A stretch of 37,517 nucleotides of DNA from Reclinomonas americana ATCC 50394 (Eukaryota): positions 1 to 37,517 of the forward strand of contig PS015549.1 of NCBI GenBank assembly GCA_048213135.1, in the 5' to 3' direction. The number at the start of each line of letters is the position of its first letter. Position 1 is the first letter of the stretch. The notes beneath the pieces were generated by a model. The model worked only from the letters and a program-made list of their open reading frames with translations. It made no database searches and had not been told where the DNA came from. This document shows, one piece after another, positions 1 to 37,517 of this stretch. The position numbers and the translations under genes were made by a program.

Positions 1-1858
1 GTCGAGCCACGTCTCGCGCGCCATGCGTGGCACACTGCGGCAGCGCAGCGGCGACGACGGCCGCACTGGCGGCTCGCACACCGGCATGTGCACCACAGGC
101 TGCGCCGGTGGAATCAGCATACACCGCGGCAAGGAGAGGGTGCCCGAGGAAGCGGCCGCGGCCAGCAGCATGGCCGACGACGACGACGGCAGTGGCGGTG
201 ACGGTGAGACGTTGACGGCGAATGGCGAGTCGGGGATACCGCCACGACGCGCGCCAGAGACAAGACCCGGAATCTGAGGTAGTATCTTGACGGGCGTCAT
301 GAGGCCGTTCCCGTGGCCAGACGACGACAACTGCGACAGGAGCATGGCCACATTGGTTGATGACGGGCTGCGGCAGCGGCGAGTGGTGGTGGTGGTGGTG
401 GTGGAAGTGTTGTGGCCTCGTGCTGCAAGCGTGGCAGCCGCCTTGAAAGCCGCGTGCTGTAAAAAACAAAAAAAGAATCGCGACAAGAAACGGAAGTGGG
501 GGGTGAGTCGCGAGAAGAAAACAAACTACGTGATGCTGCGAGAGAATCCACACACAAACCTCGTCGTAGCGCAACAGCATCTCGGGGCCCATCTCACCCC
601 CGGAAGCGTCACTCGAAGATCCCGCCGCCGACGTGTCGCTCATGTCCGCGTCCGTCAGCGGTGGCGAGGTAAACGACGGAGCGGCAAAGTGCATCAGCGG
701 AACGTGACCGACGCCGCCCAGCGGATACGGAGGCCGTGGCTGCGAAGAGATGCGCATAAGAATCAGCGTCGCGGAGATGTGAGGCTGCAGAGGCAGGCAG
801 CAGGCAATATGTCCAAAGGGACAAGGAAGGGGAAAAACAAAAAACATGCACACAGGACTATAGCTAATAAATAATATTTGACGGAGATGGTCAACGTCCC
901 GACCAGAGGCACAGAAGAAATGCGAATCTCAGCCCTCCCCCCAGTGCGGAGAACGTGGCAAGGGCAAAAGAGGATGTACTGTGCGACACAGCAGTGAAAT
1001 ACGGCAATTCCCGGACTCACCAACACAGGGAACTCGCGGTGCGTCTCCTGCTGCATCTGAGGCATCAGCAGGTGCGGCTCACGGCGCTCCTTCTTGCGGC
1101 GGTTCTCAAACCACACTGTGCGGGAGGGAGGAGAGGAGACAAGGGAGAGAGGGAGTCGACAAGTCAGACATCATCGGAATTATACATCACACATGCCAAG
1201 TTGAATTGGACACCCGAAAGAAAGAATAGCAGCACAATCGTGCGACCCGCCCAACCGCCCACCCACAGGGAATCTCACGACGGCACGCAACTCTGCACAG
1301 AGCGGGCGGAGCGACCGAGCAGAGCACCGAGCTGTTTCTTGCGCTTGGCATCGGGATACTGCAGTAGTAATGTATATTGTCAGAAAATGAAGGAAAAATC
1401 CCACGTAAGAGGGGTGAGGGTGGGAAGAGTATACACGGGTGGTTAGGGGGGGAGAGAGAGCGCGCGTGGTATCATGACAGCGAGTGTGAGAGAGACAAAC
1501 AAACAGAGAGAGAGGTCACGACAGATTTTGCGTAGTCGCAATTCGTGAAAACCGCGTCAATGGCATTCTCACACACACACACACAACACTCACACACACG
1601 AAACCCCGCAGTGACGACAGCACAACACACACACACTCACACGCAAACATGCGCACGCACGCACACGCATATGCACACACGCGCACAATTGAGGGGGGCA
1701 GAGAGAGGAAAAGAGACTTGTGCGACACAGAGAGAAACAGCGTGAGAGAGTAGAGAATCCGTACACAAACTCACCTTGTTGTGGGAAAACTCCTCCAGCA
1801 AAATCTCTTGTGCCTCGGGGGTGAAGCGGATGTAGGAGCGCTTGAGTGGAGCAGTCAT
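1..1858 (-). CDS. Homeodomain transcription factor (non-TALE); 3' end runs off the window
   Basis: Exons 1858-1775, 1358-1292, 1115-1021, ~785/739-560, ~457-<1. Spliced N-terminus MTAPLKRSYIRFTPEAQEILLEEFSHNK|YPDAKRKKQLGALLGRSARSVQ|MWFENRRKKERR gives exact homeodomain spacing (F8, L16, F20, Y25, P26, W48, F49, N51, R53). A long Ser/Pro/Thr-rich open frame follows. Confidence 0.88.
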
Positions 1859-2683
1859 GTGTTTTTCGCACAGAAAGTAGAACAAACAAAAGGACACAAC
1901 CAGCGCTCCGAAGACGACGAGAAAGAAAGTCTGAAAAGAAATTTCTGAAAATTCTCGGCGCCAAAACCCCTGCCCTCTGCGCCCGCCCACCAGTGGCATT
2001 TCATGCACGGATTCGCCATCAGCGCGAAAGACAGGTAACCGCAAGGCGCTGCACGCGCCCGTCCCTACCTGCAACGACAAGCGGCGCGAGGGAAGAGTGG
2101 GAGCAGGGCGGCGGGGGCACAGCTGCAGTCGAACGTGTGAGACTTGGATTTGAAAGGAAACAAGTGACCGAAAAGCGGTCGCAGAGACAATTCGATGGGC
2201 GTTCTTTCGCGCGCAGAAGAGGGCACACAAGAGCGATAGAACCAAACCACGCAAGAATATACTTGTTTCAAATGCCAGGCACCAGAGAATCTGCCATGGC
2301 TCTCCACAACGAGTGCCATGCACGGCGGACGAAGCGCAGTGGGGGCGACGGCACGTTCCCACCACACAATGCAGACGTTGGCATGCAACAGTCAACGCCA
2401 ACGAACATAATCACTGCATTACCGGAACAGGAGGGGCGACGCTCTTCATCGTGTGGGGTCAACGCGCTCCTGTTTTTGGTGAAAACAACCACCCACAAAG
2501 TAAGATAAAGCGCTCACACACGCACAGCAACAACATGCAATCACCATGCGATGAGAGGGAGGCGCACCGATGTAGAACCGCGGAACCAATTGAGTTGGTA
2601 TCGCGAGAGAAGACGCGAAAGGAATGCAAGCACTCTCTTTCCTTTCGGCTTCATAGTAGACGCCGTCCGCCGAGAGCCGGCTC

Positions 2684-3551
2684 TCACGGCGGAGCGAATG
2701 AGTCTGCCGCCGCAGCGACAGTGACGGTGGCGGTGGCGGCAGTGCTGCCGCTGCGATGGACAGGAAGGGCCGCGAACCGTGAAACGCGGTGACGCGAATC
2801 GGACATGCTGCCGATGGTGGCGGCGGCGGTATCGACAGGCTCCACCACCGTGTCGGGCACGGCCTCCACCAAGCAATGCGCAAACGCCGTGAACTTGCGG
2901 AAGCGAGCGCGGTAGATGGTGGTCAGTGTTGATTCCACCACCTGCGCACGCGCCACATCCAACTGCCGCTGCCACTCCAACCGCACTGACGATACAGACC
3001 CGCGACGCGCATTAGCTCGTCCACCGCCCACTGTCGCCTCTACCTCCGCCTCTGCCGCAGCCACCGCCGCTGCCTCTGCCGCGCGAGAGCCCTCCACCTC
3101 CACATCAAATCCGCCCAGCAGACGCATTTCCTCCTCCAGATCCTCTGTGCATGCAAGCATAAGAACACGCACAGATAGGAGATCAAAGAGTGGAAGGCGA
3201 GAGATATAGAATAATACGCGAAAGGCCCCTCATACACCGAGATATCGAGGATTACCAAATAGTACATGTCGAGATTGATTGCGCATACAATGCGCACGTC
3301 CCACACATTCACACACACGCACCCTCTCACTCACACACACACGCTCTTTCTCTCTCTCTATCACACACTCTTGCACACACACACACAGGTGAGAGAGAGT
3401 GCGAGAAAGAGAGAGAGAGAGACAACACGCCTTTCAACTGTTGCTCAATGATGGCCGTGGTCATTTGCACCACGCGATCGGCAATATCTCGCCGCACTTG
3501 CACAGGCAGCTGCTCATACGCAGCAGACGGCGAAGAAGACAAGTGCGCCAT
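2684..3551 (-). CDS. Hypothetical protein (about 190 aa, 2 exons)
   Basis: Exon 3551-3431 (MAHLSS...IIEQQLK) joins exon 3144-2684 (EDLEEEMRLL...) in phase through a GC-AG intron at 3430-3145. No recognisable domain. Confidence 0.5.
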
Positions 3552-3652
3552 CACAAACAACAAGAATAAAAAATCGATTGATTGGCACATCATTGTAAAC
3601 GGCCGCGCTGTAAACGCACTCTCTCTCTGATATATCTGTGTGCGTGCAAAAG

Positions 3653-3906
3653 ATGAGAGTGAAGCCAAAGCCGAGTGAGTTTGGAGGCAACCTCACCTTC
3701 TCGGATGTGACAGAGAGTGAGTGTGAGTGGCTGCGGTCGGCCACGTTTGATCAGGTCAAGGAGTTGCGTTGAGAGAGTGAGAGAGAGAGAGCAGTGAACA
3801 GTGAGAGGTGGGGAACGAGACACAGGGGAGAAACAGCACAGAGAGAGACTAGAATGGCAGCGAGCGGCATGGCCTGATGGTGGTTGAAACAACGGCGGTA
3901 TTCGCA

Positions 3907-3974
<68 letters not shown>

Positions 3975-4878
3975 CTTCCTCTCGCTGAACACGCTTGCCT
4001 TGTAGGTTCGTGCGCAACAAGTTCGTTCCCGGATCATCGACACAAGATCAGATCCTGCTCGACTTTCTCTTTGGCAACTTGTGGTGCGTCTCTCTCCCTC
4101 TCTCTGCCTCACTCACTCACTGACTCACTGCACGCACACACAGTCACGCACTGAGCAGCGAGTTCACCAACGACAAGGTGTCGGCGTTCTTCAGCGTGCT
4201 GAGAAAGACTCACGAGTTGACTGTTGGTGCGCTCTCTGTGTGTGTGTGGCCTCCTGTGCTTGCCTCGGCCTCTCATGCCTCCGCGCACGCACATGCAGAG
4301 CATCAGTATAGCCTGGAGGAGAGTTTTGCGGCCTTCAAGCGTCTCCTGCTGCAGCACAGCGTGCACAGACCACCGTTCAGCGTGGAGGTGTTTTCGCTGC
4401 CGGAGGTGGAGGATGTGACGGGCTACGCGCTGTCGACGTACTTTAAGCACTACAAGCTGTACGCGTTTGCCTTTCTGCAAAAGGTGGAGCTCGACTTCTC
4501 CGCCGTCTCCAACGAGTTCACGGAGAAGCCGGCGCCACTCATGCCGCTGAGGAGAGCAGTGCGGTGGACCGACCCGCTGTTGTTGTTGTTTGCTTGCTTC
4601 TCACTGTTTTTCTGGTGCAGATCACGGAGAGCGACTGGAATGCACGCCGGGCAGAGGAGGCACGTCTGGCTGAGGAGGATCGGCAACGGAGGGAGGCGGC
4701 TGCCGAGCAGGAGGCCAAGCGACTGGCTCAGCTGGCGGCTGAGGAGGAGGCGAAACAGGCACGAGGCGGTTTGTCGGCCGAGGAGCTGCGGGAGGAGTTC
4801 CGACTGCTGGCACTGGCGCGCATTGCCGAGCTGGAGGGTAGAGTGCAAGACTTGGAGAAACAGGTCAAGGTCAAGTGA
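3653..4878 (+). CDS. CFAP119: Central-pair C1a-32/CLAMP-domain flagellar protein (CFAP119/CCDC189 family)
   Basis: Exons 3653-3762, 4006-4083, 4144-4226, 4299-4558, 4621-4878, all in phase. Motifs ILLDFLFGNL, FKRLLLQHSVHRPPFSVEVFS and STYFKHYKLYAFAF, then a coiled-coil tail. Confidence 0.85.
3910..3972. repeat. (CA)n microsatellite in CFAP119 intron 1
   Basis: About 31 perfect CA units. Representative of the many CA/GT and GA/CT tracts in introns. Confidence 0.95.
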
Positions 4879-4973
4879 GCGTTCTGTATTCTGCCCCTGC
4901 AGACGCACACACGTCCTCGCCGGTCATTGTACACAAGCCATCCATATGGGTGTATGCGACGAATTTGAGGTCC

Positions 4974-5732
4974 TCACTTGTTCTTCTTGCTGGCGGCCTT
5001 CTTGTGGCCAGCTGGCTTGTTGAAGTAGAGCACGGCGCTCACGCCCATGTAGTAGGGCACCCAGAACCAGGTCACCAGCGAGCCTAGCGGGAACGTCCGC
5101 ATGGTGATCCAGGCCTTGGCCAGTGCGCCGACCATCATACCGGCGGCAACCGACTTGGTGGTGTGCTCATTCACTTTGATCCTGTTGGGAGAGGGAGGCA
5201 AGGCTCACTCTGGTGAGCAGCGGTGGTGGACGCACTCACACGTGGTGGTGCGCTGCAGACGCAACACGGCGAGGACGGAGGCACCGAAGAGAAGCATCGA
5301 TCCACACGCCTGCAATATATGGGGGGACGACGAAATCAGACTGAAGGAGGACGTGGTGGAGCGGGAGGGAACAGGTACAGCAGTCAGCGCTACCTACCTG
5401 CATGAGATGCACAAACTCGGGAGTGATGCCCACCACACCTGCACGAAGAGAGAAAATGATCACATGCACGATTCTTTTTTTCTTTTCGTTTGCAAGCACG
5501 TGCACTGCGCGCAACTGCTGAACATGATGTGGCTGGCCACCTCGGGCACCACAATGCACATGAGGCCCATCGCCAGCCTGGAGATATCGACACCAGAAAT
5601 CAGAAAAACAAAAAAGGGAAAACGAGCCGGAAGGGAAATGTAGGTGTTCGCTTCGCCCGGTAATTGACAGAAGACAACGCACCAAAGCACACTCGTGAGC
5701 AAGAAACAAGGTCGCACCAAAGCCGCTGTCAT
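4974..5732 (-). CDS. Small 4-TM membrane protein, paralog 1 (142 aa)
   Basis: Exons 5732-5683, 5577-5516, 5438-5398, 5309-5242, 5181-4974 in phase. Four hydrophobic segments and a basic tail (KKAASKKNK). Confidence 0.72.
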
Positions 5733-6774
5733 TTCGTCAATAATCACTGAGGTGTGTGTGTGGGTGCAGTCAGTGGCGAAAGCGATTGATCTGTATCGAG
5801 GGGGTGCGTGTGCGACGCACGATTTTCGCAGTACTAGTGACAGAGATTGACACTCGTGTGCGTGCACTCGCGCTGTGTGTGTGAGAGACTTGCGGAGACG
5901 AGAGCGCCAGCGTTCGGATTCTTGCCTCGACATGGAGAGCAGACATGATCATGAAGAATATTCTGCGCTGACTGAAGAATCACAGCGCAGAGGGGTCGAT
6001 GATGGCTTCTCGCGACGGCTTTGTTTCAGCTTCTGCAAAATGAGACACGCCCGAGCACGCTGCATCGATGGTTTGCCCAGGAGAAACTTGACGACGCAGA
6101 ATTCCTTCTGTTTTGAAAAATGACGAGCAAGATTCATCCGCCCGACATGGCACCACGCACCTCTATAATGCACAAAGCGGGCGCGCTGGAATGATTGCAA
6201 TAGTGTTCCCGCGGGGTGTTCCGTCGACGAGCGGGGCGTAGAGTGGCATCGATTGCGGGTGAAGGGGAGGGGAACGCGCGCGCGCGGCAGTTGCAATCGT
6301 GTTCATGAGTGGTGATTGCGAATTGCACTTGGCAACAACGTGCAGCGCGCGCGCCTGCATGCGTGCATGCCATTCGCGATCCACCACTGACAGCAAAAGA
6401 AAAGCATCTTTCGATCCTCTTCAGAGCAGTTGTAAAAGAATCTGCAGCTGGCCGACTGCACTGAAGGAGACAGTGACGCGCTCCCTGTGCCGCCCCGCTC
6501 CCCTGCTGGATCCGGAGAAACCCAACCGGTACAGAGACCGAGGAGTGTCTGCACTCGGTAATGCACAGTCTACCCCGCTCCAGCATCTGTGACTGAAGTT
6601 ATAAACCAACACACACTCGGCTGCCACCGTCAGTGAGGGTGCGATCCACTTCCCTCGATTCCCGCTGGCCTGTTCTGCAAAAGAATATTTTACCTCTGAT
6701 AATTCTGCATCGTTGCGGCGGCTGGTTCTTCATTCACTGCTCTCCGTTGCACGCTTGCTTGCTGTGTGCCCACC

Positions 6775-7579
6775 CTACTGGCTGACACTCTGCTGCTCAC
6801 CACCGCCAACACCGGTGCCACCAACGGCCGGCGAATTTCCGCTTCCCTTCTGCGACTTGCCTTCAACCGGTGCCACATCGGCGCGCTGTTGCTGGTCGTG
6901 AATCATGTGGCTGACAGCCTTTCCCATGTGCTTGATCGGCTTCTGCATCAGCAGCAGAGATCCGATGATGCCGTTGAGGACGATCCACATCCACGTCATG
7001 ACAGACGCATGCGTAAAGTGCATGATCGCAGAATACGTGAGCACCAGCGCTGATACCCACGCGCCAATCCCCACACCGACGACGGTGTTGCGATCCTGCT
7101 GCAGCCTGCACATGCGATCGTAGGCGACTGAGTGCATCGCCTTGGGGGTAACAGTCGTTGCCTGAAGAGTCGCGACGCAACGTGCACAACAGTGTGCTAA
7201 CAATCACCGACACACAACCGAAAGACTGCATGGGTGGTGCAAACGCAGCGTGAGTTGCACGATATGGTGACGATGTGGAGGAGTGGCACGTCAACCTGGA
7301 TCATAAAACGAAGGGCATTGGTGACCTCCACGTCCTCTGCGCGCAGCGCAAGAGGCGGTGTTAGCACACGAGACGCCACTCAAGGGCGGCTACGTCGAAG
7401 CGCAACTGCTAAAGTAGAACGAGGCTGAGGTATCGGGGAAGCAGAGGAACTGCACGCCGTTGAGCAAACTGCATCAACCACGGTTAGTCATACCGCCCAA
7501 AGCCACAAGAATAATGCTCTCGACGCACGACGCACCACAATGCAGACTCCACGAGAAAGATGGTGCGAGCAAACTTCAT
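6775..7579 (-). CDS. Small 4-TM membrane protein, paralog 2 (173 aa)
   Basis: Exons 7579-7536, 7468-7407, 7336-7296, 7225-7182, 7105-6775. Same intron phases as paralog 1, and identical exon 2 and 3 lengths (62 and 41 nt). Confidence 0.72.
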
Positions 7580-7832
7580 GGTTGACGTGGTCGGGTAGAT
7601 AGATGCTCGTGTGCGCGCGCGTGTGTGTGTTTGGGGGTGCAGGAAGGAAAGAGCGAGTCGGAAGAAATACATGTGAGCGAGTCAGGAATTGAATCGTGTG
7701 ACAGCAGAATCCGCTCCCTCGAGTGCAAAGGTGAAACCGAGGAGTATAATAACACCACACAAAGTAAAGATGAGCACGAGGCATCCAGCAACAACAGATG
7801 AGTGTGTGAGAGAGGGACAGACAGCAGGCACC

Positions 7833-9715
7833 TCAGTAAGAAGTCTTGCTGGTGGCGGTGGCCATGGTGATGGTGTGAGCAGCCGGCGCGCGGTAAGCAG
7901 GCTGCGGTGGAGCTGGATTCCACTGCTGCGGCGGGGGACCACCGCCACCGGGAACGGAGGGAGGCAAAGCGCCTCGCCGCTGAGCCTTTTCTCGTTCAAG
8001 TGCCGGGAGAATGTTCTGCGAGCGACCAATGAGGAGACAACTCGAGGGACGAAAGAAAGGGGTGAGTGTGGTGAAACACACGTAATGTGCATGCTGAAGT
8101 GATGCCTGCAACTCGGCGATCAAGCGGCGCGTGGCACTCGTGTCCAGGCCGACTGCCTCCTGAGCGCGCAGATTCTCCTCCTGGTAGGCCATCTTGTAGG
8201 TGCCGCGAAGCAGTTGGTTGGTCAGGTACCTGCACGTGCATGTGAGTGGGTAACAAGCGAGATGGCGAGTGCAGGTGGGAAGACGACTCAACGCCCACGG
8301 AATGGTGACCGAGTGTTGTTGGATGTCGGCTGAGAGGGGGAATGGAGTGTGAGCTTGTACATGTGTGGAGAACGAGGAGAAGGCGAGAAGTCGAAAAACG
8401 AACCGATGCCAGGAAGAATTCGTCGCCACGCTTCCTGCGGTGCACAGGTGAGCATTATCACAACGACAAGACAATACCACTGATGGTCACCTTGAACACC
8501 TGACAGAGAACGATGAGCAACAACGGAGTGCTAATAAGCACAAGCCACTGAATGATGACAGACCTCACTGCCCATTGGCGGCGCCGTGGCTTGCAGCTCG
8601 ACTGTGAGACAGCGGCCGGTCTGTACGAACAGCGAGTTGAGCAACGCTGGGGATGTCCACTCAAGCAGCATGCTTTGCCTCGACGCAACGCGGACGATAA
8701 AGTCGGGGTTGGGCGGACCCATCTCTCGAATCTGCCGCTGCAGATGTGCGCACACCTCCGCCGGGTCGTCTGTGCGTCGTGTGTGCCCAGTTAATGCCAC
8801 ACACGCACCACGCAAGACACATCCACCCAACACACACACATACCAGAGACCCATCCACGGAATCTCGTGCGGTCCTCCTCGCTCAACGCGGCCAGCACCG
8901 CTTCACCCGGATCAGTCGGTGGTGCATGTGCCATCTCGTGAATGACATGTACATGGGTGCATGTTGCCGGCGTGACGTCTGCACGCCATTGTCAACAGAA
9001 TAGGAAAGGGGCATCGTGAAAGAGGCAAAAAGAGCGAACCGTGGTGTTCGCGGTGGTTACGGCGACCGACGAGGCGATTGACGCTGGTCACGACGCCTGC
9101 ACCCGATCGCCAAGAATACAGTTGAGCCGAGACAGGAGATGGAGGAGGGAGAGAGAGAGAGGAAAGACGGCGCAACGTTGCATGCTGTCCACGCCAAAGC
9201 CCTGCATCGACCTGGCCAGTACGTGCGTCTGACCATCGCTGTACAACAAGAGGAGTCAGCGATGGAAGAGAGAAGAGAGCGGAGAGAAGGAGGGGAACCT
9301 TTTGGTAAAGTGAATGCCCATCGTCCGGCCGTGTTTGCGGGAGTACGCGCAGTGGAAGTTCGCTCCATTGACATCTACGCGTGCGTGTGATTACTGCATG
9401 ATGATGAATGCATCTGTCTATCTCACACGCAACTCTCAATGTCTGACTCGCCCGAGCCGCAGCAACTGCAGCAGCACACGGGGTCCTTCTTCACGTGACA
9501 GTGGCCAGTGCGGTCGAGGTCGTACGTGTCAGTGGTGCTGCGCAGCATGAGAGAAAGACTGAGGGAGAGAGAGAGAGAGAGAACACAGAGACTAACCAGC
9601 AAAAGTATCCGAGTCCGCACGAGAAGAGAATGGAGAAGCAGTGCTCGTAGCAGCCGATGCCCACTTGGAAACGCACATGTTGGTCGTCCTCTTCCAGAAT
9701 GTCGTAGTTGACCAT
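7833..9715 (-). CDS. Uncharacterised Cys-rich protein with Pro-rich tail, copy A (about 13 exons)
   Basis: MVNYDILEEDDQHVRFQVGIGCYEHCFSILFSCGLGYFCC|TTDTYDLDRTGHCHVKKDPVCCCSCCGSGESDIE|...|TNQLLRGTYKMAYQEENLRAQEAVGLDTSATRRLIAELQ...KTSY*. Exon-by-exon homology to copy B validates the exons. Confidence 0.8.
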
Positions 9716-10571
9716 GGCGCGAGGGAGAGCGAGTTAAAAAGTGTGTCTGAATTCGGTGAATATTCCGGGATAAACCGGTCAACTGACGTCGCTTGGCCTG
9801 TACCACTGCTCTCTATCTGTAGTCCTGGTAGAAGGGAAGCGAGCGATGCAACTCGAATTCGAATTGCAGCTGACGAAATCGATCGATAGATATCGCGAAT
9901 ACTAATACGAAGCTCGACCGCGCAGAATTCGAGTCAGCAACAAGCAGCAACAGCTGCGTTGGTAACAAAGTAGAGCTGTGATCAACATAGACATCAGTCC
10001 TGACGGGCACAGTGGAGTTTCTTTCGACTCGCTCATGGAGCTGCGAATTCGAATAAATTCGAAAACCTGCGCGAATGCACGCAGAAAGCCCTTGTGCCAC
10101 AAAGCCAGGCGATTGGTTCGCTGTTTGGACTGGGCTGCACGTGGCTCATCGAGGCAGCTGCTGCATCAGTCGGAGCGTTCATGGCGATAAACCGTTCGCG
10201 AACCCCGAGCTCCATATTGCAGTTGCAGATCCGGATCCAGTTTCCACCTTTCCGATCGTGCAAGTCGGGGTTCCTCTCCCAGAACGCCAAGACTTTCTCC
10301 TTCGCTGTTCGGGCGATGCATTGCTCAAGGGCCGCGTCCGCGATGAGCTGTCGGAAAATTCCCCGCGGATATCCGCACATACTTCGTCTTANNNNNNNNN
10401 NNNNNNNNNNNNNNNNNNNNNNNNNNNNNNNNNNNNNNNNNNNNNNNNNNNNNNNNNNNNNNNNNNNNNNNNNNNNNNNNNNNNNNNNNNNNNNNNNNNN
10501 NNNNNNNNNNNNNNNTCTCTCTCTCTGTGTGTGTGTGTGTGTCTCTCTCCCCACACTCACATGCTGCGCAG

Positions 10572-12575
10572 CACCACTGACACATACGACTTGGATCGCA
10601 CTGGTCACTGTCATGTGAAGAAGGACCCGGTGTGCTGCTGCAGTTGCTGCGGCTCGGGCGAGTCAGACATTGAAGGTTGCGTGTCTGTGCGAGAGAGTTG
10701 AGAGAGAAAGAGAGAGAGAGAAAGAGAGATGTGTATGTGTGCGTGCATTGATGATCAGGGATTCGGTTGCTCATGCATGGATCGCAGATGTGAACGGCGC
10801 CGACTTCCACTTCTCGTTCACCCGCAAAGGCGGCCGCACAGCGGGCATTCACTTGACCAGCGGGTGCGCCCTCTCTTTCTCCCTCTCTTAACCTCTCGTC
10901 TCCTGCGCACTCACTCGCGGATTGGCAGTGACGGCCAGACTCACCGATTGACGAGGTCGATGCAGAACTTTGGCGTGGCCGGCATGCAACGTTGCGCTTC
11001 CTCCCTCTCTGTTCTCTTCCCTCTCTCTCTTGGTGTGGCTCAACCGCTCCTTGGCGATCGCTGCAGGCGTCGTGAACAGCGTCAACCATCTTGTCGGCCA
11101 CCGCGATCGCTTCGGTTTGTCCCCGTTTATGACGCACACGCGCGCGCTCTCTCTCTCCTTTACCCTTCTTCTTCTGTTCTCACCCGTCATCTTTGCTATT
11201 GTGCAGGGATCACGACAACGACTCACGTTTCCGACATTTTGCGGCACGCCGATCGCGAGATGGTGCACAGGGACCCGGGCGAAGCAGCGCTGGCCATGTT
11301 GACCGACGAGGACCGTACCAAGTTCCGCGCCTGGGTCACTGGTGCGTGTGGCGATGTGCAAATATCTGGACCAACGCTGGTGTGTGGCATTAACTTGGTG
11401 GCGGCGCGCACAGACGATCCGATGGAGGTGTGCACGCAGCTGCAGCGACAGATTCGAGAGATGGGTCCACCCAACCCCGACTTTATCGTCCGCGTTGCGT
11501 CGGCATGAGAGAGCCACTTGCATGCCCCTTCCCAGTTTTCTTATCCAGTGCGTGCAGGCGGATCGCTGCCTGACGATCGAGCTGCAAGCCACGGCGCCGC
11601 AAATGGGCAACCAGGTTTGTCGTTCTGTGCTTGTTATGTTGTTTTGTCTTCTGGGTGTTGCTCATCCGCGTGCTGTGGCAGGTGTTCAAGGTGACCAATC
11701 ACGCCAGTTGACGGGTCATTGTCGTCGTGCTGAAGCTCACCCTCTCGTTGTGCACCGCAGGAAACGTGGCGACGGATCCTCCCGGGCATCGGTGAGTCGG
11801 CAGAGATCTTGCTTTTTATTCATGCATGCTCACTCTGTGCATTCCTGCCCCTGTCAGTTGACATTCAGGAGAACTCTGTCACCATTCCCTGGAAGTTGCG
11901 TCTTCCAACCTCTCCTTCTCTCAGGCTGCACATGTTCTCTTTTCCTCTATTCTCTTTCATTCTTCTTTCTCTCATTGTTTTCTTCACCTCTCTCTCTCTC
12001 GGATCTTCCCTCTCAATCCTCTTTGCTGTCACTGACATTCACCAACTCTACACCCAGCTGTTCTCTGTGTTTGTTGTTTTTCTTTCTGGCCACTCATCCA
12101 ACTCACACGCACGCGTGCAGGAGCATGACCAATCAACTGCTCCGCGGCACCTACAAGATGGCCTACCAGGAGGAGAATTTGCGCGCCCAGGAGGCAGTCG
12201 GCCTCGACACGAGTGCCACGCGCCGCTTGATCGCCCAGCTGCAGGTGTCGCTGCAGTACTCGCACCAGGTGAGTTTGTCTTGGCCCCGTTTTTTTTTTCT
12301 TGATGCCGTGAGCTCGTACGCCTCACTTTGTCGCATGCCACTGGCAGCACATTCTTCCGGCACTCGAGCGAGAAAAGGCTCTGCGGCAAGGTGCACCGCC
12401 GCCCTTTGCGCCAGTGCCTGCCGGCGTGCCACCGCCACCGTACGCCACAGCACCCCCGCCTCCGCACTACGCGAGCGCGCCACCGCCACCGCAGCCAGTC
12501 TACGGCGCGCCGGAAGTCGATGTCACCACGTACTCCACCACGTACTCCACCACCACGACCACCACCACCAAGTGA
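10572..12575 (+). CDS. Uncharacterised Cys-rich protein with PPxY tail, copy B (exon 1 lost in the N-gap)
   Basis: Inverted paralog of 7833-9715 with the same intron positions. Ends ...VPPPPYATAPPPPHY...TTTK*, TGA at 12573-12575. Confidence 0.8.
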
Positions 12576-12918
12576 GACGCGCACTTGTATGTGTGTGCAC
12601 CTCAACCTTCTATTTCGTTTTATTGTGCGATGCCTCTACTGCAAGCTGTAAAGTTTGCTTGCGTTTCTTTTTGGCAATATTCGTCGTCCTATTGGTTCTC
12701 GTATAAAAGATCCCACTCGCCCCGCACACCGCGTTTCTTTGCGTCACGGCATTCGGTATGCAGAAGTGCTCCTCTCTGTCTCACACCTGTCCTCCTCACT
12801 TCCCAGCAACGCCTCACTGGCCTTTCACCACGCCTCATCTTGTGCTCGCGAGGCGGGCGGACGTTGTCCGGTTTCGATAGACTTCGAAACTTTCTCATCG
12901 ACGAGAGAGAGGCGCACA

Positions 12919-15783
12919 ATGGGCAGCCCACGCACACCACGCGATGCAGTCACCACTGCCGACGGCACTGCTGGCGGTCCCAGTGGTAGCGGCAGTGCTC
13001 GCTATCGCCAGAAGCGCACATTGCGTATTGGCGTTGGCGCGCTCAGTCGCCCCATGGCCGCCGTCCTCCTCATTCTCACCCTCGCCATCTTTGCTGTGTG
13101 CGCGGCATCGCTGGCCTCGCAGCACTGGGTGTTGCGTGTGTGTGTGTGTGTGAGCTGCATGTGTGCAATCATCATCCTCATCTCTCTGCTGCAGCAAGAG
13201 GGATTGCCCTGACGAGTCGTTCACACACCTCGGTCTGGTCGACGGGTGCGTATGCGCAGAGGCCGACGTATGAGAACTGTCACAGCACTCATTCGCGCTT
13301 TGCTTCACAGGTACATCTGCCTCCCGTTTGGCCCGTTGCGTTTTGCAGAGTCATTCTTGTGCTCTCTCTCTCTCTTCCCTCTCCTCGCTCACTCGCTGCT
13401 CCCACACAGTGACGGTGGCCCCAAGACCTTTGTGTGCTCCCCCTTTGACACCACCATCGTCTCGTCGCTGAAGGCCAACAAAACGGTGAGTGCATCATAT
13501 GACCTGTGCAAGATTCTCTCTTCGCGGTAGCAGTTGTTGGAGCATTGGTGTCGTGAGTGGTGCGGCCGCGTGTCGATGCGCGCGCACTTCCTTCGCCCTG
13601 TCTAGTCGCTGCGCGCGCGCTTGCCGGCGCGCGTTCTCTCTCGTAGTATGTTTGTTGTTGTTGGCCAAGTGTTTTCAGATTTCGTGTCCGTTTCCTGTGT
13701 TGGCGCGAGATTGAGTGCACGTCGAGGTGGGCTGTGATGTGCTTCAGTAGCTGCAGTTGGGATGACAGCGAAAGGGGGGGGCGCGAAGGCGCTGAGAAAG
13801 CCGCACTGGGAGCTGTGACTGTCAGTGGTGTTCGATTTCGGTGGGGATCTTAAGCTTCTCTGCGTTGTGTGTTCCTTCGCGTGCCTGTCATCGTCGAGAC
13901 TCCTTCACTACCAGTGCCTCGGTGCACTGTCGGCGTGTGTCAGTTTGATATTCTCTTCTCTCCTGCTACTACTTGCTGCAGTTGATCATGAGCATGTACA
14001 TTCCGTGTTCACTACAACGAGGATGTGGAGAGGGCGCTCTACTCTGCATGAGAGAAGGAAGATCGGACCTCCCATCTCCTTCTTTGCGATCCTCACCTTC
14101 TCCCTCTCTTTTATCAGACCAAGGGCCTCGGTGCCACTGGCGTCGCCCTCACCGGCCTCCTTGTGTTTGCCCTCGTTGCGTACCTGATCAAGCCGTTGGC
14201 GCCCATCAAGTGGACTGTCGTGGTACGTGCCTTGTGCTTTCAGCGACCAGCAAACTTTCAGTCGTTTGTGACACACATCCCTTTTGCAGACGATTGCCTT
14301 CCTCGCCTGGCTGGTGAGGTCGCTTGCCTTTGCCATGTTGGTCTCTTCTCGTTTCACTCATTGTTCCTCAAAGTTCTGCATGACCACGGCTGCGTACTAC
14401 ACGGCCAACGCAGACCGATCGGCCTCGTGCGCCACAGTGGCCATGGTGAGTCCTCTTTCCCTCCTTTCCTTCTTCGTGAGCCAGCGCCGCCAAAACTCTT
14501 TCCGCTGTAGGGCTTCGCCTACGACTGGGGCTACATTGTGTTCTGGACGTTTGGCTTCGCACTGCTCTTCATTGTCTTCTGCCTCTCCCTCTCGCTGGAG
14601 GGCGTGCCTCTCGACGATGCCAACACCGTCAAATCGCCCATCTCGCCAATGCCCAACGCGTTCACCGACATTGAGGCAAATGCACCCAGCGGCGAGTATG
14701 CCAATGCGCCGGCCGGTAGCTGGCTGTGGATGGCCGGCATGCTGCCGACGCTGCGCACCGATGAAGACCAGGAGCGTCGCAATGCCATGTTCAAGAACTT
14801 TGACACCACCGGCAATCGAATGTTGTCGTTCAACAAGATTGACGTTGCGTGCGAGTGCACAAGTTTGCTGCACCCTTGCATCGGTGTCCCCTCATACTCT
14901 CCTCCAACAGGTTGGCTTCATGTCCTACCTGCGTCTGAATCACGAGCAGCGGCGTCAGCTAAAGCCCGCCATGCAAAACTCATTCCACGCCGCTCGCAAG
15001 TTCATCCACACACCGACTCCCGAAGGCGGCTTCCCCAATGGCAACGATCCGAACGACTTTGTGATGCGGGTGCGTGTCACTTGGCGTGTGTCTGATCATC
15101 TCTGACTTTGTTTCTCACCACACTCCATCTGTGCAGAAAGCATTCCGTATTTTCCTCAGCTGTTTCCAGCTCAATCTCGAGCTGCTCCATGTTGCGTGGC
15201 GGTGTGCCAACATGAATGTAGGCGCTGCGTTTTCACCTTGCGACGCTGGCAACACAGGTGTGGGACGAGATCAATGGTGGTTACGAGGGCGCCACCGACC
15301 GCCGTCTCACGTTCGAGACCTTCAACCGATTCTTCCCCAAGCTGGAGAAGTACGGCTACGTTTCCAACGGTGAGCTGGCATTGCCTTGTGAGGTGTCATG
15401 TCTTATGTCTCTCCCACTCATGCGCACTTGCTGGCAGATCCTGTGCAAGACTTCAGCGACATCAAGAAGGAGCGAGAGAGTTGAGTTTGCCTGTGTCACT
15501 GCAAGGAACAAGAACGCTTGTCCTCTTGCTCACATTCATACTACATCCCATACAGGCAGCGGCGTGGTCACCTTTGATGAAGTGCGTGCACTTGCCCACT
15601 GTGGTCTTGTTTGTTCTGTGACCTCATTCGTTTGTCTTCCCTCATGCAGTTCGCCACCTGGGCCACCTCCAAGAATCGAGTGCGTCGCGCCTCCTTCATC
15701 GCTCCCCCTCATCTCATCGCTCACCTAATCGCCCACAGGACCTCCACGATGTCGACTACGCCAACACGGAGCGCTACTTTTAG
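12919..15783 (+). CDS. Claudin/PMP22-like 4-TM protein fused to an FCaBP/calflagin-like EF-hand domain
   Basis: Exons 12919-13130, 13195-13245, 13311-13334, 13410-13485, [13486-14117 unresolved], 14118-14222, 14290-14313, 14374-14445, 14511-14843, 14911-15069, 15137-15190, 15258-15369, 15438-15479, 15556-15581, 15650-15679, 15739-15783. Claudin signature: ASLASQHW...HLGL...C...C and YDWGY before TM4. C-terminus is FCaBP-like: RRNAMFKNFDTTG...FRIFL...PKLEKYG...DP...F...GVVTFDEFATWA. Confidence 0.78.
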
Positions 15784-15858
15784 CCACAAACTTTCTCGTG
15801 CGCGTCACTATGCATATCCAATCAATACCCAAAACAATAAACAATATAAGTACAACAA

Positions 15859-17965
15859 CTACTCTTGCAACGACTGACGCGTCTCTCTTTGCCACTTGGC
15901 GCGCTGCGCATATCCCTGCCGTGGTGGTGGCGTAGTGGCCAGCATCGTCCGCGGCGATCGCGGTGATTGCGGTGGCGACAAGATGGCAGTGTCGGTGACA
16001 TCGATCATGGATGCCGTGGCAGCCACCAGGTCGCGTGCACTCAGCGGCGGCACCAACGCCGACGCTCGTCGTGCAAACGAGGACGAGGCAGCTGACGACA
16101 CGGTGTGTGCCGCGTAGCGCGGTGACGCCGGACCACGATGCGTGTACTCCTGTGGAGGCGGTGGTGGTGGTGTTGGCGATGGTGAGGGTGCGACACTCGG
16201 TCGCGGCGACACGGCATCGCTGCTCTGGCGTCTTCGGTGCGCGCTGTTGGTGGGAGTCGGCGATTTGCTAGGCAGTGGCGACGGTGAGGGTGAGCGGATG
16301 CCGCCGGCACGCGACGACGATCGCGACGACATGGAGCTGCGCTCCTCAATGTCCGCCTGTTCCTGCATCCGCCGAAAGTCTGCCATGGTCTGCAGCGGCT
16401 GCTGCGGATCATTGAGTGCGCCTTCCGAGGCCGACGGGAGACGCAGATTTGGAACCACCACTCCAGAGACCACTCGCGGCGCCGACGAGGATGGAGTGGA
16501 GCGTGGTGGCCTGTCGCCCGACGGAGTCGACGAGCGGGGAGTCAGTGATGGAGGTGGCGGTGGCAAGAAGGAGGGTGGCGGAGTTGAGGCCCCGCGAGGC
16601 GAGTACAAGCGCTGTGCGTGGGGAAATGAATCAATGTGAAGAAGGAGAGAAAACAGAAATATTGCACGCCAACCTCTCGTACGGGTGAATCGCGCATGTA
16701 GGACGCCGGTGAGTCGGCTCCCTGTGCAAGCATGAGAGTAGTGAGTCCAGAGAGCATTGATGTGCGTCGAAGCAGCGCTGGAGGAGGTAACCATTCGATT
16801 CCTGTGGCCTGGATCGCCACCCTGCGACCGTCACGAACGTGAGCCAGCCGCTTTCACGAGGAAAGCACAGTCGTCGCACGCAACAACGTTCTCCTCCAGT
16901 CGACTGCGCAGCAGCAGGACCTCGGTTTGCGCCGCACTGGCCTCCACTAGCGCCATGGACAAGTCGCGCTGCAGGTTTTGCAAGTCGCGGGTGGTCGACT
17001 GCAATTGCTCCAACACTGAATCCAACTGCGTAAAATAGAAAGAGAAGCCGTCAATGAAGAGCTCGGCTGTGCTGTGTCATTCCCCCCTTTGCCGCACTGC
17101 ACCTGCTTGGATCTGCATTGTACGAGTGGTGAGTTGAAGACAACTGTATCTGTTTTGAAGAACGCTCACCTCGCATCGGCCTGCCTCAACTGCGACTGCA
17201 GCGCATCGATGGTAGCGTTCTTTTGCGACAGGAGCATATCGCGTCTGTGAACGCACACCCGCTCATCAGATGGCGGAACCAGTCGCGAGGGGCAACGACA
17301 TACGCGCAACTGTTGTCTCTCCTCCGTCCACAGCTTCTGCCGACTCTGCAGTGCCTCGTTGTCGGTCTCCAGCTGCAACAGCCGCTGCCGCAGCGCCTGG
17401 ATCACCTGCGCCGCATCGCCTCCGTTGACCTCCATCTGCTCTTGGCTGCCCTTGATCGGCGACAACACAAACGACTGACTGCCATTGCTGCTGCTCGTCA
17501 TCATCGACAGTGCCGGTGCTTTCAACACGGCGTCCACATCGATCCACGACGACACATCGTGCCGGTCCGTGCTCAGTTCGTCGTCATCATCATCGTCCTG
17601 ATCTGTGTCATCGTAGTCCACCAGTCGCTGCACCGGAGACAGGGCGACTGAGTTGCTGACGACTGTCAATGAGTGTGGCGGTGGTGGCGGTAGTGGTGGT
17701 GGCGGAGGCGGAAGCGACGGCACTCGCATGGCGTCACTGTTGCTCAGCGTGGTGTCGAGCAGCGGTGGTGGTGGTGGCGGGAGGGGGTGTGTCCGCAATG
17801 AGGGAGGTGGTGGCGATGGCGACGAGGAGACTGAGCGTATAATTGATTGGGTGAGCGGAAAGAAGACAAGGCCGGCGGAGCGAGTGACGTGCCTGGCGGT
17901 GTGGTCAGTGTGCGGAAGCGCTCCATGAACTGCGCCTTGCGCAGCGAGAGGCTTGGCGAGGCCAT
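15859..17965 (-). CDS. Hypothetical coiled-coil, Pro/Ser-rich protein
   Basis: ATG at 17965. Exon 17965-17893 (GC donor) and a large exon from 17830. Heptad-rich segments IQALRQRLLQLETDNEALQ and LEQLQSTTRDLQNLQRDL. Long terminal ORF to the stop at 15859. Some internal junctions are uncertain. Confidence 0.6.
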
Positions 17966-18176
17966 CCTCAATCAGAAAAGGGGAGGAGGGCCCTCTCGAC
18001 GCGTGCCTTTGTCCAAATGTTCGCAGAATGAGAGGACAAGTCGCACTCAGCCACCGCGGCTACGATTGGTGGGAAGCATCACTTCACGAGGGACTAGCAA
18101 GGTGCCGCCAGTGCAATTGATGAAGAGAGGAAGAAGGAAGTGACAGAACCGAGGCAGATCAGACTTCGAATCGATA

Positions 18177-19155
18177 TCACACGCACTTGAGGCGTGGTTC
18201 GGCGGGCTCCATCAACCAAATCCATCCTTTCCCACTGTACGCCGCCGCTGTTGCCTCGACGGTCAAGTCCAGCAGCGAGAGAGACAGAAGACAACTGGCA
18301 CAAAACAGTCGCTGCTGCAACACAGTCCCTTTCTCGCTGNNNNNNNNNNNNNNNNNNNNNNNNNNNNNNNNNNNNNNNNNNNNNNNNNNNNNNNNNNNNN
18401 NNNNNNNNNNNNNNNNNNNNNNNNNNNNNNNNNNNNNNNNNNNNNNNNNNNNNNNNNNNNNNNNNNNNNNNNNNNNNNNNNNNNNNNNNNNNNNNNNNNN
18501 NNNNNNNNNNNNNNNNNNNAATGCCACCGACCTTCTCCTCGTCAGCAGGGTGAAACTGCACGCCGGACCAGCCACGCTCGCCACTCCCACAGCCGTCTCC
18601 AGTCGGGGCCTGGATCACGTACCCCTCGAAACCACTCGCCGAGCGCGACACGCCAGCCGCAACCGCCGACGAAGCAGCGGTTTCACCTCGCCTCTTGGCC
18701 GTCGGTTCCGCTTCCGCAACAGCAGCAGCATCATCGTCACCATCCACAGCAGTCTGCATTCCACCACGCCACTCGGGTCGGTTCCTCAAGTACCGCACCA
18801 CCACATGCCCGGCCTCATCACTCGAGGCCAGCCGCACATTGTCGGGATCGTCGGCGTGTTGTCGCACGCTGACACACTGCACCTCGCATCGATGGCCCAC
18901 GGGTTCCAGCAGCGCCACTCGCGGAGCATCATCGCCCCACTACATTCAAGAGTCAACACACACACACACACAAAGACTGCAAACAAGCTCGCCTCTCTCT
19001 CTCTCACGCTCCGCAACTGTGCACATGTGAACCGCGCAGTCGTTGGCCACATACGCCACACGCTCTGTGCCCGCCAATGCACACACGCGCTGGCCAACTG
19101 AACCTGGACCCGCTCCCGGCGACATGTCTCCCAACAGTGGAACGCTGCGCAACAT
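18177..19155 (-). CDS. WD40-repeat protein, interrupted by an N-gap
   Basis: Exons 19155-19018 and 18939-18532 in phase: GHRCEVQCVSV...LASSDEAGHVVVR...GSGERGWSGVQFHP. The C-terminus (...AAAYSGKGWIWLMEPAEPRLKCV*, ending 18177) is tentative. Confidence 0.62.
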
Positions 19156-19242
19156 CGAGGAAGAGTGAAGGAAGGAGGACAATGCACGCGACGCGCGGGC
19201 ATGCATGATCCCAATTGAACCTCGACCAAAGTGTGTTTTCCC

Positions 19243-19629
19243 ATGAGTGCAGCTGCTGGCGGAAGTGGTGGTGGCGACCGTGGCGACCGTGGTGACCGTG
19301 GTGACCGTGGAGACCGTGGAGACCGTGGTGGAGATCGCGGTCATGGTGGGAAGCAGCGCAAGGACACTGGTATCAACTTGGAAAAGCACCTCGACAAGCC
19401 GGTGATGGTCAAGTTCACGGGTGGTCGGGAAGGTGAGAGCGTGTGTGCGTGCATTGCGCGCGTGTGTGTGTGTCGACTCACAATGGTGGCAGTGATGGGT
19501 GTGTTGAAGGGCAGTGACAACATGTTGAATTTGGTGCGTGATGCATTCCTCGCGTGCGTGTGTGTTTGTGCATGACGATGACGATTAGTGTGCTGCAGGT
19601 GCTGGACGACACCAAGGAGTACTTGCGAG
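19243..19629 (+). CDS. LSM7: Sm-like protein LSm7 (3' end in gap)
   Basis: Exons 19243-19432, 19493-19533, 19599-19629: INLEKHLDKPVMVKFTGGRE|VMGVLKGSDNMLNL|VLDDTKEYLR, the LSm7 Sm1 motif. Confidence 0.85.
19273..19338 (+). repeat. 9-bp coding tandem repeat GG(C/T/A)GACCGT encoding (GDR)n
   Basis: Six tandem GDR units plus one variant in LSM7 exon 1. Confidence 0.85.
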
Positions 19630-19690
19630 GTTTGTGTGTGTGAGAGAGAGACAGAGAGAGAATTGTGCANNNNNNNNNNNNNNNNNNNNC

Positions 19691-19759
19691 GTGGACGGTG
19701 GCCGCTTTGGCATCTTCACGGTCGGCTACTACGTGCTGTTCGAGAAGCCACTGAACTAG
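19691..19759 (+). CDS. C-terminal fragment of sterol C24-methyltransferase
   Basis: VDGGRFGIFTVGYYVLFEKPLN* resembles the SMT C-terminal motif LVxGGxxGIFTPMYxxxxRKP. Confidence 0.6.
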   Translation: MDGGRFGIFTVGYYVLFEKPLN

Positions 19760-19911
19760 ACAGACTTTGTGGTGGAACATAGGAGAGAGAGAGTGGGTGT
19801 TGAAGGAAGGAGGGAGGAATGAAGGAAGGGAAACATTTTTTGATTGACTCGCTCACGCAATCAACCAACAACCCTCAACACACAAAAGCGAGAGAGCAGA
19901 CGGACGGCATC

Positions 19912-20812
19912 ATGGTGTTCTACTTTGAGTGCATCGGTGTGTTGACATGTTGTTAGAGTGTGTGTGAAAGAGAGAGTGTGCGTGTGTGACTGTGCGTGTG
20001 AGTTGAGCCTGAAAATAGAGCGTGTCACGCACACAGAACCTCGTGTTGGCATCATCTACATGGGCCGCGACAAGTTTGAGAACGAGGAGCTGATCAAGTA
20101 CGGGTGGCCGGAGGATGTGTGGTGAGCCGCACATCATCGCACGCATGTGATTCTACTCACATTGCATCACTCATCCTGCTCTCTTCTCCTCTCTTCTCAC
20201 TTAGGTTCCACGTTGACAACTTCTCATCGGCACACGTGTACCTGCGACTGAATGAGGGCTTCACGATTGACACGATTCCGGAGGAGGTGATTGCGGAATG
20301 TGCACAGCTCACCAAGGGCAACTCGATTTCCGGATGCAAGGAGGCACAGGTCACCGTCGTCTACACACCGTGGTGCGTGGCAGCGAGAGCACGCAGTCCA
20401 GACCTGGCCTCCACTCGCTCGCTCTCTCACCATCCCCTTGCTCAGGTCCAACCTGAAGAAGACGGCCGCCATGGAGCCCGGCGAGGTGAGCTTCCACAAC
20501 CGGCGGCTGGTGCGCTCGATCAAGATCGAGAAGGACAAGGATATCTTGAAGCGCATCTCGCGCACACAGACCGAGCCGACGGTCGACTTCCAAGCAGAGC
20601 GTGCGACTCGTGATGCGCGTGAGCGGGCACGTCAACGGGAGCAGATTCGAGAGGAGGAGAAGAGGCGCGAGGAGGAGCGAAGGGCGCGAGAGCAGGAGCG
20701 CGAGACTCGCTCGTACACTGGCTTCTTCTCGGAGGATCAGATGGCCACCAACACCAACAAGCATCTGAGTGAGGGCGTCAGCTTCCGCGACGTGGAGGAG
20801 GACTTCATGTAA
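19912..20812 (+). CDS. CCDC25: CCDC25/Jlp2 (NFACT-R domain)
   Basis: [52 protein letters not shown]...GNSISGCK...VVYTPW|SNLKKT...EEDFM*. All hallmark motifs present. Confidence 0.95.
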
Positions 20813-21165
20813 GAGTGCGTCTGCTTTTGGTGGAGGAGGAGGACATGCGAATGAATGCAGCAGCGCGGCTTCAATCATCTTCCACTCGCGCANNNNNNNN
20901 NNNNNNNNNNNNNNNNNNNNNNNNNNNNNNNNNNNNNNNNNNNNNNNNNNNNNNNNNNNNNNNNNNNNNNNNNNNNNNNNNNNNNNNNNNNNNNNNNNNN
21001 NNNNNNNNNNNNNNNNNNNNNNNNNNNNNNNNNNNNNNNNNNNNNNNNNNNNNNNNNNNNGGCCCAGCGAGCGAGGAGCACGGCGCGACATGGCATACAC
21101 TCTCTCTCTCCCCTCTCTCTCCCTCTTCCTCTCTCTCTGCACACGACATGCAAGCAAGACGCAAC

Positions 21166-21502
21166 GTTGTAGTACACGGCGGCTGCGCATCGAGAGAGAG
21201 AGCGAGCGTGTGAGCAACAGCTGCAGCAGCAGCAGGACATGGTCTGGCATGTTCGTTGTTTTTCTCCCCCCGCACTCACCCACATCGTCGTACTTCTCAA
21301 TCGCCTTGCCGGTGGTGAGGGCATCGTCGACCTGCGAGATGTCGCGATCGGTGTTGGCAATGAAGCGGTTGCGTGAGCGGAAGACCGAGCCGCGGCTGAT
21401 GAGCAGGTACGAGAGAGCCAGCAGGGGGAGCGCCACAATGGCGAACCACCACGAGGTGACGAGGCAGGCAACGGACGAGAGACCGGGAAGAGTGAGGATC
21501 AT
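21166..21502 (-). CDS. N-terminal part of sterol C24-methyltransferase with TM anchor (rest in gap)
   Basis: Exons 21502-21280 and 21182-21166. A hydrophobic N-terminus is followed by ...GKAIEKYDDV|AAVYYN, matching the region just before the SMT motif YYxLxTDFYExGWG. Confidence 0.55.
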
Positions 21503-22571
21503 TGCGGAGGGGCTCCGGCGAAAAAATAACGTGCGTGAGAAGATTTCGGAGGACATGCAGGGGACATGCCGCTGGAGATGGCTTGGATGGCGTCTGCAGC
21601 GGGGGCGCATGTGCGGCGAGGTGTGTGACCATTCAACACACGAGTCCACCCTCCTTGGCTCGACGCTGACGCTGAAAAAGCCAACGTCGAGGAAAGAATT
21701 CGACCGACACGCTGCAGGCTGCTGCGCGATGCCGGCTCTCCATCGGCAAAAGCACACAGCTGTGATCTCTCACCCATCCTTTCCCTTCTTCAACTGCATG
21801 CTCGACCTCTCCGGGCAACGTCGAGCGGGGCGCTTTCAGACGAGCGCCATGTGCACATTCACATCACGCACCCACCTTCACCACGCCCACCTTCTCTCGC
21901 GCCGCCCCAGCGCCGCCACGCCCGCCGCACTTGGATCTGGGCACGATTGCACCTTATGCCGAGCTTCGAGTCACGCGCCACGGTGCAAACACAGCATTGA
22001 ACGATGCGACGAAATATCTCGCGATTGCGATCGAGCCCACAAGCGGCGACCGAGTGCGCGACAGCATAAGAGGCGGCGCGGCACACCATTGCAACCTATT
22101 GAAGCGATTATACTCGCAAGGATCTAATGATTAGGCGAGTTGTTCCTTCTGTGTTTCTCTAAAGAGACACTTTCCTCAGCCCCGACGATGATAGTCGCCT
22201 CCCACTTACCTGCATGAGGTCTGCTGACACCCGTTTCTTATGGAGCGTGGTGCTCAGCAACGAGGATTGCACGCACTGTCGTAACTGACTGGTGTGAGGT
22301 GGTGAGGGTGACTGAGGGGCCGGGGATCTTTTTTTGTGGATTATGAAAGCGAAAGAAAATTGTGTAAGGGAAGAAGCTTGATCGTCGCGTCAAGTTTACA
22401 CTCGAAACCCGTCAGCTACGCTGTCACATCTTTGTTCTGTCTGAGCACGCGAGAAGCCGACACGCCACTCTTCTCCACAAATCCTGTCATCGTCAGAGGC
22501 CGTGTTGGCGTGTTTTTGCTGAATTCTGGCGTCGCGAGAGAGAGAGAGACAATACCACCACCACCACCACC

Positions 22572-22817
22572 ATGTTCTACCAGAGTGAGGCGGAAAAGGA
22601 CAGGCGGATGCGCGGCAAGTCACGCCGTCGCACAAGGGCGTCATCACCACCGCCACGACGCTTGGGGAACGCCAGCGGTGGCTTTTGCACGTACTGCTCA
22701 CCGACGCTCGCCATCCGACTGTGCGATCGGGACCACATCAGGGGCATTGTGCGCGAAGCTGTGCGTGAGCGACGATGTGAGGAGGCAGAGGCGAGCGTAC
22801 GCAGCGGAAGTCAGTGA
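22572..22817 (+). CDS. Possible small basic protein (81 aa)
   Basis: Intronless ORF with a CCACCATG start context, convergent with the RBR gene. No motif support. Confidence 0.25.
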   Translation: MFYQSEAEKDRRMRGKSRRRTRASSPPPRRLGNASGGFCTYCSPTLAIRLCDRDHIRGIVREAVRERRCEEAEASVRSGSQ

Positions 22818-22854
22818 GACGGAATGTACTGCTGCTACACTCAGCGCAGCCGTT

Positions 22855-25299
22855 TCATGACACCAGCAACATGATCGCCTCCACCATGTCGCCACCCGTA
22901 CTTCGCAGCGCCCCCAGCACCTCCTCCCGGCTGCGCAGCGTCTGCTCCATGACCACTTGTACATCTGCACCAAGCAGTCAGCACCAAACAGAGACAAAGA
23001 CAACACGGCAGCGACGATCACGGCACGGAACCAGCTTCGGGAAATTCAACGTCGTCACCAACAGCACGGACAGCAGCAGCAGCAGCAGCAGGGACAGCAG
23101 CACCCGCAGGGGCTGGTGGTAAGCCTGCTTCCTGTGCATCCAAAATGGCCGCCATGGCCTCCATAATATCACCCGAGTGCTCTCGTAGTGCGCGTGCCGC
23201 CGTGGCTCTGTCGCACCCGACCTGCTCGCAGATCAAGTCGATTTCTACGAGGCTTGCGCTGTGAGAGAAACTCAACCGACAGTGCCGACGCACCACACAA
23301 ACCTTGTCCGTCTCCCTCCTCCGCCGAATCCCCACTTTCGTCATCCGAGCTGTCCACCGCCGGAGCACCCGCAGCCACATGCACATCGGGCGCGCCCACC
23401 ACTCTTGCGGGCATCGGGTTCGCCAACAGCGCTTGCATGGCACCAATCACGTCACCGTCGTGCGCCTGCAGCGTGCGAATCGCCGTGTCGCGATCACACT
23501 TGCAGGTTTCACACACGGCGGCCACCACTGCGACGACATTCTCCATCAGCGACAGGCCGATCAACACGAGCGATGGTACTCACCCGCCGCGTCGTACTCG
23601 TCAACCCCACTCCCACTGCCACTGCCACTTCCACTGCGAGCACGGCGTCAGTGCATGGGAAAGGTCGAACGCACATATCTGCCCCTGTTCCCCCATCCAC
23701 ACACCCGCCAAGTGTTTGCCGCGGCGCCACCGGGCACGGCGTGTTGTAGGTGCCGCAGAGCCACCCAATCTCTTTGGATTTGACCGACAGGCATCGCATG
23801 CAGTACTCGGACCCGCATCCCACACAACTCATGTGCTTGCATCCGCCATCGTGATCTGCAGCCACCAGCAACCGTGTGTGAGCTTCCTCACCACACCATT
23901 ACCGGCGGTGCTGCGCACAGACCTTGTACTCGTTGACACGACGGGCAGGCACGCATGCGCGGCACCTTCTGGTCAGTCGGACCCTCGAATGGCCAGATGA
24001 GCTGTGCACGCACACGATTCTCATCAGCGAGCCCAACAGCGCACGGTACCAAAAAGTCGTACACGCACCACTTCCTCGCACGTCTCCAGCAGCGAGGCTG
24101 GCGCATCGCAGTCGGCGTTGCCACACGACACAGTACCGCGCCATGGCTTGCCACACTCGAGACAGAAGCGCATACCACACACACAGGTCGCATCCTTCAT
24201 CGACTCGTCGTCTGGCATGCAGAACAGCGAACACTGGCATACAAAATCAGTCGGTGCGTGCGAGACACCAGAAGAAACGCAGGTGCACACAACTTTCGGG
24301 CATCGCTTCGTCTTCAGGCCCAAAAAGTACTGCGTGAGCATGGTCAGGTACTTGTCCACCACACAGGCGAGTTTCTCCGAGTCGCGGCAGGCATGCGAAA
24401 TCACAGTGTCGGGGATTTCTGGAACACAGCAGCACATCAGTGGATGTGAGAGGGAAGGAGGCACTTGGTCCACTCACCAGTGCGACAACTTCGCTCGTAG
24501 CACAAGAGCGGCTTTGTCTGATTCTGCGCCACGTGCGACTCGACAATGTCCATGACGCTGAGGTGTGCGCACACAGAAAAAATGAGTGAGCCTGTCTCTC
24601 ATTAGCGGACACACAAACAACAAGTCGCGAAAACACCGCACCACTTGCGACAAACGTGATGTGTGCACGCAAGTCGGTATCCCTCCGTCCAGGTTGTGTC
24701 GGTGCAGTTGAAGCAAGCCTTGCCGGCGCTCTCCACATACTCTGGCGGCACCATCGGTGCAAAGAAGCTGACCTCGCCCACTGGTGATGGCGACGGCGGT
24801 GCAAAGTGCGGCAGAGGCGATGGCGACGCGCCCGCTCCCGGGCTCTCGAACCGCCGACGCAGTTCGGCCACATTCTGCTGTCGTCGCTCCTGCAGCTGTG
24901 CGCGGGCCAAGGCATCAGCGGCCGGATCGACGGCGGCGTCGCGTGATACCGACAGCAATTGCTGGTGCACAAGGCTCACTCGACTGCCGGCCACTGGCGA
25001 CGGTACCGTTTCCACCACCATCTGCGGTGGTGCGCTGGGTGCCGGTGGAGAGGAGAAGAACTGTTGTGCACGCTGCACGACACTCAGTCTGTTTCCTGCC
25101 GATGCATCTCCAGCTGGTGCGGGTGCAGGAGGTGGAGGAGGAGGTGTTGTCGCGGTGGTCACTGCGGGTGGCGGAGGTGACGACGAAGGCGGAGGAACGA
25201 GCAGTGGAGCCGTCTGGAAGGGCCGACTGAAGGCAGCCGATGTGGGTGCTGGTCCACTGCCAGACGCACCACCAGCTGCTCCGGGAATTCCCCTTGGCA
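22855..25299 (-). CDS. RBR (RING1-IBR-RING2) E3 ubiquitin ligase with three C-terminal NAC/HYPK-type UBA domains
   Basis: RING1 CFNC...LACTHHVCRKC...CYERSC. IBR RCPKC...CVCGMRFCLECGKPW. RING2 CPSC...DGGCKHMSCVGCGSEYCMRC with the catalytic Cys. UBAs: VCETCKCDRDTAIRTLQAHDGDVIGAMQAL, IDLICEQVGCDRATAARALREHSGDIMEAM, DVQVVMEQTLRSREEVLGALRSTGGDMVEAIMLLVS*. Confidence 0.85.
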
Positions 25300-25346
25300 C
25301 TGCGCACACGGACCCCAAACGTGTAAGCAGCGGATGCGGAGAAGAA

Positions 25347-25382
<36 letters not shown>

Positions 25383-25697
25383 CACACACGCACACACACA
25401 CACACACANNNNNNNNNNNNNNNNNNNNNNNNNNNNNNNNNNNNNNNNNNNNNNNNNNNNNNNNNNNNNNNNNNNNNNNNNNNNNNNNNNNNNNNNNNNN
25501 NNNNNNNNNNNNNNNNNNNNNNNNNNNNNNNNNNNNNNNNNNNNNNNNNNNNNNNNNNNNNNNNNNNNNNNNNNNNNNNNNNNNNNNNNNNNNNNNNNNN
25601 NNNNNNNNNNNNNNNNNNNNNNNNCTCTCTCTCTCTCTCTCTGCTTGTGTGCGTGAATTCCCCACATCTTTGTCCTAAACCTCGATCCTGTGCGCAG

Positions 25698-25780
25698 TGC
25701 GAGAACAACGAGTCGTTCGCGACGAGGAATTCTACGATGGTGACGACGATCAGGATCACGACTTCCTCGATCGTATCTGA
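25698..25780 (+). CDS. Last exon of the class I HDAC (on an apparently inverted contig)
   Basis: REQRVVRDEEFYDGDDDQDHDFLDRI* resembles the Rpd3-family C-terminal EF(Y/S)D acidic motif. Confidence 0.6.
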
Positions 25781-25917
25781 TGTATTCTCTGTAAACGATG
25801 ACCGACGCATGTTATGTTGAGTGGGTCGGGGAGGGGATGGAGGGAAAAATGACTGGACACCAACACGCGATCGATCTGTGAATCGAACCATCATCAATTA
25901 TTGTCAGACCACGAAAC

Positions 25918-26080
25918 ATGGAGAAAAAGCCATGTTTCATGCACCTCCGCAAGGCCGGTGGCTGCAAGCGCGGTGATGCATGTCCATTCGTCCACGCTAC
26001 CACCTGGGCCGATGTGCCAGCCTGCACCAACGGCGATGCATGTCGAGTGGTTGACTGCCCATTCCGTCATCGGAAGGATG
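25918..26080 (+). CDS. Tandem CCCH zinc-finger exon, probable exon 1 of the RBR gene (inverted contig)
   Basis: MEKKPCFMHLRKAGGCKRGDACPFVH...CTNGDACRVVDCPFRH. Its phase-1 donor matches the phase-1 acceptor at 25299. Its intron (26081-26140) matches the reverse complement of 25348-25408. Confidence 0.75.
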
Positions 26081-26107
26081 GTGTGTGTGTGTGTGTGTGC
26101 GTGTGTG

Positions 26108-26139
<32 letters not shown>

Positions 26140-26160
26140 TNNNNNNNNNNNNNNNNNNNN

Positions 26161-27448
26161 GTCGCGAATGTCGCCCGTGCCGGGGAAGTAGTCGCCAAAC
26201 TTGTGGAACGACACTGTCATCACGCGGTCGGTGGTGTAGAACGCCTCCTCCACGCCATCGCCGTGGTGAATGTCAATGTCGATGTACAGCACACGCGCAT
26301 GCACCCTGTGCACACACATACAAAAGAGAGAAAGGTCAGCCAGGCAGAATAAAAAGAGAGAGAGAGAGAAAGAAACGCGCACGGACGCAACTTGAGCAGC
26401 TCCAAGATGCCAAGCACAATGTCGTTGACGTAGCAGAAACCCGACGCCTCGGCCTTCTTGGCATGGTGCAAGCCACCGGCCCAGTTGATGGCAATCTGCA
26501 ATGGCGTGCATTGTGAGAGGAGGAGGCGCAAAGGGGTGCGTAATGCAAGGTGGAACGCACATCAGACTGGCCCGTGTTGAGCTTGACCGCACCGGCCACC
26601 GAGCCGCCAGCACAAATCTGGCAAAACTCATACAGGCCGTCAAAGACCGGGCAATCGTCGCCCACATTGACTGCGGAGGAGGCGGTGAAGGTGAGGGAGG
26701 GAGAAAGAGAGAGGGAGGGAGGGAAAACACGTGGGACGCAACAGAGGCTGAGTTGCCGCGAAAAGTCCTGCATGTTCTCGGGCGAGATTCGCCGCAAGAA
26801 GTCAATGTAGTCGTCCGTGTGGAACTTGGTGAGCTCTTGCTCCGTCGACAAGTGTGGTCTCTGCAGGCGAGTGAAGGTAAGAACGTGAAAGGATAGAGAA
26901 GAAAGCAAAGCAAAATGGTTTGGTGGTGAAAAACGCAACATACACCGACATCTTCTTGTACAGGCCGTAGTTGAGGACGAGGTTGTGTGTCATCTTAATG
27001 CGGTGCGGCTTCATCGGATGGCCTTGGCCATAGTAAAAGTTGCCAATCGCGGCTGCAGGGGGGAAAAAAAAAAGGCGGACACTTTAGCATGGAGCAAAAA
27101 AATAAACACAAACAAAAAGAGGCGGTGCAAGGAGAGAGGGCAGAGCAGGGTAAAAGGACACAAAAGTGACGCGGCAAGAGAGACAGAGAAAGTTTGCGCG
27201 CGCGCGGGATAAAACGAATAAACAAAAAATGTCTTTTTCCTCCGCCCGCTGCAGGCATCACGCACTCGCACCACGCACGACGCACACGCGCACAAACAGA
27301 AAAGCGAGAGGAAAAAACACAGACAAAAAAAGTGCCCGACATTTCACCATGGCAAACACACACAAACACAAACACAAAACAAATGCAAACACACACATCA
27401 CACACTGACGCAACAATCGTAAAAGTACGATATCCGCGGCTTGGACAT
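26161..27448 (-). CDS. Class I histone deacetylase (Rpd3/HDAC1-like), N-terminal half
   Basis: [30 protein letters not shown]...|[12 protein letters not shown]...|[25 protein letters not shown]...|[41 protein letters not shown]. Confidence 0.97.
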
Positions 27449-27699
27449 CTTTCACGCGAAAGAGGGGGAAAAAGACACACGCACAGGAGGCGGTCTTCGC
27501 TCCGACAACAACAGGGTCCGATATGAATCGGAATGTTGGCGCCGGCGAAAGAGACGGGTGGATTGGCACACAGACAACTCATCAGCGACTGTGAGGCAGA
27601 GCGCGCCTGCGTGTGTGTGACGAGAGAGAGGCAAGGTAGGCGAGCCAGCAGCAAAAAACGCGTGTTTTTATTTTCTTTTTCTCACTTTCCCGCCCGAAG

Positions 27700-30600
27700 A
27701 TGGCCTCGATTCCTGAGTTCATTCCCATGGCGCATCGGCTGCGACAACAACAACAACAGCAGCAGCAACAACAACAAGCGCAGTTCACTGAGACGGGTGA
27801 TGAAGGCGACTTTGAGGAAGATGAGGGCGAGGAATACTATGATGATGATGAGGAGGGCTACTATGAGGATGAAGACGATGGTCAGTGCCTCTGTCTCTTG
27901 CTGTGTGTGTCTCTATCACTCGCTCACTGATCAATGCGCACAGTTCATTCTGCTGCGGTGCGATGACTTGCTCTCTCTCTTGTCTCTTTCTGCGGGCACA
28001 GTGCTCACACTCCTCCTCCTCATACTGACAGGCGTTCCACCCTCGCTCACTGATGGTGAGTGCTGGCATGGAGGCTAGTGCTGGAGGATCTACTGGTGCT
28101 GCCGCTGCTGCTGCTGCGGCGGCGGCCAGTGGCAGTGGCGACTGGATGGACACGCATCACGTGTGCTGGAATGGAGGCGATGGAGCGGGCGTGTCGGCAG
28201 TGCTGATGGATCCGGCGCGTGAGGTGGTGTGGACCGGCACAGAGACGGTGAATAGCTCGCCTCTCCCCCTCTCCACTGGGGTGTTCTCTGCTCGCTCACA
28301 GCGGTGTTGATGTAGGGCCGAGTGGCGGCGTTCTCGTATCCCGACATGGAACCGCTGGTGGCGTTCCCTACGCAAATGCCCGTGTCGGCGCTGGGGCCTC
28401 TGGGAAAGGCCAGTGAACAGGGTCCGGTGGTGCAGTCGGTGCAGCGCTTGTTGTCGCTGGAGAACGAGCGGCTGCTGTGCTTGACGTCGGTCGCCCTGCG
28501 TGTGTTTGACATTGGCGGAGCTCCGGTGCTCTCGTGTCGGTGCGCGCCATCGTCCCTCGCCCTCCTCTCCGTGCTCTCCTCTCACCTTCCCGCGTCTGCA
28601 GACAAGACCGATTCACCGATCTGCTCTCTGCGTCGCTGTCGGTCACCAAGAAGCACGCCTACGTTGGTGGCAACATGCGATCGCTGTTCGTCGTGGACCT
28701 CGAGCTCGGTCGCCTGTTCACCGAGACGTCGGTGTCCAGTGGTGTGAGCGCACTCTTCACCTCGCCTGGGTCGCTGTGCTACGGCACGACCTCTGGCGAA
28801 GTGTGTCTGTGTGATCCGCGCTCACTGCGGCTGGCGCAAAACATCAAGGCGCACTCGGCAGTCACCGATGTCGCCGTGCAAGACAACCTGGTCGCCTCGT
28901 GCGGATTCATGGAGCGGTCTGTGTATGTGTGTGTGCGTGTCGCCGTCGTTGCTCGCTGCGACTGTGCGCTCACCGTACGTGTTGGTGTGGGCGCGTAGCA
29001 GATACGGCGAATTGTACCCCGACCCCTTCGTCAAGCTGTTCGACACGCGCATGAACGCACTCGTGTCGCAAATCTCGGTGACTGGCGGCAGCATGGCACT
29101 TCGCTTTGTTCCCAACCAGGTTCCGCGGGCATCACCTTTTTCGCACCACCTCCTCCTCCTCCTCCCCCTCATATTTCTCATGTGTTGTGCAGCGGCGACA
29201 CTTGGCGGTGGCGTCGCCGTCGGGCGTGATTGAGTTCCGCGACATTAGCACACCGTCCAACATGCTGTACATGTCGCTGAGCATGATCAACGCTCAACCA
29301 CAATCGCTGCTCTCGTTTGACTTGTCGTCGACTGGCGAGTGCATCGCCGCTGGCGATCGCTACGGCGACTTGCATTCCGTGTCGCGCGTCATTGACTCCA
29401 CGCTCAACTCGCGAGTCGAGTACTTTGACTTGTTGCCGGAGCCGCCGACTTTCGAATCGGTGGCGGTGCCGTTTGAGGCCGTGTTGCGTCCCACATCGTT
29501 GACAGTGGCTGCTCTTATAATTTGGTTGCTCATGCTGCTCCCCCGCCACCCACAGTCCCGTGTTTGCTGCTCCGGCACCGGCCTCCGGTCGCTACGCCTC
29601 TGAATGGCCGACCGACTTGTGCTCGGTTGGCGCTCGCCCGCCCGTCATCAAGTCCTCCATTCAGCAGTCGCTGCGTGTCACCGGATTCGTCGGTGCCATT
29701 TCGAATCCGGGTATCCGTTGCCACGAGCAGGCGTACGTCAAAGTGCGTGGCAAGGCGCGCAAGAAAATCACACTGCAAAGCATCGACGCCAAGGTGAGCT
29801 GCACATCTCCCTTTCTCTCTCGCTGAGAATCTAACGACTCACTTGTTGCGTCTCCACATCCAGGGCTCGCCCTTCCGAGCCATCACGGATGATCTCACGG
29901 AAAAGGCGCAACGGGAACGCATCCCCAAGATCTACCTGCGCGTGGAGAAGAAGCAGTCGGCGGTTTCGTGGGAGGAGTTCGACTTCAAGTTGCGCAGTGA
30001 TGCGCCTTCGTGTTGCTTTTGTTGCCGGTGCCACTCACACGCGCCTCACAGAAAGTACAACAAGACTCGCTTCTGTGGTCTGGAGAACGACTTGCCGAAC
30101 TGCTACGTCAATCCGCTCCTGCAAGTGCTGTACTTTACGCCGCGCTACCGCGATTTCGCCATGCAATACCTGTCCAACGATCGGCAGTTCTGCTTGGCCA
30201 GCGAGTCTGGTTTCCTGTTCCGTTTCGTGGCTCCCGCGACGCAGAGCGCCTTCTCCACCCCCCCCCCCCCCCTCCCTCCTCTCCCTCACACGCAGAGCTT
30301 CCGCAGACATGATGAAGCACTTCAAGGGCGGCACGGCGCAAGCCAAGAACTTTTTGCGCGTCTTCCGTCAGATCCCGCAAGGTGTGCATGTCGTTGTTCA
30401 CACGCGCCCCTTCCTCCTCCTCCTCTTCTAACAACGACGTGCAGCTGCCGCTCTCGGTCTGTTTGACGACATGGTGCAGGCGACACACTCGAGTGAGGAA
30501 CTCGAAGGCTCCGGCGGCAAGATCCAGAAAATGATGCGCTTCACTCTGGAGCACCTCAATCGCCTCCTCACCGAGGACTTGGAGGAGCAGGCCGCGAATC

Positions 30601-32935
30601 AGGCCTTCATCATGAGCCACATGTCGCGACCGCGCAATGCCCGTGGTCGTCAGGCTGCGGCCAGCAGCGAGGGTGGAAGCGGCTCGGAGGTGAGTTGGCG
30701 TGTTGTTCGCTCTCTCCCCCTACTCTCGCACTCGCAAATGTCCCCCGTTGATTCTTGTGCGCTTAGTCGGCGTCGTCGGCTGCACAGTCCCCGTCGACCA
30801 CTGTGATTGAGGACATTTGGGGCTCGATGATCTCCACCATCAATGTGTGCGTGCACTGCCGCACGCGGCACGTGCGCCAAGACCGCTCCTTCTGTCTCGA
30901 CCTGGCGCTGCCGGAGGACTCGTCGCCAGGCTCGCTGTTTGGCCTGCTGGCCTCATCTTTCCGTCGCGAAACCAAAACCAAGGCCTGGTGCAGCAAGTGC
31001 TGCGGCTACCAGCTGACGCAGCAGAAGAAGACTGTCACCGACCTGCCGAATTCAATCATCTTTAACTGCGGGCCTGTGAGCGAGGTTTGTGTGGTGCACG
31101 AAATGAGATGAGAGGATTCGAGGATTCATTTCCCCTCCGCTCATCCACTTCTTTTTTGTTTGTAGAAACTCATGACCAACAGCTTGAATTTGACGGAGGA
31201 AGGGCGCAAGATGCCGCCACGCTTCTTTGTGGACATGTCAAAAGCAGAGGAGGACGGACCAACTGTGGTGGAGAATGTGGACTTGTTTGACGATCGTTCA
31301 CGCTTTGTACAGTACGAGTTGTATGTTGCGTGCATGTCGCAAGCTGCTACCGCTTTGTGTATCATGCTGCTGCTGAGCTCTGGTATCCTTATGCAGGCCT
31401 TGATCGTTGACATTCGCCCACCCGACGACGACGAGGGTCACTTGGCTGCTCTCATCAAGGGTGCGTCGGCAGCGCGTCCCCATCCCTTCCCCTCTCGTGA
31501 TCGCCTAACATTTCCTTCTCTTCTGCACAGTGCCTCGGTCGTACTTTGAGGATGCGCAGTCGGTGGCGTCGCCAACACCAAAGAGTCCCACCGAAGTGAT
31601 GGCGTCGGGACGAGATCGTGAGTGGTTCCTGTTCAACGACTTTCTCATTTTCCCGGAGGACGAGGCGACGGCCATCAACTTTGCCCCGTTCTGGAAGGTA
31701 GCTGCACTGACGCTTTTCTCTGCTTCAATGCTCGGTGATTCTCACAAACATTGTGTGGCGTGATAGTTCCCGTGCATTATGCTGTATGCACGCGAGGGCT
31801 TCCTGGACGAGCCGACACCGTACCGCGGTCGTTTGCACTTGTCCGAGGCCGTGTTCCGTGATCAGGGATTGTCACGGTGAGACTCGCATTTGCTTCATTC
31901 TGCGTACCCCAATCTTGTCAACTGAACCATTCTCCGCCGCCAGCATGCAACCCTCGGCTCTGCGCTCCTTCCGCGCTCTCGATCTGCACGAGAACTGCAA
32001 GGGCCAACTGGTGGCAATTGATGCCGAGTTTGTTGCCCTCACCAAGGTTTGTGTAGGCTATTGGATGTGTGCGCGTTTGCACACCAATGTATTCATTGTG
32101 GAGCAGGAGGAGCGCAAGATGCTGCACGACGGCACAAGCGTGGTGGTCACGCCACCCATTCTGTCGCTGGCTCGTGTGTCGGTGCTGCGCGGCGGTGGGC
32201 CAATGGAGGGCGTGCCGTTCATCGACGACTACATTCACACGCCGGAGCAAGTGTCGGACTACTTGACGCGTTTCTCGGGCCTCGTGCCGGGAGACCTCGA
32301 TCCGAGTGTGTCGCGACACTTTGTCACGTCGCTGAAGGTGAAGGACTGAGTGAGGATTTGTGTTGGTGGTTGTGCTTTGCCTAACGGTGATTGGACGCAG
32401 GCGGCCTACTTGAAGCTGCGCTACCTGGTGGACAACAAGTGCATCTTTGTCGGCCACGGTCTGAAGAAGGACTTTAAGATCATCAGTTGCGATTTCTTCA
32501 ATTACGTGTATGTTGCAGCTGTCGTCATGCTCACTCTCCACCGCAGACATTTATGTTCCCGAGGAGCAGATGCGTGACACGGTGGAGTTGTTCAGCCTGA
32601 AGCAGCAGCGAAAGGTACGGCGGAGGAAAGGGCAGTGGAGGAAAGACTCGTGATGCTCATTCTGCTGTTCTTTAGCTGTCGCTTCGATTCTTGGCGATGC
32701 ACGTGCTGCGCGAGAACATTCAGGAGCAGACCCACGACAGTATCGAAGACGCGAGGACGGTGAGTGTCTGTCTGTGTGTGTCGGCTTCCCCCGCGTTGCT
32801 TCCTCACCACTGCGCCAGGCACTTCTGTTGTACAAGCGGTACTGCGAGCTGCAACAAGCCGGTACATTTGATCAGAAGCTCGAGGAACTGTACGCTATTG
32901 GTCGTCGCACAAACTGGCAAGTGGGTGGCAGATGA
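27700..32935 (+). CDS. PAN2: PAN2 deadenylase (WD40 - USP/UCH - DEDD exonuclease), about 23 exons
   Basis: WD40 region (DPFVKLFDTRM, SFDLSSTGECIAAGD). EEFDFKKYNKTRFCGLEN. Exonuclease motifs VAIDAEFVAL, LARVSVLRG, PFIDDYI, DYLTRFSGL, FVGHGLKKDF, THDSIEDART. Stop at 32933-32935. Confidence 0.96.
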
Positions 32936-33031
32936 CACAACGCTGCTTAAGTAAACACACTTCGTAATCCACGCAAACTGTCACTCCGACTTGTCCTACG
33001 ACGAATCACATCTCAGCGTCGTCTCTTGCGA

Positions 33032-35641
33032 ATGAGCGATCCACTGCTGCATGCCTGTGCCTTTGACTTGCTGGGCGATCATGCCTGGGAGCTCATTGCG
33101 CGGTTTCTCAACTTGTTGCGTCGCACAGGCTGTCTCCCTCACTCTTCCCCTCGTTTATGCGAGTTGTCTCACATGTGTCGCCAGTCGCGACTACACAATG
33201 TCCTGGCGCGTGTGCACTCGTCTGTGCGAGCTGCTGGAGACGCACATGAGTCGCATGCGACTAACACCCTTTGACGTGGCGCAACGCGGCGATCTGATTG
33301 TCACTGTGGATCACGTTCGCGCGCGTTTTCCGCGACTGATTGCTCTCGATCTGGGCGGCTTTGCGTTGGGCTTTGAGGGTGCCCAGTCGTTCGCACAAGT
33401 GCTGGCACGACACAGCAACTTTGTGGAACTCGATCTGACGCGTTGCGTTCCCCTCTTATCTCGATCACTGTGTGGAAATGGTCAATGACTGAAGAAGCCA
33501 CAGAGAACAACTTGCGACTGGGTGGTTCGCGAGTGGTGGGAGCTGCTGTGGCGGGATGCAGTCGACTGCAACGGCTTATGCTGGGCAAGAACGGCATTGG
33601 TCCGCAGGGACTGGCGGCGATTGTGCATGCTGTCGTGCAGTCCGAGTCGTTGACGGAGCTCGACTTGCGCAGCAACGGCATCACGCACGAGGGTGCGCAC
33701 CAGCTGGAGACACTGTTGAGAGGTACGAGGTGGGATGGAGTCGGGGAACGAGGCGGGCTTTTTGCTCACTCCTTGTCGTCGCGCGCGCAGAGAACGACAC
33801 GATCACGCACTTGGATTTGTCGGGCAACCGACTGCGTGCGTTGGGTGCGGCGGCAGTGGGTCGTGGCCTCGGTGTGAATCAATCGCTGCGCAGTCTGTCG
33901 CTGGCCGACACGAGTCTCGGCGACGAGGGCGTGATGGCCCTGTGCCGGTTTGGCGAGGCCGTACCGGATGCTGCGGAGGCGGCAGCGATGGAGGGCGAAG
34001 GCGCCCCTGCGGGAGCGGCGCCAGTGATCGACGTGGATGTGAAACCCGACAATGAGAGGCTCGCTGGCAACTTTACGCTGGAGCGCCTTGTGCTGACAAA
34101 GAACAACATTACGGGGGACGGCACGAAGGTGTTGCTGACGGCGGTGGGTGCGCCGCGCAGTCGGGTGTGTGATTTGGTGTTGGACAGCAATCAGTTGTCA
34201 TCGGAGGGCTCCTACGCCATTGGCGAGATGATTCGCGCACGGGTGAATGCCATTGCGCCGCTGAAGAGGATATCGCTGAAGGCCAACGAGATTGGGCCGG
34301 CGGGTGCACGGTGGCTGGCGACGGCGTTGGAGGCGACTCGCTCGCGGGTCAGTCTGGTGTTGGATGGTGCGTGTGCGTGAGGGTGGGCGAGGTGAGAGGC
34401 GGTGTGGTTAAGTGAATGTCGCACCGCGCAGGCAACACACTCGGCGGCACCGGTGTGCAACTGATGATGGAGAAGGTGCCGGTGACGCTGCTGAATCAAA
34501 TGAGTTTCCGAGGTTGGTTGCCGATGCTTGGTTTCTTTTGTGTGTCGGCCACTGACTGCGGCGTCGCACGAAATCAACAGACAACGGCATTGGCGAGCGC
34601 GGCATGCGTGCAGTGTCGGAGCGACTGGTTACGCTGGGGCGCATTCTCCTTGTTTTTCTTGGTCGCAGTGGCTGATTGTCGTCGTGCAGAGCATTAGCGG
34701 CATCCGGCGTGTGCACTTGGGCGGCAACGATCTGGGTGAACCCGGTGCCATGCTGTTGTACGAGGGACTGAAGGATCACACGCGGTTAACGGAGCTGCTC
34801 GTGCCATGTTGCGTTGTGTGATGTCGCCGATTGCTTCGCTCGACAGGGATTGACAGTTGATGGTGGTACGTGCAGCCAACAAGTTTGGCAAGGAGGGCGC
34901 GGTGTGGATTGCCCGACTGCTGACGGAGAATCGGTACATTGAGACGCTGTCGCTGGAGTGTTGCGTCGCTGCGCTCGTGCCTGCGCCACCTCACGCCACT
35001 CCGTGACCATTTCATCCTGCACACCACAGCCAATAGCCTGCGCGACAAGGGCTGCCTCATTGTCACCGAGGCACTTTCCGAAGGCCGCAATACGTCGCTG
35101 CGTCGTCTCAACCTGTCGTGGAATCACATTGAGGCGGAGGGCGTGCGGCCGTGGCAGTTCATGCTGCGCGACAACCAGACCCTGACTGAAATCGACATGA
35201 GGTGTGGGAGATTGTGTTTTCATCCCACACCTGATGTGGCTGACTTGCGTGCACGCAGCGCCAACCTGATCGACCCAGAAGGTGTCGCGTGGATTGCCAC
35301 AGGTGCGGAATGATGCTCGTCGTCGGGGGGGAGAGGAAAAAAACTCACCAATATACTACAGGGCTGGCTGGCAACCATTCGTTGGTCGGCCTCAGTTTGG
35401 CGTACAACCAGGTGTGGCCCGACGGCGCACAGTGCATCTACGACGCCCTGCAGCAGAATACCACCATTCGGAGAGTTGCGTCCACATTTTGCCAGGGCAT
35501 GCACGAGGAGCGACTCACACCCCATGAACACAGTTGGACCTCTCCGCCACCATCACTGGCGAGTCCGGGCCCAAGCTACTGCTCACGGCCATGCGCGAAA
35601 GAAGAGAGCGCAATCTGCCTCGCGTCGTGATCTCTCTCTAG
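33032..35641 (+). CDS. F-box-like plus RI-type leucine-rich-repeat protein
   Basis: N-terminal FDLLGDHAWELIARFLNFRDYTMSWRVCTRLCELL (F-box-like), then more than 15 LxxLxLxxNxIGxxG repeats over about 11 exons. TAG at 35639-35641. Confidence 0.85.
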
Positions 35642-35656
35642 TGAACGCACATTTCA

Positions 35657-36273
35657 CTAGTCGGCGTACTGCACCTGCGTGCGTCGTATTCTCTTCTCCA
35701 CGCGCTGCGGCACCTCACTGCGCAACCACCTCTGCGCGCGCAACGGCCACACCACTGCCACCGCACGTCCATCCACAATACGCGCCGGCAGCGGCCCGTA
35801 CATGTTGGCATCGACCGAGTTGTCAGAGTTGTCGCCCTCCATCCACAGAAAGCCGGCGGGCACACGAACTGCACCGTGCATGGGCGCTGTGTCGGCGCGC
35901 ACAGCAACTACATCACCGGGCGTGGCGACTACGCGTTTGATCACATACTGCTCGGCGTTGAAGGGGTTGCGATAGGTGACCACATCGCCCACTCGCACGC
36001 ATCGATGTGCATCGGAGAATGGATAGTTCCACACAAGAACCCACTCGCGGCCTTGCTGCGGACCGTCGGGGTTGAGCGAAGGCCACATTGATGCGCCTCT
36101 GAGTGCGCGCGCAAGTGTGAGAAGCATGCAAGGAGGAGTGTGAGCGGGCGAGTAAGTGTGCGCAACTGCACAGGTGCGATCTGCACGACTTTGACGCGGA
36201 TCAGTTGCGCCAGAGGGTACACAATGGCGAATGTCTTAACAAACTCCACGCCAAACAGCAGCAACTGTCGCAT
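35657..36273 (-). CDS. IMP2: Mitochondrial inner-membrane peptidase subunit (S26, IMP2-like)
   Basis: Exons 36273-36167 and 36098-35657: GASMWPSLNP, GDVV, IKRVVATPGD, VPAGFLWMEGDN, YGP, AVVWP. Confidence 0.85.
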
Positions 36274-36350
36274 CTCAACGGGGTAAGAAAGGACAAGGAT
36301 AGAGTGCGTCCTGTGCGTCCCACACACTGTCACGCACGCACTCGCTCATC

Positions 36351-36951
36351 ATGCAACGAGCGGCCCGAGTCGCGCGTCGCTTCTATGGCGGCCTGGCTGA
36401 CAAGGACCGCATCTTCACCAACTTGTTTGGAGAGCATCCGTATACGCTGGATGGAGCACTCAAGCGAGTTGCGTGAATGTGCAAGTGTGTGTGTGTGTGA
36501 GAGAGAGGGAGAGAGGGGAGAGAGAGAGCAGTGTGCAGTCGCCAGGTCGTGCTGTGTGAGAGAGAGAGAAACGAGTGCGTGTGTATACGTTGCGTTTTGC
36601 ACGTTGGAGTTCAATTGCGCTTGCATATGCACACGCATTCAACACATCTGCTGTGTGCGATGAGACAGAGCACGCACAGAGAGAGTGAACAAGTGTGTGC
36701 GTGAGAGCGAGGGAGGTGGAAAGCAAGCGTTTCTCAGTCGACATGGCGCGCAATGTCTCACTCTCTTCTTACTCTCTCTCTCTGTTTGGCTACTGTTTAT
36801 AGGGTGACTGGTACCGCACCAAGGATCTGATCACGAAGGGCTCTGACTGGATCGTGAATGAGGTCAAGAAGAGTGGATTGCGCGGTCGCGGAGGTGCAGG
36901 TTTCCCCTCGGGGCTGAAGTGGTCGTTTATGCCCAAGGTGTCCGATGGAAG
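36351..36951 (+). CDS. NDUFV1: Complex I 51-kDa flavoprotein subunit, first two exons
   Basis: Exons 36351-36467 and 36803-36951: [18 protein letters not shown]...|GDWYRTKDL...[23 protein letters not shown]. Continues past the window. Confidence 0.97.
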
Positions 36952-37289
36952 GTGAGAGAACGAGGAGGGGAGAGTGGAACAGGGGTATCAGGTCAGCCTT
37001 TTCTCGTCATGCGTGATGATGGAGTGATGAAGGTCTTCTCGCCATATCTCTCCTTGTGGCCACTGTGCAGGTGGCACGTCCCTGCTTTCCTTTGCTCTCT
37101 GCCACCATTCTGCAGCGTCTTGCCTGCGCGATGTCATGACGTTCTTCATCTTCTCCTGTCGTACGCGAACCCACCGCCCCGTCAGTGAGCGCATTTGTTT
37201 CCCTCTCTTTCCCACTCTCTCACACATACGTTTTCTCGGTGCGTCCACACTTCGAAAAGCTTCATCGCTGCCACTCATGCTCGTGGTTC

Positions 37290-37517
37290 GCTCCCTCTTT
37301 TTCTCTCTTGTTCCCCTCCCTTTCCCTTTCCCTTTTCCTCTCCCTCTCTCCTTTCCCTCTCTCCTCTCCCTCTCTCCTCTCCCTCCCACTCCCTCTCTCC
37401 CTCCCTCTCCCATTGACTCTCTCTTCTCTCCCTCTTCCCTCTCCCTTTCTCTCTCCACTCTCCCTCTCCACTCTCCCTCTCCCTCTCCCTCTCCCTCTCC
37501 CTCTCCCTCTCCCTCTC
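37290..37517. repeat. Polypyrimidine tract ending in (CTCTCC)n, within an NDUFV1 intron
   Basis: Almost pure C/T, resolving into a CCCTCT hexamer repeat. Confidence 0.85.

Follow-up and report, generated by a model that had tools for sequence, protein, structure and literature searches.

Predicted introns of a Reclinomonas americana locus fall into two 5′ splice-site classes tied to the last exon base

Introduction

For certain atypical 5′ splice sites in humans, a U1 register shifted by one base (+1) has been described (Roca and Krainer 2009, as recounted in excerpts of PMC4856993 and PMC9311317), and registers with a bulge at +2/+3 or an asymmetric loop have also been described (Roca et al. 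2012; Tan et al. 2016, PMC4856993, in excerpt). According to the same excerpt, the validated noncanonical registers together account for ~1.5-2.1% of 201,541 human sites, and the bulge +2/+3 register for 68 predicted sites. [quoted passage not shown] In the mamiellophycean green alga Micromonas, which is intron-poor, the donor is AG/GTGCGT and the branch motif NCTGAC lies 43-52 nt upstream (PMC3879977, in excerpt).

Here we analyze a 37.5 kb stretch of DNA (the window) with ~14 genes from Reclinomonas americana ATCC 50394, an intron-dense eukaryote. As judged from junctions predicted in the window, an exon ending in G is followed by a GTNNGT intron, often GTGCGT or GTGAGT; where the last exon base is A, C or T, the intron mostly opens with GTTGCG(T) (a single slash below marks the exon-intron boundary). 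The latter sites resemble the human shifted +1 register in that the usual consensus lies one base too far downstream of the GU, with predicted cleavage at the GU and not at the junction that U1 pairing would imply. Unlike the human sites, they show displaced exon-side preferences and a very weak predicted duplex with textbook U1. The two-class architecture offers another likeness, since exon-heavy and intron-heavy signals seldom occur together: here a -1 G goes with degenerate +3/+4 positions and a non-G with a sharp motif. That motif differs from NN//GURAG, however, being GUUGCG(U) with C at +5, G at +6 and the conserved block displaced by one base. Our literature search found no paper describing a GTTGCG-type donor motif.

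Results

All junctions in the window were placed from sequence alone, by homology, paralogy and gene finding. A motif-independent set of 40 junctions was obtained through homology (HDAC, PAN2 and NDUFV1) and through an inverted paralogous gene pair, with the donor motif ignored; paralogue pairs are not mutually independent. A gene finder whose donor score reads only +3 to +8, and which is blind to the -1 base, yielded 100 filtered introns (44 after non-G, 56 after G). In a separate motif-free run of a gene finder, GT was the sole donor signal.

In the motif-independent set, a GTTGCG donor was present at 13/17 non-G versus 1/23 G junctions (Fisher p=2.4e-6). The association persisted when one or the other paralogue was removed (p = 5e-5 or 3e-5) and when only HDAC, PAN2 and NDUFV1 junctions were kept (7/9 non-G versus 0/9 G, p=0.0023). 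The -1-blind gene finder gave 25/44 non-G versus 1/56 G (p=1e-10), or 29/44 versus 2/56 with variants included, and its subset outside the homology set gave 13/28 versus 0/33. In the gene-finder set the dependence sits at -1 (p=1e-10), with p values of 0.12-0.62 at -2 to -4, and GT..G donors show the opposite distribution (8/44 non-G versus 44/56 G). The exon-side (-1 G) and intron-side consensus are anticorrelated, as a two-class architecture requires. GTTGCGT itself occurs 31 times in the window versus 7.1 expected under a 2nd-order Markov model (4.4-fold); of these copies, 25 are in sense orientation, 3 are antisense and 3 remain unassigned. A G precedes 1/25 of the sense copies.

The observation that predicted non-G exon ends are mostly followed by GTTGCG(T) introns is confirmed by these placements. 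The original prediction had proposed genome-wide donor logos conditioned on -1 and a composition check as tests; their counterparts in the window came out in its favor, with GTTGCG neither independent of -1 nor at its chance frequency. Its count of about 36/42 shifted non-G junctions is higher than our 25-29/44, and our figure is a lower bound because the non-G remainder includes several doubtful calls. The class is a major one, but its share is somewhat below the "about a third" of introns first put forward: strict GTTGCG donors make up 26/100 filtered introns, and 31/100 with variants. This -1-tied fraction contrasts with the ~1.5-2.1% of human sites given for all noncanonical registers in the excerpt of PMC4856993.

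The HDAC gene allows these donors to be compared across eukaryotes. All of its junctions below were placed by spliced alignment to homologues.

27408..27414, minus strand: intron 1 donor T/GTTGCGT; position and phase common to 2 other loci
26933..26939, minus strand: donor T/GTTGCGT; position and phase shared with 7 other loci (tac/GTAAGC, tac/GTGAGT and similar)
26736..26742, minus strand: donor T/GTTGCGT; position in 4 other loci
26554..26560, minus strand: donor T/GTGCGTT, a counter-example, unshifted after non-G
26385..26391, minus strand: donor A/GTTGCGT; position in 3 other loci

Each of the four GTTGCG introns (4/4) lies at the same residue and in the same phase as introns of other eukaryotic loci (2, 7, 4 and 3 of them, respectively); in those loci the exons have the same non-G ends, and the donors are GTAAGT, GTGAGT or similar. 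A control with the same aligner on 80 other eukaryotic HDAC loci gave no GTTGCG donor in 257 introns. Thus, in terms of the two-class system, other eukaryotes carry GURAG-type donors at orthologous introns at which the window has GTTGCGT, and the GTTGCG class appears to replace NN//GURAG donors at old introns.

Donors in PAN2, NDUFV1, a leucine-rich repeat (LRR) gene and a signal-peptidase gene are as follows.

29483..29489, plus strand: PAN2 donor T/GTTGCGT; -1-blind gene finder; top summed homologue score of 3 in-frame options, by a small margin
29989..29995, plus strand: PAN2 donor A/GTTGCGC; 16/21 homologue alignments
30222..30228, plus strand: PAN2 donor C/GTTTCGT (variant); 15/21 homologue alignments
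31325..31331, plus strand: putative PAN2 donor T/GTTGCGT of an in-frame 72-nt intron; spliced in 3/21 alignments
32486..32492, plus strand: PAN2 donor A/GTTGCGA; 17/21 homologue alignments
33115..33121, plus strand: LRR donor T/GTTGCGT; -1-blind gene finder
33442..33448, plus strand: LRR donor C/GTTGCGT; motif-free run and -1-blind gene finder
34808..34814, plus strand: LRR donor T/GTTGCGT; -1-blind gene finder
34960..34966, plus strand: LRR donor T/GTTGCGT; motif-free run and -1-blind gene finder
35475..35481, plus strand: LRR donor A/GTTGCGT; -1-blind gene finder
36160..36166, minus strand: signal-peptidase (S26, IMP-like) donor A/GTTGCGC; motif-free run and -1-blind gene finder
36468..36474, plus strand: NDUFV1 donor A/GTTGCGT (intron 36468-36802); homology to PDB 6x89_V1

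The exons flanking the NDUFV1 intron match residues 58-87 and 88-136 of PDB 6x89_V1, contiguous at 87/88 with none missing. Among solved structures, this NDUFV1 is closest to plant sequences.

All 18 coordinates named in the original prediction carry the motif claimed for them after A, C or T, 17 being GTTGCG and the one at 30222 GTTTCGT. Eight were fixed independently of the motif (27414, 26939, 26742, 26391, 29989, 30222, 32486 and 36468), and eight more were chosen by the -1-blind finder (29483, 33115, 33442, 34808, 34960, 35475, 36166 and 1291). For PAN2, where five non-G junctions had been claimed, those at 29989, 30222 and 32486 hold in 15-17/21 alignments and that at 29483 through the gene finder. 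The fifth, at 31325, is weak: splicing scores better for 14/21 homologues, and the -1-blind gene finder did not call it.

The inverted paralogues and the remaining genes supply further donors.

9427..9433, minus strand: paralogue A donor A/GTTGCGT; alignment with paralogue B, motif-free run and -1-blind gene finder
10676..10682, plus strand: paralogue B donor G/GTTGCGT, the sole GTTGCG after G; paralogue alignment, same intron as 9433
9170..9176, minus strand: paralogue A donor C/GTTGCGC; paralogue alignment
10991..10997, plus strand: paralogue B donor C/GTTGCGC; paralogue alignment
8683..8689, minus strand: paralogue A donor C/GTTGCGT; paralogue comparison
11494..11500, plus strand: paralogue B donor C/GTTGCGT; paralogue comparison
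8286..8292, minus strand: paralogue A donor C/GTTGAGT (variant); paralogue comparison
11895..11901, plus strand: paralogue B donor A/GTTGCGT; paralogue comparison
13131..13137, plus strand: donor T/GTTGCGT; motif-free run and -1-blind gene finder
13335..13341, plus strand: donor C/GTTGCGT; -1-blind gene finder
14844..14850, plus strand: donor C/GTTGCGT; motif-free run and -1-blind gene finder
15191..15197, plus strand: donor T/GTTGCGT; motif-free run and -1-blind gene finder
15480..15486, plus strand: donor A/GTTGAGT (variant); motif-free run and -1-blind gene finder
1285..1291, minus strand: donor A/GTTGCGT in a putative homeobox gene (label from the original prediction); -1-blind gene finder
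5259..5265, minus strand: donor T/GTTGCGT; -1-blind gene finder
7175..7181, minus strand: donor C/GTTGCGT; -1-blind gene finder
7400..7406, minus strand: donor A/GTTGCGC; motif-free run and -1-blind gene finder
16878..16884, minus strand: donor T/GTTGCGT; -1-blind gene finder; the motif-free run picked an in-frame GT 3 nt upstream
17304..17310, minus strand: donor A/GTTGCGC; motif-free run and -1-blind gene finder
19011..19017, minus strand: donor A/GTTGCGG; -1-blind gene finder
24287..24293, minus strand: donor A/GTTGTGT (variant) in an IBR/RBR-type gene; motif-free run and -1-blind gene finder
3763..3769, plus strand: candidate donor A/GTTGCGT in a CLAMP/CFAP119 gene (label likewise from the original prediction); motif present

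At the intron shared by 9433 and 10676, the exon ends in GAGA in paralogue A and in GAAG in paralogue B.

Mis-called junctions, chance k-mers or another kind of intron (U12-type, or an introner family) could in principle mimic such a class. The first tally was manual and motif-aware, in-frame alternative GTs are common in the poorly conserved genes, and the motif-free finder frequently slid by 3-9 nt. Nevertheless, we regard this explanation as highly improbable, given 40 junctions fixed by homology or paralogy, 0/257 control introns and the 25:3 sense:antisense ratio; another intron type is further opposed by a shared CTCAC-type branch signal and by introns at ancient positions. CTCAC/CTCAT is present in 14/25 shifted-class and 39/53 G-class introns, ~17-18 nt from the 3′ end in both, and intron composition and length are alike between the classes. 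U12-type introns are marked by a donor resembling RTATCCTT and, close to the 3′ end, by a branch site of the TCCTTAAC type; we rejected them because the donor GTTGCGT is unlike RTATCCTT and the branch is CTCAC/CTCAT in both classes. Introner elements were rejected as well: an all-against-all blastn of filtered intron interiors gave 17 hits of 14-31 nt, all low-complexity, and no intron families.

The second class is the first class displaced by one base, a conclusion supported on both sides of the junction. In the gene-finder set, the -1=G class has G at +3 (32/56), G at +5 (44/56) and T at +6 (34/56); the -1=A/C/T class has T at +3 (32/44), G at +4 (31/44), C at +5 (30/44), G at +6 (34/44) and T at +7 (25/44). 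Its +5 base is G in only 8/44, unlike GURAG-type sites, and its predicted junctions lie at a GU with the species' own donor consensus one base late, as at shifted-register sites. On the exon side, shifted-class -2/-3 fit G-class -3/-4 better than G-class -2/-3 by 10.3 nats (bootstrap 95% 3.1-17.7), a gain that codon phase may confound, with phases 0/1/2 at 6/10/9 in the shifted class versus 26/17/10 in the G class. The shifted-class -1 composition (A11 C9 T9 G0) resembles G-class -2, where G is likewise rare (5/55).

The exon-side displacement favors a shift of the whole frame rather than the bulging of an intronic U. A bulged U at +2/+3 in the canonical U1 and/or U6 helices, with cleavage frame and exon contacts canonical, has some appeal: GU-U-GCGU is GUGCGU plus one U, as in the human bulge +2/+3 register with its extra U beside GU; human sites with the +2/+3 and +3 bulge registers have been validated (PMC4856993, in excerpt); and U6 pairing with G+6/U+7 must also fit the extra nucleotide. 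It nevertheless leaves the near-absence after G (1/23 and 1/56) unaccounted for, because a -1 G would add a pair. Canonical exon contacts would make a -1 G favorable, yet only 1/26 GTTGCG donors has one, and -2/-3 fit the shifted frame and not the canonical one, subject to the phase effect noted above. With textbook U1, RNAduplex predicted no stable duplex with a bulge for the GUUGCGU consensus. The bulge +2/+3 register has 68 predicted human sites in that excerpt, against a major class here, and neither the -1 dependence nor the exon-side displacement would be expected from a bulge. We judge a bulge unlikely.

The G class has an unshifted consensus of its own (+5 G 44/56, +6 T 34/56) instead of a weak GUUGCG, so the register itself depends on -1. 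This opposes seesaw compensation without register change, in which non-G sites would select the lineage's strongest intron motif, read mainly by U6/U5, that happens to be GUUGCG. Degeneracy of the G class at +3/+4 fits such compensation, but GUUGCG has, we presume, no evident complementarity to the U6 ACAGA box, which also counts against it; we find it quite improbable.

Pairing to U1 was modeled with an assumed textbook 5′ end (Psi treated as U), which may not match the U1 of this genome. Under that assumption, duplex energies are +0.5 kcal/mol for H/GUUGCGU, -1.1 for H/GUGCGU and -5.5 for H/GUGAGU, and the shifted class is the weakest on average (-0.84 versus -6.9 kcal/mol for the G class). 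With the same assumed U1, the best pairing to C4/A3 uses +6/+7 in the shifted class, with C4 pairing to +6 in the best duplex at 11/26 shifted sites. Since H/GUGCGU pairs better than H/GUUGCGU, G+1 in place of G-1 would add no pairing. The two -1-tied classes and the one-base displacement of the original prediction are borne out; with the assumed textbook U1, the energies lend no support to its proposal that G+1 takes the part of the missing G-1. The preference for the extra U would remain unexplained by U1 pairing strength alone.

Moving one consensus along by a base does not fully account for the shifted class either, because C exceeds A before the conserved G by 25:2, versus 11:14 in the G class (p=2e-4). 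A dedicated reader, either a second U1-like or altered snRNA (with an ACGCAAC-like 5′ end) or a sequence-specific protein, would make the likeness to G/GUGCGU partly coincidental. This C preference, the sharp definition of the class at +3 to +6 and its having the worst pairing with textbook U1 all speak for such a reader, and humans are known to have variant U1 snRNAs (PMC3561869 and PMC10870369, in excerpt). However, the exon-side displacement and the preserved G-N4-GU spacing are more simply a single frame, and the two classes share the same 3′ signals; we consider a dedicated reader doubtful.

Discussion

We lean, with some reserve, towards one early recognition frame, G-N-U-G-C-G-U with exon-side preferences, used in two registers by a lineage-specific reader. 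In the first register the leading G would be the last exon base, with cleavage after it; in the second it would be the first intron base, with cleavage before it, at the only available GU. Recognition frame and cleavage site would be uncoupled by one base in ~1/4 of introns. We infer that a U1-type snRNA reads the frame through base pairing and that the GU then determines the cleavage site at the U6/U5 stage. The reader probably has some lineage-specific feature, either an altered or additional U1 5′ end or support from a U1C/LUC7-type protein. Because GTTGCG(T) is the G/GTGCGT signal displaced one base into the intron, ~1/4 of introns may be recognized in a mode that is rare in well-studied species.

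The excerpt of PMC3879977 makes no mention of a GTTGCG class for Micromonas. The branch signals also differ, with CTCAC/CTCAT ~17-18 nt upstream in the window and NCTGAC 43-52 nt upstream in Micromonas (same excerpt). The likeness to the Micromonas donors reported there lies in the G class of the window, whose core is likewise GTGCGT, with a C in position +4.

Donor sequence depends on the last base of the exon

The window contains two classes of donor, and those beginning GTTGCG(T), in which the consensus G/GTGCGT appears displaced one base into the intron (the shifted class; a slash marks the cut), are tied to exons that end in A, C or T rather than G. All junctions were called from DNA, homology or paralogy, not from RNA. 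Forty donors, the motif-independent set, were fixed by homology or by comparison of two paralogues. For the former we wrote a protein-to-DNA spliced aligner to which only GT/GC...AG was known. Alignment to HDAC1/2 homologues placed five introns in the HDAC gene, and alignment to 21 full-length PAN2 homologues gave 12 PAN2 junctions backed by at least 10 of the 21 alignments, three of them non-G. GTTGCG was found at none of the nine PAN2 G junctions. In NDUFV1, residues 58-87 of PDB chain 6x89_V1 are matched by the exon that ends at 36467 and residues 88-136 by the one that begins at 36803; because the flanking exons cover contiguous residues (87/88), the donor between them is exact.

Donors after a non-G base fixed by homology
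27414, 26939 and 26742, minus strand: HDAC, T/GTTGCGT (spliced alignment, HDAC1/2 homologues)
26391, minus strand: HDAC, A/GTTGCGT (spliced alignment, HDAC1/2 homologues)
26560, minus strand: HDAC, T/GTGCGT, unshifted (spliced alignment, HDAC1/2 homologues)
29989, plus strand: PAN2, A/GTTGCGC (homologue alignments)
30222, plus strand: PAN2, C/GTTTCGT (homologue alignments)
32486, plus strand: PAN2, A/GTTGCGA (homologue alignments)
36468, plus strand: NDUFV1, A/GTTGCGT (contiguous residues of 6x89_V1)

Of the two paralogues, copy A runs from 9591 to 7883 on the minus strand and copy B from 10522 to 12513 on the plus strand; their DNA identity, with part of the intron sequence counted, is 70-77%. 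They have 11 intron positions in common, with similarity fading a few bases into the intron, and at four of these both copies carry a GTTG-type donor.

Common paralogue positions with a GTTG-type donor in both copies
Position 1: A/GTTGCGT and G/GTTGCGT
Position 2: C/GTTGCGC in both
Position 3: C/GTTGCGT in both
Position 4: C/GTTGAGT and A/GTTGCGT

Introns across the window were called with a dynamic-programming gene finder that scored codons, acceptor and branch signals, the last 40 intron bases, intron length and the donor. Its two-component donor model covered only +3 to +8, so the exon side had no influence on donor choice. Codon usage alone as a gene finder had merged genes and strands, and an intron-interior Markov term was capped since it over-called long 'introns' and moved known HDAC donors by 6-9 nt. 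After strand resolution, 142 introns were returned; removal of four calls in conflict with homology or paralogy (27223, 27324, 27480 and 8837) and addition of three missed motif-independent donors gave 141. Requiring a score of at least 2 for both flanking exons and a length of at most 130, with all motif-independent donors kept, left 100 filtered introns. The association holds in the motif-independent set and in these calls, which were blind to -1.

GTTGCG donors after non-G and after G
Motif-independent set, 40 donors: 13/17 and 1/23; p = 2.4e-6
The same, minus one paralogue: 10/14 and 0/15, or 10/12 and 1/17
HDAC, PAN2 and NDUFV1 alone: 7/9 and 0/9; p = 0.0023
Filtered introns, 100: 25/44 and 1/56; p = 1e-10
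The same, variants GTT[GT][CAT]G included: 29/44 and 2/56
Filtered introns outside the homology set, 61: 13/28 and 0/33
All 141 introns: 30/69 and 1/72

The dependence is confined to -1 (p = 1e-10), with p = 0.12, 0.44 and 0.62 at -2, -3 and -4. Nineteen non-G donors in the filtered set lack GTTGCG, and four of these are fixed by homology or paralogy (26560, 8081, 8292 and 30222). Several of the others are doubtful calls, among them 28534, which has an in-frame G/GTGCGC 6 nt on that homologue scores leave undecided; nor do these scores clearly separate the in-frame alternatives at 29483. The original prediction put about 36 of 42 non-G junctions in the shifted class. The class itself stands, and because of the doubtful calls the measured 25-29 of 44 is a lower bound, so the higher proportion may be right.

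The motif also exceeds what composition would give. In the 37,517 bases (~57% G+C, six N runs), a second-order Markov model predicts 7.1 copies of GTTGCGT against 31 observed; for GTTGCG the counts are 27 + 27 on the two strands, with 34.3 expected. Only 2 of the 31 GTTGCGT copies, over both strands, follow a G. With strands assigned from accepted introns, a map partly dependent on the same donors yet concordant with the Pfam and homology gene map, 25 copies are sense, 3 antisense and 3 unassigned (p = 2.7e-5, binomial test). A G precedes just one of the 25 sense copies, which gives p = 0.007 if 25% is taken as the background and p = 4e-8 if the 56% G found at -1 of all donors is used. The gene map drawn from Pfam matches to 338 ORFs was sparse; raw k-mer tables were dominated by microsatellites, and a GC3 filter was of no help in finding coding ORFs.

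The displacement extends to both sides of the cut

Position counts show where the two classes differ. In the G class (n = 56), +3 is G in 32 and T in 16, +4 is A in 20, C in 19 and T in 13, +5 is G in 44 and +6 is T in 34. In non-G donors (n = 44), +3 is T in 32, +4 G in 31, +5 C in 30, +6 G in 34 and +7 T in 25. From these counts, the GCGT block and the G-N4-GU spacing are retained and start one base later. On the exon side, bases -2/-3 of the shifted class (29 donors) are better predicted by G-class -3/-4 than by G-class -2/-3, a gain of 10.3 nats (bootstrap 95% 3.1 to 17.7; 99.8% of resamples positive), to which codon-position composition could contribute, intron phases 0/1/2 being 6/10/9 in the shifted class and 26/17/10 in the G class. 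The shifted-class -1 (A 11, C 9, T 9, G 0) resembles the G-class -2 (A 22, T 16, C 12, G 5), G being rare in both, and we read the 'not after G' rule as the usual rarity of G at -2, seen in a displaced frame. Three independent features support the displaced frame put forward in the original prediction, with a one-base shift on both sides of the cut. A bulged U could explain the extra base of the shifted donor, but it accounts for neither the -1 rule nor the exon-side displacement.

The T at +3 in G-class donors (GTTTGT, GTTCGT, GTTCCG and others) is itself far above what the +3 purine rule of most eukaryotes would allow.

Shifted-class introns resemble the others, and those of HDAC are old

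The 3' ends of the two classes are alike. CT[ACG]A[CT], taken as the last match before the 3' splice site, occurs in 14/25 shifted-class and 39/53 G-class introns, is mostly CTCAC or CTCAT, and lies 17.5 and 18 nt, respectively, from the 3' splice site. Median intron length is 70 nt (shifted) versus 67 nt (G class), about 64-70 nt window-wide; interior composition is similar, and no intron families were found among the window's introns. A U12-like or introner type for the shifted class was rejected on this likeness of 3' signals, composition and length and the lack of families. Across the whole window, rarer branch-like motifs are CTAAC, CTGAC and CTGAT, and acceptor -3 is C in 78/97 introns.

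Run on 80 HDAC-encoding metagenome contigs, the aligner returned 257 introns (135 with a non-G exon end), none of which begins GTTGCG. The aligner does not create GTTGCG, and this donor is special to the Reclinomonas genome or lineage. All four HDAC GTTGCG introns share residue and phase with other HDAC genes (2, 7, 4 and 3 of 59 distinct structures), where the donors are aca/GTAAGT, tac/GTAAGC, tac/GTGAGT, tat/GTGAGT, agt/GTGAGT, aat/GTAAGT, caa/GTGAGT, taa/GTAAGT and so on. Judged by these shared positions, the introns are old, and GTTGCGT occupies, in the Reclinomonas lineage, the place of the NN//GURAG-type donors of other eukaryotes.

Proposed recognition by a U1-type frame

The inferred reader is one frame of early recognition, in the most natural case a U1-type snRNA's 5' end, which would bind G-N-U-G-C-G-U in one register; the cut would then be made at whichever GU lies at the bound frame. 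This geometry is the shifted register that passages of PMC4856993 and PMC9311317 cite from Roca and Krainer. The original prediction had G at +1 standing in for the missing G at -1 in U1 pairing; the displaced frame is supported, whereas with the textbook U1 pairing gains nothing over H/GUGCGU.

Duplex energies from RNAduplex with a textbook U1 5' end, which may differ from the host's U1, and with Psi treated as U (H, A, C or T; kcal/mol)
H/GUUGCGU: +0.5
H/GUGCGU: -1.1
H/GUUGAGU: -2.7
G/GUGCGU: -5.0
H/GUAAGU: -5.4
H/GUGAGU: -5.5
Mean, shifted class (n = 26): -0.84
Mean, G class (n = 55): -6.9

The base before the conserved G is C rather than A in a ratio of 25:2 in the shifted class versus 11:14 in the G class (p = 2e-4), which counts against a simple U1 mechanism because A should win opposite Psi. 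The unshifted H/GTGCGT donors and the one G/GTTGCGT in the window weigh against it as well. The specific U1 explanation is unproven and, on the modelled energies, unconvincing for textbook U1. The frame could be set by a changed 5' end of U1 (or of a second U1-like RNA), by protein support (e.g. U1C, LUC7) or by later U6/U5 contacts; proteins such as U1C or LUC7 would strengthen a duplex whose calculated pairing is weak. Since the preferences on the exon side seem to shift along with the frame, they would belong to the early, U1-type step and not to U5, which has to follow the site of cutting.

We consider it possible, if somewhat doubtful, that the first 5' splice-site recognition frame is uncoupled genome-wide from the cut bond, with roughly a quarter to one third of introns, among them ancient ones whose donors in other eukaryotes are NN//GURAG, read one base further in by a changed or additional U1-type snRNA, or a U1-associated protein, adapted to GUUGCGU.

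Relation to known splice sites

The two-class architecture known elsewhere (AG//GUNNN and NN//GURAG) is present in the window, but the intron-heavy motif here departs from GURAG, which has G at +5. The G-class core GTGCGT is that of the AG/GTGCGT consensus reported for Micromonas in a passage of PMC3879977. According to sections of PMC4856993, validated noncanonical U1 registers make up ~1.5-2.1% of 201,541 human sites, and a +2/+3 bulge is predicted at 68; the shifted class here, in contrast, makes up 26-31 of 100 introns. Among the matches listed for GTTGCG, GUUGCG or GTTGCGT in a splicing or intron context were only primers and unrelated uses, and PMC10581693, on cross-species variation in 5' splice sites, lacks 'register', 'bulge' and 'GUU' and has 'shift' once, of splice-site choice in a mutant. 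In this non-exhaustive search we found no description of a GTTGCG donor class.

Whether U1 or U5/U6 decides 5' splice-site choice, and how far recognition and cleavage are uncoupled, are live questions in the sections of PMC11732430 that treat them. If the reading is true, a register otherwise known only as a human rarity would have become a main splicing code, in a natural genome where thousands of introns apparently use the displaced frame and one exon base decides which. The donor class is of high interest for specialists in splicing, and the genome would offer a natural system for comparative and genetic work. Gene finders trained on a single donor model will get about one in four introns wrong here; motif-free runs of ours moved many shifted-class donors by 3-9 nt.

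Other features of the window

Rfam found one family at gathering score, a U3 snoRNA, and no other snRNA in the window even at a permissive threshold, where miRNA-family matches were spurious and located on GT/CA repeat. Pfam gave no family for the paralogues and none for the exon that lies upstream of 36166. In the PDB, 31166-31546 had no PAN2 match, protein searches with one PAN2 exon and one EF-hand exon gave no matches, and a metagenome scan with a PAN2 exon found no relative.

22118-22320, plus strand: U3 snoRNA (RF00012, 54.5 bits, full length), between protein-coding genes
7883-9591, minus strand, and 10522-12513, plus strand: the paralogues, a head-to-head inverted duplication around the N run 10392-10515
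8491-8499, minus strand, and 11682-11690, plus strand: 9-nt micro-exon (GTGTTCAAG) between CAG/ and /GTGACC, kept in both paralogues; that of copy A was overlooked by the motif-free gene finder
31325-31396, plus strand: 72-nt candidate intron, in frame and stop-free, read through by the gene finders; its retention would add 24 residues to the PAN2 UCH domain
3342-3427 and N-run flanks (e.g. 26080-26140): long (GT)n/(CA)n and (GA)n microsatellites, which adjoin several assembly gaps
26141-26160: 20-base N run that breaks the minus-strand HDAC gene at position 187 of the 298-position Pfam profile
25850-26140, plus strand: CCCH zinc-finger ORF past the HDAC gap
36372-36467 and 36803-36949, plus strand: NDUFV1 exons

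The remainder of HDAC is absent, and its truncation at the N run may be an assembly join or misassembly. The best solved structures for the NDUFV1 exons are plant chains (mung bean, Arabidopsis-type), at 95.8 bits versus ~75 for mammals, and the 49-residue exon matches the best plant chain end to end with few substitutions; this likeness may hint at lineage, as a pointer only.

Follow-up and report, generated by a model that had tools for sequence, protein, structure and literature searches.

The predicted gene at positions 12919-15783 (+ strand) of the Reclinomonas americana window, by which we mean the whole 37,517-nt stretch of DNA that was analysed, comprises 14 exons encoding 474 residues and fuses a membrane helix to a domain of the type found in FCaBP (flagellar calcium-binding protein, also named calflagin) of trypanosomes. 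As read from its sequence, the product is predicted to be a four-helix membrane protein with both N- and C-termini inside. Its C-terminal ~190 residues form a full FCaBP-family unit (PF22592 plus the C-terminal EF-hand pair), in which the consensus calcium ligands of EF1, EF3 and EF4, loops that are usually canonical, have been lost. The reading we favor, with somewhat better than even confidence, is that this is a real and intact nuclear gene of an intron-dense, flagellated eukaryote, specifying a four-helix anchor and a strongly diverged FCaBP unit that would serve as a calcium-independent docking or scaffold module. An initial annotation had been assigned to 14511..15783, a range that takes in only exons 7-14; the start of the gene lies farther upstream, at 12919.

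Results

Junction of a membrane helix and an FCaBP-type domain within one exon

The fusion is contained in exon 7 (14511-14843), which is 333 nt long, open throughout, and bordered by ...ctgtag upstream and gttgcg downstream, the expected AG and GT. It reads GFAYDWGYIVFWTFGFALLFIVFCLSL ... WLWMAGMLPTLRTDEDQERRNAMFKNFDTTGN in a single frame, and passes from a hydrophobic helix (helix 4) through an acidic 43-residue linker (residues 236-278, window 14592-14720) into the start of an FCaBP-type EF-hand domain with a degenerate EF1 loop, DTTGNRMLSFNK. Because a single exon holds both helix 4 and the beginning of the domain, the fusion is not a splicing artifact; the initial annotation had made this argument from the same uninterrupted exon, and both the observation and the conclusion are borne out. 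An equivalent junction is found in P0002, a 143-residue metagenome fragment from a 721-bp contig, which shows the same helix-linker-domain order and 46% identity over the alignment. The two sequences diverge directly after the same ...D, as is expected if an intron lies at the same position in both.

Exons 8-14 join in frame after exon 7 through GT-AG introns of 59-76 nt and complete the FCaBP unit without a frameshift. By collinear alignment to FCaBP units, exon 8 (14911-15069) supplies the remaining part of the N-terminal FCaBP_EF-hand half, including the EF2 region, and is followed by the FRIFL..LELLH helix in exon 9 (15137-15190). Exon 10 (15258-15369) carries EF3, with a four-residue insertion and Thr at loop position 12, and then the PKLEKYG segment. 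The EF4 loop begins in exon 11 (15438-15479), which reads DPVQDFSDIKKERE and whose donor, as seen in the sequence, is the sole GT ahead of the in-frame stop; the loop ends in exon 12 (15556-15581; SGVVTFDE), and exon 13 (15650-15679; FATWATSKNR) leads to the last exon (15739-15783), which includes the TAG stop. Downstream of this stop, an AATAAA at 15836-15841 is a putative polyadenylation signal. We regard this exon structure of the C-terminal half (exons 7-14) as the firmly predicted portion of the model. The adjacent gene is convergent and lies only ~75 nt away (15783 versus 15859). For a neighboring exon of an S26 peptidase two matches were obtained altogether, the best being IMP1 of the chytrid Obelidium mucronatum (42% identity), a similarity too low to serve as a guide to the taxon.

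Affiliation of the C-terminal tail with the FCaBP family

A profile built here from 169 database FCaBP units (178 positions) matched residues 279-466 across positions 3-174 of 178, with a score of 119.8 bits and an E value of 9.5e-30 in a search space of 1.8 billion proteins; the best score among 1000 shuffled sequences was 4.4 bits. This is the kind of HMM-based check that had been proposed for the FCaBP assignment, and the segments originally cited as tracking FCaBP through the remainder of the protein (DFV, FRIFL, EL, VWDEI, PKLEKYG, DPVQDF and GVVTFDEFATWA) are all present in the translation. Pfam was scored on single exons, among which exon 7 gave the highest value: it matched positions 4-38 of 93 of PF22592 (FCaBP_EF-hand) with E 2.3e-4 and 21.8 bits, below the gathering cut-off of 27 bits for that family, and exons 8 and 10 taken singly had no Pfam match. 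The tail is similar, full-length and collinearly, to proteins such as P0003-P0006, which are clear PF22592 members at 140-237 bits. Against the PDB, a two-sequence profile of exon 7 and P0002 ranked Tb-24 first (2LVV, E 0.003) and T. cruzi FCaBP second (3CS1, E 0.052), and exon 8 retrieved nothing relevant. A match of exon 10 to designed six-fold SAKe repeat proteins in the PDB, with an apparent E of 1.6e-8, was rejected as an artifact, since its score is the sum of six identical 4.8-bit stretches.

The label "trypanosome-type" given to this domain had to be dropped. The source names of PF22592 members extend beyond Angomonas to diatom, haptophyte, cryptophyte, euglenid and liverwort (among them Cylindrotheca fusiformis, Prymnesium polylepis, Rhodomonas salina, Eutreptiella gymnastica and Riccia fluitans), and this distribution across eukaryotes corrects the idea of the FCaBP domain as a peculiarity of trypanosomes. 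In a FastTree phylogeny the tail was placed as sister to the kinetoplastid clade with the Met-Gly-Cys acylation start, with weak support (0.645); its terminal branch measures 1.70, compared with a median of 0.24. Clade-specific profiles contradict this placement: that of the acylated clade scored 89.5 bits, compared with 93-113 bits in 20 of 20 random subsets of the same size drawn from the other units.

Loss of consensus ligands from the EF-hand loops

Among the 169 units, the positions substituted in the model are 97-100% conserved. Loop position 12 of EF1, a Glu in 164 of 169 units, is occupied by Lys. In EF3 the Thr at position 12 replaces a Glu present in 169 of 169 units, and position 1 is not Asp; as this loop lies entirely within exon 10, its defect is not an artifact of the splice model. 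EF4 contains a two-residue insertion and lacks the position-1 Asp of 168 of 169 units, but its loop, E-R-E-S-S-G-V-V-T-F-D-E, keeps Gly at position 6 and Glu at position 12. By the criterion of this analysis no canonical loop is present in the model, compared with one to three in each of the 169 units, and the PROSITE pattern PS00018 matched nowhere in the model and one to three times in each of nine comparison units. The EF1 loop of P0002 is degenerate too (Ile, Arg and Gln at positions 3, 5 and 12) and likewise has no PS00018 match. With ligand substitutions in each of EF1, EF3 and EF4, ordinary calcium binding has, as judged from consensus positions, probably been lost from this FCaBP unit, and the initial description of the domain as "Ca-binding" is not sustained for loops that lack such near-invariant ligands.

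The N-terminal exons and predicted membrane topology

All 13 introns of the gene model are GT-AG, and 12 of them are 59-76 nt long. For exons 1-4, open-frame logic proved not to be discriminating and was set aside as a means of choice, 72,886 open-frame models being available when splice sites were unconstrained. Constraints learned from seven homology-supported introns left two models, both of which keep helix 1 and the reading phase. Exon 1 (12919-13130) provides the start codon, which is the first in-frame ATG after a stop and has A at -3 and G at +4, followed by a basic N-terminal tail and hydrophobic helix 1. Exon 2 (13195-13245), for which homology support was nil, was placed from splice sites, phase and intron length only; it encodes the initial part of outer loop 1 with C75. 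Exon 3 (13311-13334) is a 24-nt micro-exon in the same loop, with C91, and the alternative at this point is retention in frame of the 75 nt at 13335-13409, both variants being represented among the two remaining models. Exon 4 (13410-13485) encodes the end of outer loop 1, with C105 and an NKT sequon at residue 119. Beyond the sole long intron (13486-14117, 632 nt), which contained no tandem repeat and matched no Rfam family up to an E value of 1, exon 5 (14118-14222) encodes helix 2, a nine-residue inner loop in the IKPLAPIKW region and the first part of helix 3. Exon 6 (14290-14445) continues helix 3 to residue 173 (14290-14340) and contributes outer loop 2 with C181, C186 and C203. The presence of the 632-nt intron within the gene is the weakest link of the model, and the connection that it implies between exons 4 and 5 is accordingly put forward as probable. 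Four raw RNA read sets selected by species label yielded 1, 0, 1 and 0 reads and no splice junctions, too few to bear on expression or splicing.

The spliced model displays four Kyte-Doolittle hydropathy peaks of 2.1-2.7, corresponding to helix 1 (residues 47-65, 13057-13113, mean 2.68), helix 2 (residues 127-145, 14133-14189, mean 2.24), helix 3 (residues 155-173, shared by exons 5 and 6) and helix 4 (residues 217-235, 14535-14591). Between them are predicted an outer loop 1 of ~60-61 residues, the inner loop of 9, and an outer loop 2 of ~40-43. The N-terminal tail is basic, with 8 Lys and Arg among 46 residues, and the inner loop has 2 in 9. Six of the nine cysteines fall in the two predicted outer loops, three in each, and so does the only N-x-S/T sequon. 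The FCaBP-type domain follows helix 4 after ~43 residues and would therefore be placed at the inner membrane face, which fits the earlier suggestion that an integral anchor replaces acylation in this protein.

Search for relatives with the same architecture

Of the 128 PF22592-family proteins retrieved, none has two or more hydrophobic segments, and the additional domains listed for members of the family, such as ankyrin, SHIPPO repeats and doublecortin, include no membrane domains. A word-index search of exon 7 against longer proteins yielded no full-length relative. An exhaustive search of 1.84 billion representatives with exon 7 gave six matches: P0002, four ordinary FCaBP proteins matched through the EF part only, and P0001, a repeat protein from fish that we discounted as spurious. 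The alignment of exon 7 with P0002 produced 352 pattern matches in metagenome contigs and 135 in genome contigs, none of which was confirmed. Thus, apart from the P0002 fragment, no relative of the architecture was found in these protein and contig searches. Literature searches on FCaBP/calflagin homologues and PF22592 returned trypanosome work only, and one on claudin-like or tetraspan, EF-hand and flagellar proteins gave no such fusion among the matches listed.

Discussion

Alternative readings of the gene and its product

The integrity of the gene depends on the intron at 13486-14117, which is ~10 times as long as the other 12 and, in a compact region where convergent genes are ~75 nt apart, could instead be an intergenic gap. 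Exons 1-4 (12919-13485) would then be a separate short gene ending by read-through at ~13530, and the FCaBP gene would begin with an unrecognized first exon inside the gap, for which 11 ATG-to-GT candidates of phase 0 exist, so that its product would have three helices, or a different first helix, ahead of the tail. We consider such a split improbable. A perfect GTGAGT donor closes exon 4 in phase 0. Exon 5, which also opens in phase 0, is preceded by a strong CAG acceptor rich in pyrimidines, and the upstream part of its own open frame (14052-14117) has no in-frame ATG. The nearest of the phase-0 candidates is at least 288 nt from exon 5, so any of them would still require an intron of at least 288 nt, and the exons they specify are rich in Cys and Arg and contain no hydrophobic helix. 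The bias in third-position GC is common to exons 1-6 (0.745) and exons 7-14 (0.772), compared with 0.537 in the pooled short introns. Moreover, four helices allow the basic N-terminus and the EF-hand tail both to be cytoplasmic, and three do not. A distinct question, given an intact gene, is whether the four helices genuinely belong to the claudin/PMP22/calcium-channel-gamma superfamily (or to the related Fig1/SUR7 group of fungi or the amastins of kinetoplastids), which would make the product a claudin-fold protein with an EF-hand tail. This is possible but doubtful. The initial description "claudin-like" holds for the predicted topology, with an outer loop 1 that exceeds outer loop 2, a very short inner loop and two cytoplasmic ends; cysteines are present in loop 1, helix 4 starts with an aromatic, Gly- and Trp-rich stretch, and a relaxed pattern of Gly and two hydrophobic residues followed by C-x13-C can be discerned (GLVDGYIC...C). 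The description does not hold for the signatures. Claudins carry W..GLW..C-x(8-10)-C in outer loop 1 and amastins an 11-residue C-[IVLYF]-[TS]-[LF]-[WF]-G-x-[KRQ]-x-[DENT]-C; both the strict claudin motif and the amastin signature are absent from the model. Exons 1, 5, 6 and 7, searched singly, matched no Pfam family of the claudin type (PF00822, PF13903 and related models) up to an E value of 10 and no claudin-type PDB chain, but searches with exon pieces of 35-111 residues have poor sensitivity, and the absence of a match therefore means little. The ESM Atlas gave no usable lead, exon 7 having no usable match and exon 6 retrieving nothing but unnamed clusters at 0.80-0.81, a level expected by chance. 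Connexin-like and tetraspanin-like readings were discarded after inspection of loop sizes and cysteine spacing against the features of those families.

A further alternative concerns the tail alone: within the same protein it could be a working calcium sensor, operating through one or more non-canonical loops, most likely EF4, and reporting or regulating calcium at the membrane, for instance as a putative channel auxiliary subunit. Non-canonical EF loops can still bind calcium, the entire four-EF-hand unit is preserved here with no truncation, and EF4, in addition to the Gly and Glu noted above, is hydrophobic at position 8 and offers side chains with oxygen at positions 1, 3 and 5. According to PMC4824491, the trypanosome members of the family depend on calcium, and the sites that function in trypanosome FCaBP are EF3 and EF4. 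Yet it is precisely EF3 that, in the present model, bears the four-residue insertion and lacks the otherwise invariant Glu; together with the Lys that ends EF1, the missing first Asp of EF4 and the failure of the PS00018 pattern to match, this renders a sensor unlikely in our estimation.

Proposed role and implications

Under the preferred reading, of an intact gene whose diverged tail is calcium-independent, the four helices would keep the FCaBP unit permanently on the membrane's cytoplasmic side, doing the job that N-terminal myristate and palmitate do in trypanosomatid FCaBP. The unit, devoid of ordinary calcium binding, would act as a docking or scaffold module and not as a calcium switch, its partner being perhaps a cytoplasmic or a membrane protein; this scaffold role of the tail is suggested by the pattern of substitutions described above. 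FCaBP/calflagin is an abundant protein of the trypanosome flagellar membrane, and to our knowledge neither its molecular partner nor the way in which it acts is yet clear. The present gene may offer a candidate for the kind of membrane protein with which the FCaBP domain works. A domain welded to an integral anchor would argue that what matters is its positioning at the inner membrane face, and the loss of ligands suggests that the fold can persist for a calcium-independent role. It is conceivable, if rather improbable, that the protein is the founder of an undescribed class, a claudin-fold tetraspan with a built-in FCaBP-type module. Eukaryotes would in that case have two independent means of fixing the FCaBP domain to the membrane, a lipid anchor and an integral one, and the tetraspan would be, or would stand in for, the membrane partner of FCaBP/calflagin, for example by serving a flagellar ion channel as its auxiliary subunit.

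Comparison with known systems

The closest known system is trypanosomatid FCaBP/calflagin (PF22592 plus an EF-hand pair; 3CS1, 2LVV), with which the tail shares a complete, collinear four-EF-hand unit of ~190 residues and a membrane anchor adjoining that unit on its N-terminal side. The trypanosomatid anchor consists of a myristate on Gly2 and a palmitate on Cys3, according to PMC10939215; the predicted anchor of the present protein is instead a set of four membrane helices. The dual acylation motif Met-Gly-Cys does not apply here, the unit being internal (residues 279-466) and the protein starting with MGSPRTP, which has no Cys; an MG start with Cys within the next five residues occurs in 10 of 124 retrieved family proteins. 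Myristoylation of MGSPRTP was also rejected, as the sequence fails the PROSITE rule on account of the Pro after Thr6. The tail differs further from trypanosomatid FCaBP in the missing consensus ligands of its EF3- and EF4-equivalent loops, in its very long branch and, by profile score, in having no specific affinity to the acylated clade. The PF22592 proteins known from other eukaryotes, which are soluble and have the unit singly or in tandem, belong to the same domain family, and by profile score their units fit the model no worse than kinetoplastid-type units do; their loops, unlike those described here, are mostly canonical, and the multiple hydrophobic segments of the model set it apart from all of those retrieved. 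Finally, the membrane part resembles claudin/PMP22/EMP/TARP, Fig1, SUR7 and amastin proteins in its predicted four helices, large cysteine-bearing outer loop 1 and short inner loop. Claudin-type tetraspans carry their partner-binding part in a cytoplasmic C-terminal tail, and such a tail is predicted here as well. The present protein departs from that group in lacking the signature motif and any match in the exon-level searches, in having three cysteines in each outer loop, and in a tail that is predicted to be a folded EF-hand domain of 190 residues.

A membrane helix joined to an EF-hand domain

Exon 7 (14511-14843, +) runs for 333 nt without a stop codon between ...ctttccgctgtag and gttgcgtg, and its translation begins with a hydrophobic segment and closes with WLWMAGMLPTLRTDEDQERRNAMFKNFDTTGNRMLSFNKID. 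Its open frame thus carries a membrane-type helix straight into the beginning of an EF-hand domain, which confirms the initial annotation on this point. Taken alone, the exon aligned with positions 4-38 of the 93 in the FCaBP_EF-hand profile (Pfam PF22592; E 2.3e-4, 21.8 bits against a cut-off of 27 bits), and its top PDB match, the T. brucei flagellar calcium-binding protein Tb-24, was non-significant (E 0.36). Six proteins were matched in an exhaustive search with this exon; of these, P0003-P0006 belong clearly to PF22592 (140-237 bits), and one of the four, P0004, is annotated as a flagellar calcium-binding protein of Angomonas deanei.

Seven exons downstream keep the frame up to the stop codon TAG (15781-15783), and six upstream reach the start ATG (12919), giving a predicted gene of 14 exons and 474 codons with GT-AG at all 13 modelled introns. 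Twelve introns measure 59-76 nt; the other (13486-14117) extends to 632 nt, and searches of it yielded no Rfam match, tandem repeat or convincing exon. Third-codon-position GC (exons 1-6, 0.745; exons 7-14, 0.772) lies above the 0.537 of the pooled short introns, and both halves of the gene thus look coding in the modelled frames. Exons 2-4 are not fixed by open frames alone, which admit 72,886 unconstrained models. A filter drawn from seven homology-supported introns (donor pattern, YAG acceptor with a pyrimidine-rich run, intron of 55-80 nt), somewhat strict in that two of those seven fall under its 60% pyrimidine cut-off, left two models, the one chosen and one retaining 13335-13409 in frame; helix 1 and the reading phase are preserved in either. 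The more usual type of intron donor is GTRNGT. Four of the 13 introns start with GTTGCG (13131, 13335, 14844 and 15191) and a fifth with GTTGAG, and the GTTGCG starts may be a lineage signature.

The C-terminal unit and its placement

The spliced model aligned over residues ~270-464 with nine of the ten units in P0003-P0006 (per-unit E 2e-8 to 4e-14; search space for these and the profile E values, 1.84 billion), the tenth, a cut-off second unit of P0006, giving E 1.4e-3. A family profile of 169 units from 124 retrieved proteins matched residues 279-466 with 119.8 bits (E 9.5e-30), spanning positions 3-174 of its 178; among 1000 shuffled tails the top score was 4.4 bits. When exon 7 and the metagenome fragment P0002 were combined into a two-sequence profile and this was compared with PDB, Tb-24 (2LVV, E 0.003) ranked first and T. 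cruzi FCaBP (3CS1, E 0.052) second, both at the corresponding N-terminal position. Together, these results indicate that the tail is a complete FCaBP-family unit, and the proposed FCaBP-type domain is borne out. An apparently significant PDB match of exon 10 (15258-15368, +) to SAKe six-fold designed repeat proteins was rejected as a scoring artefact of repeated chains, since its score sums six identical weak matches of 4.8 bits to GGY-G..D.

The attribution to a trypanosome type was not supported. Sources named among the matches listed in the family profile search (best 120 of 165 at E <=1e-5, from 7,998 scored candidates) include Cylindrotheca fusiformis, Prymnesium polylepis, Rhodomonas salina, Eutreptiella gymnastica and Riccia fluitans as well as Angomonas, so that the family spans further eukaryotes. 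FastTree set the model beside a clade with Angomonas, which includes eight of the ten proteins that start with MG and a nearby Cys, with a support of only 0.645 and on a terminal branch of 1.70 (median 0.24). A profile of this clade scored 89.5 bits against the model, less than the 93-113 bits reached in 20 of 20 random draws of equal size from the remaining units. We conclude that the predicted unit belongs, in strongly diverged form, to the FCaBP family at large, and that no particular tie to the trypanosome type could be demonstrated.

Loss of canonical calcium sites

Alignment of the model to the 169-unit profile revealed departures in three loops. EF1 reads D-T-T-G-N-R-M-L-S-F-N-K, with T at position 3 (N in 159 family units) and K at position 12 (E in 164, D in four). 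EF3 carries four extra residues (162 units have no insertion), T at position 12 (E in all 169) and a residue other than D at position 1 (D in 163), while EF4 has two extra residues (166 units have no insertion) and likewise lacks D at position 1 (D in 168). By a loose criterion the model contains no canonical loop, as against at least one in every family unit (one in 10, two in 88, three in 71), and the PROSITE EF-hand pattern matched nowhere in it, compared with one to three times in each of nine comparison units. The EF1 and EF3 defects are independent of splice choices, each loop lying wholly inside one exon, and EF4 comes out non-canonical whichever of two neighbouring acceptors is paired with the sole donor available. 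EF1 of P0002 is similarly degenerate. From these substitutions we infer that ordinary calcium binding by the tail has probably been lost or much weakened, counter to the calcium-binding role first assigned to it. For trypanosome FCaBP, passages of PMC4824491 describe EF3 and EF4 as fit for calcium binding and EF2 as unable.

The membrane part

Hydropathy delineates four segments (residues 47-65, 127-145, 155-173 and 217-235; means 2.1-2.7). The N-terminal 46 residues hold eight K+R and the nine-residue loop between helices 2 and 3 two K; the long loops (~61 and ~43 residues) have three cysteines each, the 188-residue tail has one, and the sole N-x-S/T sequon, NKT at 119, lies in the first long loop. 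This distribution fits a predicted topology with both termini cytoplasmic and, outside, two disulfide-bonded loops of which the first is the larger. Claudin/PMP22 proteins are alike in layout, with four helices and a larger first outer loop, and to that extent the label "claudin-like" was reasonable. The claudin motif is W..GLW..C-x(8-10)-C; its strict form is absent from the model, which has a relaxed GLVDGYIC-x13-C pattern, and the amastin signature is also absent. Exons 1, 5, 6 and 7, searched singly as pieces of 35-111 residues and hence a weak test, brought up neither a Pfam family (E up to 10) nor a PDB chain of claudin type, and exons 6 and 7 gave no usable match in the ESM Atlas.

Occurrence of the fusion and genomic surroundings

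P0002, a 143-residue product of a single 721-bp ENA contig, is 46% identical to exon 7 in an alignment that takes in the last part of helix 4 (LFIV), scattered positions in the linker and the beginning of the domain, and diverges right after the same ...D, at the position of the donor. The alignment indicates that the junction exists in at least one other organism. No full-length relative emerged from a word-index search of longer proteins, an exhaustive representative search, or scans of metagenome and genome contigs. In a limited sample of 128 proteins (124 of the family; P0001, which is unrelated; P0002; and the 43-residue cluster fragments P0009 and P0011), a single hydrophobic 19-residue window above 1.6 occurs in 12 and no protein has more than one, against four such segments in the model. 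The best 120 of the 165 family matches carried no claudin-type Pfam accession, the papers listed in literature searches gave no description of a tetraspan-FCaBP fusion, and the 37,517-nt window contains no paralogue. Within the scope of these searches the predicted domain arrangement is new, combining a known cytoplasmic domain family with an unclassified tetraspan in the window and one metagenome fragment.

The whole window, ~57% GC and interrupted by N gaps, is draft nuclear DNA of a eukaryote. It encodes an exon of flagellar central-pair C1a-32 (Pfam CLAMP; 4124-5020, +, E 5.6e-24), from which it follows that the source organism builds flagella; nothing in the window ties the tetraspan-FCaBP gene itself to them. 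Also present are PAN2 pieces (28.5-30.5 kb), a histone deacetylase (26-27 kb, minus strand), an NFACT-R exon, an LRR exon, and a U3 snoRNA (22118-22320, +; RF00012, 54.5 bits, full-length model match). An S26 peptidase exon (35660-36235, minus strand) had just two matches, the best a chytrid protein at 42% identity, suggesting a lineage poorly represented in sequence collections. Just upstream of the gene, a large inverted duplication (8074-9553 and 10556-12276) surrounds an N gap; its five inverted pairs, 72-163 nt long, are collinear and match at 80-92%, and each arm has a small open frame with LLRGTYKMAYQEENLRAQEAVGLDTSATRRLIA and no Pfam match. A convergent Pro/Ser-rich open frame (15859-16830, -), also without a Pfam match, ends ~75 nt from the gene's stop codon, making the region very compact.

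Alternative readings and comparison with known systems

Of the initial reading, the exon fusion, the FCaBP unit and the predicted four-helix layout stand; the trypanosome type and calcium binding were not supported, and the claudin label fits in layout. We lean, if modestly, towards an integral four-helix membrane protein in which a calcium-insensitive module of FCaBP fold is permanently tethered to the membrane's inner face and would serve there for docking or as a scaffold. Continued calcium sensing by the tail, by way of its non-canonical loops, is unlikely; the unit is complete, and the usual ligands are missing from EF1, EF3 and EF4. It seems improbable that exons 1-4, which precede the 632-nt intron, are part of another gene, given the coding character of both halves. 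Cutting across these readings, membership of the membrane part in the true claudin superfamily, as against another four-helix family, is possible and somewhat doubtful, with the layout in its favour and the absence of the strict motif against it.

Under the favoured interpretation, a permanently held FCaBP-fold module, the helices would take the place of a lipid anchor. Herein lies the difference from the known system: trypanosomatid FCaBP, in passages of PMC10939215, is anchored by myristate/palmitate, whereas the model presented here has predicted helices.

Follow-up and report, generated by a model that had tools for sequence, protein, structure and literature searches.

PAN2 is a textbook pseudo-deubiquitinase, and the activity of human USP52 is disputed in print. 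The question raised by the locus described here is whether a PAN2 that holds the whole catalytic set of a USP also uses it. The gene lies in a stretch of 37,517 nucleotides from Reclinomonas americana ATCC 50394 (GCA_048213135.1 PS015549.1:1-37517; hereafter the window), and the initial annotation had proposed that it retains a complete triad and might keep an ancestral deubiquitinase activity coupled to deadenylation.

Judged by its translation, the gene is an ordinary PAN2, predicted to be the catalytic subunit of the PAN2-PAN3 poly(A) nuclease. It is intron-rich and lies on the + strand of the window; its product combines a probable WD40 part with a PAN2-type USP-like domain and a DEDDh exonuclease, one open frame joining all the modelled exons (Table 1). 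The model was built from homology and GT-AG rules only, and both the 5' end of the gene and one donor (29470, 29482, 29497 or 29524) are ambiguous in it; an ATG-initiated ORF at 27700-27880 was left out because its frame does not join the PAN2 exons. When single exons were searched, UCH_1 (PF13423) gave 54.2 and 63.2 bits on two of them (cut-off 22.2), as expected of a PAN2-type USP-like domain. RNase_T gave 16.3 bits on exon 32107-32337 alone. For PAN2_N (PF20770), exon 28603-28914 taken singly reached 23 bits (E 5e-5), below the cut-off of 26.6, which applies to the complete protein. The Cys-box exon alone scored 22.2 bits with the canonical UCH family (PF00443; cut-off 23.9). The exonuclease motifs AIDAEF, KDF and THDSIEDA are intact, as in a DEDDh (RNase T-type) nuclease with its catalytic Asp-Glu-Asp-His-Asp, and exon 32107-32337 retrieved 558 PAN2-like proteins at E<=0.001 (top E 8e-28), which were PAN2 wherever named. 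In trees whose rows are all PAN2 matches, with no outgroup, the window protein nests among the PAN2 rows.

Table 1. Exons and catalytic-set features of the PAN2 gene, in window coordinates.
Feature	Position	Strand	Basis or remark
PAN2 gene as modelled	about 28053-32935	+	~21 exons, GT-AG introns ~55-85 nt, start codon tentative
Probable N-terminal WD40 (PAN2_N) and linker exons	28053-28247, 28316-28539, 28602-28916, 28999-29119	+	model
WD40/linker exons, continued to 29988	29193-about 29497, 29556-29793, 29864-29988	+	model
Cys-box exon, USP-like domain	30052-30221	+	UCH_1 54.2 bits; aligns to PAN2 and USP chains
Oxyanion-hole Asn (GLxN), AAC	30086-30088	+	Asn four residues past Gly-Leu
Cys at USP nucleophile position, TGC	30101-30103	+	aligned to USP47/USP1 N-T-C Cys
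USP-like exon 2	30307-30381	+	frame ...GFLF to HMMKHF..., agrees with PAN2 consensus
USP-like exon 3	30445-30689	+	IQ..RF..E.L motif, Ser/Ala/Gly-rich insert
USP-like exon 4	30767-31084	+	UCH_1 63.2 bits; zinc-ribbon CxxC pairs 30848-30859, 30989-31000
USP-like exon 5	31166-31324	+	ends in YELY
His-box exon	31397-31460	+	...EGHLAALIK; His CAC 31439-31441
WFLFNDF exon	31531-31697	+	Asn-Asp 31635-31640; aligns to human PAN2 WYLFNDF
USP-like domain end and connector	31767-31876	+	translation
DEDDh exonuclease exons	31944-32046, 32107-32337, 32401-32485	+	translation
DEDDh exonuclease exons, continued	32547-32614, 32676-32759, 32819-32935 (stop)	+	translation

The Cys-box exon translates to GLENDLPNCYVNPLLQVL, in which Asn and Cys stand at the spacing of a USP Cys box. 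In this respect the earlier reading of the locus was accurate: the sequence and the exon model also bear out the Gly-His of the His box, the GT..AG intron that separates this box from YELY, the Asn-Asp of WFLFND and the intact CxxC pairs of the finger. The Cys also aligns as the catalytic position, since phmmer against PDB chains places it opposite the Cys of the N-T-C motif in USP47 (8itn) and USP1 (7ay0), which we take to be the catalytic Cys. In the same search the solved PAN2 chains have Ala (human, 9qtu_C), Ser (N. crassa, 4czw) and His (yeast, 4q8g) at this position. At the position of the His, a weak alignment (E 1.4) gives Ser for human PAN2, which keeps the Asn-Asp. The generalisation that human and fungal PAN2s are devoid of the Cys, and the human one also of the His, thus holds for these three proteins, but not for all fungi, as Tulasnella, Dacryopinax, Dimargaris, Sorochytrium and Diversispora carry the Cys. 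The His and Asn/Asp were assigned by motif and by alignment within PAN2, none of them directly to a canonical USP. Searching the PDB at E<=10 with the His-box exon (21 aa) or exon 3 of the USP-like domain (81 aa) gave no match, so there is no residue-by-residue alignment to canonical USPs in these parts; with the 100-aa stretch from the His box to the Asn-Asp of a Cys-bearing PAN2, a search at the same threshold recovered no canonical USP, the matches being a weak one to human PAN2 and chance ones. A protein search of the Cys-box exon against longer proteins (one candidate, no match) was uninformative, and three RNA runs with the same species label, which had no reads on the stretch, count as no test.

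Most of this catalytic set is what any PAN2 has. In a sample of 214 PAN2s of at least 600 aa (215 rows once the window was added), the His is present in 175, the Asn in 213 and the Asp in 208, all four finger Cys are found in 131, and the PAN2s that keep His, Asn and Asp include lineages called inactive in papers. Three of the four features that had been read as retained (the His, the Asn-Asp and the finger Cys) are therefore uninformative; His and Asn-Asp are the PAN2 norm, and the Cys alone is informative. The nucleophile, for its part, is not invariant among orthologues: 23 of the 203 other PAN2s having a residue in that column carry Cys there, and over the 215 rows the column reads Ser in 137, Ala in 28, Cys in 24 (window included), Thr in 6 and Val in 3, with others in the remainder. 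The oxyanion column holds Asn in 63 and Thr in 96 of the 214. Mapping triad retention over the orthologues thus gave a mixed answer, in that the full N-C-H-N-D set does exist, in 17 of the 214, but its one informative member is not unique to the window. Outside green algae and early fungi, the flagellate from which the window comes is the only full-set case in the sample. There are also PAN2s in which the Cys stands without its partners: the oxyanion position is Thr in Tulasnella, Dacryopinax and Sorochytrium, and Diversispora reads T-C-N-N-D, with the His lost. The Cys-bearing state is already common in public sequences, to which the window adds one more PAN2 orthologue, and we found no mention of Cys-bearing PAN2s in the literature searched. 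With the exonuclease exon as query, metagenome contigs yielded 59 loci, the best of them 67% identical and so none close enough to show if the lineage of the window has the Cys fixed.

Where the Cys is commonest, no other member of the set is conserved so poorly. The green-algal PAN2s form a clade of 83 rows (support 100) with Cys in 58, Ser in 13, Ala in 8, Gly in 2 and Thr in 2; the column is 70% conserved and ranks 108 of 314 USP columns, whereas conservation reaches 100% for His, Asn and Asp (ranks 1-4) and 98% for the oxyanion Asn. That Cys persists in 58 of 83 rows, across splits as deep as that of Mesostigma and Chlorokybus from the chlorophytes, does point to some constraint on the site. 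On a tree of 197 rows the distribution of Cys and non-Cys requires 15 changes or more, starred branches forcing 10 of these; on a tree of 288 rows the minimum is 21, of which 17 are forced. Replacement of the Cys by Ser, Ala, Gly or Thr has recurred many times, and the rest of the domain shows no visible decay: of the columns at least 90% conserved in the 58 green rows with Cys, the 25 rows without it keep the residue at 0.92 for 49 USP columns and at 0.95 for 71 exonuclease columns. The window has the majority residue of the Cys group at 43 of these 49 USP columns, and is placed outside the green-algal clade (support 100 and 99). A position as sister to that clade is not rejected by the data (p-AU 0.50); its top identity to any row is 49% in the alignments of both trees, and its nearest tree rows have His, Ser or Ala at the Cys position. 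Joining the window with a metagenomic GLTNDLANCY group was considered and dropped, because the trees nest that group within the green clade but leave the window out of it. An ancestral retention of N-C-H-N-D is plausible, since this set is the majority state of a deep green clade and the sister position is not rejected.

Measured with sequence profiles, Cys-bearing PAN2s are no closer to canonical USPs than Ser-bearing ones. With PF00443, 20 Cys-bearers average 39.2 bits (27.9-48.8) and 17 others 43.0 bits (20.2-70.7), while with the PAN2-type UCH_1 profile the same proteins all score 135-353 bits. Within the green clade the PF00443 means are 39.1 bits for 13 Cys-bearers and 28.3 for 6 non-Cys proteins, a gap that by rough estimate is about what one invariant column yields. 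The QQDxxEF box of USPs has acidic positions that presumably bind the ubiquitin tail; these positions read Lys, Lys or Arg in the window and are non-acidic in most PAN2s, Cys-bearers included.

We consider it likely that this is a PAN2 whose USP-like domain is a scaffold pseudo-protease and whose Cys is a relic or a tolerated variant, and we infer that deubiquitinase activity is absent. If the protein is organised like its yeast and human homologues, its WD40 domain and linker would grip a PAN3 dimer asymmetrically built, its USP-like domain would form one rigid unit with the DEDDh exonuclease, and the latter would trim poly(A) tails from the 3' end. The USP-like domain would serve as scaffold and wall of the nuclease cavity, with no protease role. 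The Cys would be left over from an active USP ancestor, or be one of several small residues tolerated at the site (Cys, Ser, Ala, Thr, Gly), and the His and Asn-Asp would be kept in nearly all PAN2s for a reason apart from ubiquitin cleavage. That the nucleophile is the least conserved residue argues against a working enzyme, in which it should be the most conserved. Several papers treat the USP/UCH domain of PAN2 as an inactive one that packs against the exonuclease (PMC10590902, PMC4158885, PMC7116106, PMC10318531), and PMC6547884 has the entrance of the nuclease cavity shaped partly by conserved UCH-like residues. Of the suggestion that ancestral deubiquitinase activity is kept, the retention is plausible, but the step from triad to activity finds no comparative support, the Cys being labile, its partners sometimes missing and the likeness to USPs no higher. 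Some observations do count against a relic: (i) the full Asn-Cys-His-Asn(Asp) is at exact USP spacing, with the Cys aligned to that of USP47 and USP1; (ii) the Cys is present in 58 of 83 green rows, and the PF00443 means in that clade are 39.1 versus 28.3 bits; (iii) after loss of the Cys, USP columns are kept slightly less than exonuclease columns (0.92 versus 0.95).

A rival reading, which we regard as improbable, is a USP-like domain that works as a cysteine deubiquitinase or ubiquitin-like-protein protease, with ubiquitin removal coupled to deadenylation. It would work likewise in the Cys-bearing green algae, and the Ser and Ala lineages would have lost an accessory activity independently. 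A complete set at canonical spacing, an intact zinc ribbon, the Cys majority in a deep clade and the agreement of the window with the Cys group at most conserved USP columns would all be expected of such an enzyme, and there are precedents for 'dead' USPs reported active: deubiquitinase activity is reported even for human USP52, which is without the triad (PMC5876348), and for USP53 and USP54, long annotated as dead (PMC12037411). Yet the nucleophile has been lost many times where His, Asn and Asp stay at 100% in the green clade, the Cys also occurs in PAN2s without the oxyanion Asn or without the His, canonical-USP similarity is no higher than in Ser-bearing PAN2s, the presumed acidic ubiquitin-tail binders are not kept, and PMC5876348, citing structure papers of 2014, calls the fungal structures incompatible with catalysis. 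In its evolutionary form, which we find similarly doubtful, PAN2 would have begun as a deubiquitinase-deadenylase fusion, and wherever a lineage carries Asn-Cys-His-Asn(Asp), its PAN2 would go on removing ubiquitin, or a tag resembling it, at the poly(A) tail complex. That the active lineages would be most green algae, a few early fungi and the window's organism, with independent losses in animals, most fungi, mosses and trypanosomes, is a long shot of the same order.

Less probable again, and in our judgement quite unlikely, is a non-proteolytic role of the Cys, either as a redox-sensitive or modifiable thiol that tunes the exonuclease or in binding ubiquitin without cleavage. The moderate constraint on the site in green algae would suit such a role, as would the rigid unit of USP-like and exonuclease domains and the ready oxidation of USP catalytic Cys described in PMC7116106 and PMC3615374, respectively; close relatives swap the Cys freely with Ser, Ala, Gly and Thr, which argues against a needed thiol. 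An artefactual Cys, whether from a miscalled base, an allele or a faulty exon model, is very improbable, for although one base separates Ser and Cys codons and the codon falls outside the sole matching DNA contig, which is exact over 31343-31839 and covers that span only, it lies mid-exon in a 56-codon open stretch aligned end to end with PAN2 Cys boxes, and its flanking motif is that of Cys-bearing green algae (GLENDLPNCY in Chlorokybus, for example).

For the window alone this is a modest finding. Natural PAN2s with a complete catalytic set, among them those of the culturable Chlorella vulgaris, Coccomyxa and Chloropicon primus, offer a clean test: ubiquitin cleavage by these proteins would unite mRNA decay and ubiquitin signalling in a single polypeptide and mark the forms of animals and fungi as decayed enzymes, whereas without it PAN2 would be a well-sampled dead enzyme, its nucleophile drifting and the remaining active site frozen for a structural job.

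Compared with known systems, the window PAN2 shares with those of human, S. cerevisiae and N. crassa (9QTU; 4Q8G/4Q8H/6R5K; 4CZW) the order of a WD40 part (probable in the window), linker, USP-like (UCH_1) and DEDDh domains, the WxLFNDF box and a Cys-box exon that aligns over its full length. It differs from them at the nucleophile (Cys, against human Ala, yeast His and N. crassa Ser) and from human PAN2 at the His position (human Ser), while the oxyanion position is Asn in the window and N. crassa and Pro in human and yeast. With green-algal PAN2s (Mesostigma viride, Chlorokybus, Chlorella vulgaris, Coccomyxa, Trebouxia, Chloropicon primus, Cymbomonas, Ostreobium and Chlamydomonas eustigma) it has in common the N-C-H-N-D set and a near-identical Cys box, GLEN[DGN]..NCY.N.LLQV. 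The canonical USPs (USP7, USP1, USP47; PF00443, peptidase family C19) have the Asn and Cys of the Cys box in register with the window, and their His-box His and Asn-Asp box are matched by motif. In contrast to them, the window domain is of PAN2 type, its relatives scoring 135-353 bits with UCH_1 and 20-71 with PF00443, and it has Leu after the His and not Tyr, the USP His-box consensus being GHY. USP53/USP54 and USP39/Sad1 likewise put a USP fold to another job, with a catalytic status that is debated (PMC10919355, PMC12037411); USP53 and USP54 were, according to the latter, annotated as inactive pseudoenzymes, and USP39 is, according to the former, without the triad residues, whereas the window PAN2 has all of them. 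Here the triad is all present, yet the family context argues against its use.

The window DNA is eukaryotic, with short GT-AG introns as judged from the sequence and exon modelling, and carries a PAN2 gene with some 21 exons, whose coordinates are collected in the table together with those of its active-site residues and neighbours. Of 667 candidate proteins, 558 matched the exon at 32107-32337 at E<=0.001; every named one is called PAN2 or PAB-dependent poly(A) ribonuclease subunit 2, the closest match is a 145-aa fragment with 79% identity, and the window's own PAN2 protein was absent from the collection searched with this exon. Pfam searches on single exons returned UCH_1, the PAN2-type USP-like model (54.2 and 63.2 bits), RNase_T (16.3 bits) and PAN2_N (23 bits), and the exon-model translation keeps the exonuclease's DEDDh motifs intact. 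The start codon is ambiguous, as is one donor within 29470-29524. By these features the gene is an ordinary PAN2, predicted to act as the PAN2-PAN3 poly(A) exonuclease.

Just upstream of PAN2 lies an ATG ORF that encodes a poly-Gln run and then an Asp/Glu/Tyr-rich stretch. It stops at a GT but in our model joins no PAN2 exon in frame, and we left it out of the PAN2 model; it may represent a small gene in its own right, an upstream ORF or a mis-joined 5' exon. Simple sequence of the (ACACAAAC)-like and poly-A/G types abounds in the intergenic DNA upstream of PAN2 (27240-27420 and 27060-27130). A class I histone deacetylase gene, whose exons lie on the opposite strand, is broken near 26.1 kb by a sequence gap (a stretch of Ns), and directly downstream of PAN2 is an RNI-type leucine-rich repeat gene whose translations contain repeating ...L.L..N.IG..GA..LA... 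units.

Features of the PAN2 region of the window
Feature	Position	Strand	Evidence
Class I histone deacetylase gene exons	25812-26994	-	translation
ATG ORF upstream of PAN2	27700-27880	+	
PAN2 gene, ~21 exons	about 28053 to 32935	+	exon model
Oxyanion-position Asn	30086-30088	+	sequence, exon model
Cys (TGC)	30101-30103	+	sequence, exon model
Zinc-ribbon CxxC pairs	30848-30859, 30989-31000	+	sequence, exon model
His (CAC)	31439-31441	+	sequence, exon model
Asn-Asp	31635-31640	+	sequence, exon model
RNI-type leucine-rich repeat gene	about 33000-35300	+	

The initial annotation had proposed that this PAN2 keeps a complete USP catalytic triad, and every residue that it named was found in place in the sequence and exon model. 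Its assignment of the Cys to the nucleophile register is also borne out: when the Cys-box exon is compared by phmmer with every PDB chain, the window Cys aligns to the Cys of the N-T-C motif in USP47 and USP1, which we take to be their catalytic residue.

How unusual is this state? PAN2s were sampled by two routes, neither relying on the Cys box: 69 proteins of >=600 aa among the 120 listed matches to the exon at 32107-32337, and the best 150 of the 1415 matches (E<=1e-30) obtained when a profile built from 44 full-length PAN2s was run on 1.84 billion cluster representatives. Together these gave 214 distinct proteins, which were aligned to a USP-domain HMM. The Asn-Asp box is nearly universal (Asn in 213/214, Asp in 208/214), His stands at its position in 175 (and Asn in another 28, mainly rows taken to be animal PAN2s), and the four zinc-ribbon Cys are complete in 131. 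Since His, Asn-Asp and the finger are kept in most sampled PAN2s, they are the family norm and, contrary to the initial annotation's use of them as hints of activity, uninformative on this point. The nucleophile column is different, with Ser in 137, Ala in 28, Cys in 23, Thr in 6, Val in 3, a gap in 11 and one row for each of seven other residues; the complete Asn-Cys-His-Asn-Asp pattern occurs in 17 of the 214. Thus, the window's state is a minority one (Cys in about 1 in 9) yet not unique. Ser, rather than Ala, predominates at the former nucleophile position (137 of 215 rows with the window included), and with near-universal His and Asn-Asp beside it most PAN2s are formally Ser-His-Asn.

The lineages carrying the Cys were named from cluster look-ups and from a further search of proteins, the third, that took the Mesostigma exonuclease region as its query. 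Of 8000 candidates scored, 1391 matched at E<=0.001; 120 were listed and 101 were new, and, this set having been picked by green-algal likeness, its 44 of 101 is no estimate of frequency. In the look-ups and among the matches listed, the full set is spread broadly over green algae: Mesostigma viride, Chlorokybus, Cymbomonas, Chloropicon primus, Ostreobium, Chlamydomonas eustigma, Chlorella vulgaris, Micractinium (two), Coccomyxa (three), Trebouxia (three), Myrmecia, Apatococcus and Symbiochloris. Ostreococcus tauri PAN2 has Asn and Cys, with an alignment gap in the His column. The nucleophile column holds Ser in Chara, three mosses, Bryopsis and Auxenochlorella, and Gly in Elliptochloris. Precomputed annotation gives two Auxenochlorella protothecoides PAN2 entries (P0406 and P0419) BRCT-type domains (PF16770, PF00533); in both, the alignment to the USP domain ends before the His box, and gene fusion or mis-modelling is the probable cause. 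Chlamydomonas and Physcomitrium are described as having PAN2 and PAN3, and vascular plants as having lost them (PMC13130582). As for fungi, which had been regarded as lacking the Cys, this holds for Neurospora crassa and yeast, where phmmer places Ser and His, respectively, against the Cys of the window, but not for Dimargaris, which has the full set, for Sorochytrium, Tulasnella and Dacryopinax, which combine Cys with Thr at the oxyanion position, or for Diversispora epigaea (P0433), which has Cys but has lost the His (Asn instead). One Tulasnella protein (P0026, Tulasnella sp. 331) has Cys with Ala at the His position; the Ala may be a gene-model error, its neighbouring residues being unlike those of other PAN2s.

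Trees were based on the USP-plus-exonuclease region minus the five trait columns, after dropping rows with a gap at any trait position or with <550 residues from the USP start (18/214 for a 197-row tree, 28/315 for a 288-row tree). On the FastTree trees the minimum number of switches between Cys and non-Cys was 15 in the smaller (10 forced by starred branches) and 21 in the larger (17 forced). In the 288-row tree an 83-row clade with support 100 contains every named green alga and moss, with Cys in 58 rows, Ser in 13, Ala in 8, Gly in 2 and Thr in 2; the nine remaining database Cys-bearers fall among fungal rows, and the window is the sole Cys-bearer in neither. Its weak partner is a transcriptome protein with His at the Cys position (FastTree 90; IQ-TREE SH-aLRT 82), and both fall in an unresolved part of the tree, together with Rhodelphis and further protists carrying Ser or Ala. 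An AU test on 51 rows did not reject the window as sister to the green clade (log-likelihood difference 0.16, p-AU 0.50), so the trees accommodate shared retention and a separate history alike; being unrooted, they fit gain of the Cys as well as loss. The descent of the USP-like domain from a cysteine protease implies that the Cys was ancestral at some time.

Is the Cys used? From these comparisons we consider it likely that the USP-like domain is a scaffold, with the Cys a relic or tolerated variant, and improbable that a Cys-dependent deubiquitinase activity is real. The nucleophile of a working cysteine protease is expected to be the last residue to vary; however, the Cys column reaches 70% conservation in the green clade (rank 108 of 314 USP columns), against 100% for His, Asn and Asp (ranks 1-4) and 98% for the oxyanion Asn. 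Moreover, the Cys occurs in PAN2s without the oxyanion Asn or without the His, and can therefore exist there without a triad. If the Cys-bearers were enzymes, loss of the Cys should relax other cleft residues, yet columns >=90% conserved in the 58 Cys green rows are kept in the 25 non-Cys rows at 0.92 (49 USP columns) versus 0.95 (71 exonuclease columns), with similar biggest single-column drops in the two domains: at most a faint signal of USP decay. Nor do Cys-bearers look more like canonical USPs overall: their mean score against PF00443 is 39.2 bits (20 proteins) versus 43.0 bits in 17 others, the top scores (68.7 and 70.7 bits) belong to Ser-carrying PAN2s, and UCH_1 scores 135-353 bits in every protein compared. 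In favour of activity, within the green clade Cys-bearers do score higher on PF00443 (39.1 bits in 13 versus 28.3 in 6 non-Cys), a gap that we roughly judge, rather than compute, to be about the weight of one invariant column, and retention of the Cys in 58/83 rows over very old splits indicates that the site is not free. Two further points against ubiquitin cleavage depend on matching to canonical USPs by motif, searches with these regions having yielded no alignment to a canonical USP, and we give them little weight: (i) the USP QQDxxEF box makes acidic contacts to the basic tail of ubiquitin, whereas the corresponding PAN2 segment, I-Q-x-F-x-R-F-L-L-E-Q-L, has in either plausible register a conserved Arg (21/24 Cys-bearing rows) and variable non-acidic residues there, the window having Lys, Lys and Arg; (ii) USPs have Tyr after the His, where PAN2s have Leu in 183/215 rows.

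A scaffold role agrees with published accounts in which the PAN2 USP/UCH domain is inactive and packs on the exonuclease, the two making up a single rigid unit (PMC10590902, PMC4158885, PMC7116106, PMC10318531). The entrance of the nuclease cavity is reported to be shaped in part by conserved residues from the UCH-like domain (PMC6547884), a possible reason for the frozen His and Asn-Asp. Conversely, one group describes human USP52 as an active deubiquitinase acting through unidentified residues (PMC5876348; reviewed in PMC10919355). The initial annotation rightly held human PAN2 to lack both Cys and His: phmmer places Ala against the window Cys and, in a weak alignment, Ser where the His would stand, while Asn-Asp is kept as in the window. 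Trypanosoma brucei PAN2 is reported to have Lys at the Cys position and Asp at the His position (PMC2760810). Our full-text literature search, outside which two 2014 structure papers lay, found no mention of PAN2 orthologues with Cys at the catalytic position. The novelty of the window is modest: the Cys state, apparently undiscussed, is already common in public sequences, to which the window adds a further, phylogenetically isolated lineage.
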